A stretch of 59,473 nt of DNA from Chiloscyllium plagiosum (taxonomy: Eukaryota), in contig NC_057717.1 in assembly GCF_004010195.1 (NCBI RefSeq), forward strand, positions 106,943,945 to 107,003,417, read 5' to 3'. This document shows, one piece after another, positions 1 to 59,473 of this stretch. A model generated the notes under the pieces. It worked only from the letters and a program-made list of their open reading frames with translations. It was not told the DNA's origin and ran no database searches. Within the stretch, counting starts at the first letter, position 1. Each line of letters opens with the position of its first letter. Made by a program: the position numbers and the translations under genes.

Positions 1-760
1 CCCCTTTGGCCATCGATGTTGCACCGACCTGTGAACTATTCTCGGCTCATCCCCCTACACTATCCCAAAATCATCCATGTGCTTTTCTAAGGATTGTTTA
101 AATCTCCCTAATGTGGCTGAGTTGACTACATTAGCAGATAGGGCATTCCATGCCCTTAGCACTGTCTGTATAAAGAACCTGCCTCTGACATCTGTCTTAA
201 ATCTATCACCCCTCAAATTGTAGTTATGCCCTCTCATACATGTTGATGTCATCATCCTAGGAAAAAAGACTCTAACTGTCTACCCTATCTAATCTTCTGA
301 TCATCTTGTATGCCTCTATCAAATCCCCTCTTCGCCCTCTTCTTGCCAATGAGAACAGGCTCAAGTCTCTCAGCCTTTCTTATAAGACCTTCCCTCCAGT
401 CCAGGCAACATCTTGGTAAATCTCCTCTGCACCTTTTCCAATGCTTCCACATCCTTCCTGAAATATGGGGACCAGAACTGTACACAATATTCAAAGTGTG
501 GCCGCACCAGCGTTTTGTATAGTTGCAACATTATATTGCGGTTCCGGAACTCAATCCCTCTACCAATGAATCCTAACACACCGTATGCCTTCTTAACAGC
601 ACTATCCACCTGGGTGGAAACCTTCAGGGATCTATGTACTTGGATTCCAAGATCCCTCTGCACATCCATCCTACCAAGAATCTTTACATCGACCCAGTAC
701 TCTGCCTTCCTGTTATTCTTCCCAAAGTGTATCACCTCACATTTAGCTGCATTGAACTAC
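1..760 (-). mobile_element. CR1 LINE 3' fragment
   Basis: ORF2 C-terminal motifs LYKTLVRPHFEYCVQFWSP, LEKVQRRFTKM, FFxQxVxxxWN. Confidence 0.9.
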
Positions 761-761
761 A

Positions 762-1596
762 TGTACAGCATAGAGATGTGCAGCACGGAAACAGACCCTT
801 CGGTCCAACCCGTCCATGCTGACCAGATATCCCAACCCAATCTAGTCCCACCTGCCAGGACTCGGCCCATATCCCTCCAAACCCTTCCTATTCATTATAC
901 CCATCCAGATGCCTTTTAAGTGTTGCAATTGTACCAGCCTCCACCACTTCCTCTGGCAGCCCATTCCACACACATACCACTCTCTGTGTGAAAAAGTTGC
1001 CCCTTAGTTCTCTTTTATATCTTTCCCCTCTCACCCTAAACCTATGCCCTCTAGTTCTGGACTCCCCCATCCTAGGCAAAAGACCTTGTTTATTTACCTT
1101 ATCCATGCCCTTCATGATTTTATAAACTTCTATAAGATCACCCCTTAGCCTTCGACGCTCCAGGGAAAACAGCCTCTCCCTATCAACATCTCCCTATAGC
1201 TCAAATCCTCCATCCCTGGCAATATCTTTGTAAATCTTTTCTGAAACCTTTCAAGTTTCACAACATCATCCCAATAGGAAGGAGACCAGAATTGCATGCA
1301 ATATTCCAACAGTAGCCTAACCACTATCCTGTACAGCCGCAACATGACCTCCCAACTCCTGTACTCAATACTCTGACAAATAAAGGAAAGCATACCAAGC
1401 GCCATCTTCACTATCCTATCTACCTGTGACTCCACTTTCAAGGAGCTATGAACCTGCACTCCAAGGTCTCTTTGTTCAGCAACACTCCCCAGGACCTTAC
1501 CATTTAGTGTATAAGTCCTGCTCTGATTTGCCTTCCCAAAATGCAGCACCTCGCATTTATCTGAATTAAACTCCATCTGCCACTCCTTAGCCCAAC
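762..1596 (-). mobile_element. CR1 LINE 3' fragment (second subfamily)
   Basis: WQMEFNSDKCEVLHFG, ERFQKRFTK, FFTQRVVCVWN; same 3' UTR as the copies at 23585, 44403 and 59259. Confidence 0.9.
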
Positions 1597-3090
1597 TCCT
1601 TAAAAGTTTCACACAGTCAGTGACATGGGTGGTTGGAAAATATATTGTCATTTTTGGTGATGTAGTACACCACATTTTACTGGGCCAGAGATCATTTACT
1701 TAAGATTATGAAACTGATGAGCTAACCTGGCAAATTTAAACCTTCTCTACAATGTCTCCTCAGAAACTCAGTGCAGTACCTGTGCAATATCATCTGCAAA
1801 TTAGCAAGATGTTGATGGAGATTGCTGTACTACAAGACAGCAGTGAACCCTCTTGCTAATTAAACCAAACACTCAGAAAAGCTCACCTCGCCTCATAATC
1901 TGTTAAAGTATGAGTGACAGAGAACTCCCAAATTCCACTATTCAAAGAATATAATATCAGTTTATTCTTTAACTCCTAAAAGTGAACACTAAACAGCAAC
2001 TATTTACAACTCTAAGCCTCCCTTTCTCTTAACTGCTTATTATCTGCCTCCCACTTTATAGGAATATAATGTTCCAGTAAAATCTTATTAAAATTGCATC
2101 AGCTTAATTTCAAACCACACAGTGGCTTTCGTCATCGGTGTCTGTCTTCTTCTGGCTGAAGATCTCCCTGGGTCATCTTTCTTTTTACTGTGAAGATGTT
2201 TCATATGAAAAAAGATACCTTTGATAGAGGGTGTTTTGCTGGAAGTTACTCTGTCTAACTTTCAAAATGCCTGCTTCTTTATACCCCAAGCATCGGATTG
2301 CCTTATAGGTTTGAGGTTGGCAAAAACATTAAAATCAAACTCGACTGGGGCATAATTTAAACTGGCTAAATTCAAATTGTTGTCAAAACAGCAACCAAAA
2401 CTCAGGTATACATTTCATAGCCAAATGTTACATATTTTCAATTTTCCAGTGCACCGTGAGACTGCTAGCTAGTCATATGACAAGTGCTTGGAAACTCTCA
2501 GTGCAAGACAGCATTCGCTGTCTCTTAAAGGTACAGTACACACACTTCATAACAGCTGGCAGAACCTAACCCCTATCTTGAAACTGGAGCTTAACATAAA
2601 GCTCACTCACTCACCCTGTCTCTAGTGAAGACTTGAATCCACTGCTTTCTTTCCTTTCCCTGTTCTAGATATCACCCTGAGAGGAAGGGACGAAGTGAGA
2701 GGAAATGCCATTTTATTGAAGTTAAACAATATTGTTTGTGGTCAGACAGGTTCATACACCTTCATACATATAAGCATGCAGAAGGGAAGACATAATTTCA
2801 CGAGTATCAATGCAGTTATGTGAGCAAAACTATGCGAATTTTCACAAATACAAACAACTGACTGTGTATCGAAAAAGCAGGAAAATCGACGTTTCGGGCA
2901 AAAGCCCTCCGAAACGATGATTTTCCTGCTCCCTGGATGATGCCTGACCTGCTGTGCTTTTCCAGCACAACTCTAATCTTGACTCTAATCTCCAGCATCT
3001 GCAGTACCCACCTCCACCTGTGTATCTAAAAACTCATAGCCATTTTCTCCATCATGCCAAGGTTCAGTTAATCTTTGGGGACTGACTCAC

Positions 3091-3187
3091 CTTTGTTTAT
3101 AGAATCTACAGAAACTGAAGGAAATAACTGCAGTCACCACAAATGTAGAGAACAGTGCCACAAGCATCCAGGTCACAACCTGTGAAC
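3091..3187 (-). CDS. Receptor exon: transmembrane helix (GSQVVTWMLVALFSTFVVTAVISFSFCRFYKQR)
   Basis: 97 bp, ttgttcag| and |gtgagt, phase 1->2; hydrophobic run followed by basic stop-transfer residues. Confidence 0.9.
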
Positions 3188-6100
3188 CTGAACAAAGCAG
3201 AAAACAGGATCAGAACTTACACACACGGCCAACAGGCAGGCCTGCTTTTTCACTGACTGGACTGCCCAATACACAAACTACCAGTAGCTGCTTTCACTAC
3301 ATTTTCTCATCAGGCAGCTCTCTTCTGATTCAGAAGGTTACGGTGTCAACCATGACTCCAGGACTTGACTTCAGACAACAGCAGTGCAACACTGAGGGTG
3401 TGCAGCACTGTTAGGAGGTCAGTACTGAGTGTATGCTGCACTGTCAGAGGGTCAGTCCTCGGGGCGTGCTGCACTGCCAGAGGGTCAGTCCTCGGGGCGT
3501 GCTGCACTGCCAGTCAGTGCTGAGAGAGTACCGCACTGTTGGAGGATCAGTACTTAGGGCGTGCTGCACTGTCAGAGGGTCAGTACTCGGAGTGGGCTGC
3601 ACTGCCAAGTCGGTGTTGAGGGAGTACCACACTGTTGGAGGATCAGTACTCAGGGCGTGCTGCACTGTCAGAGGGTCAGTACTGAGGGTGTGCTGCACTG
3701 TTGGAGGGTGAGTGCTGAGGGAGTCCCATACTGTTGGAGGGTCAATACTGAGGGAGTGCTGCACTGTTGGAAGGTCAGTGCTGAGGGAGTGCTGCACTGT
3801 TGGAGGGTCAGTACTAAGGGAGTGTTGTACTATGGGAGAGTCAGTACTGAGGGTCTGTTGAAAACCATTCTGGGTTGTGATAAGGTGGTGTATGAATTCT
3901 TTAATATTTATTTGCCATGATTTATATCAATTCCTCTTAGCTGAAAATGCATTTTCTCATTGTGATTGAGCTTGAGTTTAAAATAAAAACAGAAACAGCT
4001 GGGAAAACTCAGGATGTCTGCAGCATCTGCGGAGAGAAAGCAGAATTAATACTGAAGAAGAGTCACTGGATCTGAAATGTTAACTCTGCTTTCCCTTCAC
4101 AGATGCTTCTAGACCTGCTGAGGTTTTCCCATTGTATCTGTTTTTGTTTCTGATTTTCAACATCCACAGTTGTTTGGTTTTTTTTTTGTAAAGATCTTGA
4201 CTTTGACCTTGGGAAAATACTGAGTCATGGCTCTTTCCACATTACAAGGATATCATTGTTTCTCATTGGGTTGCTGGAGATCCTGGACTGTTTTCATTTC
4301 AAAAATCTGGAAGTACCATCACTATTTCCTTCCCAAACCACTCCCTTACCCCGTTCACCAACATTACCTTGTGTTTTGAAGTGAAGGTATGGCCCTCTAC
4401 GTCCCTCTCCTGCAATAGTGGACGCTGTCATCCAGATTGTGTAAGTACTGTCGGGCTCCAAGTGTGACAATGTATATCTGTCTAATGTATAGCTTAAATT
4501 GCGAGCTGTGAGGAAGAACAAAGTTTTGAGATGTACATCTTTTTCCCTCATAGAGCCAACATAGAGAAGCATGTAACCATTCATATTTCATCCATGCAGG
4601 AACTCTTCAAGTATACGTCCAGCTAAGTGAATGTTGAGGCTTATTCAACAATGGGGCCAATATCCAAGATTCACACACACACACACACATTTACAGTCCT
4701 GCAGAATCAATGGATCTCAATCAGGAGCCATGCGTTTGTAGCTAACCTGTGATTCCAGGCCAAATGCAAGCCTTACTACGACACATCTCACCCATTCACA
4801 GGGGTTTCATTGTAAGCACGGAGATAACACACCCATGGAGTGGGGTTTCATGGTGAGCACCAGACATATTGTACCTATAAATGGGAAGGACATGCTGAGC
4901 ACCAGAGATAACACAGCACTGAGTGTGGGACATGGTAAACACCAGACATTACACAGCACTGAGTGGGGTTACACAGAGGTTACACATGTTCCCTCTATTA
5001 GACTGACACAAACGGCTTCTCACTCAATCTCCTTGTATCATAAATGTTTTACATGAATTGTCAATTTAATCCACCATTGAAATACAACTCTAATAAGTAG
5101 CTGAAACAGTTTAATGACAGTTGTTAATAACTGCCAATCAATTCTAGTCCAGTAAATGAGAAGCAAAACAATAATGCATTTCTTCAGGCTGTGGATTGTT
5201 GAAGGAGGTTTTAATAGTGTCAGATTTTAATTTTTTTTTCCTTTCTGCCATTTTTTTCTCTCTCTGTCTGTTACTGCAGTCTATTTTCTCTTTCTTTTGT
5301 ACTTATCTCTGTATAATAACCTCTAACTTATCCTCTTTCTTGATGATTTTTTTATGATTCTAGATCCTGAAGTCTTATTGAGGAAGGAGATACCAGCATG
5401 GCCATGTTCTTCAGCAATGCTCTCTGCACATTGTTATTAGCTTGTTCTTAACACAGTAAAATGTTTTGGAGCTGAAGGCTGAAAGAAAGTTGCAGTTCAG
5501 TGTGGGGTGACCCACTTCAGTGAGTTCCAGGCCGTCGGGTATTCACTGGCAGTGTCAGGAAAGTAGAGCTGAGGGTTGTGACCCTGGCTGTGAAATAGAT
5601 TAATTTCTCTGCCACAGCTGTGATAGTCAAAGAGAATTCAAAATCCTAAAAACCTAGCTTGAGATATTGCAAGCAATCAGTGACTGCTCAGGACAGACTT
5701 TGCAAAGCCTGTGGCAGAGGGATATCAGTACTCAACTGTTGAAAGTCACATGAATTACACAAGCTATTGGATTCAGGACCAAGATGTGAAAATAAAATGG
5801 ATAAAACTACTTTAGCTGTGGTCTCACTAATATCCTGTATGCTGGTAGCAAGGCACCTACTTTTATACTCTATTCCCATTGTAATAAAGGTCAACATGCA
5901 ACTATGTCCCAATTATTTGCTGTACCTACCTACTAACCTTTGTGATTGATGGACAAGGACACCCCGAAAATCATTCTGTGCTGCTGTATTCAGCATTCTG
6001 TCTTTACTTCAATAAGATCTTGCTTTTCTGATCTTGCTGCCAAAATCGCAAACCTCACATTTTCACATTATACTCTATTTGTTAAGATTTCTGTCCACTC

Positions 6101-9100
6101 ATTTAATCCACTTTATTTCTTTGTAGACTCTTTACATCCCTCTCAGACTTGTTTTCCTACCTATCTCTATATCATCAACAATTGTGGCAACTCTTTGTCT
6201 GAGTCATTAAAATGGATCATAGATCCCACCATTCAATCCTATGGCACCAACCTGAAAATGAGCAACTTGTAATTTTTGAGAAGATTTGTAGCTCATGTTG
6301 CGGTTCAGATTATAAGTTTGCTCACTGAGCTGGAAGGTTTGTTTTCAGGCGTTTCGTCACCATGCTAGGTAACATCATCAGTGAGTCTGCGGTGAAGCAC
6401 TGGTGTTATGTCCCACTTTCTATTTATGTGTCTTAGTCTGTTAAGGAGGGTGATATCATTTCTGGGTTTTTTTTCTCAGAGGTTGGGAAATGGGGTCCAA
6501 ATCGATGTGTTTATTGATGAAGTTCCAATTTGAATGCCAGGCCTCTAGGAATTCCCGTGCATGTCTCTGTTTAGCCTGTCCTAGGATGGATGTATTGTCC
6601 CAGTCAAAGTGGTGTCCTCCTTCAACTATATGTAAGAATATTAGTGATGGTGGGTCATGTCTTTTCATGGCTGGTTTGTGTTCGTGTATCTTGGTGGCTA
6701 GTCTTCTGCCTGTCTCTCCGATGTACTGTTTGTTCCAGTCTCTGCATGGTATTTTGTAAATAACATTTGTTTTGCTGATTGTTTGTGATAGTGTCCTTCA
6801 GGTTCATCAGCTGCTGTTTAAGTGCATTGATAGGTTTGTGGGCTACTATGATGTCAAGTGGTCGGAGTAGCCTGCTAGTCATTTCAGAGATGTCTTTGAT
6901 GTATAGTATTATGACCGGAGTTTCTGGGTCCATTGTTGTTTGTTGTTTGTTGTTTAGGAATCGGCGGACTGTGTTTATCGAGTACCCGTTCTTCTCATAT
7001 ACGCTGTATAGGTATTTTTCTTCAGCTGCTCATAGTTCCAGGGTGCTGCAGTGTGTTGTGACCTGTTTTACTAATGTCCTGATGGAGCTCTGTTTGTGGG
7101 TGTTGGGATAATTACTTCTGTAGTTGAGAATCTGGTCTGTGTGCGTTGCTTTCCTGTAGATCTGAAGGTCTCCATTAACTGTTTGTTCCACTGCGACATC
7201 TCGGAAGGGGAGTATGTTGATGTTCTCCTCTTTTGTGAATTTTATGCCAGTAAAGATACTGTCAATGATGCTGTAGGTTTCCTTTAATTTGTTCCTTTTT
7301 TTTTGTGATGATAAAGGTGTCATCCACGTAGTGGACCCAAAGTTTGGGCTGTTCGTTCAAGCCTCCCCCATCCAACCCAAACTTTGGGTCTGCTCTATGG
7401 GTGACACCTTTGTCATCACAAAATGGAACAAATTAGAGGAAACCTACCACATCATCAACAATATCCTGACAGGCATAAAATTCACAAAAGAGGAGGAGAA
7501 CAACAACAGACTCCCCTTCCTAGTTGTCACAGTGGAACGAACAGTTAATGGAGAACTTCAGACAGGAAAGCAACACACACTGACCAGATACTCAACTACA
7601 GAAGCAATCATCTCAATAACCAAAAAAAGAGCTGCATCAGGACATTATTTAAACAGGCCACAACACACTGCAGCATCCAGGAACTATGAGCAGCAGAAGA
7701 ATAATACCTATACAGTGTATTTGAGAAGAACCGGTCGCCGATAAACACAGTCCGCCGATTCCTAAACAACAAACCCAAACAAGCAGACACAACGGGCCCA
7801 GAAACTCTAGCCAGATTACCATACATGAAAGACACCTCTGAAATGACTACCTGCCTACTCCAACTTCTTGGCATCATGGTAGCCCACAAACCTACCAAAA
7901 CACTTAAACAGGAGCTGATGAACCTAAAGGATTCTATAGAAACAACCAGCAAAACAAATGTCATTTACAAAATACCATGCAAGGACAGGCAGGCAGAAGA
8001 CTAGCCACCAGGATACATGAACACAAACCAGCCACTAAAAGATATGACCCATCATCACTAATATTCTTACATATAGTTGAAGGAGGACACCACTTTCACT
8101 GGGACAACACATCCATCCTAGGGCAGGCTAAACAGAAACACGCACAGGAATTCCAAGAGGCCTGGCATTCAAATTGGAACTTATCAATAAACACATCGAT
8201 TTGGATCCCACTTACCAACCTCTGAGAAAAGAACCAGAAATAATATCACCCACCTAACAGACCAAGATACATAAATAGTGGGATATAACACCAGTGCTTC
8301 ACTGGAGGCTCACTGATTATGTTACCTAGCATGGTGATGAAACGTCTGAAAACTAACCTTCTAACTCAGCAAGCAAACTTACAATCTGAATGAGCAATTT
8401 TTCCTGACTCTCCATTTCCTGATTATCAGTAGATCCTCCATCTACACTGATACGTCACCCATACAATAAGACCATAAATAGTAACAGGAATAGGCAATTC
8501 AGCCCCTTGAGCCTTGAATTTACCATTCAATAGGATTATGGCTCATCTGACATTCCTCTTGCCAACTTTCTTGCATTTTCCCTGTAACTCCTGATTCTAT
8601 CTATCTCAGCCTTAAATATGCACAAGGACTCTTTCCGCTGCAGCTGTGTCGAGGTTTTCCAAAGACACTCAAACCTCTGAGAGAAGAAATTCCTTTTTAT
8701 CTCGATGAGCTCTTGTTCAGTAACCTTTTATATAACACCATTTGGAATGCATTCTAGAAATGCAAATATGCCACATATACTGGTTCCCTTTAATTCAGCC
8801 TGCTTTTTACATCTTCAAAGAACTATAATCAATTTGACAAACATGATTTCCCTTTCACAAAATCATGTTGACTGCCTGATATTATTTTGTTTTTCTAAAT
8901 GTCCAGCTAATATTTCCTTCATAATGAATTCTGTCAATTTTCCTGTCATGGAGTTAGGCTAACAAGCCTATGGTTTTCTGCTTTCTGTATCCCTGTTTTC
9001 TTGAATAGTGCTGTTACATTTACAGTTTTCCCTTCTGTTCATACTTTTCCAGAATCCAATAACTCTACAGCCACCTCCTTTAAGTCTGTAGGAAGCAGGT

Positions 9101-12100
9101 ACTTGGGCCAAATGAATCGGAAAGTCTTTTGTTTAGCTTGTAATAGTGATTGTTTTAAGTTCATCTCTTGCTTTAGCTGCCCATTTTCCCACTATTTTTG
9201 GGATATATTTTGTATCTTCTACTAATAAGACATTTACAACATACAAAATGCTAAATTGATTCTTCTTACTCTTTTGTTTTGCAAGTCCACCTGGATTCTT
9301 GACGTAGTACAGAGTGAGGCATTTTATAAACCCCTGTTGCTGATCCAGTGGGAGATCCTTCCATAGCAGAGTGACCCCAGTCTGGGAGATATTTAGAATT
9401 GAGATTTCAGGCCCAGCAAGAGGAACTGCGAGAGAATGAAAATGAAACACTAACATGGAGCAAAAATAACATCTGAGAAATGTTTCATGTACTGCATCTT
9501 CGTGAGAACAGGCATCAGTTAACCTGAGGTCATCTGAAAATTGGAAGCATTGAATTGAATAATAACAATTTGTTTTATGGAATTTGAGAAATGTCACATT
9601 GATAGAACTGAGCTGATTACTATTTATCGGGTTCCTCCACCATAACCTTCATCATTGTAAATTACATCTTCTCTCAGCCTCAGTATTCAGCTCTTTCCTA
9701 GATTCCTAATTCTGAATTTATCCATAAGACTATAACAGCATAAGACATAGGAGGGGAAGTAAGGCCATTCAGCCCGTCGAGTGCACTCCGCCATTTAATC
9801 ATAGCTGATGGGCATTTCAACTCCACTTACCCACACTCTCCCCATTGTCCTTAATTCCTTGCGAGATTAAGAATTTATCAATCGCTGCCTTGAAGACATT
9901 TAACGTCCCAGCCTTCACTGCGCTCTGTGGCAATGAATTCCACAGGCACACCACTCTCTGGCTGAAGAAATGTCTCCTCATTTTCATTCTAAATTGACCC
10001 CCTCTAATTCTAACACTGTGCCCACAGGTGCTAGTCTCCCTGCCTAATGGAAACAAATTCCCAGTGTCCACCCTTTCGAAGCCATGCATTATCTTGTAAG
10101 TTTCTATTCGATCTCCCCTCAACCTTCTAAACTCTGATGAATACAATCCCAGGATCCTCAGCTGTTCATCATTCCAAAGATCCTCCATGTGAATCTCCAC
10201 TGGACACGCCCCAGTGCCATTATATCCTTCCTGAAGTTTGGGGCCCAAAATTGGACACAGTATTCTAAGTGGGACCTAACTAGAGCTTTATAAAGTCTCA
10301 GAAGCCCATCACTGCTTTTATATTCCAACCCTCTTGAGATAAACGACAACATTATATTTGCTTTCTTAACCACGGACCCAACCTGCAAGTCAACCTTTAG
10401 AGAATCCTGGACTATCACACCCAAATCCCTTTGTACTTTGGCTTTATGAATTTTCTCACTGTTTATAAAATAGTCCATGCCTGTATTCTTTTTTCCAAAG
10501 CGCAAGACCTTGCGTTTGCTCATGTTGAATTTCATCAGCCATTTTCTCGCACTTTCTCTTTTGTAATGGCTATCATTACTCAACTCTGCTCCCTGACTCT
10601 CCTTAATTGTTGGGATATTACTCATGTCTTCCACTGTGAAGACTGGACACAAAGTACTTATTAAGTTCTTCAGCTATTTCCTTATCTCCCATCACGAGCC
10701 TTCCTGCACTAATTTGGAGTGGTCCAATTATACGTTCTGCCTCTCGTTTGTTTTTATGTATTTAAAGAAACTTTTGCTATCATTTCTAATATTACTGGCT
10801 AGCTTACCTTCATATTTGATCCTCTCCTTCCTTATTTATCCCTTATTATCCTCTGTTTGTTTTTGTAGTCTTCCCAATCTTCTGATTTCCCAGTGCTCTT
10901 GGCCACTTTATAGGTGCTCTCTTTTCCTGTGATACATTTCCTGACTTCCTTTGTCAGCCATGTCTGTGTAATCTACACCACCCCCCTCACCGGATATCTT
11001 TCTTTTCTTTGGGATGAACCTCTGTACTGTATCCTCAATTACACCACCCAGAAACTCCTGCCATTGTTGCTCTCCTGTTTTCCCCACTAGTCTCTGCTTC
11101 CAGTCAATTTTTGTCAGTTCCTCTCTCATGCCCCTGTAATTACTTTTATTTAACTGTAACACCAATACATCCAACTTTGCCTTCTCTCTTTCAAACTGCA
11201 GACTGACTCTACCATATTATGATTGCTGCCTCCTAAGTGTTCCCTTACTTTAAGATCTTTTATAAAGTCTGGTTCATTACATAGCACTAAGTCTAGAATA
11301 GCCTGCTCCAAATTGTGGGCTCCATCACAAGCTGTTCCAAAAAGACATTCTGTAAGCATTCCATGAATTCCCATTCTTTGAATCCACCGGCAACATTATT
11401 CACCCAGTCCATTCATATATTGAAGTCCCCCATGATCATCCTGGTGAATACACAATGTATGTTTCCTTTCACGTTAATCTTGTCTCTGTAATAGATTACA
11501 GAAAACTGCACACCTTGTAGCCGAACCAATATTAGTAGCTGATTCGTGAGTGCACAGTTGTGAATAACACAGGCCATTTAGCCTAACTGCTCAGTGCTGG
11601 TGCCTATGGTCTGCTTGAAGCCGATCCCACATTGCCTGATTTCACCCAACAGAATGTCCTTCCCTTCTCTCTCATTGTTTTACCCAGGTTGTCTTAATAG
11701 TAACGGTCTTTCCAGTGGTCATCCCTCATTCAGCCTTTCAGTGGAGGATGAAGGATAAGTAGGGTAGGAGGATATGGCTGCAGTCTGCTCACTCATATAT
11801 CACTGCCCCTTGCCTATCCTCAGTAATCTACCGGGTTTATTTATGACTGTTTTATATTCATGGTCCCAGAAGTGGAAATATCTCCAAATAGTTGACCCTA
11901 TCAAATTTCTTCAGAGAGCTGTAGAGCTCATGTGGGTTGACTGTGTCGAGAAAAGAGTCCCAGAGCTCAATATTACCATCTCTCTCAGGAAGATTTGCAG
12001 GTAAACAGGTTTCACTGACAGCAACAGGAAATGGTACCTCCTTCTTCTGCATAAACCAGAGTGGACACTGGGCCTCCCAATCCTGCCTGATATCGAGCGT

Positions 12101-15100
12101 ACACTGAGATCCTGTACAGAAGCAGGGGATACAGAAGACCTGAAAAGAAAACAGGCTATCAGTGCTCAGGAACAAGCCTGCACAAGCAGACGTGAATTGA
12201 GTTCAGCATGCACACCATTGAGAGAATGGAACCATCACTTGCTCGCTTCTGTCCCAGTCTTGTTTTGTAAGCATAGGATTAGATACAGAGTAGAAGAGAA
12301 AATGAGGTCTGCAGATGCTGGAGATCGGAGATGGAAGTGTGTTGCTGGAGAAGCGCAGCAGGTCAGGCAGCATTCTAGGGAACAGGAGAATCGACGTTTC
12401 GGTCTTTCCTGAAGAAGGGCTAATGCCCGAAACGTCGATTCTCCTGTTCCCTAGAATGCTGCCTGACCTGCTGCGCTTCTCCAGCAACACATTTCCATCT
12501 TAGATACAGAGTAAACATTCTCGCTACACTTTCCCATTAAAAACTCCCAAGACAGAAACAGCTAGGGGTTAGATACAGATCAAAGCTACCTCTACACTGT
12601 CCCTATCAAACACTCCCAGGACTGGTACAGCAGGAGTTAGATCCAGAGCAAAGCTGCCTCTACACTGTCACCATCAAACACTTCCAGGCTGGTACTAACA
12701 GGGGGTTAGATATAGAGCAAAGCTTTGTCCATTCTTTTCAACTGAAAGTATAGTTATCTCTACTCTTTGTCTGGAGACTCACTGAAGATGTTACGTAGTA
12801 TGGTGACGAAACATCCGAAAATGAATCTTCCAGCTCAGTGAGCCAACCTACATCCAGTAAAGCTCTGTCAAAACTGTCCCTATCAAACAATCCCAGAACA
12901 GAGACACCACAAGACGAGATAAAGAGTAAAACTCTCCCTACACTTGGATTAAATTAGAGATTAATCAGTAGCAATTTCATGCTGTGGTTACTTGGCTGCT
13001 GGGACATGACACAGACTGATAAACTCATTTCACATTTTTATCCTGTCAGTCTATGCTTGCTTAAAAATCTGCACCAGCTTACACTTACCTTCCACTAAGG
13101 TTACACACACATTCGCTGCTGGTATTTTTTTCCAGTTGAGTGTATACTCTGAATTTACCGGCATTTTATACCATTCCACCACAAACTCTTCAGGAGTTGC
13201 ATTGGCTGGTGGCTCCCAAAACACCTGTACTGAGCGGTTCCTGCTGTGAACTGTCATATTGAATGGTGGCGGAAAGCCTGATCAAAATAAGCAATACAAA
13301 TAAGTTCACTTTGGAATTCTAGCTGACACCCTGCTCCCACCCCCACCATCCCACTCCACTAAATTCCTTGCCCCTATGAAGGTGCATGGCTCAGTCTCAT
13401 GGTGCTGCTGTGATTGTCTGTTATATGCAGCGTGCAACGGAACCAGTGGATATACTTGCAACCACTGTTTGTCATATTCACTTTTACTGGTATCTGAAAC
13501 TCCATGTGTAGAGGGAAATGTAGTGCATGTTTGTCATGGTGTAGTGATAATACACTGGTGTTAGTGATCTAGCTAATGGTCTGGGGACATGGGTTTTAAT
13601 CCCATCATGGCAGTGCAGTTGACTCTTAACAGCCCTGTGAATTTTCCTTGGAAAACCACTGTGTTCAAGGGCGGTTTGGAATGGTAATAATCACCCCCAT
13701 GCCATGAAAGAATAAAAGCAGGTACAATTTCTTATACACGTGTGCAAGAGGCAGTGATGTGTACACAACTACTGTTCTCTCAACACATTTAAATAGGCCT
13801 TTGATATCTGTTTGAGGTACAGTTCACCCTGCGCACTGTGTACATCTCTGTGTTTATGTTTACCTGCTATGAGGTTGAGTATGGCTGGCTGAGTTGCTCC
13901 AACAGAGTTGTGTGCAGTGACGTTCACCCATTGAGTGGTCCTTGGAAGGTTGAGACTACAGCAGGCAGTCGATGATATTGCTTCCTCTGTTGTCATTTCT
14001 CTGTAGACCACTGAGTATTTCTGAATTATTCCTCTTGCTTGATGTTGTTCAAGACGCTGCAAACCCACACCCCCCAAATAAATTATCATACTTGGATCTA
14101 GTGATGGGTTTGAATGTTGGAAGTTAGAAATTCATGTGTTTGAGTTAGAGAAGGGTCAGAAGGATGAGATGTTCAAATCTTGAATGAGAAATGGAGTTTG
14201 AGGAGCTGAATGCTTTAAGCCAGTGTCTGTGTTTGGACAGGTATCAGAGATCAGAGTGACAGGTAGAATGTGCAGCCATTGCCATGTGATCCACATGGTG
14301 AAATGTTGGAGAAATCAGAGCTGGAAGGAATTAAGCCACATCCAATGGCACACACAGCAGCTCAGATAGAGTCACCTCAGTAAACCATGAAAATATTGTT
14401 GGGTGTAGCTGAGGGAGGTGGGGAATTAGACTGGGACCTTCAGAAAATTAGGAAGAGTGATGATTGATAGACGAAGCAGAGTATTAACATATGTCTGGGT
14501 AAGTCTAGAATTATTGGAACAGAAGTGAATCATGAAGGTCAGTACAGTTGGAGATTTGAGGGCATTAGCCAAGGACACAGTCTGAGAGCTGATTAGTAGC
14601 TGTAGTAGCAGAACACAGACAGACTTGCAGGGTTTCTCAAGCAACAGATTACCAAAGAACATAGACCACGTCAAATGTAACCCAGACGGTGATATGATAT
14701 TGAACATTTTCTCTAGCAATGTGAACTTCCAGACTGGGAGATTTGAGCAGCCCAGAGTTCCTTCTACTTTAGGAGAAAGTGAGGTCTGCAGATGCTGGAG
14801 ATCAGAGCTGAAGATGTGTTGCTGGAAAAGCGCAGCAGGTCAGGCAGCATCCAAGGAGCAGGAGAATCGACATTTCGGGCATAAGCCCTTCTCCAAGAAT
14901 GAGGAAAGTGTGCCAAGCAGGCTAAGATAAAAGGTAGGGAGGAGGGATTTGGGGGAGGGGCGTTGGAAATGCGAAAGGTGGAAGGAGGTTAAGGTGAGGG
15001 TGATAATGTNNNNNNNNNNNNNNNNNNNNNNNNNNNNNNNNNNNNNNNNNNNNNNNNNNNNNNNNNNNNNNNNNNNNNNNNNNNNNNNNNNNNNNNNNNN

Positions 15101-18100
15101 NNNNNNNNNNNNNNNNNNNNNNNNNNNNNNNNNNNNNNNNNNNNNNNNNNNNNNNNNNNNNNNNNNNNNNNNNNNNNNNNNNNNNNNNNNNNNNNNNNNN
15201 NNNNNNNNNNNNNNNNNNNNNNNNNNNNNNNNNNNNNNNNNNNNNNNNNNNNNNNNNNNNNNNNNNNNNNNNNNNNNNNNNNNNNNNNNNNNNNNNNNNN
15301 NNNNNNNNNNNNNNNNNNNNNNNNNNNNNNNNNNNNNNNNNNNNNNNNNNNNNNNNNNNNNNNNNNNNNNNNNNNNNNNNNNNNNNNNNNNNNNNNNNNN
15401 NNNNNNNNNNNNNNNNNNNNNNNNNNNNNNNNNNNNNNNNNNNNNNNNNNNNNNNNNNNNNNNNNNNNNNNNNNNNNNNNNNNNNNNNNNNNNNNNNNNN
15501 NNNNNNNNNNNNNNNNNNNNNNNNNNNNNNNNNNNNNNNNNNNNNNNNNNNNNNNNNNNNNNNNNNNNATCCACACACTCCCACAGTCCCCACACTTCCA
15601 CACAGTCCCAGACTCCCGCACAGTCCCCACGCTCCCAGACAGTCCCCATTCTCCCAGACAGTCCCCACACTCCCACAAAGTCCCCACGCTCCCACACAGT
15701 CCCCACGCTCCCACACAATCCCCACATTCCCACACTGTCCATACACTCCCACACTGTCCATACACTCCCACAAAGTCCCCACGCTCCCACACAATCCCCA
15801 CACTCTCACACAGTCCATATACTCCCACACAATCCCCATGCTCCCACACTGTCCATACACTCCCACACAGTCCCCACACTCCCACACAGTCCATATACTC
15901 CCACACAGTCCATATACTCCCACACAGTACCCATGCTCCCACACAGTCCATGCACTCCCATACAGTCCCCACACTCCGACACAGTCCACACGCTCCCACA
16001 CAGTCCCCACTCTCTCACACAGTTCCCACGCTGTCACACCGTCCCCATGCTACCACACAGTCCACACACTCCCACACAGTCCACACATTCCCACACAGTC
16101 CACACACTCCCACACAATCCCCACACTCCCACACAGTCTATAAACTCCCACACAGTCCCATACAGTTCCCACGCTCACACGCAGTTCCCACACTCACACT
16201 CAGTCCCCACACTCCAACACAATCCCCACGCTCCCACACAGTCCTCACATACCCACACAGTCCTCACACACCCACACAGTCCATACACTCCCACACAGTC
16301 CCCACACTCCAACATAGTCCATTCGCTCCCCCACAGTCCATGCACTCCCACACAGTCCATACACTCCCACACAGTCCATGCACTCCCACACAGTCCATGC
16401 ACTCCCACACAGTCCATCCACTCCCACACAGTCCACACGCTCCCACACAGTCCACACGCTCCCACACAGTCCACACGCTCCCACACAGTCCACATACTCC
16501 CACACAGTCCCCACACACCCACACACACACAGTCCACACGCTCTCACACAGTTCCCACGCTCTCACACAGTCCCCACACTACCACACAGTCCATACACTC
16601 CCACACAGTCCCCACACAATCCCCATGCTCCCACACAGTCCACACAATCCCCACACTCCCACAGTCCCCACACTTCCACACAGTCCCAGACTCCCGCACA
16701 GTCCCCATTCTCCCAGACAGTCCCCACGCTCCCAGACAATCCCCACGCTCCCACACAATCCCCACGGTCCCACACAGTCCCCACGCTCCCACACAGTCCA
16801 TACACTCCTTCACTGTCCATACACTCCCACACAGTCCCCACGTTCCCACACAGTTCATACACTCGCACACAATCCCCACGCTCCCATACTGTCCATAACT
16901 CCCACACTGTCCATACACTCCCACACTGTCCATACACTCCCACNNNNNNNNNNNNNNNNNNNNNNNNNNNNNNNNNNNNNNNNNNNNNNNNNNNNNNNNN
17001 NNNNNNNNNNNNNNNNNNNNNNNNNNNNNNNNNNNNNNNNNNNNNNNNNNNNNNNNNNNNNNNNNNNNNNNNNNNNNNNNNNNNNNNNNNNNNNNNNNNN
17101 NNNNNNNNNNNNNNNNNNNNNNNNNNNNNNNNNNNNNNNNNNNNNNNNNNNNNNNNNNNNNNNNNNNNNNNNNNNNNNNNNNNNNNNNNNNNNNNNNNNN
17201 NNNNNNNNNNNNNNNNNNNNNNNNNNNNNNNNNNNNNNNNNNNNNNNNNNNNNNNNNNNNNNNNNNNNNNNNNNNNNNNNNNNNNNNNNNNNNNNNNNNN
17301 NNNNNNNNNNNNNNNNNNNNNNNNNNNNNNNNNNNNNNNNNNNNNNNNNNNNNNNNNNNNNNNNNNNNNNNNNNNNNNNNNNNNNNNNNNNNNNNNNNNN
17401 NNNNNNNNNNNNNNNNNNNNNNNNNNNNNNNNNNNNNNNNNNNGGGTGTGGGTGATATCAGAGAGTGTTACAGTGAGAGGTGTGGGTGATATCAGAGAGT
17501 GTTACAGTGAGGGATGTGGGTGATATCAGAGAGTGTTACAGTGAGGGATGTGGGTGATATCAGAGAGTATTACAGTGAGAGGTGTGGGTGATATCAGAGA
17601 GTATTACAGTGAGGTGTGTGGGTGATATCAGAGAGTGTTACAGTGAGGTGTGTGGGTGATATCAGAGAGTGTTACAGTGAGAGGTGTGGGTAATATCAGA
17701 GAGTGTTACAGTGAGAGGTGTGGGTAATATCAGAGAGTGTTACAGTGAGGGGTATGGGTGATATCAGAGAGTGTTACAGTGAGGGATGTGGGTGATATCA
17801 GAGAGTATTACAGTGAGAGGTGTGGGTGATATCAGAGAGTGTTACAGTGAGGGGTGTGGAGTATATCAGCGTGTTACAGCGAGGGGTGTGGAGTATATCA
17901 GCGTGTTACAGTGAGGGATGACAGATTGTAATCTGTATTGTTATGGATGTCCACTTACTGTCTTCCGAAGTTCGAATGCTGGACACAGCACTCCATTCAC
18001 TCCACAGTCTCCTATTTGTCTCCCCTTCCCGTGCACATTGTACCCGAATCTCATAGACTGTGAATGGCTGCAGATCCTCCAACTCGTAAGTTGTTGAATG

Positions 18101-21100
18101 GATTCCAATTTCATCCTGTGAAATCTTTAATGTAATGTAGCAAATGTGGTTATTTTCTGGAGAACTCTGTATAGGGAGGAGCTCCCTGTTAACCTTCACA
18201 GTTTGTTTTGTGATGTGGAGGAGCAGGTGTCAGACTGGGGAGGACAAAGTTAAAAATCACACAACACCAGGTTACAGTCCAACAGGTTTATTCGGAAGTA
18301 CTAGGTTTGGGAGCGACGCTCCTTCATCAGGTAGCTAGTGGGGTAGGATCATTGGACATAGAATTGAGAGTAAACAATCAAATTGTCAAATAACTGATCC
18401 GATGTATTGAACAAACTTAGATTGTTGTTCAGTCTTTAATCACTTAGAATGGGGATGCAGGTTTCAATTCATTAATATGTGAATCCCAGAACTTCTTTCA
18501 AATCACAGTCTGGAGATAACAACGTTTTATCAAAAAGGTGACATCTCAGCTCAGACAATGCATTAAAGCTGTGAGGTTAGAGTCTGTCTGTATCCCAATC
18601 TTGAGTCAGACTGATTCTATTTCCAAAATAGTAATTTATAAAATGAAACATGGACTGACTGCCTACAGATTGGCTGCTTTTTGAGCAAAATAGAATGTAT
18701 CTGCAAAGGCAAATCTGAAAATACAAATTCACCCTACAGACTTATATGTGTGTGTTCTAAGTGATTAAGATTCAACAGCAATCTAGGTTTGTTCAATACA
18801 TTGCATCAATTGTATGACACTTTGATCTTTTACTCTAAACTTTGTGACTTATGATCCTGCCCCACTAGCTACCTGCTGAAGGCTTGTACTTCCAAATAAA
18901 CCTGTTGGACTATAACCTGGTGTTGTGTGATTTTTAACTTTTTTATGTGTCAGTATCCGAGTGAGTGGGCAATTCCTTCTGATCAGTTATTAAACTGTGT
19001 AATTTTTGAAAGCTGTCAGCCTCTACTTTGCTCACTGAGTACAGAAGTAGGTTAGGTGATATTTTGGTCCATCTCTACAGTGACATCTTCCTCACCAGTA
19101 GCAGCACAGAGATTCCCGCTGGCTCCAGTGAATCCAGTGGGGGACTCTGCATGGGTCTGTGCAACAGTGTGAATTGGAAAAGGAAGGACGGGAGAGAAGC
19201 TGCTGCTGTCAGGATTGAAAGTGAGAGGGCCACCTTTCAGGTGACCCATGGGTTCTTGTTTGAGGGATGCATGGCCCAGGTCTTGGGGCCTCCACCTCAG
19301 AAGACCAATGATTCAGGAACAAGTAAAACCAAAAAGAAACTTAGTGGGTCTTGCAGCATCTAATGAATGAGAGACATTAACATTTTTTCCAATGCAATAT
19401 GCCTCTTCTTCAGAACCTAGGTTTTTATTTCACATTTCCAGTGATTTTGCCTTTATTCATAGAGTTCAGGAGCATCGATTACAGGTGGAATTCAAGTCGT
19501 GTACATTGTGCTTAGACAATAGCTAAATGCAAGATGTATGTGATTCGCTGCACCGCACATGTCTGATAACCTTCAGACAAGCCAGCAGCAGTGACTTGTC
19601 TGGATAAACCCGCAGGTTCCAGATTTCAGGAAATGATTAGATTCCCTACAGTGTGTAAACAGGCCCTTCGGCCCAACAAGTCCACACCGACCCGCCGAAG
19701 AGCAACCCACCCAGACCCATTTCCCTACACCTAACACTATAGACAATTTAGCATGGCCAATTCACCGAACCTGCACATCTTTAGACTGTGGGAGGAAACC
19801 GGAGCACCCAGAGGAAACCCAAGCAGACACAGGGGGAATGTGCAAACTCCACACAGACAGTTGCCCGAGGCGGAAATTGAATCTGGGTCCCTGGTGCTGC
19901 GAGGCAGCAGTGCTAACCACTGGGCCACCATGCCGCCCTGATGCTGAGAAAATTGGGGCTTGTGTGATATCATTTGTCAATTTAAAAGCTGTTTCAGCAT
20001 TGACAACCTTGTCAGTCTCACATGATGTGACTGGGCTCAAGTCTCTGATGATACCAATCAGATATTTGTAAAACATGGAGGCTCACTTCAAATCAGCAAT
20101 TCGTTTTGCTGGAATACCTCAGTGAAGTGACTCTGCGTGGGAATGTCACCTACATGATTAGGAGAGTCATTGTAAGATCAGAAAATCAGACAAGGCCCTT
20201 CAAGAATATAAAGGAAGCAGGCAAGAAACAGGAATTAGGATGAAAAGGGCCCAGGAAATGCCCTTGGCAAATAGGATTCAGGAGAATCCCAGGGCATCTT
20301 ACACATATAGTGGGAGCAAGAGGGCAGGTAGGTACACTCAAGGACAAAGGAAGGAACTTATGCATAGAGTGAGAGGAAGTGAAAACTTCACATTGGTATT
20401 TACCAAGGAGCAGGACACGGATGAGGGTAAGATTAGGATGGGGTATGTTGATATTCTAGGACCTGTCGATAGATAACTCCCCAGAGCCCTTGGGATCTAT
20501 CCCAGGATACTGAGGGAGGCAAGAGAGGAGATTGCTGGGGCCTTGACAAAGATCTTTATATCCTCTTTAACCACTGCTAAGGTTCCAGACTGGAGAATAG
20601 CTAATGTTGTTCCTTTGCTTAAGAAGGGCAACAGGGATAATCCAGGAAATTATAGGTCAGTGAGTCTTACATCAGTGGTAGGGAAATAATTGGAGAGACT
20701 TTTAGGTAGAGGATTTATTCACATTTGGATGACAGATGAGGTGAAGCATTTGGGAGGTCAAATGCAAGAGGAAAGGATACCGTAAATGGCAGAATCCTTA
20801 GGAACAGAGGGATCTTGGGCTGCAAGTCCATTTCCTGTGTGGTACTAGGATAAAAGGTCGACACAACATCGAGGGCTGAAGAGCCTGTACTGTGCTGTAC
20901 TGTTCTATGTTCGATGATCTGTTGGGGTTTATCACCCAGCCTGTGTTTATCATACCTTGCTGTCACTTGCTACTCTCACCATCTAAAGAGCACACCAATA
21001 CTTGACTCCCTTAAAGGGCTCAAACAGATAGGGCAAAGACTGACTTACCTCAGTCCAGAAAAAGTCACCTACAACTCTGTACTGAAGCTTAAACTGGAGG

Positions 21101-24100
21101 GTTTTTGATGAATCGAGGTTGTTGGGTTTCTGCCATGTAATAAATATGGATTTTGAAGTGTTCGGTGTCAATTCTCCAGTCACAGCAGCTGGAGACAGAG
21201 GCTTCACTAAAGGAACAATACAGCAGTTTCAGAAAGTGTAAGCAGTTGGAAAGACAGCCATTACCATTGACTACATCTATTCCAACCCAAGACTGGCTCT
21301 TCAATAATTTGAGCCATCTGGCTCCAGATTCCATCACTGCATCTGCATGAAACCTCACTAACTCATCATGATCAAGACAGAAGCCAGCCAGGATTACCAT
21401 ACTATAGCTGTTGAGGTAAGGCAATATTTTTACCTTTGAAAGTATGGACTTTTAGCCCAATGAGAGTCAGTCTGTGTGAAAACTGTATCCCAGTCAGTGT
21501 CAGTGTATGTTGAATTGTACCACACTCTTGATAGTACCAAGAGACACTATCTGCGGAACCTGTATCCCAGTATTAGTCAGCATGTGGGCAATTCATACCT
21601 CTATGAGAGCCAGGCTGGGTGTTGAATTATACTTCAGTGAGAATCAGTGTGTGTAGATCTGCATTCCAGTGAGTGTCAGTATGTGTTGGATCATACCCTA
21701 GTGAGAAATCAATGTATGTGGGACCTATACCACAGTGAGAGGAAGAGTTACAGGCTATTGAATGTTTGTGAGTAAAGTTGTTGTTTAGTGTGACCAGGGC
21801 TATGTGGTTGGTTGTTAGCCAGAGTTGATAGAGTTCACCTGACCTCCCCATCAAATTTCACCCTTACAGATATGCAGCCAAATCACTCTCAGCTCAGTTC
21901 AAATCCTGGTCACAGGGATGATAGATAAAAGTTTAGTCCACTCTGCAAATGAGTTCCCTCACTGAATTGACACAAAAATGGCTAAAGTGCCTGGTACAGT
22001 TATCCAAAGGTCTTTTGTTTAGCTAGTTGTGCATTGTGTGACAGAAATGCTAACCATTGATTATGACAACAATCTCTGTACCTATGTCATCAATGATGAA
22101 TTCCAGTCTTTTTAAGCTTTCCTCTCTCTCTGTGCCACTGGTCTTTACCCAGGCAACGTAGGTTCTTCCTGCAGTGAATTGCTTCCTCTCCAACATCAAT
22201 GAATGTAAACAGGTCGATATTTCAGTTGGGTCAGTGCTGTGGGAAGAAGAGTAGGCCATCAATGTGCTTGAAAGGATTCCTCCAAACTCAAGCAGCACAG
22301 ACAGTTATACTGCTCACTTGTTCCAAGACAGGTTGTTAATGGCCACAGGATCTAGCAAGAGTTGGCCAATTCCTGCATAAATCGTGCCCCCCCAGGTTTC
22401 GAAAATCTCAAAGTTCAAAACAGTAGGTAAAAAGTGTAGTTAGGTAAAAATAGGAAGAGACTTGAACCATTTACTCTCAAGCCTTTTCACTGTCCAACTA
22501 GATGATGACTAATCTGTCATCTCAGTCCCAAGCTGTCTAGCGAACATTCATCAAACTCTTGACTTGAATTTTTCAATTGCCCCCAGCCTCAACAACTTTC
22601 TCAGGGGCAGAGTTCCACATTTCTCCTTCCCTTTGTCTGAATAAGTACTTCCTGATGTTATCCTGGTATTTCTGAGTAAAGAGAAGACCTGGTGGGGAGA
22701 AGACCAAAATTGGAGGTGTAGTGGACAGCAAAGAAGGTTACCTCAGATTACAATGGGATCTTGATCAGACGGGCCAATGGGCTGAGGGTAGCAGATGGAG
22801 TTTAATTTAGATAAATGTGAGGTGCTGCATTTTGGAAGAGCAAATCAGAGCAGGACTTATACACTTAACGAGAAGTTCCTAGGGAGTGTTACTGAACAAA
22901 GACATCTTGGAGTGCAGGTTCATAGCTCTTTGAAAGTAAGGCCACAGGTAGATAGGATAATGAAGAAGGCGTTTGGTATGTTTTCCTTTATTGGTCAGAG
23001 TATTGAGTACAGGAGTTGGGAGGTCATATTGCAACTGTACAGGTCATTGGTTAGGCCACTTTTGGAATATTGCGTGCAATTCTGGTCTCCTTCCTATCGG
23101 AAGGATGTTGTGAAAGGGTTCAGAAAAGATTTACAAGGATGTTGCCAGGGTTGGAGGGCTTGATCTATAGGGAGAGGCTGAACAGGCTGGGGCTGTTTTC
23201 CCTGGAGCATCAGAGGCTGAGAGATTTATAATTTTTTTAAAAAATACATTGCATCAGTTGTGTGACAGTTCTTTAACTATAAATTCTGTGTCCTGTGATC
23301 CTGTCCCACTTTCTGATGAAGGAGCAGTGCTCCAAAAGCTTGTATTTCCAAATAAACCTGCTGGACTATAACCTGGTGTTGTGTGATTTTTAACTTTGTA
23401 CACCCTGTGTTATCAAGTTCCACACGGTCTCTCTTGTAAAGGCATTTGTCCTAAATTCCCTACTGGATTCATTTGCCATCTTATATTGGTGCTCCCAGAT
23501 CTCGTCTTGGTTACAACTGGAAACATCTTCCATTATATTAACCCCAAACTCCCCCACAATTTTGAAGACCTCGATTTGGTCTCTTAGAGTCATAGAGACG
23601 TACAGCATGGAAAAAACCCTTCGGTCCACCTCACCCAACTAGATATCCTAAACTAATCTAGTTCCATTTTCCAGCACTTGGTCCATATCCTTCTAAGGTT
23701 AGAGTGGTGCTGGAAAAGCACAGCAGTTCAGGCAGCATCCAAGGAGCACGAAACATCAATTTTCCTGCTCCTTGGATGCTGCCTGAACTGCTGTGCTTTT
23801 CCAGCACCACTCTAATCTAGGATCTGGTTTCCAGCATCTGCAGTCCTTGTTTTTACCATATCATTCTCAACCCTTGCTATTCATATATCCATCCAGATGC
23901 CTTTTAAATGCTGCAATTGTACCAGCTCCACCATTTCCTCTGACAGCTCATTCCATACACACACCACCCTCTGTGTGAAAAAGTTGCCCCTTAGGACCCT
24001 TTTATATCTTTCCCCTCTCACCCTAAACCTATACCCTCTAGTTTTGGACTCCCCAACCCAGGGAAAAGACCTTGTCTATTTATCCTATCCATGCCCCTCA

Positions 24101-27100
24101 TGATTTTATAAACCTCTATAAGGTCACCCCTCAGCCTCTGATGCTCCAGGGAAACCAGCCCTAGCTTATTCAACCTCTCCCTATAGCTCAGATCCTCTAA
24201 CCCTGGCAACATCCTTGTAAATCTTTTCTGAACCCTTTCAAGTTTCACAACATCCTTCCGATAGGAAGGAGACCAGAATTACACACAATATTCCAAAAGT
24301 GGCCTAACCAATGTCCTGTACAGCCGCAACATGACCTCCCAACTCCTGTACTCAGTGATCTGACCAATAAAGGAAAGCATACCAAATGCCCATCCTATAG
24401 CTCAAATCCTCCAACCCTGGCAATATACTTGTAAATCTTTTCACGTTTCACAACATCTTTCCGATAGGAAGGAGACCAGAACTGCACGCAATATTCCAAC
24501 AGTTGCCTAACCAATGTCCTGTACAGCTGCAACATGACCTCCCAACTCCTGAACTCAATACTCTGACCAATAAAGGAAAACATACCAAACGCCGCCTTCA
24601 CTATCCTATCTACCTGCGACTCCACTTTCAAGGAACTATGAACCTGCACTCCAAGGTCTCTTTTTCAGCAACACTCCCAGGACCTTGTCATTAAGTGTAT
24701 AAATCCTGCTCTGAATTGCTTTTCCAAAATGCAGCACCTTGCATTTATCTAAATTAAACTCCATCTGTCACTTCTCGGCCTATTGGACCATCTGATCAAG
24801 ATCCCGTTGTACTCTGAGATAACCTTCTTCGCTGAAAACTACACCTGCAATTTTGGTCTTCTCCCCACCAGGTCTTTTATTTACTCAGAAAGAGCAGGAT
24901 TAAGTCCACATGTAACCATTGGGTACCATCTGGTTTTGGCACCTTTACTACGAGTGAGCTCCAGTCACTGTAATTCACTTCGATTGGAACATGCGTTCAA
25001 TCTCCTTTTGAACCTGTGCCAACTTTAGAGGGTTATGCATATAAGAATGTTGCTAAATCAGAACAGCATCTCCTGTAATTACATTATGCATAGTTAGGTT
25101 AGTATTTAAAATTTAAAAGCTTCTTCAAATAGATCGAGCCAAACCTTTCGGAACCTGTGTCTTGTAAACCAAGGGCAACACAAACCTTGTTAAAGGAGCA
25201 ACATGGGAGCAAGTACAGGGCAGTTGGATTGAATGGCCTGTTTTGGTGCTAGAAATTCTATTTCATAGTTTTAAAGCTTTGGCCCCTGGTTTTAGACTCC
25301 CCACTAGAGGTAATATTATTGTTCGATTTATTTGATCATCTGACCCATCTCCATTTGATCACTCCTTAACGTTTTATACTTCAGGCAACCCTGTTCAAGC
25401 TTGTTTCTGTAACCTGCCTCATAATTTCAGTCTTTCAGACAGTCAGGAGAGAATAGATTTTACCTGACGATTGCAGTTTCAGGAGAAGCATGAAGAGTGA
25501 CTTGCCACACGTTCTTTTCTCCCTCATTTCCCCCAGTTCTATCGAAGATATGAACTTACACTGGGTACAGTTTCACAGTTGGAAATAGAAAACACTGAAA
25601 ATTCTCAACAGGTCAAGGAGCAGATCTAGAGAGACAAAGAGTTAATATCATCCCCTCAGTACTGCAGGAATGGAAATTTGGATTATGTGATGAAAGTAGA
25701 AAAGATGGTTTCAGATTGTTCTGACTGAGTTCTGATTAAAGAGCACAGAATCCTATGTGCCCCCTCAACCCATGTACCTCTCTGACAGGGTCTGACTGTG
25801 CACTTGCTGAAACAATATAAGGGGATCACTTACCTGCCCTTCTCCTGAAAATAGAAGGTGTAGTTTGTTGGGGTAACATCACTTGGATTCCAGGTACAAT
25901 TCACTGCCGAATTCTTGTGGAATCTGAAGCAGAATAGGTCTTGGGATGGGTCTGAGTAATAATAAGGAATAAAGTGAGTGAAACACTTTCCAGCCTTAAA
26001 GGGGAAGAGCCAACTCTCTCTGGCCTTGCCTTTCCTCCAAGAGCCCGGAGTCACAGGGCGACAGGTGACAACTGTTTAGCCCTGAGGAAGGGCTTTTGCC
26101 CGAAATGTCGATGTTCCTGCTTCTCGGATGCTGTCTGACTTGCTGTGCTTTTCCAGCACCACTCTAATCTAAACTCTGATCTCCAGCATCTGAAGTCCTC
26201 ATTTTCACCACAACTGTTTAGTAGTTCAGTCACCCTCCAGCCTGGCCTCAGTACAACAGCATCAAGGATCTGGTTGTTCCCAGTGACTGAAATGACACTG
26301 TCTTTGATATAGAGCTGCAATCATCACTTCAGAAGCTGTAGCATTGGTGAAAAGACACTGAATAATGTGGTAGTGACTCACACCTAGGACTCACCATCCC
26401 TGGGCCTGGGCAGAAACCCTCCCCAGGCCTCACTGTAACAGAGGGAGCGACAGAAAACTACACCCAGGACTCACCATCAATTGGTTAGAGATAGGGAGCC
26501 ACTCTATGCCTTAACCATCCTGGCCTAGTCATAGATACACCTCCCCACCACAACCAACCTGGACTGGGCCGAGAATCTACAGCTTGAAGAGAAGCCAGTG
26601 CCAGTATCAAAGGCTGCAGTGTCATTCAGGGATATTTTATGGCAGCTAAAATCCAGATCAGAATTATTAGACAGGTGACCTAAAAACAAAACTGCAAAAA
26701 TAATGAAAGAAGGTATTGTGTCAATTATCAGCACCACCCAGACTGACCATTCATCTGCACAGACCAGGATCCAAATACATCTTTTCAAATCCTGAATATA
26801 CCTGCCCTCTGATTGAAATCTTCTACATAAGATCTTATAACGCTGTGCAATTCTTCACCACTCTACTGAAGGACACAAAGTGCTTTGGTCTATAAAAGCA
26901 AAGTACTGTGGGTGCTGGAAATCTGTGATAAAAACAGAAAGTGCTGGAGAAACTCAACAGATTTCAGTTGCTGCCAGACCTGCTGAGTCTTTGCAGCATT
27001 TTCTGTTTGTTCTTCTGCTTCTTTTATCCTTCCATGATTTTGAACATTTCTGCTTAATCACCCAAAATTTAGTTCGGCCATATCTGAAATTTAGTGTACA

Positions 27101-30100
27101 GTTCTGGTCAGCAGACTACCGGAAGGATGTGAAGGCTCTGGAGAGGGTACAGAAACAGTTTACCAGGATGTTGTCTGGTTTGGAGGGTATTAGCTACGAA
27201 GAGAGATTGGACAAGCTTAGTTTGTTTTCACGAGAACGTCAGAGGCTGAGGGGCAACCTGAGAGAAGTTTACTAAATTATGAGAGGTCTAGATACTCAGA
27301 GTCTTGTTCCCAGGGTAGATTTTTATGGGGCACAGGTTAAAGGTAAAAGGGGTAAGTTCAAAGGAGATGTGAAAGGCAAGGTTTTTACACAGAGGGTAGT
27401 AAATGCATGGAATGTGCTGCCAGTGGAGATGGTGGAGGAAGACACAAAAGTAACATTTAGGAGACATTTTGACAGATATATGAAGAGATAGGGAGTATTT
27501 CATTTGATTTATTACTGTCACCTGTACTGAGGTGCAGTGAAAAGTGTTGTGGATTGTGCTTTACAGGCAAATTGTGCTAAATAAGTGCGCCTGGGTAATA
27601 GTGCAGCATACAGTGTCACAGCGGCTGGGAGGATGCAGAGAGAGCTTATGGAAACATCTGTGGACAGCAATCAGAGTTAATGTTTCAGGTCGAATGACTC
27701 TTCTTTGGTTTTATTTTAATAATCTTATTGAATGTGAGAGCAGACTTGCATCATTGAGTCATGCTCCTAGTTTGGACCATTAATATCGGTTCTGTATTAA
27801 TGATTGATTTTTATATCCTACAGCTCTTATGGTTAAAACTTAGAAATCAATTGTCATTTGTTTTTGTACCCCATCACCTCAAGTTTTCCTTTAATGTACT
27901 GTCAACCCATCTCCCCAAATAGCTCTCCCCAGTAACGGAGTCAACTCTTATTCAAAGTCTTATTACAGCTGTCCTTTTACCAAACTACAATATCTCACTC
28001 TTACTGACACTGAATGCAGCAACCTGTTTTTAACAAAAGCCCTCGTCTTGTCAAAATCTTTTTATGGCTCTCTTTCATCTTCAAAAAAAAAATCTGTTAT
28101 ACTAACCATCTTAATATCATTTCCATTCTCTCTAAACATATCTCCAAATGCTCAGAAGTAACTCAGACAGCATCCAGTGAGATAAATGGCCCAGCCATGC
28201 TGAAAACTGCCCTTAACTGTTACTTTTTGCTTAATTCTAACAATTTTAATACATTTTTCTGTTCTCTTCTCATTCCATTCTGTAACATTCCTTTAGTGAG
28301 CACTAATACAGAATGATCAATGGCTGTGAATCTGAAAGTAGAACTGTACCTGCTTGTGTTTCCTGCTGTATCAGTACAACTGCAATAAGCAGCATCTCAC
28401 AAACTGTTCCCATAATGTCATGAATCACCTGTCAGAGGGAACAGAAGACTGGTGTTACAACAGACAACAGGTAAGGATGCCCGGAGGCATGGTACATTGG
28501 GGAAACCAAGCAAAGGCTACGACAACGGATGAATGGGCACCGCACAACAATCAACAGACAGGAGGGTTCCCTCCCAGTTGGGGAACACTTCAGTGGTCCA
28601 GGACATTTGGCCTCGGACCTTCGGGTGACCATCCTCCAAGGCGGACTTTGGGACAGGCAGCAGCAAAACGTGGCCGAGCAGAGGCTGATAGCTAAGTTCA
28701 GTACCCATCGGGAGGGCCTCAACCGGGACCTTGGGTTCATGTCACATTACAGGTGACAACTACTGCACTATACACACAGACACTCCTGCGCATGCGTGCA
28801 CACATACAGGCACTCCTATACACAGACACAGACACTCACAAACACTCCTACAGACACACACACTCCCACAGTCACACATGCACCCTCTCACAGACTAGAC
28901 ACTTTACACTCACACACACATATACACTCTCTCACAGACACTCACAAAACCCAACCCGGGAAACACACACAGACATATACACACACACACACACACACAC
29001 ACTCAAAAACCCACATGCACACAGACACATATATATTTGTGGGTTGAATTTGTACTTTGCTCAAAAACTGCATGAATCCATGCTAGACCCTGTTAACTTA
29101 CTTTTTAGATTAGAATCAGTCTAAACATTATGGCACAGACAGGGAATACAGGGGGCTAACGCCTTCAATATCTCAAAATCTTATCTGGGCTGACACCAAT
29201 TGTTACAGTTAACCTGAGAATGTAATTTTTAAAAAACGTTTTGTGGCTTTCATATGAAAGAAGTGAAACTATCATGGTCATTCTAACAAATGAGACTTAA
29301 CAAACAATCAAGGTATTTTTCAATGTATAATTTCAGTTACATCACACTGTAAACTTTTGCTATAAATTCTGTGTCTTACAATTGTGCCCTCCACAACCCC
29401 CTGATGAAGGAGCGTCGCTCCGAAAGCTAGTGCTTCCAATTAAACCTGTTGGACTATAACCTGGTGTTATGTGATTTGTAACTTTGTACACCCCAGTCCA
29501 ACACTGGCATCTCCAAATCATGCAACAGTCTAGAGTTTGTTGTGTTTCTATTAATAACTGCTGCTATCTTGTTGCTTGTGTCTTTGTTTACTCAAGTGGG
29601 ATTCCCCAGTGGAGGATCTATGATCCAGTCAATAGATCTGACTTTAATTAAATTTATCGTTGTCACATGTACCTAGGTACAGTGAAATGTTTTGTTTTCC
29701 ATGGAGTCCAAGCAGTTCATACCATTCAAAGTTCATAAGGTAATAGTACAGGAGGAATACAATGTTACAGCTGCAAAGAAGGTGCACAAAAAGCAAGATT
29801 TCAAATATGAGAGGTCCATTTAGAAGTCTAGGACCAGCAAGGAAGAAGCTGTTCTTGAATCTGTTTGTATCTTCTGCCTGACGGAAGAGGTTGGAAGAGA
29901 TTATAACCGGGAGGGGTCTTTGATGATGTTGCTGTCTTCTGAAGTAGCGAGAGGTGTAGATGGAGTCAATGGATGAAAGGTTGGCTTGCGTGATTGACTG
30001 GGCTGTGTTCACAACTCTGTAGCTTCTTATGGTCCTCGCCAGAGCAGTTGCCAAACCAAGCCGCAATGCATCTTCATAGAATGCTTTCAACGGTGCATCT

Positions 30101-31828
30101 ATAAAGGTTGTTGAGAGTCCTTATGGATGTGCCGAATTTTGTGAGTCACCTGTGGAAGCAGAGGTCTTGATGGTCACACCTCTGTGGGTGGCCCAGGACA
30201 GATTGTTGGTGATCATCACTCCTAGAAACTTGATGCTGTTGACCCTCTCCACCTGAGCTCCATTGGTGTAGACAGGGGCGTGCCCTCCATCTTGCTTCCT
30301 GAAGTCAATGGCTAGAGCATTGTCAGTTGTCGATCATTTCAAAATAATGTACAGAGATAAATATTCATCTGCACATTCACTGGAGCATCAGACTGAGAGA
30401 ATTTCTGCTGAAAACCCGACTTATGCATAACTTGCCCACAGTGTCTATGAAATTAACCATCTAACTACACTCTAACTTCAAGGAAAAAAATGGGAAGGCC
30501 AGACAGATTGTCAGCAAGATATGGAGAGACACAGAATAAAAAATTAGCTGAGACAGAAGAGACAGCAAAAACAAGACAGAAATAGATAATTGTATTGAGA
30601 GATAGTGATGCATATGGTAGAGAAAGAATGTTGGAGAGATTTACTGCTAATATTTTAAAAATGAAGCTTCTTTATTGTCTGGTTCCCTGAATGTAGTTTT
30701 TATTTAGTTTGTTTACAGGATGTGGAAATCAAAGGCAAGGTCAGCATTTATTGATCATTCCTAATGCCTTAAAATGATTATGGTGAACTGTGATCTCCAA
30801 ATGAACTCTCAGCCAGTTCAGAGAGGGCATGCACAGTGTCACATCAAAACTAACCTGGACGTGGTTCTCTATAATATGTACTTCACTTTGTTTTCTGGCT
30901 GTTTCCTGTTATGACAAACCCAGAGCTGCAAAGTTGCTTCTTTAATCCGATCCCAAAACTTTTAACCTCTCATTGAACAAGGATCTATTCATCTTTGCCT
31001 TAAAAATATTCAAGGACTCTGCTTCCATCAGCTTTTCAGCAAGAGAGTTCCAAAGACTCAGAAGTGTAGTTACTTAAACATGAATTTAATAAGCAAAGTT
31101 CAACCCGTGTGGTCTCGAGGAGATTAACCACAACACAAACCTGAGAATTGTTTTTTGCCTCATCTCGGTTTTAAATTGGTCATCTCTGATGTTTAAAGTG
31201 TGACCCTTGGTTTTAGATTTCCAGATAAGAGGAAAGATCCTCTGCACGTCCATTCTGTCAAGATCCCTGAGGAATGTGAATGTTCCAATGAAATTGCACT
31301 TCTAAATTCCAACAGCCACAAATCCAACCTGTCATAAAACAGCCCTCCAACTCTGGGTATTAGTCTGGTAAACCTTCCCTGAACTATTTTCAATGCATTT
31401 ACATTCAGTCTTAAATGAGGTGACTAAGACTGCACAGAGTATTCCAGATGATGTCTCACCTGTGCCTACAAACTCCCTATCTTTGTTCTCAATTCTCCTT
31501 GTGATGTATGATAACATTCTATTAGCTTTTCTAATTACTTGCTATACCTGCACACTAAACTTCTGTGATTCACGCACAAGGACCCATACAGCCCAATCCA
31601 TCTGTATTTACCCCAAGTGAGGAAGGACAGTGGGATCTTCATCCCTGTCACTGACAATCTGTACAGGTCCCTGCGCCAAATCACTGAAATGTGAATGTGT
31701 GGATCTGGCCTGAGAATACAATCAGGCATTATGAGAGCTCGACCAATCAAACAACCTATGACCATGTCTGCGGAAACGAGAAGATTAGAGATTAGAATAT
31801 TCATAATCACAGGCACCACCACATTCAT
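3091..31828 (-). CDS. IL27RA: Multi-exon class I cytokine receptor (gp130/IL-12R family; IL-27 receptor alpha/WSX-1-like, could be auto-annotated IL12RB2-like); partial, cytoplasmic exons lie left of the window
   Basis: 11 exons with GT-AG boundaries and compatible phases (one gap-hidden exon needed). They encode a signal peptide, C-x10-C-x-W, WSEWS, FN3 repeats and a TM helix. No Ig exon. Motifs TACCSLNLP..W.NV.A.N, VPLAGP and TASTIAGEG..GP resemble recalled human IL27RA (TCCCSLIP..W.RV.A.N, APLVGP, TASTIAGQG..GP). Family is secure; orthology is inferred. Confidence 0.7.
3380..3855. repeat. Minisatellite, ~34-bp unit (gagggtcagtactgagggagtgctgcactgttg)
   Basis: Visible tandem units; a reverse-oriented relative at ~32060-32220. 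Confidence 0.9.
4368..4505 (-). CDS. Receptor exon: membrane-proximal FN3 (…YTLSHLEPDSTYTIWMTASTIAGEGRRGPYLHFKTQ)
   Basis: 138 bp, ctcacag| and |gtaatg, phase 1->1; alternative in-frame donor would end the exon at 4350. Confidence 0.93.
6275..7348 (-). mobile_element. Penelope-like retroelement, 5'-truncated (RT YVDD + GIY-YIG)
   Basis: Translates PKLWVHYVDDTF, YRKATHTDQ.LNY.S, NVIYKIPC....YIGETGRRL; hammerhead-like motif at the 3' end (6345-6385). Confidence 0.88.
7376..8390 (+). mobile_element. Penelope-like retroelement, 5'-truncated, inverted copy of 6275-7348
   Basis: QPKLWVCSMGDTF, IKFTKEEE...LPFL, NVIYKIPCK, GRRLATRIHEH; reverse complement of the left copy. Confidence 0.88.
9270..9425 (-). 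CDS. Receptor exon: FN3 (VPLAGPEISILNI...LLWKDLPLDQQQGFI...)
   Basis: 156 bp, ctctcgcag| and |gtaaga, phase 1->1; P..GP and W..LP...Q.GFI gp130-family motif. Confidence 0.93.
9725..11435 (-). mobile_element. CR1 LINE remnant with internal deletions
   Basis: Endonuclease-region motifs (LDLVLCN, HLGGSNHN) joined to C-terminal LYKALVRSHLEYCVQFWAP. Confidence 0.85.
12038..12139 (-). CDS. Receptor exon: FN3 (GLLYPLLLYRISVYARYQAGLGGPVSTLVYAEEG)
   Basis: 102 bp, tttcttttcag| and |gtacca, phase 1->1; P..xY.I.V.A and Y..EG pattern. Read in a frame not shown in the ORF track. Confidence 0.9.
12293..12499. mobile_element. Short fold-back hammerhead-bearing element (Penelope-derived) with 14-bp TSD
   Basis: ~74-bp near-perfect inverted arms; CTGAAGA..GGGC-taat-GCCC-GAAACGTC at 12409-12436; TTAGATACAGAGTA at 12279-12292 and 12500-12513. 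Confidence 0.75.
12520..12725. repeat. Degenerate ~65-bp satellite (ggggttagatacagagtaaagct...ctctacactgtccc...)
   Basis: Tandem units; same family at ~45030-45660 and ~49555-49665. Confidence 0.75.
13089..13277 (-). CDS. Receptor exon: FN3 (GFPPPFNMTV...VFWEPP...FVVEW...LNWKKIP)
   Basis: 189 bp, atcag| and |gtaagt, phase 1->1. Confidence 0.92.
13864..14056 (-). CDS. Receptor exon: FN3 (RLEQHQARGIIQKYSV...TACCSL...VTAHNSVGATQP)
   Basis: 193 bp, tttgcag| and |gtaaac, phase 0->1; ARGxI..Y and AxNxxG gp130-family motifs. Confidence 0.92.
15010..15568. other. Assembly gap (559 N)
   Basis: Run of N. Confidence 1.
15569..16943. repeat. Minisatellite, 18-bp unit (cccacacagtccacacact-like)
   Basis: Continuous tandem array between two gaps. 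Confidence 0.95.
16944..17443. other. Assembly gap (500 N, probably unsized)
   Basis: Round-number run of N. Confidence 1.
17444..17915. repeat. Minisatellite, 34-bp unit (gtgtgggtgatatcagagagtgttacagtgagag)
   Basis: Homogeneous tandem array ending ~45 bp from the WSXWS exon donor. Confidence 0.95.
17959..18124 (-). CDS. Receptor exon: WSXWS exon (ISQDEIG...LEDLQPFTVYEIRVQC...LWSEWS...TSED)
   Basis: WSEWS and LxPxTxY motifs; donor |gtaagt phase 1; two in-frame acceptors (exon start 18124 or 18115). Confidence 0.95.
18226..18942. mobile_element. Fold-back element made of Penelope-like 3' ends (same family as 28430-29520)
   Basis: Arms ~18246-18455 and ~18757-18942 are reverse complements; degenerate hammerhead-like motif on the minus strand at ~18300-18335. 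Confidence 0.75.
19635..19938 (-). mobile_element. HE1/V-type tRNA-derived SINE
   Basis: tRNA-like A/B boxes, central tgtgtggagtttgcacattc...gggtttcctc V-domain, (taatc)n tail. Confidence 0.9.
20150..20890 (+). mobile_element. CR1 LINE remnant with deletions
   Basis: IQENP, W..ANV.P..KKG...PGNYR-type motifs and CR1 3' tail. Confidence 0.8.
21049..21206 (-). CDS. Receptor exon: cytokine-binding module part 3 (VKPLSP...ITWQKP...FKLQYR...WTE)
   Basis: 158 bp, ttag| and |gtaagt, phase 1->0; FN3 pattern. Confidence 0.92.
22082..22236 (-). CDS. Receptor exon: cytokine-binding module part 2 (TDPTEISTC...YVAWV...FIIDDI)
   Basis: 155 bp, cccacag| and |gtacag, phase 2->1; joins the next exon as the family-typical DIVKP. 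Confidence 0.88.
22702..23222 (+). mobile_element. CR1 LINE fragment
   Basis: MEFNLDKCEVLHFG...LYRSLVRPLLEYCVQFWSP. Confidence 0.9.
23585..24858 (-). mobile_element. CR1 LINE 3' portion with internal ~215-bp tandem duplication and an inserted fold-back element (23695-23855)
   Basis: ORF2 C-terminal motifs appear twice (24180-24393 and 24395-24597). Confidence 0.88.
25834..25951 (-). CDS. Receptor exon: cytokine-binding module part 1 (DPSQDLFCFRFHKNSAVNCTWNPS...FQEKG)
   Basis: 118 bp, ctcag| and |gtaagt, phase 1->2; conserved C-x10-C-x-W. Confidence 0.9.
27060..27495 (+). mobile_element. CR1 LINE 3' fragment
   Basis: LVRPYL..SVQFWS, LERVQKQFTRM, FTQRVVNAWN. Confidence 0.85.
28430..29520 (+). 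mobile_element. Penelope-like element 3' end (GIY-YIG C-terminus, CA-rich UTR, hammerhead motif)
   Basis: YIGETKQRLRQRMNGHR...VGEHF...EQRLIAKF....GLN; CTGATGA-A-GGAGC-gtc-GCTCC-GAAAGCTA at 29401-29429. Confidence 0.85.
29645..30310 (-). mobile_element. Rex1/Babar-like LINE 3' fragment
   Basis: RVVNTAQSIT..NL.SI.SIY.SR ... TNRFKNSFF, typical of Rex-Babar ORF C-termini. Confidence 0.7.
30950..31590 (-). mobile_element. Old CR1 LINE fragment
   Basis: Degenerate VQGRFTRLIP and MLSYITR.IE motifs. Confidence 0.75.
31756..31828 (-). CDS. Receptor exon: signal peptide MNVVVPVIMNILISNLLVSADMVI
   Basis: Acceptor ctgtcctcag 6 nt before the ATG (exon starts 31834); hydrophobic stretch ending VSA; phase-1 donor AG|gttgtt (weak) joins the next exon as D. 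Confidence 0.6.
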
Positions 31829-32059
31829 TCCTAGCTGAGGACAGAATAGATCACTGTTAAACGGTGCACAGCTAGTCCCTAACAACAGTAATTTAGCAAA
31901 GAATACATGCCATTTTTGACATGGTGGTTGAGAAATGGATATTAGCCAGAAGATTGTACAGGCCTCCTTTCCTCTTCTCCAGACTAGTTATGTGGAATTG
32001 TTTACATCTAAATTACCTGGCAGAATTAACCTCAGTTCAATATCTAATCTGAGAGAGAG

Positions 32060-32750
32060 TACCTCAACCGTGTATGATCCCCTCAGTAGTGACCCTCCAA
32101 CATTGCAGCACACACAAAGCACTGACCCTCTGACAGTACAGCACTCCCTCAGTACTGACACTCCAGCAGTGTCATCGTTCTTCACCTTCCAACAGTGCAG
32201 TAGTCTTTCATTACTAATCCTCCAACACTAAAGCCCCATCCTCATTACTGATCTCCAACAGTAACGCACTCCCTCATAACTGATACTCCCACAGTAAAAC
32301 CCCCTCATTACTGATACTCCCATAGTAAAGCCCCCCCATTACTGATCTCCAACAGTAAAGCCACTCCTCATTACTGATACTCCCACAGTAAAGCCCCCTC
32401 ATTACTGATCCTCCAACAGTAAAGCCCCCCTCATTACTGATCTCCCACAGTAAAGCCTTTTACTGATCCTCCAACAGTAAAGCCCTCCCTCATTACTGAT
32501 ACTCCCACAGTAAAGCCCCCCCATTACTAATCTCCAACAGTAAAGCCACCCTAATTACTAATCCTCCCACAGTAAAGCCCTCCCATTACTTATCTCCAAC
32601 AGTAAAGCACCCCCTCACTACTGATACTCCAACAGTAAAGCCTCCCTCATTACTGATTTCCCACAGTAAATTGCCCTCCCATTACTGATCTCCAACAGTA
32701 AAGCCCCCCTCATTACTCATCCTCCAACAGTAAAGCACTGCCTCAGCCCT
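32060..32750. repeat. Minisatellite, ~30-bp unit (ccctcattactgatctccaacagtaaagc)
   Basis: Tandem array that grades out of the 34-bp cagtactgaccctc family. Confidence 0.9.
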
Positions 32751-33057
32751 GACTTTCCAACTTGTCCTTACCCTAGAACGTTTTGGCGCTGTCTTCATTC
32801 TGTCTGTGCAAACGTCTGGCATTCACTTAGTATTGACTCTCCAATAGAGCATTAATCTGCCCAAACTGACCATCCAACAATGCAACATGCCTTCAGTGCT
32901 GTACTGCAGCATCAGCTGTGATGATGTGCTCAGATCCATAGAATGAACTTCATTGCCTCTTCACTCAGGAGTGAGTTTACCAAAGCTAAGCTCACAGATC
33001 GAGGTGCCCCATTTCACTGAGACATAGAGGTGTTGGGAGGCATCATGGAAGGCTTAC

Positions 33058-33240
33058 CTGGTGCCGGATTTATGTGCTCGTGAGGAAGCAGATGTAATTT
33101 AACTGAGAAACTGAAAACAATGCTGGAAACACAAGACAGGAAGCTGTCAGCTTTGCAATTACATTTCTGAGAATGACAATGAAAATACTTTCAGTAGATG
33201 CAAGGAAGTGAAAAGCCGCAAGTCACAGGAAGTGATCAGC
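33058..33240 (-). promoter_or_regulatory. Probable promoter and non-coding first exon of the cytokine receptor
   Basis: Minus-strand donor CAG|gtaagc at 33058; ISRE-type GAAACTGAAA 33107-33116; ETS ACAGGAAGC 33136-33144; GAS TTCTGAGAA 33165-33173; EICE GGAAGTGAAA 33204-33213; ETS ACAGGAAGTG 33225-33234. Confidence 0.6.
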
Positions 33241-33944
33241 AAAGCGTGCTCCTGACAGCCCTGCACTAATGCTGCAGTGTTGACAGTGTAGTGCTGAGAA
33301 AGCACAGCAGGTCAGAGAGTTCCTCCTTCCTGATGAAGGGCTCTTGCCCGAAACATCAATTCTCCTGTTTCTCAGATGCTGCCTGACCTGCTGTTCTTTT
33401 CCAGCACCACACTCTCAACTCTGATCTCCAGAATCTGCAGTCCTCACTTTCTCCTAGTTGACTACTAACACTGCAGTGACAAAACCCAATTGCTGGGGGA
33501 GGCTTCACAAAGTCTGAGTGGAGGAACAAGATCAAGATCCATTGGGGGGGTTCCCAGGGGAAATGAAACTTTGGGCATCTTGTGCATCTTGCTACAGTGT
33601 CAGATATCCTCTAGTAGGCATGGGATATTTACCAGCAGCTCTGACCCTCTCCCCAGTAGGAAATAAATGTTTACCATCAGCCCTGATCCTCTCCCCAGTA
33701 AGAATTGGGTATTTACCAGCAGCCCCGACCTTTCCCCAGTGGGAAATGAATTGGGTATTTACCAGCAGCCCTCATACAAATAACCTGCTGGAAATGCTAG
33801 GAGACAGAGGGTCAAGCCTGAAGGAGGGACTGAAAGAAATCCAAATTATTAGTCAAGAAATGGTATTTAGGAAATTGATGGAATAAGTCCCCAGGCCGTA
33901 ATGCTGTGCATTCTAGAGTACTTATAGAAGTGGCCTAGAAGTGT

Positions 33945-36900
33945 CCATGCCATGTGCGAGAAAGGCGAGGAATAGGGAGAGAGAGAGAGGAGTTTCACAT
34001 GTGGCTACAGGGATGGTGCAAGAGAGAGTGTTTTGGAAATCTGGAAAATTGTGGCTCGTTCTAGGGTAGGTGGGATCTCTACAAAAAGGATGATCTTTAC
34101 CTGAACCAGAGGGGGACTAATATCCTGGTGGGGGGGAAGTATGCTAATACTTAGGGTTTGGACTAATTCAGCAGGTGAATGGGAACCTAAATTGTAGCTC
34201 CAGTGTCCAGGAGGTTGAGAATAGTGAGGTCAGAAATAAGGTTTCAAGATTGCAAGAGTTCACTGGCAAGCAGGAAGGTGCTTTGAAGTGTGTCTTTTAA
34301 TCGCCAGGAGGATTCAGAATAAGGTGTGTGAACTCGCAGCATGGGTTGATACCTGGGATGTTGTGGCCATTTCAGAGATGTGGATAGAGCAGGGACAGCA
34401 ATGGTTGTTGCAGGTTCCAGGATTTAGATGTTTCAGTAAGAACAGGGAAGATGGTAAAAGAGTCATAGAGATGTACAGCATGGAAACAGACCCTAGGGGG
34501 AGGTGTGGTATTGTTAATCAAGAATGGTATTACGGTGACAGAAAAGATGTTTGAGGACTTGTCGACTGAGGTAGTATGGGCTGAGGTTAGAAATAGGAAA
34601 GAAGAGGTCACCCTGTTCGGAGTTTTCTTAGATTACTTACACTGTGGAAACAGGCGCTTCGGCCCAACAAGTCCACACTGACCCGCCAAAGCAGAACCCA
34701 CCCAGACCCATTCCCCTACATTTACCCCTGCACCTTTCACTACGGGCAATTTAGCATGGCCAATTCACCTAACCTGCACATTTTTGGACTGTGGGAGGAA
34801 ACCGGAGCACCCGGAGGAAACCCACGCAGACACAGGGAGAATGTGCAAACTCCACACAGTCAGTCCCCTGAGGCGGGAATTGAATCCGGGTCTTTGGTGC
34901 TGTGAGGTAGCAGTGCAAACCACTGTGCCATCGGCCTGCCCACAGATATAGGGCTCCGAATAGTTTCAGAGATGTAGAGGAAAGGATAGCAAAGATAATT
35001 CTGGATAGGAGCGAGAGTAACAGGGTAGTTGTTATGGGGGACTTTAACTTTCCAAATATTGACTGGGAATACTATAGTTTGAGTGCTTTAGATGGGTCAG
35101 TTTTTGTCCAGTGTGTGCAGGAGGGTTTCCTGACACAGTATGTAGACAGGCCAACAAGGGGCAAGGCCACATTGGATTTAGTACTGGGTAATGAACTGGG
35201 TCAGGTATCAGATTTAGAGGTAGGTGAGCACTTTGGTGATCGTGACCACAATTCGGTTATGTTTACTTTAGTGATGAAAAGGGAAAGGTACATAACACAG
35301 GGCAAGAGTTATTGCTTGGGGAAAGGTAATCATGATGCTATTGGACTAGATTTAGGATGCATAGGATGGGGAAAGAAATGGCAGGGGCTGGGCACAATTG
35401 AAATGTGGAGCTTATTCAAGCAACAGCCACTGCGTGTCCTCGATAAGTTTGTACCTGTCAGGCAGAGAGGAAGTTGATGAGCGAGGGAGCTGTGGTTTAC
35501 TAAAGAAGTTGAATCTCTTGTCAAGAGGAAGAAGAAGGTTTATGTTAGGATGAGCCGTTAAGACTCAGTTAGGGTGCTTGAGAGTTACAAGTTAGCCAGG
35601 AAAGATCTAAAGAGAGAGCTAAGAAGAGCCAGAAGGGGACATGAGAAGTCATTGACAGATAGGATCAAGGAAAGCCCAAAAGCTTTCTATCGGTGCATCA
35701 GGAATAAAAGAATGACGAGAGACAGATTAGGGTCAATCAAGGATAGTGGTGGGAAGTTTTGCATGGAGTCAGAGGAGATGGGGGAGCGCTAAATGAATAT
35801 TTTTCGTCAGTATTCGCACTGGAAAATGACAGTGTTGTCGAGGAGAATACTGAGATATTGGCGACTAGACTAGATGGGATTGAGGTTCACAGGGAAGAGG
35901 TATTAGCAATTCTGGGAAGTGTGAAAATAGGTAAGTACCTTAGGCCAGATAGGATTTATCCAAGGATTGTCTGGGAAGCCAGAGAGGAGATTACAGAGTC
36001 TTTGGCTTTGATCTTTATGCCATCATTATTTACAGGAATAGTGCCAGAGACTGGAAGATAGGAAATGTCCCTTGTTCAAGAAGGGGAGTGGAGACAGACC
36101 TGGTTATTATAGACCTGTGAGCCTTACTTGGTTGTGGATAAAGTTTTGGAAAGGATTATAAGAGATAGAATTTATAATCATCTAGAAAGGAATAATTTGA
36201 TTAGGGATAGTCAACACTGTTTTGTGAAGGGTAGGTCGTGCCTCACAAACCTTATTGAGTTCTTTGAGAAGGTGACCAAACAGGTGGATGAGGGTAAAGC
36301 AGTTAATGTGATGTATATGGATTTTCAGCAAGGCATTTGATAAAGTGCTATTGTAGAAGATATGGAGGCATGGGATTGAGGGTGATTTAGTGGTTTGGAT
36401 CAGAAATTGGCTAGCTGAAAGAAGACAGAAAGCAGTGATTGAGGGAAATGTTCATCCTGGTGTTCAGTTACTAGCAGTGTACCGCAAGGATCTATTTTGG
36501 GGCCACTGCTGTTTGTAATCTTTATAAATGACCTAGATGAGGGCAGAGAAGGATGGGTTAGTACCTTTGCAGATGACACTAAGGTCGGTGGAGTTGTGGA
36601 TAGTGCAGAAGCAAGTTGCAGTTTACAGACGGACATGGATAAGCTGCAGAGCTGGGCTGAGAGGTGGCAAATGGAGTTTAATGTGGAAAAGTGTAAGGTG
36701 TTTCACTTTGGAAGGAGCAACAGGAATGCAGAGTACTCGGCTAATGGAAAGATTCTTGGTAGTGTAGATGAGCAGAGGGATCTTGGTGTCCATGTACATA
36801 GATCCCTGAAAGTTACCACCCAGGTTGATAGGGTTGTTAAGAAGGCACACGGTGTGTTAGCTTTTATTGGTAGAGGGATTGAGTTTTGGAGCCACGAGGT

Positions 36901-37437
36901 CATGTTGCAGCTGTACAAAACTCTGGTGCGGCCGCACTTGGAGTATTTTGTACAGTTCTGGTCACCGTATTATAGGAAGGATATGGAAGCTTTGGAAAGG
37001 GTGCAGAGGAGATTTACGAGGATGTTGCCTGGTATGGAGGGAAGGTCTTATGAGGAAAGGCTGAGGGACTTGAGGCTGTTTTTGTTAGAGAGAAGAAGGT
37101 TGAGAGGTGACTTAATTGAGACATATAAGATAATCAGAGGGTTAGACAGGGTGGACAGTAAGAGCCTTTTTCCTTGGATGGTGATGGCTAGCATGAGGGG
37201 ACATAGCTTTAAATTGAGGGGTGATAGATATAGGACAGATGTCAGAGGTAGTTTCTTTACTCAGAGAGTAGTAGGGGCATGGAACACCCTGCAAACATTT
37301 AAGGCATTTAAATGGTCAGTGGATAAACATATGGATGAGAATGGAATAGTGTAGGTTAGATAGGCTTCAGATTGGTTCCACAGGTTAGCGCAACGTCGAG
37401 GGTTGAAGGGCCTGTACTGCACTGTAATGTTTGATGT
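33945..37437 (+). mobile_element. Long CR1 LINE (end of ORF1 esterase region + frameshifted ORF2 APE endonuclease/RT)
   Basis: WDLYKKDDLYLN..GT (SGNH-like), MGDFNFP, LDLVL, DHN, QGSILGPLLFVIFINDL, FADD and a complete 3' tail; multiple frameshifts. Confidence 0.93.
34628..34943 (-). mobile_element. HE1/V-type SINE inserted in the CR1 endonuclease region
   Basis: Same consensus as 19635-19938 and 45188-45497; CR1 sequence resumes on both sides. Confidence 0.9.
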
Positions 37438-37440
37438 TCC

Positions 37441-38335
37441 AGAAGTGGTGGACACATTGGTGATCATTTTCCAGGGTTCTGTAGACTCTGGAAGAGTTCC
37501 AATAGACTGGATGGTAGCTAATGTAACCCCATTCTTTAAAAAGGAGGGAGAGAGAAAATTGGGAATTAAATGCCAGTTAGCCCTGACATCGGTGTGGGGA
37601 AAATGCTGGAATCAATTATTAAAGATGTAATATGTGAACATTTAGAAAGCGGTGACTGAATCGGTCCAAGTCAGCATGGATTCACTGAAATGAAATCATG
37701 CTTGACGGATTTTCTGGATTTTTTTGAGGATGTGACCATTAGGGTGGCCTCGGCTGAATCAGTAGTTGTAGTGTATTTGGATTTTCAAAAGGCTTTTGAC
37801 AAGGTTCCACATGAGATGAATAAGGAAAGTGAAAGCTCATGCTATCAGAGGTAATGTATTGATGTGGATAGAGAACTGCTTGGCAGACAGGAAGCAGAGA
37901 GTTGGAATGAATGGGTTCTTTTCAGAGTGGCAGGAATTTAGAAGAATGAGAGGGGAGTCTCATAGAAACATAAAATCTTGAGGGGGCTGGACAGGCTAGA
38001 TGTGGGAAGAATGTTCCTGATATTGGGGAAATCTAGAACTAGGGGCCACAGTCTAAGAATAAAGGGTCAAACATTCAGGACTGAGATGAGGATGAATTTC
38101 TTCACCCAGAGAATTGTGAACCTGTGGAATTCTCTCCAACAGGAAGCTGTTGGGGCGAGTTCATTACTTATATTCAAGAAGGAGGTGGACATGGCCCTAG
38201 TGGTTAAAGGGATCCAGGGTATGGGGAGAGGGGAAGAGTGGGCGACTGAGACTTTGTGTTTAGCCGTGATCATGTTGAATGGTGGTGCAGGTTCGAAGGC
38301 CGATTGGCATTCACCTGCATCTATTTTCTACATTT
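37441..38335 (+). mobile_element. Older CR1 LINE (continuation of 33780-33940)
   Basis: DW..ANVTP.FKK, DFQKAFDKVP and FFTQRIVNLWN motifs. Confidence 0.85.
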
Positions 38336-38339
38336 CTCC

Positions 38340-38645
38340 CCAGTATGTTTGAGATATGTACCAGCAGCCCTGACCCTCCCCCCAGTAGGCACGTTGTGTT
38401 TACCAGCAGCCCTGACCCTCCCCCCAGTAGGCACGGTCTGTTTACCAGCAACCCTGAACCTCTCCCCAGTATTAATTAGGTATTTACCAGCAGCCCTGAC
38501 CCTCCTCCCCAGTATGAATTAGGTATTTACCAGTAGCCCTGACCCTCCCCCCCCCAGTATGAATTAGGTATTTACCAGTAGCCCTGACCTTCCCCCCAGT
38601 ATGAATTAGGTATTTATCCGCAGCCCTGACCCCCCCGCCACCGTC
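38340..38645. repeat. Minisatellite, ~40-bp unit (ttaccagcagccctgaccctccccccagta...)
   Basis: Tandem units; same family at ~33620-33770 and ~39667-39745. Confidence 0.9.
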
Positions 38646-38647
38646 AA

Positions 38648-39400
38648 NNNNNNNNNNNNNNNNNNNNNNNNNNNNNNNNNNNNNNNNNNNNNNNNNNNNN
38701 NNNNNNNNNNNNNNNNNNNNNNNNNNNNNNNNNNNNNNNNNNNNNNNNNNNNNNNNNNNNNNNNNNNNNNNNNNNNNNNNNNNNNNNNNNNNNNNNNNNN
38801 NNNNNNNNNNNNNNNNNNNNNNNNNNNNNNNNNNNNNNNNNNNNNNNNNNNNNNNNNNNNNNNNNNNNNNNNNNNNNNNNNNNNNNNNNNNNNNNNNNNN
38901 NNNNNNNNNNNNNNNNNNNNNNNNNNNNNNNNNNNNNNNNNNNNNNNNNNNNNNNNNNNNNNNNNNNNNNNNNNNNNNNNNNNNNNNNNNNNNNNNNNNN
39001 NNNNNNNNNNNNNNNNNNNNNNNNNNNNNNNNNNNNNNNNNNNNNNNNNNNNNNNNNNNNNNNNNNNNNNNNNNNNNNNNNNNNNNNNNNNNNNNNNNNN
39101 NNNNNNNNNNNNNNNNNNNNNNNNNNNNNNNNNNNNNNNNNNNNNNNNNNNNNNNNNNNNNNNNNNNNNNNNNNNNNNNNNNNNNNNNNNNNNNNNNNNN
39201 NNNNNNNNNNNNNNNNNNNNNNNNNNNNNNNNNNNNNNNNNNNNNNNNNNNNNNNNNNNNNNNNNNNNNNNNNNNNNNNNNNNNNNNNNNNNNNNNNNNN
39301 NNNNNNNNNNNNNNNNNNNNNNNNNNNNNNNNNNNNNNNNNNNNNNNNNNNNNNNNNNNNNNNNNNNNNNNNNNNNNNNNNNNNNNNNNNNNNNNNNNNN
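38648..39400. other. Assembly gap (753 N)
   Basis: Run of N. Confidence 1.
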
Positions 39401-39754
39401 TCCTTTCCACCTATCCACTCCACCCTCCTCTCTGACCTATCACCTCCATCCCCACCCCATTCACCTATTGTACTCTTTGCTACCTTCTCCCCAGCCCCAC
39501 CCCCCCATTTATCACTCCACCCTGGAGGCTTCCTGCCTCTATTCTGATGAAGGGCTTTTGCCCGAAATGTTGATTTTCCTGCTCCTCAGATGATGCCTGA
39601 CCTTTTCCAGCACCACTCTGATCTGAACTCTGGTTTCCAGCATCTTCAGTCCTCACTTTTGCCTATAAGGTATTTACCTGCCACCTTGAGTCTCTCCCCA
39701 GTAGACACGGTGTGTTTAGCAGCAGCTGTGACCCTCTCCCCAATAGGTACCTCT

Positions 39755-40740
39755 GAATAAATTACAAAATTTGCAGACACTACAAAACTTGGATGGATTA
39801 TGTATAAACTTTGAGGATGTGGTGTGGAACTTCAAAAACATCATTGACAAGTTGGAGTGGGTACATAGATGGCAGATGAAGCTCAGTGTAGAGAAATGTG
39901 AGATTTTGATAGGAGGAAGATGGAGAGACAGTATAATATAAAGTGGATAAAGGTGATCCTAAAAGGGGTGCAGGAGCAGTGGGGCCTGGGTTTATCCATG
40001 TGCAAGTCATTGACGATTGCAGGACAGATAGTGAGTATGGTTAGTAAAGCATGCAGTATTCTTGACCTGCAGTCAGTTAGCTTAGTTGGCTGGGGAGCTG
40101 GCTGTGATGCAGAATGCCACCAGCACAGATTCAATTCCTGCAATGGCTGAGGTTACTCTAAAGGTTTCGCCTTTTCAACCTCTACCCTTGCATGAGGCAC
40201 GATGAATTTCTCTGAAAGGGACAGCAGCCCTATGCTGCTCTGGGACTATAGCAACTTCTACTGCTATCCTCAGCTTCATTGATAGGAAATATAGGAACTA
40301 CATTGATAGGAAACTGAAGTATTGTGTCCAGTTCTGAATGCCGCACTTCAGGAAGAATAGAAAGACATTGGAGAGCATGCGGAAGAGATTTACAAGAATG
40401 CTTGCAGGAATGAAGATACATGCATAAAGATTAGAGAAATTACAACCTTCTTCCTTGGAGAGCTGAAAACTGAGGGGATATCTATTTGAAATATTTAAAA
40501 TCATGAGGGACTGGACAGAGTAGACAGAGGGAAAATTACCACCCATGAGAAGAAGGAATCAGAGATTGAGAGTAAATATGAAACGAAAGTGATATTGCGG
40601 AAATCACTTTCAGACAGCGGGTGGTTTGAGTAGAGAAGACACTGCTGAACAAGGTGGTTGAGGAGGGGTCGATTGAGGTGTTCATAAAAGAATTACTTGG
40701 TAAACTGTGTAGAGTTTATAGGGAGAAGGCAGCAAAATGG
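39755..40740 (+). mobile_element. Old CR1 fragment interrupted by a tRNA-headed SINE (~40075-40260)
   Basis: Degenerate KFAD.TKL and CVQF motifs; insert with A-box tagcttagttgg and B-box-like ttcaattcc. Confidence 0.65.
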
Positions 40741-40754
40741 GAGTAAGTGTGGCA

Positions 40755-41981
40755 CTGATGGTGTGGGACTGCATCCCAGAGAGAGTTGGTATGTGTGGGA
40801 GTAGTGCCCAATGAGACTCAGTGTGTGTAGGAGCTATACCCTAGTCAGAGTCAGTGTGTGTGGGAGTTGTGCCCCAGTGAGAGTCAGTGTGTGTGGGGCT
40901 GTACCCCAGTGAGAGTCAGTGAGTGTTGGAGTTGTACCTCAGTGAGAGGCAGTGTGTATGGGAGCTTTACCCCAGTGAGTGTTAGTGTGTGTGGGGGTAG
41001 TACCCCAGTGAGAGTCAGTGTGTGTGGGATGTGTACCCCAGTGGGAGTCAGTGAGTGTGGGAACTGTACCCAAGTGAGAGACAGTGTGTGTGGGACTGTA
41101 TCCCTGTCAGAGTCAGTGTGTGTGGGATGTGTACCCCAGTGAGAGACAGTGTGTGTGGGATGTGTACCCCAGTGAGAGACAGTGTGTGTGGGACCTGTAT
41201 CCCAGTGAGAGTCAGTGTATGTAGAACTGTATCCCAGTGAGACTTCGTGTGTGTGAAACTGTATCCCAATGAGAGTGAGTGTGTGTGGGACTGTATCTCA
41301 GTGAGAGTCAGTGTGTGTGGGAGATGTACCCCAGTGAGAGTCAGTGTGTGTGGGATCTGTACCCCAGTGAGGATCAATGTGTGTGGGAGCTGTACCCCAG
41401 TGAGAGTCAGTGAGTGTGGGACTGTACCCCAGTGAGAGTCAGTGAGTGTGGGACTGTACCCCAGTGAGAGTTAGTGTGTGTGGGAGTAGTACCCCAGAGA
41501 GAGTCAGTGTGTGTGGGAGTAGTGCCCCAGTGAGAGTCAGTGTGTTTGGTAGCTGTACCCCAGTGAGAGTCAGTGTGTGTGTGGGAACTGTATCCCAGTG
41601 AGAGACAGTGTGTGTGGGACTGTACTCCAGTGAGAGTCAGTGTGTGTGGGATGTGTACCCCAGTGACAGACAGTATGTGTTGGAGCTGTATCCCAGTGAG
41701 AGTCAGTGTATGTAGAACTGTATCCCAGTGAGAGTTAGTGTGTGTGGAACTGTATCCCAGTGAGAGACAGTGTGTGTGGGACTGTATCTCAGAGAGAGTC
41801 ACTGTGTGTGGGACTGTATCCCAGTGAGAGTTAGTGTGTGTGGAACGGGATCCCAGTGAGAGTCAGTGTGTGTGGGATTGTAACCCAGGCAGGGTCAGTG
41901 TGTGTGGGATCTGTACCCCAGTGAGAGTCAGTGTGTGGGGACTGTACCACAGTGAGAGTCATTGTGTGTGACTGTATCTCA
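40755..41981. repeat. Minisatellite, ~32-bp unit (ccccagtgagagtcagtgtgtgtgggactgta)
   Basis: Long tandem array running into the gap; degenerate relative at ~21450-21750. Confidence 0.95.
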
Positions 41982-42481
41982 NNNNNNNNNNNNNNNNNNN
42001 NNNNNNNNNNNNNNNNNNNNNNNNNNNNNNNNNNNNNNNNNNNNNNNNNNNNNNNNNNNNNNNNNNNNNNNNNNNNNNNNNNNNNNNNNNNNNNNNNNNN
42101 NNNNNNNNNNNNNNNNNNNNNNNNNNNNNNNNNNNNNNNNNNNNNNNNNNNNNNNNNNNNNNNNNNNNNNNNNNNNNNNNNNNNNNNNNNNNNNNNNNNN
42201 NNNNNNNNNNNNNNNNNNNNNNNNNNNNNNNNNNNNNNNNNNNNNNNNNNNNNNNNNNNNNNNNNNNNNNNNNNNNNNNNNNNNNNNNNNNNNNNNNNNN
42301 NNNNNNNNNNNNNNNNNNNNNNNNNNNNNNNNNNNNNNNNNNNNNNNNNNNNNNNNNNNNNNNNNNNNNNNNNNNNNNNNNNNNNNNNNNNNNNNNNNNN
42401 NNNNNNNNNNNNNNNNNNNNNNNNNNNNNNNNNNNNNNNNNNNNNNNNNNNNNNNNNNNNNNNNNNNNNNNNNNNNNNNNN
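41982..42481. other. Assembly gap (500 N, probably unsized)
   Basis: Round-number run of N, 25 bp from the PDE4 exon donor. Confidence 1.
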
Positions 42482-42505
42482 CACATCCTGCTCCCACTTG
42501 CTTAC

Positions 42506-42618
42506 CTTGTTAGAGGCCATCTCACTGACGGAGCGGTAGGTCTGGATTGTCTCTAGTTGGTCTAAACACCAATCCAGCTCCTCCAGGGTTTCCTTTGCCA
42601 GTTGCTGGTAAGTTTCAT
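42506..42618 (-). CDS. PDE4A: PDE4 exon ([41 protein letters not shown]2)
   Basis: 113 bp, tttccag| and |gtaagc, phase 1->0; near-invariant UCR2; QQLA is PDE4A-like. Confidence 0.92.
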
Positions 42619-43774
42619 CTGGAAACACAAAGCCATGAGCATGGTTAAAGTGGGGAACTCTCATTACACTAACCGAGTGTGGAGGGTCTTTTTACCATCA
42701 TTTCACACACTATCTCCCCCCCCCCCATCTCTCTCTCTTTCAAACATACTGGACGTATACCCATTATGTGAACAAGTATTTACTAATCTTACTCCAGAAC
42801 AGCTTTGCCCTGATTTTAAAATCTGTCCTCCAGTTTCTGGGCTCTCCCACCAGACGAGAATAGCTCCTCCCTAAACATATTCGCAAATTCTTTCACCATC
42901 TTCAACACTTGATTCACCATCTTTTGAATCTTCAATATTTGAGCAAAGGGAAATGCAGGCACTACAACCTGTTCTCATGATTTTACAGTTTCTGGTGAAT
43001 CTGTGCTGTGGCCACTGAAAGGCAAATATATTCTTTCTGAGATGTGGGCAGTGGAAAAATCATTCAGAAAGTGATGAGACAGAGATGACCCAAAGGTACA
43101 ATGATAGAAGTTGAGGTAGAAGTTGTATGGTTATAATATGCCCAAGTATGTTTTCAGTGGGTGTTGGCCACAATGGGGACAAACCAGTCAGAATTCAGTA
43201 CTCAGTGTGCTGAAGCTCCCTAACATCATGGGTGGGAGCAGTGTATCTTTACATGGTTTCCTGGTTTTCCCTTCTAAGAGGAGACTGTCACTTTCACATC
43301 AGAACACTTGTTCACATAACTAGTGTCCAACCTATTTCTAAATTCTCCCACTTGGCAGAGAGTAAGGGGAGGATAAGGGCAGTTGATTAACAAGGTATGG
43401 AACAGGGAGAGGGGAAAGAAAGAGTCATGGCAAGGGAAAAGGGGAGGGAGAGTCAGGGTGGTCATTGGTGAGAGCAGCATGGGGTTAGCAACTGAGAGGG
43501 AGCGATGTGAAAACCAAGAGGGAAGGGTGGAGGGGAAGATTACAGAAGGCAGAGGTCAGGGTCAGGAGAGGAATGGAAAGTGAATGAGTAGACTGAACAG
43601 TATCAGCACAGCTCAGACTGTATGGGGAAGTGGGTACGGGAGGGGACAATCATCTCTTCTTGTTTTTGAATTTTCATACAGTCAGAAAACTACTTCAGTA
43701 TAAATTAAACCATAAAAAATGGGAAATTGACGAGACACTGACAGAGCGCCTTCTGCTGCCATACCTTTGTTTCG

Positions 43775-44820
43775 TTTCATTCATGGGATGTGACCATCAT
43801 TGGCTGGGCCAACAGTTATCGCCCATCTTTAATGCCCTTGAGAAGGTGAAGGTGAGCTGCCTTCTTGAACTGCTGCAGGTTGACCCACAATTCCCTTAGA
43901 GAGGGAATTCCAGGATTTTGATCCAGTGACAGTGAAGGAATGGCCATATATTTCCATTTCAGGATGGTGAGTAGCTTGGAGGGGAACTTGTAGGTAGTGG
44001 TGTTCCCATAAACCTGCTGCCCTTGCCCTTCCAGATGCAAGTGGTTGTAGATTTCAAAGGTGCTTTTAAGCATCTTTGGTAAATTTCTGCACTGCACCAT
44101 GTAGATAGTATACACTGCTGCTACTCAGTGCCTGTAGTGGAAGGAGTGGATGTTTGTGGATGTGGTGCCAATCAAGCGGGTCGCTTTGTCCTGGATGGTA
44201 TTAAGCCTCTTGAGTGTTGTTGGAGTTGCCTCCAATTCAGGCAAGTGGGGAGTATTGCATCACACTCCTGATTTGGACCTTGGAATAGATGCACAGGCTC
44301 TGGGGAGTCAGGAGGTGAGTTATTCCTTTCCTCTAACTTGTTCTCATAGGCACAGTTTTTATATGGCTCATCCAGTTCAGTTCTGGTCAACGGTAATCAT
44401 CAGTCATAGAGTCACAGAGATGTACAGCACAGAAACAGATCCTTCCATGCTGACCAGGTATCCCAACCCAATCTAGTCCCACCTGCCAGCACCCGGCCCA
44501 TATCCCTCCAAACCCTTCCTATTCATATACCCATCCAAATGCCTCTTAAACGTTGCAATTGTACCAGCATCCACCACTTCCTCTGGCAGCTCATTCCATA
44601 CACGTACCACCCTCTGTGTGAAAAAGTTGCCCCTTAGGTCTCTTTTATATCTTTCCCCTCTCACCCTAAACCTACGCCCTCCTGTTAATCCCTAGGTTGC
44701 TGATAGTGGATGATTCAGTGATGGTAATGCAATTGAATATCGAGGGTCGATGGTTAGATTCTGTTATGGTGGAGGCAGTCATTACCTGGGACTTGTGCAG
44801 GGACAGTGTTACTTGCTACT
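43775..44820 (-). mobile_element. Non-LTR LINE 3' fragment (distinct CR1/L2-group family) interrupted by a young CR1 3' end (44403-44680)
   Basis: Degenerate IQDKA.RLIG and VYTIY.VQC-type C-terminal motifs; the insert has FFTQRVVRVWNELP. Confidence 0.7.
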
Positions 44821-45187
44821 TTGGAAATATTTAATTGTCAGAGCTGAGCAGAGCAGCCCCTTTCCTACAATCTCAAAGGCCCAGCACACTGACTGCTCAA
44901 GCTTTATTCATAAATCAGAAATTCACTGAAAGTCACACTGTAAACCCAACAATTCTCTGTGGCAGGACAAACACAGTTCCTCTTATAGAGTTACAGGAAA
45001 TAAATGCAGCTTATTATCATCTCTTACAGTGCTTTACCTGTCTTAGGAGTGGTTGATGGGGACAGTGCAAAGGAAACTTTACTCTGTATCTAGTCCTGAG
45101 CTGAACCTGTCAGGGAGTGTTTGCTGGCGACAGTGTACAGGTAGCTTTATTTTCAGTTTAAAAAAGTAAACGGAGCTTTACCCTACC

Positions 45188-45497
45188 GTGGGCGGCACGG
45201 TGGCACAGCAGTTAACACTGCTACCTCACAGCGCCAGAGACCTGGGTTCAATTCCCGCCTCAGGCGACTGACTGTGTGGAGTTTGCACGTTCTCCCCGTG
45301 TCTGCGTGGGTTTCCTCCAGGCGCTCCGGTTTCCTCCCACAGTCCAAAGATGTGCGGGTCAGGTGAATTGGCCATGCTAAATTGCCCGTAGTGTTAGGTA
45401 AGGGGTAAATGTAGGGGTATGGGTGGGTTGCGCTTCGGCGGGTCGGTGTGGACTTGTTGGGCCTGTTTCCACACTGTAAGTAATCTAATCTAATCTA
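45188..45497 (+). mobile_element. HE1/V-type SINE, full length and little diverged
   Basis: gggcggcacggtggcacag (A box), gggttcaattccc (B box), V-domain, (taatc)n tail; many intact CpGs. Confidence 0.93.
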
Positions 45498-46441
45498 TAT
45501 CTAACATGGTATTGTGCCTGTCTTGGGAGTGTTTGATGCAGATGGTGTAGAGGCAGCTTTACTCTGTATCTAACCCCGGGCAGTCCCTGTCCTAGGGGTG
45601 TTTGATAGGAACAGTGAAGGGAATATTTCACTTTCATCTAACTCTGTGCTGTATCTGTCCTGTGAAATCATGGAAGGTTGTGTGAAATTCTGGTCCTCTA
45701 TAACAGAAAGGATGTAACTTTCATAGATAGAGTTGGGATGGGGTTTACAAGGACAGGACAGGACAAATGAAACTTTGAAGAAAGATTGGATAGGCTGGAG
45801 TTGTTCTCCTTAGAACAGAGGAGGGTGATGGGAGATTTGATTGAGATGTACAACAGTTTAAGGAGTGGATGGGAAAGGCCATTTACCTTCATAGAAAGAT
45901 CAGACTATGACACATAGATTTAAAATAATTAGTAGACTGACTGAAGGAGGAAAAAAACTATCTTCCCCCACAAAGGCGCAAGGGTTCTGAAAGGGTCATA
46001 GAGGCAGAAATTCTCACTTCATTTAAAAGGTGTCTGGAAATGCATCTCAACCTGCTCCTCGGATGCCGCCTGACCTGCTGTGCTTTTCCAGCAACACACT
46101 CTCAACTCTGATCTCCAGCATCTGCAGATCTCACTGTCTCCTATTGTAACTGCAGACCTATGGATGAAATGCCACAAAGTGGGATTAGGCTGGGGACTTG
46201 TTTCTCAGCCAGCACAGATTGGTGGGCCAGGCAGCCTTTCTGTACTGTAAACTTGCTGAGATTCAGGAACTGCATCACCTACATGTTGTGGATCTCCTCT
46301 GCAGAGGTTTTGAACAAGACGCTATGGACTCCTAACCTGCTACAGCTGCAATGACTGTAAGTGCCTGCTGCCATGTCACAGCAGCTACAGATTAACAATG
46401 TGCTCTTTCATTTCTTTGTTGTGTAGAAGAGGTTTAATTAC

Positions 46442-46485
46442 CTGACAGGGTGCACAGTGCAGGCTGTGGTCCTGCTGGTGACCTC
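46442..46485 (-). CDS. PDE4A: PDE4 exon (RSPAGPQPALCTLS, linker region 1)
   Basis: 44 bp, tccacag| and |gtaatt, phase 2->1 bridging the flanking exons; RSP...TLS matches the PDE4A linker. Confidence 0.82.
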
Positions 46486-47570
46486 CTGTGGAGAAAATCA
46501 GAAAAACAAGTAAGTGCTTGTATAGGCATGGGGGTGATAGCTGCTTGCAAGATTGTGCAGACAGCATGCACACAAGATGGACAGAGACCAGACATGCTTT
46601 GAAAGAATGCAGATAGCAGACAGTGCATGGAAAGGATTATGACAGGCAATATTCACACATGAAGTGGAACTGCCAGTGTTGGACTGGGGTGGACAAGCTC
46701 AGAAGTCACATGACACCAGGTTTATTTGAAATCACAAGCTTTTGGAACGCTGCTCTTTTGTCAGGTAAAGGAGCAGCGCGCTGAAAGCTTGTGATTTCAA
46801 ATAAACCTGTTAGACTATACCCAGGTGTCATGTGGCTTCTGATAATATTCATCCAGATAGGATACACAGATAGCATTAAACAGGATAGACACAGACAGGA
46901 TACGTACAGACAACACCCAGACAGGATACAGTAGACAGGAAATACACACTCACAGCACGCAGACAGCTCCCAGAAAAGTACACGCAGACAGGAAACGAGC
47001 AAGTGTACAATGAGGTACATATACACACACACACACACATACACAATAAATTACGATGTGTAGAATTTCCACTGTTTGATTTGATTTTGGGATTGCACTA
47101 TTGTTGCACTTTATGAGATACCAAGTGATTGAGTGCTCCATAGTGTATCCATGGGGCCTTCAATTATCCTCCAAATGTACTTCTCTGCGCTGGCTCTGCA
47201 GTAACTCTTGGACAGAATCTGGTTACTGAGGTGCGTAGTTTGAGTGAGGAGGTTTTCCTTGTGTAGTCGTGGTGATGGTGGTCAGGGGTGGGGGCGATGC
47301 ACTGTGCCCCCACAATCACAAGTGTAGACATTGTGAAAACAAAAAAGAATCTGTTGGCATATTTTTTTTAAAAGGCTGCTGTTCCTATAACCCTATGAAA
47401 GTATCAGACAAACCATTAAATGATTGATAACGGAAATGTCAGACACTCCATACTTCTTAATCTTATCCAAATAAACATTGGGACATTGACAAAAGAGATC
47501 ACAGAAATGCAAAGACAATGAAGCTTGGCTGTAAGCTCAGACTAATCAAAGTACAGGTTGGCATACACTC

Positions 47571-47598
47571 CTGATGAAGGGCTCCTGCCCGAAACGTC
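47571..47598 (+). ncRNA. Minimal hammerhead ribozyme-like motif with intact core
   Basis: CTGATGA-A-GGGC-tcct-GCCC-GAAACGTC: core boxes, 4-bp helix II, palindromic ACGT helix III, GUC cleavage triplet; helix I is very short. Confidence 0.55.
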
Positions 47599-49443
47599 GA
47601 CTCTCCTGCTCCTCAGATGCTGCCTGACCTGCTATGCTTTTCCAGCACTGCACTTTTCAACAGGAGATTGTTTTAATGACTTTGCTAGATTGATGTCCTT
47701 GCAAGATCATAGTAAGTTATTCCTAGCGTGGAAGGAGCGTGGTTTAAGTTTTTTTTCAATTTCCCTTCCAAAGAGATTGCGGATGTAGACTAGTTCACAG
47801 CTGGGGCTCTGTGAACCATGAGCCATGGGCAAGCTGACCTGACTCTGTAGTAACTGCTGGAGACTAGGATGCATATCCCTATCCTGCACCACCAGAAATT
47901 GGAGGCACTGGGAATAGGGGTGGGAATTATGGAATTGGCCACTATTTGCTGTTTTTTACTCTGGGAAAATTCAGGACTTAGAGAGTCTGCACCATATTTC
48001 ATGCTCACTGCAGGCTGATATTGACCTTTCCAGGATGCAGAAGCTGTAATACCACAACCCCCTAGGGGAGTACAGTGCAAAGTTATAACTTCAGGGTTTC
48101 TCTTGCATTCAAGCAGATTACTCAAAACAACTACCCCATAACCTCACCCGAACAGAATTGTCTGAAAATTCACCCTCAGATGATCTACTGGGTTTCTCTG
48201 AGGGATTGATCAGAACTCTCCAGTAGGGGTAGACTGGGAATTCACTAGGAGGAGCTCAGCTCATCTTCCTAGTACCAGGCATTTCCATTGTTTCTCTGGG
48301 GTTCCTGCCAATGTTCCATCAAGATTATATCAGGACATTGAGATAATCCTGTGAAGATTTGAAACAAGCGTGTGTTTGGTGCAAGGGGACCAGGAGTCAC
48401 TAAGTTCATTTTCCAGCTGCTAACTCGGGTTAATCAGTAACAACTGACATTTTCCTGAACAAGCAGAGGCTAATCTAGTAAAAAGGAGCCCAAGGGAAAA
48501 ATTGATAAGAATCTGTAAAATTATGACTGTTCAGTAGAATGAATGCGGAGAAACTATTTCCGCTTGTGAGAACAACAGTACATAGATATTAATATCTTTT
48601 CATTCATTCACAGGATGAGGGTATCACTAACTAGGCTAACACTTGTTACCCATCCCTAATTACCCAGAGAGCAATTCAGAGTCAACCACATTACTGTGGG
48701 TCTGGACTCACATGTAATCCAGACCAGGTAAGGATGCCAGTTTCCTCTATGAAGGACATTAGTGAACTAGATGGGTTTTTTCGACAATCAAAAGTGGATT
48801 AGTGGCCATCAATAGATTCTTAATGTCAGATTTCTATGAAATTCAAATCTCACCATCTCCTGTTGTGGGGCTTTGAACCTGGTTGGCCTACACTTGAATC
48901 TAGATGCAGAGCAGTGTGGTTGACTCTGCGCAATAATCATTAACAGGTGGAATTAAAAATTTAGGAAGAATTATTTTAAAGAAAGAGAAAAAAAACTTAT
49001 ATTTGGATAACTCTTTTCGCAACATGGGATGTCCCAAAATGCTTTGTAACCAAAGAAACACTTTTGAACTGTAGCCAACACTTCAACATGAGGATGATGA
49101 AAGTGTGGAACTTGGTGCCACAAGAAGTGGTTAATGATAGCATTAATTGGGGGGGAGGTGTTTGATCAACACATGGGGGGAGATCTGAATAGGAAGTTTG
49201 AGAGCAGTGTGAAAGAGCTTAACAGGACTTGAGGAATTCGTTTGGAGTACAAGTATGGTTTAACCGGGCTGAATGGCCACTTGTACATTGTTGAATCAAT
49301 GAAACCTGTAACTTTGAACTACGCTTGTGATTGGGTGCTGTGATATTCTCATGAATTCACCTCAGTGAATCATAGAATCATTGATGGCTAGAGGACTGGT
49401 CCATACCCTGGGCTGTGGTTGCCTGAAGATATCTGGTACTCAC

Positions 49444-49514
49444 TTATTTGGGGGTCCTTGGGTGTTGGCCAGAACAGTGAAGTTGTTCCTCACACTGCGC
49501 AAACTCGCCAGGAT
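49444..49514 (-). CDS. PDE4A: PDE4 exon (ILASLRSVRNNFTVLANTQGPPNK, end of UCR1)
   Basis: 71 bp, tctcag| and |gtgagt, phase 0->2; LASLRSVRNNF is a PDE4 hallmark. Confidence 0.88.
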
Positions 49515-50429
49515 CTGAGAGGAAGACAGAAAGAGATAAAGTAATAGACATATGTCACAGACAGTTCTGGGTACATACAGAGTAAAGTTGCCTCTTCACT
49601 GTCCCCATCAAATACTCCCAGGACAGGCACAGAACCATGTTGGAAACAGAGTAAAGCTCCTTCCGCATTTTCCCAATAATGTGTTTTCACTCCATGTTCA
49701 GCACAGCACCCTTTTTTAAACCATTGGGGTATTTTCCAATTACAAATCAAATATACAAGAATGACAATTGGAAACTTCAGTTACCCTAATAAAGACTGGA
49801 AAAAGAAAAGCAAAAGGCAAAGAGGTTAGTAACTCCTGAAATTCATTTTGAGGACTTTTAAAATTGATGCAGAATTTCTATTTTGTGGATGGTATGCAAT
49901 TTGGAAGCATCCTGAGCTGTAAGAAGGTTAGTGCAGAACTTCATGAAGTCACAAACACGTTGATGGGGTGAATTGACAATTAGCATATTAAATTTAATGC
50001 AGAGAAGTATGAAGTGATTTATCTCGTAGGAAGAATGTAGATATACAATATACAACAGGTAGTACGGTTCGGAAAGTGTACAAGAGTGGAGGGATATATT
50101 AAAATAGCAGGTGGATTCAGAGCATGGGCTAGTAAAAGCAATTACGTTATATTAACCTTGTATAAAACATTAGAATATTGCATTAGGATATTCTGAAGAA
50201 ATGTCATACTGACTCTCTCCACGCATGCTGTCAGATTTGATGAGTTACTCCAGCAATTTCTGTTTTTATTTCTGATCTCCAGCCTCTGCAATATTTTGCT
50301 TTCATCACAGATTTAAGGTGATTGGCAAAAGGACAGGAGTAATATGAATGGAAACCTCTTCACAGAGTGAGTGGTTACAGTTTGGGATGCCTGACAGACT
50401 GTGATGGAGGCAGGTTCACTCGAATGGTT

Positions 50430-53400
50430 AGACCCAGAAGCTATAGGAGCAGAATTAAACCACTCAACCTACCAAGTGTACTCTGCCATTCAATCCTGGC
50501 TGATATGTTTCTCAACTTCATTCTGCTGCCTTCATTCCCTCCCTCCAAAACCTTCGATCCCCTTTCCAATCAAAAACCTATCTATCTCTGTGTTAAATAC
50601 ACTCATGCCTTGACCTCCACAGCGCTCTGCAACAATGAGTTCCACACAGTCACCATCCTTTGGTTGAAAGAATTCATCCTCACCTCAGTTCTAAAAGGTC
50701 ATTCCCACACTCTGAGGGTGTGCCCTTGGGTCGTAGTCTCTGCTAGTAGTAGAAACATCTTAACCATATCTACTCTATCCAGGCTTCTCGGTATTCTGTA
50801 AGTTTGAATGAAATACCTCCTCAGCTTTCTAAATTTCACTGAGGGCAGACTCAGAGTCCTCAACAGCTCTTTAACCCCTTCATTTTCGGGATAATTCTTG
50901 TGAACATGCTCTGGACCCCCTCCAAGGCGAGCACATCCTTCCTTAAATACTGGGGCCAAAACTGCTCATTGTATTCCAAATGTGGTCTGACCAGAGCCTT
51001 ATACAGCCTCAGCAGTACATCTTGCCTTCCAGTACTCTTGAAATGAATGTAAACGTTGTATTTGTCTTCCTTACTGGCAACTGAACTAATCATCTTTTAA
51101 AATCCTGAACTAGGACTCCTAACTCCCTTTGTGCTTCTGATTTCTGAAAAGTTTCCCCATTGAGAAAACAGTCGCCATCTTATGCAGGGAGAAAGTGTGG
51201 AACTGCAGATGTTGGAGATCAGAGTCAAAAGGTGTGGTGATGGAAAAGCAGGTCAGGCAGCATCCGAAGAGCAGGAGAGTCAATGTTTCGAGCATAAGCT
51301 CTTCATCCTTTATTCCCTTGAACTTCCCCATCTCCTTCTCCTTCGTGATGGCCACTACACTCACCTCTGCCTCCTGACTATGCTACTGGTGTCTTCCACT
51401 GTGAAGACTGATGCAGGAGGATATAGATAAACTGGAGAGTTGAGCAGAAAAGTGGCAGATAGAGTCCAATCCAGACAAATGTGAGGTGATGCATTTAGGT
51501 AATTATACATTGAATGGAAGAGCCTTGGGAAAAGTTGATGGGCAGAGAGATCTGGGAGTGCAGGTCCACTGTACCCTGAAGGTTGCTGCACAGATAGATA
51601 GAGTGGTCAAGAAGGCATATCGTATGCTTGCCTTCATTGGACGGGGTATTGAGTATAAGAGCTGGCAAGTCATGTTAAAATTGTACAAGATATTGGTTCG
51701 GCCGCATTTGGAATACTATGTACAGTTCTGGGCGCCACATTACCAAAAGGATGTGGATGATTTGGAGAGGGTGCAGAGAAGGTTTATGAGGATGTTGCCT
51801 GGTATGGAAGGGGCTAGCTATGAAGAGAGTTTGAGTAGGTTAGGTTTGTTTTCATTAGAAAAAGGAGATCAAGGGGGACCTGATTGAGGTTTACAAAATC
51901 ATTAAGGGTATAGACAGGGTGGATAGCGATAAGCTTTTTCCCAGGGTGAAGGATTCAATAACGAGAGGTGGAAAGTTTAAGGGGGAAACACATGGCAAGT
52001 ACTTCACACAGAGGGTCGTGGGCATTTGGAACGCGTTGCCAGCAGAGGTGGTAGAGGCAGGCACGGTAGATTCATTTAAGATGCGTTTGGACAGATGCAT
52101 GAGTAGGTGGGGAGCAGAGGGATACAAATGCACAGGAATTGACTGACAGGTTTAGACAGTACATTTGGATCGGTTCAGGCTTGGAGGGCTGAAGGATTCT
52201 GTTCCTAGGCTGTAAATTTTCTTTGTTCTTCGTTCTAAAGTATCGATTCAGCTCCTTCACCATTTCTTCATTGCTCAGCCTCATTATCCAGTGGTCCAAT
52301 GTCTGCTCTTGCCTCACTCATACCTTTTATATATCTAAAAAAACTCTTGCAACCTTTCATGTTATGAGTTAGCTTACCCTCATATTTCATTTTTTCCCTC
52401 CTCTCCTCTTATTGCTTTTTTTAGTTACCCTCTGCTGGTTTTTAAAGGCTTTCCAATCCTCTATCTTCCCACTAACCTTCACCACAATGTGTGATTTTTC
52501 TTTTATTTTTATGTTGTCCCTGACTTCCCTTGTCAATCACAGTTGCCTCATCCTCCCCCTGGTGTGATTCTTCTTCCTTGGGATGAATGTCTTCTAAGCC
52601 TCCCAAATTACCCCAGAAATTCCAACCATTGCTGCTCCATTAATTTCCTTGCTAGGCCCCTTTTCCAATCAACTTTGACCAGCTCCTCCCTTATGTCTCT
52701 GTCGTTATCTTTACTCAATCGTAATACTGGCTTCTCCTTCTCACACTGTGGGGTGAGTTCTACCATGTTATGGTCAGTGCTCCATTAGGGGTTCCTTCAC
52801 TTTAAGCTCCCTAATCAAATCTGCCTTATTACACATCACCGAATCCAGAATTGCCTGTTCCCTAGTGGGCTCTACGACAAGCTGCTCCAAAAAAAACCTC
52901 ATAGACATTCCACAAATATCTTTGGTTTGGATCTGCTGCCAACCTGATTTTCCCATTCCACCTGCATATTGAAGTTTTCCCATGATTACTGTCTTTTCTG
53001 CTCCACAACCTGACTATTGCTAGGAAGCCTGTACGTAACTTCCAACAGGGTATTTTTTTCTTTGCAGTTCCTCAACTCTACCTACACAGTTTCTATGACC
53101 CCAATCTACCTATTGCACTCTCAGCTATCTTTCCCCCAGCCCCACCCCCTCCCACTTATCACTCCACTCCCTCGGCTCCCAGCCTCATTCCTGATGAAGA
53201 GCTCATGCCCAAAACATTGATTCTCCTGCTCCTCGGATGCTGCCTGACCCGCTGTGTTTTGCCAGCACCACACTCTCGACTCTGATCTCCAGCATCTGCA
53301 GTCCTCACTTCCTCTACACAGTTTCTATGCCTTCTGACCCTAAATTACTCCTTGCTATTAATGTCTTACTAAAAAGGCAACTCTTTCCCCTCTGCCATCT

Positions 53401-53450
53401 GCCTGTCCTTCCCATGGGGCACATATCCTTGGAATCCTTAGACTGGAATG
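50430..53450. mobile_element. Nested CR1 cluster: minus-strand CR1 split by a plus-strand CR1 (~51420-52235) and short hammerhead-type elements (~51188-51310, 53098-53313)
   Basis: LYKALVRPHLEY (minus), LYKILVRPHLEYYVQFWAP (plus), PTREQAILD.V.CN (minus). Confidence 0.85.
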
Positions 53451-53799
53451 TACTACCTAAGAGGAAGGCAGCACCAGAGTCACTCATGTAGTTAGGGTCT
53501 GGACTATACTGTCAGTGAGACTGGTGGAGTCAGGTTCTTTTGAGTAGTTAGTGTCTGGACTGCGCTGTCTGAGAGTGGTCGAGGCAGGTTCAATGAAGGT
53601 TTCAAGAAGAAATTGGATAGCTGTCTGAAAAGGAAAAATATGCAACAGGGAGAAAGTGGGAGAGTGTACAAAGTGATCTGCTCATTTGGTGAGCTAGACC
53701 ATACTCAACGGGTAAACAGTCTTTGGCTGTAACAATCCAATGGCACTGTGAGGTAGTATAGGGTAGTTATGGAAACGAACAAAGAACATTAAAAGATGA

Positions 53800-56250
53800 A
53801 GATATTGATCTGAAAGAGGGATAATTTCATTTAAAAGGTACCTAGTTCAGGTGTGCTGTAGTCAAAGATTAAAAGGTAGAGCAATAAATCAGCAATAAAA
53901 CGATTTCAAATAGGAAATAGTTTAGATACAAATTAAATAGATTCCGGAGGGGAAAAGGAAGTGAATCAAAAAGTTCACCACCCTGGAGGAGACGAGACAT
54001 AGAGATTAAACATGCAACAGGAAGAGGGGTTTAATGATATATAGAGAGGTGAAGAATTATAAACCCTGAATGATTGAATTTCAGAGAACTGGAAAAGGAA
54101 AGATGGAGGCGAAGAAGAATATATGAGACAGGATTAGCAGAGAACCAAAACAACCTTTAGACTCTTTCCCAAACACAAGTCTAGTTAAAGAAAGGGTGTA
54201 TCATCTTCTGGAGGCAGAGAGAATGATTGAGGTCTGGATGAATACTTTGCATCTGTCCCTGCAATATCACAGTACAGGAGCTGGAAAGGGGTGAAGAAAT
54301 TTGATTCAATAAAAATAAGAGGGTATTTAAATAGTTGGCGGGACTTCAAAATAGAAAAGTCACCCAACACAAATAGACACATCCTCAGTTACTGCGGAGG
54401 GCATGGTTCGAGCAATAATCTTTCATTCCTTCTTGGAAATTTAAGTGATGCCAGAGAATTGCTGGATTGCAAATGTTGTATGTTGTTTAAGAAAGGGGAG
54501 ATGGAATAGAACTGGCAACTTCAGGCCAGTCAACTTAAAGGCAGTGGTCGATAACTGACTAGTGACCAGAAACTGGACAAAATTTATGTTTGCTTTGAGA
54601 AATATACATTAATAAATAACAGCTGATCATTTTATACACAGACTATCAGAAGTGTTTGACAGTGTATTGAGTAATAGACTAGTCAGCAACATTGAAGTTG
54701 AAAAGCACAGCAAGTCAGGCAGCATCTGAGGAGCAAGAGAATTGACGTTTCTAGCATTAATCCCATTGGCTTCAATTTGGGTTTAAGAGGAAATGACATC
54801 ATGGACGCACATTTGGCTAAGGGACAGAAAGCAGGGAGTAATATTGGAACACATGATTTCAGACATATACCGTTGTGTTCCATCGGGGCCAATATTAGAG
54901 ACACTGCTCTTTTTGATTTTTATAAGTGAGCTGGACTTGGGTGTAGAGAACCTAACTTCAAAGTTTTCAGATTACTCAATGCTCATAAATGCAGTGAACA
55001 ATGAGGTGAGTGGAAAACCTCAGGAAGTCATGGTCCCATGTGCAGAACCTTGGTACAGCTTTGCTCTCCTTATCTGAGGAAAGAGATCCTGACTGAAGAG
55101 GGAATGCAACAAGGGTTTACTAGACTTCTTCCTGGGACGACAGGATTGATGTATGAAGAGAGATGGATTGGTTAGAAAAATGGTTGGAGTTTAGAAAAAT
55201 GAGGGGGATCTCACAGAAACCTATAAAAAACACAGAGAGTTTGAAGTCTAGAACCAAGGGCCACAGCCTACGGATATGGAGTATTTAGGAATGAGATGAG
55301 AAGAAAATTCTTCATCCAGAGAGTGGAAAGCCTGTGGAATTTTCTGCTACAGAAAGTGGTTGATGCCAAAATAGTGAATGTTTTCAAGAAGGACATGGAT
55401 ATAGTTTTTAGAATTAAAGGGATCAAAGCATATGTGGGGAGAAAGTGGGAACAGGGGACCGAGTTGGATGATCAGCCATGATTATATTAAACAGCAGAGC
55501 AGACTCAAAAGGCCGACTGGCCTCCTCCTGCTCCTGTTTTTTGTGTTTCCATGGCTGTGAAGTAAACTACACGTGGCCATTGAAATTTACATTCAGAAGT
55601 GTGACAGTGTGTATTTTGGAAGGAAGAATAAGGAGAGCCAATTTTTTTATTGGTGTAACTTTAAACAGATGCAACAACAGACAGATATAGCTACATATGT
55701 ACATTTTTGAAAGTACTAGGACAAGTTGGGAAGACTGTTAAAAAGCATGCAGGTTTCTTGGGTTTATACACAGAAGCATTGATTATAAAAACAATAAGTT
55801 GTGCTAAGTGTATGTAAAACACTGGTTAGACCACCATTGGAAGATAGTGTCCAATTTTGAGCACTGCACTTTATAAATGATGTCAAGTCCTGAGGAGATT
55901 TGTTAGAATGGTGCTGAAGAGAGAGATTTCAGAACCATGGAGAGGCAGGGATTGCGCAGATAGAGCAGAGATGGTTGAGGAAAGAGTTAAATGAAGCTTC
56001 CAAACTTATACGCAGTTTGGGTAAAGTAAATAAGCTGATGCTATTTCTAGAGGATTGTTAACCTGAGCGCACAGATTGAAGGTTGGCAAGAGAATCAGAG
56101 GAAATGGGAAGAATTTGTTACACAGCAATCAATGATGTGGAATGCACTGTCGAACAGGATAATATAGCAGATTTAATAGTAACTTTGAAAAGGGAATTGG
56201 AAAACTACTTGAAAAGGAAATGTGCTATAGAATAGGGCAGCAGGATTAAT
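53800..56250 (+). mobile_element. Highly degenerate CR1 remnants
   Basis: VPSGPIL..LLFLIFISELD and FFIQRVESLWN motifs. Confidence 0.7.
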
Positions 56251-56393
56251 TGTACGGCTACTTTGTGTTGTGTCATTAGGAAGTACAAGAGATTCTAATT
56301 TCATTTGTGATTTTCTTAAGAACATTGTGGCAGCACAGTAAGAGACAGAGAGAACGACAGTCAGATTGTAAGAAGTTGGCTAGCTTAACTCAC

Positions 56394-56430
56394 CTGAGCA
56401 AAAGGAGTGACAATGAGGTCCTCAGTATGT
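56394..56430 (-). CDS. PDE4A: PDE4 exon (HTEDLIVTPFAQ, UCR1)
   Basis: 37 bp, tttcag| and |gtgagt; hallmark DLIVTPFAQ; the ED is PDE4A-like (HAEDLIV) rather than the HGDDLIV of PDE4B/D. Confidence 0.88.
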
Positions 56431-56584
56431 CTGAAAGAAAAACACATGAGTTCAGAACGTGGATCAAAAACCAAAACATCCCAACAGAAGTCAGATATAC
56501 CTGCCTGGAATTCTTGATAAAACTGGTCAAAAATTGGAAGTGCCACCCATGAAGACGACATTTCCCATATTCATATCAGACTTA

Positions 56585-57905
56585 GCTGCAGGAGTAGGCA
56601 ATTTAGCCCTTCGAGCCCACACCACCATTTAACAGGATCATGGCCGATCTTACCTTGGTCTCAACTCCACTCTTGTACCTGCTTCCCGTAGCACTTTATC
56701 CCACTTTTCATCAGAAACGTATTTATTTCTTTCTTGAATCTGTTGATTGATTCTGCCTCCGCTGCACTCTGGGGCACAGTTCCACAGATTCACAACCCTC
56801 TCAGAGAAGGAGTTTCTCCTCACCTCAGTTTTGAACCTACCTCCTCTCAGTCCAAATCTTGTTTGAGCCTGTCCCACAAGAGGGAAACGCCTGTTCAACA
56901 TCCACCTTATCAATCCCCTTTAGCATTTGATATCCCTCAATCAGAACTTCCCTCATCTTTCTGACCTCCAGTGAGTACAAGCCAAGCTGTTCAACCAGCC
57001 CTTTGTACACCAGCCCTTTGTACACCAGCCCCTTGTACACCAGCCCCTTGTACACCAGCTCCTTGTACACCAGCCCTTTCATCCCTGGCATCAACCTGGT
57101 GACCCTCCTCTGAACTGCCTCCAGTGCCACCACATCCTTCCTCAAGTAAGGAGGCCAAATCTGGACACAGTACTCCAGGTGTGGTCTCACCAATGCCTTA
57201 TATAATTGTAACAATACTTTTTAACTTTCATAATCCAGTCCTTTTGCAATAAATGCCAAAATTCCATTTGCCTTTTCTATTATATGCTGCATCTGCAAAC
57301 CCACTTTCTGTGATTCATGCACAAAGACACCCAGATCCCTCTGCACTGATGTACTTTGAATCTGATTCCCATTTAAATAATAATTTGCCCTTTTATTTTT
57401 CTAGCTAAAATAGACAACCTCACACCTATCTACATCAAACTCCATCTGCCAGATTCGGGTCTATTCTCTTAGCCTATCAATATCCACCTGTAAACTCTTT
57501 ACCTCCTCATCATAGCCCACATTTTCCCACCTATTTTAGTATCATCTGTGAATTTTACGATGTTACACTTGGTCTCTGCTTGGAGATCATTTTACAGATT
57601 GTAAATAGATGTGGTCTGAGAAATGAACCATATGGCACCCACTTGTTAGAGTTTGCCATCCAGAGCACCCATTTATCCTGACCCTCTGCTTTCTGTCAGT
57701 CAGCAAGTCCTGTATTCAAGCCAATAGTCTATCTTTAACTTTTGGGATCTAACCTTCTGGATCAGTCTTTTATGTCAAATGCTTCCTGGAAATCTAAATA
57801 TACCGCATCCACCAGATCCCCATTATCCATTTTGCTGGTTACATCCTCAAAGAACTGCAGCAAGTTTGGTGAGCATGACTTGCCCTTCATTAAGCTGTGC
57901 TGACA
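56585..57905 (-). mobile_element. CR1 LINE RT/3' portion
   Basis: MLQLYKALVRPHLEYCVQIWPP, LEAVQRRVTRL, FSERVVNLWN. Confidence 0.88.
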
Positions 57906-58556
57906 CTGGTGAATGACATTTCCATTTTCATTTTGTGTGTTGAATCATGATTCACACAGGCCTGTATCACAGAGACAGCTGTTCATTTACATTAGCAGAG
58001 TAAGACCAGAAAAAGCAGATCAAAACTTTGTCCTTTTATTTGGAAACCGGGATACCCTTCAAATATGGTCCCAAACACCTTCTGGGGGGTGGGTATGGTG
58101 CCTTTTGGATTTTTAAAGTACACTTCATTGTTTGTTTAAAAAGGCATAAACTTATTAAATGTCAAGGAACTATCAACAGACCGGTCAGAATTAACTGACA
58201 AACCTCACAAGAAGGCCTGTGAAAAGCAGCTATGAATGGACCTATCAAACTGTCAAAGCAGTTAAATGTTCTGCTTCTTAAATCTTTGAACAGTATGTCT
58301 CCTTGTTAAAACAAACACTGTTTGCTACTATATTCCATCATAAGCCCTAGGGTCTACGTAATTGGAAAAATGAGAGACATTTTATGGTCTTTAAAATCTT
58401 TTCAGACACAGTGCCAAAGCCTCAAGCCAGGACACCTGCTCACAATACCTTCCTCCTGTCCCAACATCAGATCTAGCCCACCCGTAGAAACTGAAAATCT
58501 GATGTCTGGGTAGTTATTTTTAAAAGTCAAGTCACAGAGTTGAAAAGCATGGTATT

Positions 58557-59247
58557 TGCATTTGACTTGCAGACCAAAATATGAGTCACAATTTATCAAC
58601 AGAATGGGCTTTGGACTGAGTTAGAAAGCGAGAGCGAGATAAAATTTGAGGACATTTGTCTGCAACACCTTGGGATGTTCTACTTTGTTAAAGGTGCTAC
58701 ACAAATGCAAGCTGGTATTGGCAGAGGGAGAGAAATAGAGTAAGATAAAGTAAGAGGGCATCAGAGAACTGACTGAGGCAGTAAGGGATAGAGACAAGAT
58801 GAAGAAAGAGATACAGACAGAGACAGACAGCAATACAGAGATTTACTCAGGTGACACCAAAGTAAAGAGGCTTTAGCTATGAAGACATACTCATGTCGAT
58901 AGTCTCTACTCACTACAACAGTGAAGGAGGGAGGGGAGAATCTGATTTAAATCTTTATCTGTACTTCCTGCACCTCTTGTATCTGTAGAATTCCTGCTCC
59001 CTGTCTCTCTGTATCTCCTGTATCTGTTTATTCCATGCAGCTCCTATATCTGATGTGTTCCTCTTCCCAGTCTCTGTGTATCACCTGTATCTGCCCTGAT
59101 TTCTGTGGCTCCTGTATCTGTTGTGGTCCCCTGCCCTGTCTCTCTGTATCTGTCTAATTCCTGTAGCTCCTGTAGCTTTATAACTCTGTCCAACACCTAT
59201 TCTGTTGATAATTTGTGACTCATATTTTGGACTGCAAGTCAAATGCA
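58557..59247. repeat. 49-bp inverted repeat pair ~590 bp apart (MITE/fold-back-like)
   Basis: 58557-58605 vs 59199-59247: 47/49 identical as reverse complements. Confidence 0.8.
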
Positions 59248-59258
59248 CATTATTCCTG

Positions 59259-59473
59259 ATAGAGTCATAGACTCATAGAGATGTACAGCATGGAAACAGA
59301 CCCTTCGGTCCAACCCGTCCATGCCGACCAGGTATCCCAACCCAATCTAGTCCCACCTGCCAGCACCCGGCCCATATCCCTCCAAATCCTTCCTATTCAT
59401 ATACCCATCCAAATGCCTCTTAAATGTTGCAATTGTACCAGCCTCCGCCACTTCCTCTGGCAGCTCATTCCAT
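59259..59473 (-). mobile_element. CR1 LINE 3' end (young subfamily)
   Basis: Near-identical to 44403-44600 and 770-970; (ctatgact)n tail. Confidence 0.9.

Follow-up and report, generated by a model that had tools for sequence, protein, structure and literature searches.

Hammerhead-bearing loci in a 59-kb window of Chiloscyllium plagiosum as probable insertions of three Penelope-like element families

The hammerhead-bearing loci dispersed through the window (the whole stretch of 59,473 nucleotides of Chiloscyllium plagiosum DNA analyzed here) are very probably insertions of three families of endonuclease-bearing Penelope-like elements (PLEs), in which a minimal hammerhead lies in the region that becomes the pseudo-LTR. 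The identity of the elements, their anatomy, their copy number and the conservation of their helices are seen directly in the copies.

The presence of real recurring hammerhead motifs in the window was confirmed. The pattern CTGANGA-N6-30-GAAA has 15 matches against 5.94 ± 2.48 in shuffled sequence, and none of 100 shuffles gave at least 15. When pairing of 3 bp or more is required in helix II, nine matches are found, whereas 200 shuffles averaged 0.455 and never exceeded three. In total, about 21 hammerhead-family loci were located, fragments and fold-backs included; the first-pass annotation had counted over a dozen copies in 59 kb. The motifs form three families: A (helix III ACGU, helix II GGGC/GCCC), B (helix III AGCU, helix II GGAGC/GCUCC) and C (helix III ACGU, helix II GUUACC/GGUGAC). 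Exact cores of these families in the 3.56-Gb genome number 41,458, 16,625 and 281, respectively, with zero matches for each reversed control, and the high copy number proposed earlier is thus borne out. Two more helix II types, each met once in the flanks, were rejected as families, having eight and one genome matches.

The three cores previously described as intact (12409-12436, 29401-29429 and 47571-47598) were recovered as such and belong to families A, B and A, respectively. A motif or a decayed copy was also found at every place listed as degenerate, the site at 6345 (minus strand) corresponding to 6352-6381. By family, the sites at 26082, 33330, 39544, 51286 (minus) and 53191 fall in A, those at 18300 (minus) and 23313 in B, and those at 6352-6381 (minus), 8309 and 12782 in C. 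The loci of the window are as follows.

2876-3011: family A fold-back, inverted arm 2876-2908 (minus) and direct arm 2909-3011 (plus); the junction lies inside the hammerhead, leaving a partial core only
3984-4145: old, diverged fold-back related to family A, with degenerate CTGAAGA...GAAA at 4052-4077
6272-7356, minus strand: 5'-truncated family C PLE copy; frames for the RT C-terminus (7033-7356) and GIY-YIG (6459-6797), a hammerhead at 6352-6381 carrying GAAACGCC, which has a single change at 16.1, and a tail to about 6272
7400-8390, plus strand: second family C copy, head-to-head with the preceding one; RT C-terminus and GIY-YIG frames frameshifted (GIY-YIG copy within 7400-8310), degenerate hammerhead near 8309 (CTGATTA, GGTGAT)
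12296-12500: family A fold-back of the TTAT/TAAT-loop subfamily, arms 12296-12402 (minus) and 12406-12500 (plus); the core 12409-12436 (CTGAAGA, GGGC/GCCC, GAAACGTC) is intact with the caveat that it lies in the loop of this long inverted repeat, whose arms would pair with the GAAACGUC box
12774-12855, plus strand: short family C copy, hammerhead 12782-12811 with CTGAAGA and GAAACATC, the latter looking like CpG decay
14772-14931, minus strand: long family A copy of the TTAT-loop subfamily with a degenerate core (TTGGAGA), continuing into the N block 15010-15568
18223-18488, minus strand: family B copy, hammerhead near 18300 with GAAA changed to CAAA, followed by AATAAA
18885-18941, plus strand: family B tail fragment without a core
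23277-23405, plus strand: family B copy, hammerhead at 23313 with GAAA changed to AAAA
23696-23857: family A fold-back without a CTGATGA box, right arm from CGAAACATC
26075-26209, plus strand: short family A copy starting at about the core, which is at 26082 (CTGAGGA, GAAATGTC)
28400-29520, plus strand: 5'-truncated family B PLE copy comprising, in order, a GIY-YIG frame end (stop near 28755), a microsatellite, the 3' UTR, the intact hammerhead 29401-29429 (GGAGC/GCTCC, GAAAGCTA), ATTAAA and the tail
33275-33454: family A copy (33327-33454, plus; core 33330 with GAAACATC) and a short inverted tail piece (33275-33315, minus)
39401-39664, plus strand: long family A copy with 3' UTR and core at 39544 (GAAATGTT), its upstream end adjoining the N block 38648-39400
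46051-46141, plus strand: family A tail only
46666-46834: family B fold-back with a partial, degenerate core
47569-47648, plus strand: short family A copy starting at the core, with the intact hammerhead 47571-47598
51188-51307, minus strand: copy belonging to the GAGC/GCTC subfamily of family A; its CTGATGA box is degenerate (site 51286)
53099-53314, plus strand: longer family A copy with 3' UTR and degenerate core at 53191 (GAGC/GCCC, AAAACATT)
54700-54757, minus strand: family A tail fragment

The loci 14772-14931 (minus), 18885-18941, 46051-46141, 46666-46834, 54700-54757 and the fold-back 23696-23857 are absent from the earlier list. The last of these scores 55.6 bits with Rfam mir-2756, short of the threshold of 61.

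The assignment to PLEs is based on the reading frames and on the position of the motif, which lies 90-135 nt short of the PLE 3' end. GIY-YIG frames are located upstream of the family B and family C motifs of the window, as had been claimed for two families. The Pfam GIY-YIG score of the window frame is weak (E=0.11, 13.2 bits against a cut-off of 22.6), and the call therefore relies on the VIY...YIGET motif together with homologues which carry RVT_1 and a weak C-terminal GIY-YIG. Homologue P0007, for instance, combines an RVT_1 match of 34.8 bits (cut-off 29.6) with a weak GIY-YIG at its C-terminus. The order of an endonuclease-bearing PLE, that is, RT and then a C-terminal GIY-YIG, is found in the RT and GIY-YIG frames of family C and in this homologue. 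The family B copy of the window retains the endonuclease frame end only, and the bodies of the long family A copies are masked as N, so that the RT and endonuclease frames of this family are not directly seen. A new class of ribozyme-driven element was considered and rejected, since the motifs sit in the tails of broken or folded-back PLE copies, an arrangement already known.

All three families share the CUGANGA and GAAA boxes, G10.1-C11.1, palindromic 15.2/16.2 positions and one unpaired base before helix II, which is A in families A and B and U in family C. Each of these features matches the Penelope-type minimal hammerhead, as suggested by the first-pass annotation, and the helix III palindrome is ACGT or AGCT, as it stated. 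Helix I pairs in register in each family, the sequences being GA/UC, GUG/CAC and UGA/UCA, and slid registers are unpaired. It has two contiguous pairs in A and three in B and C, to which 37% of the C copies add a fourth; the published helix I of about 4-5 bp is reached by none of the three. Helix II differs among family A, its GAGC/GCTC subfamily, family B and family C, yet it is paired in each, as had been noticed earlier. This variation between lineages with pairing retained is an indication that the motif has been under selection. The GAGC/GCTC core has 1,739 genome copies and the two single changes have 1,752 and 1,669, from which about 70 doubles would be expected under independence; the compensated form is thus about 25 times commoner.

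The hammerhead families of Rfam comprise types I, II and III, HH9 and HH10. In the covariance-model check proposed with the first-pass annotation, no Rfam hammerhead matched at the gathering score, nor at E up to 10. In the minimum free energy folds of A and C, the CUGAUGA box pairs with the region around the cleavage site, and such a fold is inactive; the predicted cofold did not give a double hammerhead.

The minimal hammerhead of metazoan PLEs was described by Cervera and De la Peña 2014 (PMC4209133). As far as the available text of that study goes, the motifs found here resemble it in CUGANGA/GAAA, the single unpaired base, G10.1-C11.1, the lack of a helix III hairpin and the location in PLE terminal repeats, as well as in the thousands of mostly solitary copies per genome accompanied by inverted pairs. 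Shared as well is the palindromic 15.2/16.2 in place of such a hairpin, which suggests dimers. The differences are a helix I of 2-3 bp against 4-5 bp in the consensus (a 2-bp helix I is reported there for Drosophila virilis), a helix II of 4-6 bp against 6-8 bp, and copy numbers above the 4,000-9,000 given for coelacanth and Xenopus.

The anatomy of the copies was examined in 52 family A copies picked by their core and in 30 family B copies. By 5' extent, the 52 comprise 20 long copies, 10 intermediate ones, 15 whose start is 0-12 nt ahead of the core, and seven fold-backs. In family B, seven to eight of the 30 copies are fold-backs and four start just before the core. Many copies of both families extend upstream into PLE 3' UTR, reading frame or an N block, and the motif is set apart from the start of the body by about 133 nt of tail. 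The 3' ends of family A fall in two classes about 40 nt apart (+118 to +137 in 27/52, +83 to +101 in 20/52), which by analogy resemble the known PLE tail extension. The commonest tail variants occur in short and long copies alike, and so the short copies come from the same source lineages. Target-site duplications are present at L004, L021, L023, L029 and L038. Direct pairs are few in the genome sample and lie 400-780 nt apart. Two of them, L025 and L038, consist of a pseudo-LTR and an internally deleted body, with breakpoints that differ between the loci; in L009, the two copies are separated by an inverted tail fragment. At L038, one breakpoint was used twice in a single insertion.

The four features of PLE insertion are all observed: 5' truncation, partial-tandem pseudo-LTRs, an adjacent inverted truncated copy and a tail extension. 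In the available text of Craig et al. 2021 (PMC8557442) and Frangieh et al. 2024 (PMC11167929), canonical PLE units likewise show strong 5' truncation, pseudo-LTR partial tandems, an adjacent inverted 5'-truncated copy, a hammerhead near the 3' end, a 30-40 bp tail comparable to the spacing of the two 3' classes, and no preferential start of copies or reads at the cleavage site. The Anolis element described there differs in that its frame starts inside the hammerhead.

Uncleaved element RNA exists. In a poly(A) RNA run, 369 reads pass through the core of family B, with untemplated terminal poly(A) at +55 to +57, in agreement with Frangieh et al. (PMC11167929), in whose available text uncleaved RNA is the main insertion substrate and cleavage requires protein. 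Read ends do not pile up at the predicted cleavage site, a result of little weight since this library cannot capture 5'-OH or cyclic-phosphate ends. No read joins the two sides of the cleavage site or represents a back-joined form in this poly(A) single-cell library, which is ill-suited to circles. Copy starts were examined in a sample of 100 copies chosen by their tail, of which 27 have an exact core upstream; 53 of the 73 others were inspected. Only two of the 53 start at the predicted cleavage site, no more than a spread of ends predicts; both, L115 and L137, are inverted junctions. In 17 of the 53, the 5' end or snap-back junction lies at -9 to +3 of the motif start, and in 16 of these at -6 to +3.

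Judging from copy anatomy and published PLE biochemistry, the PLE protein would nick the target, and reverse transcription would be primed within the 3' tail of uncleaved element RNA. The enzyme would then mostly stop early, switch template or snap back on the new cDNA, giving 5'-truncated copies, fold-back pairs and pseudo-LTR composites with target duplications of 9-12 nt. The hammerhead would be a passive passenger in dead copies, decaying mainly at its CpG. For the source elements, we infer that the motif may be a weak self-cleaver in need of a second copy, through pairing of the ACGU or AGCU palindrome, or of the element's own protein. Such cleavage would act on multimeric or read-through transcripts and would be dispensable for insertion.

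The short units could instead form an independent, retrozyme-like lineage, whose members would be transcribed, excised through hammerhead cleavage, made circular and returned to the genome by PLE enzymes. The family A copies that start 0-12 nt before the core (15/52) are discrete and have target duplications, the same class is met in 4/30 family B copies, and the few direct pairs agree with such an origin. Similarly, in their available text, animal non-LTR retrozymes (Cervera and de la Peña 2020, PMC7229834; Li et al. 2026) are short non-coding PLE-tied hammerhead units in which solitary "monomer" copies are common, and a 2026 preprint (10.64898/2026.07.22.740005) makes the case that PLE pseudo-LTRs gave rise to animal retrozymes, so that even what is supported of the idea has already been published. 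However, none of the about 21 window loci is a unit-length head-to-tail array, and the direct pairs are composites with differing breakpoints (L025, L038) or contain an inverted fragment (L009). The 5' ends are a spread with no single class and no excess at the cleavage site, tail variants are the same in short and long copies, and no RNA joint across the cleavage site was seen in a library weak for this question. Retrozymes are defined by tandem units and, in the available text of PMC7229834, have classical type I hammerheads and small circular RNAs, unlike the solitary or folded-back copies of the minimal type found here. This origin is considered very unlikely. From the earlier proposal of a retrozyme-like, non-autonomous set, non-autonomy stands in the trivial sense that no copy has a complete frame, whereas the retrozyme likeness is not supported, given the solitary and folded-back copies with common tail variants.

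It is rather unlikely, though less so, that the boxes and helix II are kept for a role other than cleavage, as a structure recognized by the PLE protein or as a transcript-start signal, with the hammerhead likeness being vestigial. A helix I of just 2-3 bp, the inactive predicted folds, the abundant uncleaved poly(A) RNA and the clustering of 5' ends and snap-backs at the motif start (17/53; 15/52) are in line with this, as are the Anolis hammerhead mutants which insert normally in vitro in the available text of PMC11167929. On the other hand, the boxes, G10.1-C11.1 and the palindromic helix III are kept across three families with different helices, which is not expected of a plain hairpin signal, and the same text reports that the Anolis motif cleaves with protein and that C3G/G8C rescue is ribozyme-like. 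That the motifs match by chance alone within an abundant repeat, no structure being selected, is extremely improbable. The majority of copies are decayed, and agreement within a family says little since its copies are related by descent; against this, one architecture recurs across three families of different helix sequence, compensated GAGC/GCTC exceeds independence, and the reversed-pattern controls are empty.

A further and rather doubtful suggestion is that the start of the hammerhead box marks the 5' end of an element RNA, by transcription start or processing 0-10 nt before CUGAUGA. It arises from the twice-used breakpoint of L038 and from the fact that, in both A and B, 5' ends as well as snap-back junctions cluster at this point. 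If true, the units of about 125-170 nt (motif and tail) would be retrocopies of short pseudo-LTR-initiated transcripts, fold-backs would arise by snap-back on reaching the RNA end, and solitary units would be the raw material for animal retrozymes.

The general picture is unchanged, since minimal PLE-tail hammerheads, truncated and inverted scatter and the retrozyme link are all published. For annotation, the motifs and fold-back hairpins should be masked as PLE fragments; neither ribozyme genes nor microRNA precursors should be called from them, nor a new class of element. What is gained is a set of three PLE hammerhead families, well defined and very abundant, from a shark-type genome; together they provide a clean natural test of helix II conservation.

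The hammerhead motifs of the window are real and of a known kind, and they sit in ordinary debris of Penelope-like elements (PLEs). At the three cores that the first-pass annotation had called intact, the sequence agrees with its description, and decayed copies of the motif are present at all the sites it had listed as degenerate. In detail, CTGANGA followed by a paired helix II and GAAA was matched nine times in the window; 200 shuffles averaged 0.455 matches and never exceeded three. A looser pattern was matched 15 times against 5.94 ± 2.48 in shuffles. Comparison with natural reference copies gave about 21 motif or tail loci, several of them new relative to that annotation.

Three PLE families (A, B and C) carry the motif near their 3′ end. 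All share the features given for minimal PLE hammerheads by Cervera and De la Peña (2014; PMC4209133), namely both boxes, an unpaired base ahead of helix II, the G10.1-C11.1 pair and the palindromic 15.2/16.2 positions. Their cores were searched in the 3.56-Gb eukaryotic assembly containing the window; exact-core counts are lower bounds, and reversed-pattern controls gave 0 matches throughout.

Family A: CUGAUGA-A-GGGC-loop-GCCC-GAAA-CGUC, at least 41,458 when the last four bases are left off and at least 21,180 when they are included
Family B: CUGAUGA-A-GGAGC-loop-GCUCC-GAAA-GCUA, at least 16,625 exact matches
Family C: CUGAUGA-U-GUUACC-loop-GGUGAC-GAAA-CGUC, at least 281 exact matches

Two further helix II forms, each sighted once in a flank, were rejected as families: AGGT/ACCT (8 genome matches) and GGGTCC/GGACCT (one).

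Helix II varies in sequence between lineages and keeps its pairing. For instance, GAGC/GCTC is found in at least 1,739 copies and the two single changes in at least 1,752 and 1,669, next to at least 41,458 of the main form; under independence, these single-change counts predict about 70 doubles. The double form carries a loop of its own, TTAT, and thus represents a subfamily in which the compensated pair is fixed. In each of the three families helix I is paired in register, by letters that differ between them, over just 2-3 contiguous pairs. Pair counts were made by script; the cross-family MAFFT alignment misaligned helix II, with family B one column off. Points against a hammerhead, besides the two one-off helix II forms, are that Rfam scans of the window gave no hammerhead model match at the gathering score or at E up to 10 and that in predicted folds the CUGAUGA box is preferentially in an inactive pairing.

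In families A, B and C alike, 90-135 nt separate the motif from the common 3′ end. Upstream of the motif, longer copies have a 3′ UTR and then reading frames, which in the window are the following:

6459-6797, minus strand: family C, frame with a VIY...YIGET pattern, accompanied by an RT C-terminal frame at 7033-7356 (minus strand)
7400-8390, plus strand: frameshifted twin in family C, head-to-head with the minus-strand copy
stop near 28755: family B, end of a VIY...YIGET-type frame, about 640 nt upstream of the hammerhead

Between this last stop and the hammerhead lies a CA/TG-rich microsatellite (28760-29110), which caused a spurious SCARNA7 match. Among 205 window frames of at least 70 aa, no Pfam GIY-YIG match had an E of 0.01 or lower, and a relaxed scan gave one at E=0.11; alone, Pfam is weak here. 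Database relatives of the frames have RVT_1 above threshold and then a weak C-terminal GIY-YIG, an order which is that of canonical PLEs. The nearest protein relatives of the retroelement frames are shark proteins, as named by their source. Many long family A copies have N in their upstream parts, so the frames of these copies were not read directly. N blocks occupy 15010-15568, 16944-17443, 38648-39400 and 41982-42481; those beside long copies probably cover element bodies, since two adjoin the upstream side of such copies at 14772-14931 (minus strand) and 39401-39664 (plus strand). A separate LINE-type element, unrelated to the PLEs, lies at 34911-37351 (plus strand), with an AP-endonuclease domain frame (E=1.6e-9) and a reverse transcriptase domain frame (E=2.3e-12).

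The anatomy of the copies is the published PLE insertion pattern (truncation at the 5′ end, partial tandems, a neighbouring inverted copy and tail extension; PMC8557442). Among 52 family A copies picked by exact core, 20 are long, 10 intermediate, 15 start 0-12 nt before the core and seven are fold-backs; their 3′ ends form two classes about 40 nt apart (27/52 and 20/52). Short copies, which begin at about the core, are flanked by 9-12 nt target duplications. The same classes were found in 30 family B copies, with four short and 7-8 fold-backs. Two direct pairs of the genome sample (L025 and L038) share a layout of pseudo-LTR, element body start, internal deletion, and second motif plus tail, with different breakpoints, and a third (L009) has two copies with an inverted tail fragment between them.

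A second sample was chosen by tail (100 copies); the exact core is upstream in 27, and 53 of the other 73 were examined. Their 5′ ends are scattered between positions far upstream and +45 relative to the motif, with 17 at -9 to +3 (16 of these at -6 to +3) and a smaller cluster at +5 to +9. A start at the predicted cleavage site was seen in two of the 53, both inverted junctions, with no excess over what the spread predicts. In families A and B, 5′ ends as well as snap-back junctions are concentrated 0-10 nt upstream of CUGAUGA (L038, L130, L132, L147, L157, L161 and others; window 47569 and 26075), and in L038 one breakpoint is used twice within a single insertion. This clustering is the basis of the low-probability proposal that the motif start may mark the 5′ end of the element RNA, as a transcription start or processing site.

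Near position 1500 on the minus strand of L072, a family A copy in inverted orientation continues through its own hammerhead and meets a family B copy at the CTGATGA box common to both, which looks like a template switch between the two families at microhomology. Window 23717-23799 scores 55.6 bits with Rfam mir-2756 (threshold 61, E=3.7e-10); it consists of two family A tails folded back on each other, and PLE snap-back hairpins thus mimic microRNA precursors.

The idea of a retrozyme-like set of non-autonomous derivatives was not borne out. The short units are instead read as by-products of the autonomous lineages, since each of the five most frequent tail variants is found in short copies as well as in long ones and the window has no unit-length arrays. 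A 2026 preprint, which takes in one cartilaginous fish, has already proposed a derivation of animal retrozymes from PLE pseudo-LTRs (10.64898/2026.07.22.740005).

RNA was followed in X18, a poly(A) single-cell run labelled as the same species, in which 2,170 reads aligned; a second raw run, X19, gave no aligned reads. Molecule starts or ends pile up nowhere in it, in a library type unable to capture hammerhead-type ends. Untemplated poly(T) precedes places 413 (220 reads) and 415 (149 reads) of L005, corresponding in a family B copy to +57 and +55, which lie 14-16 nt past AUUAAA; any copy of at least 92% similarity may have given rise to these reads, which are not assignable to a single locus. 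Since the poly(T)-tagged reads cross the core, uncleaved, polyadenylated sense RNA exists. This agrees with an Anolis PLE, for which Frangieh et al. (2024; PMC11167929) report that cleavage requires the element protein, that hammerhead mutants insert normally in vitro and that the cleavage site coincides with neither the start nor the end of any read. Family B has A(A/U)UAAA 8-9 nt past the predicted cleavage site, at these places:

L005, 413-470
window 29430-29460
window 18260-18290, minus strand
window 23342-23370

In total, 369 reads have an untemplated poly(A) end 14-16 nt past this signal, and genomic copies extend 40-65 nt further. Copies lying in introns in sense orientation could be premature poly(A) sites.

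Weak matches to fibronectin type III and to cytokine-receptor D1 on the minus strand (4297-4587, 9136-9648, 13054-13281, 17909-18229 and 25833-26075) suggest that these stretches are exons of a host gene resembling class I cytokine receptors. If so, many PLE fragments would lie within the introns of such a gene.
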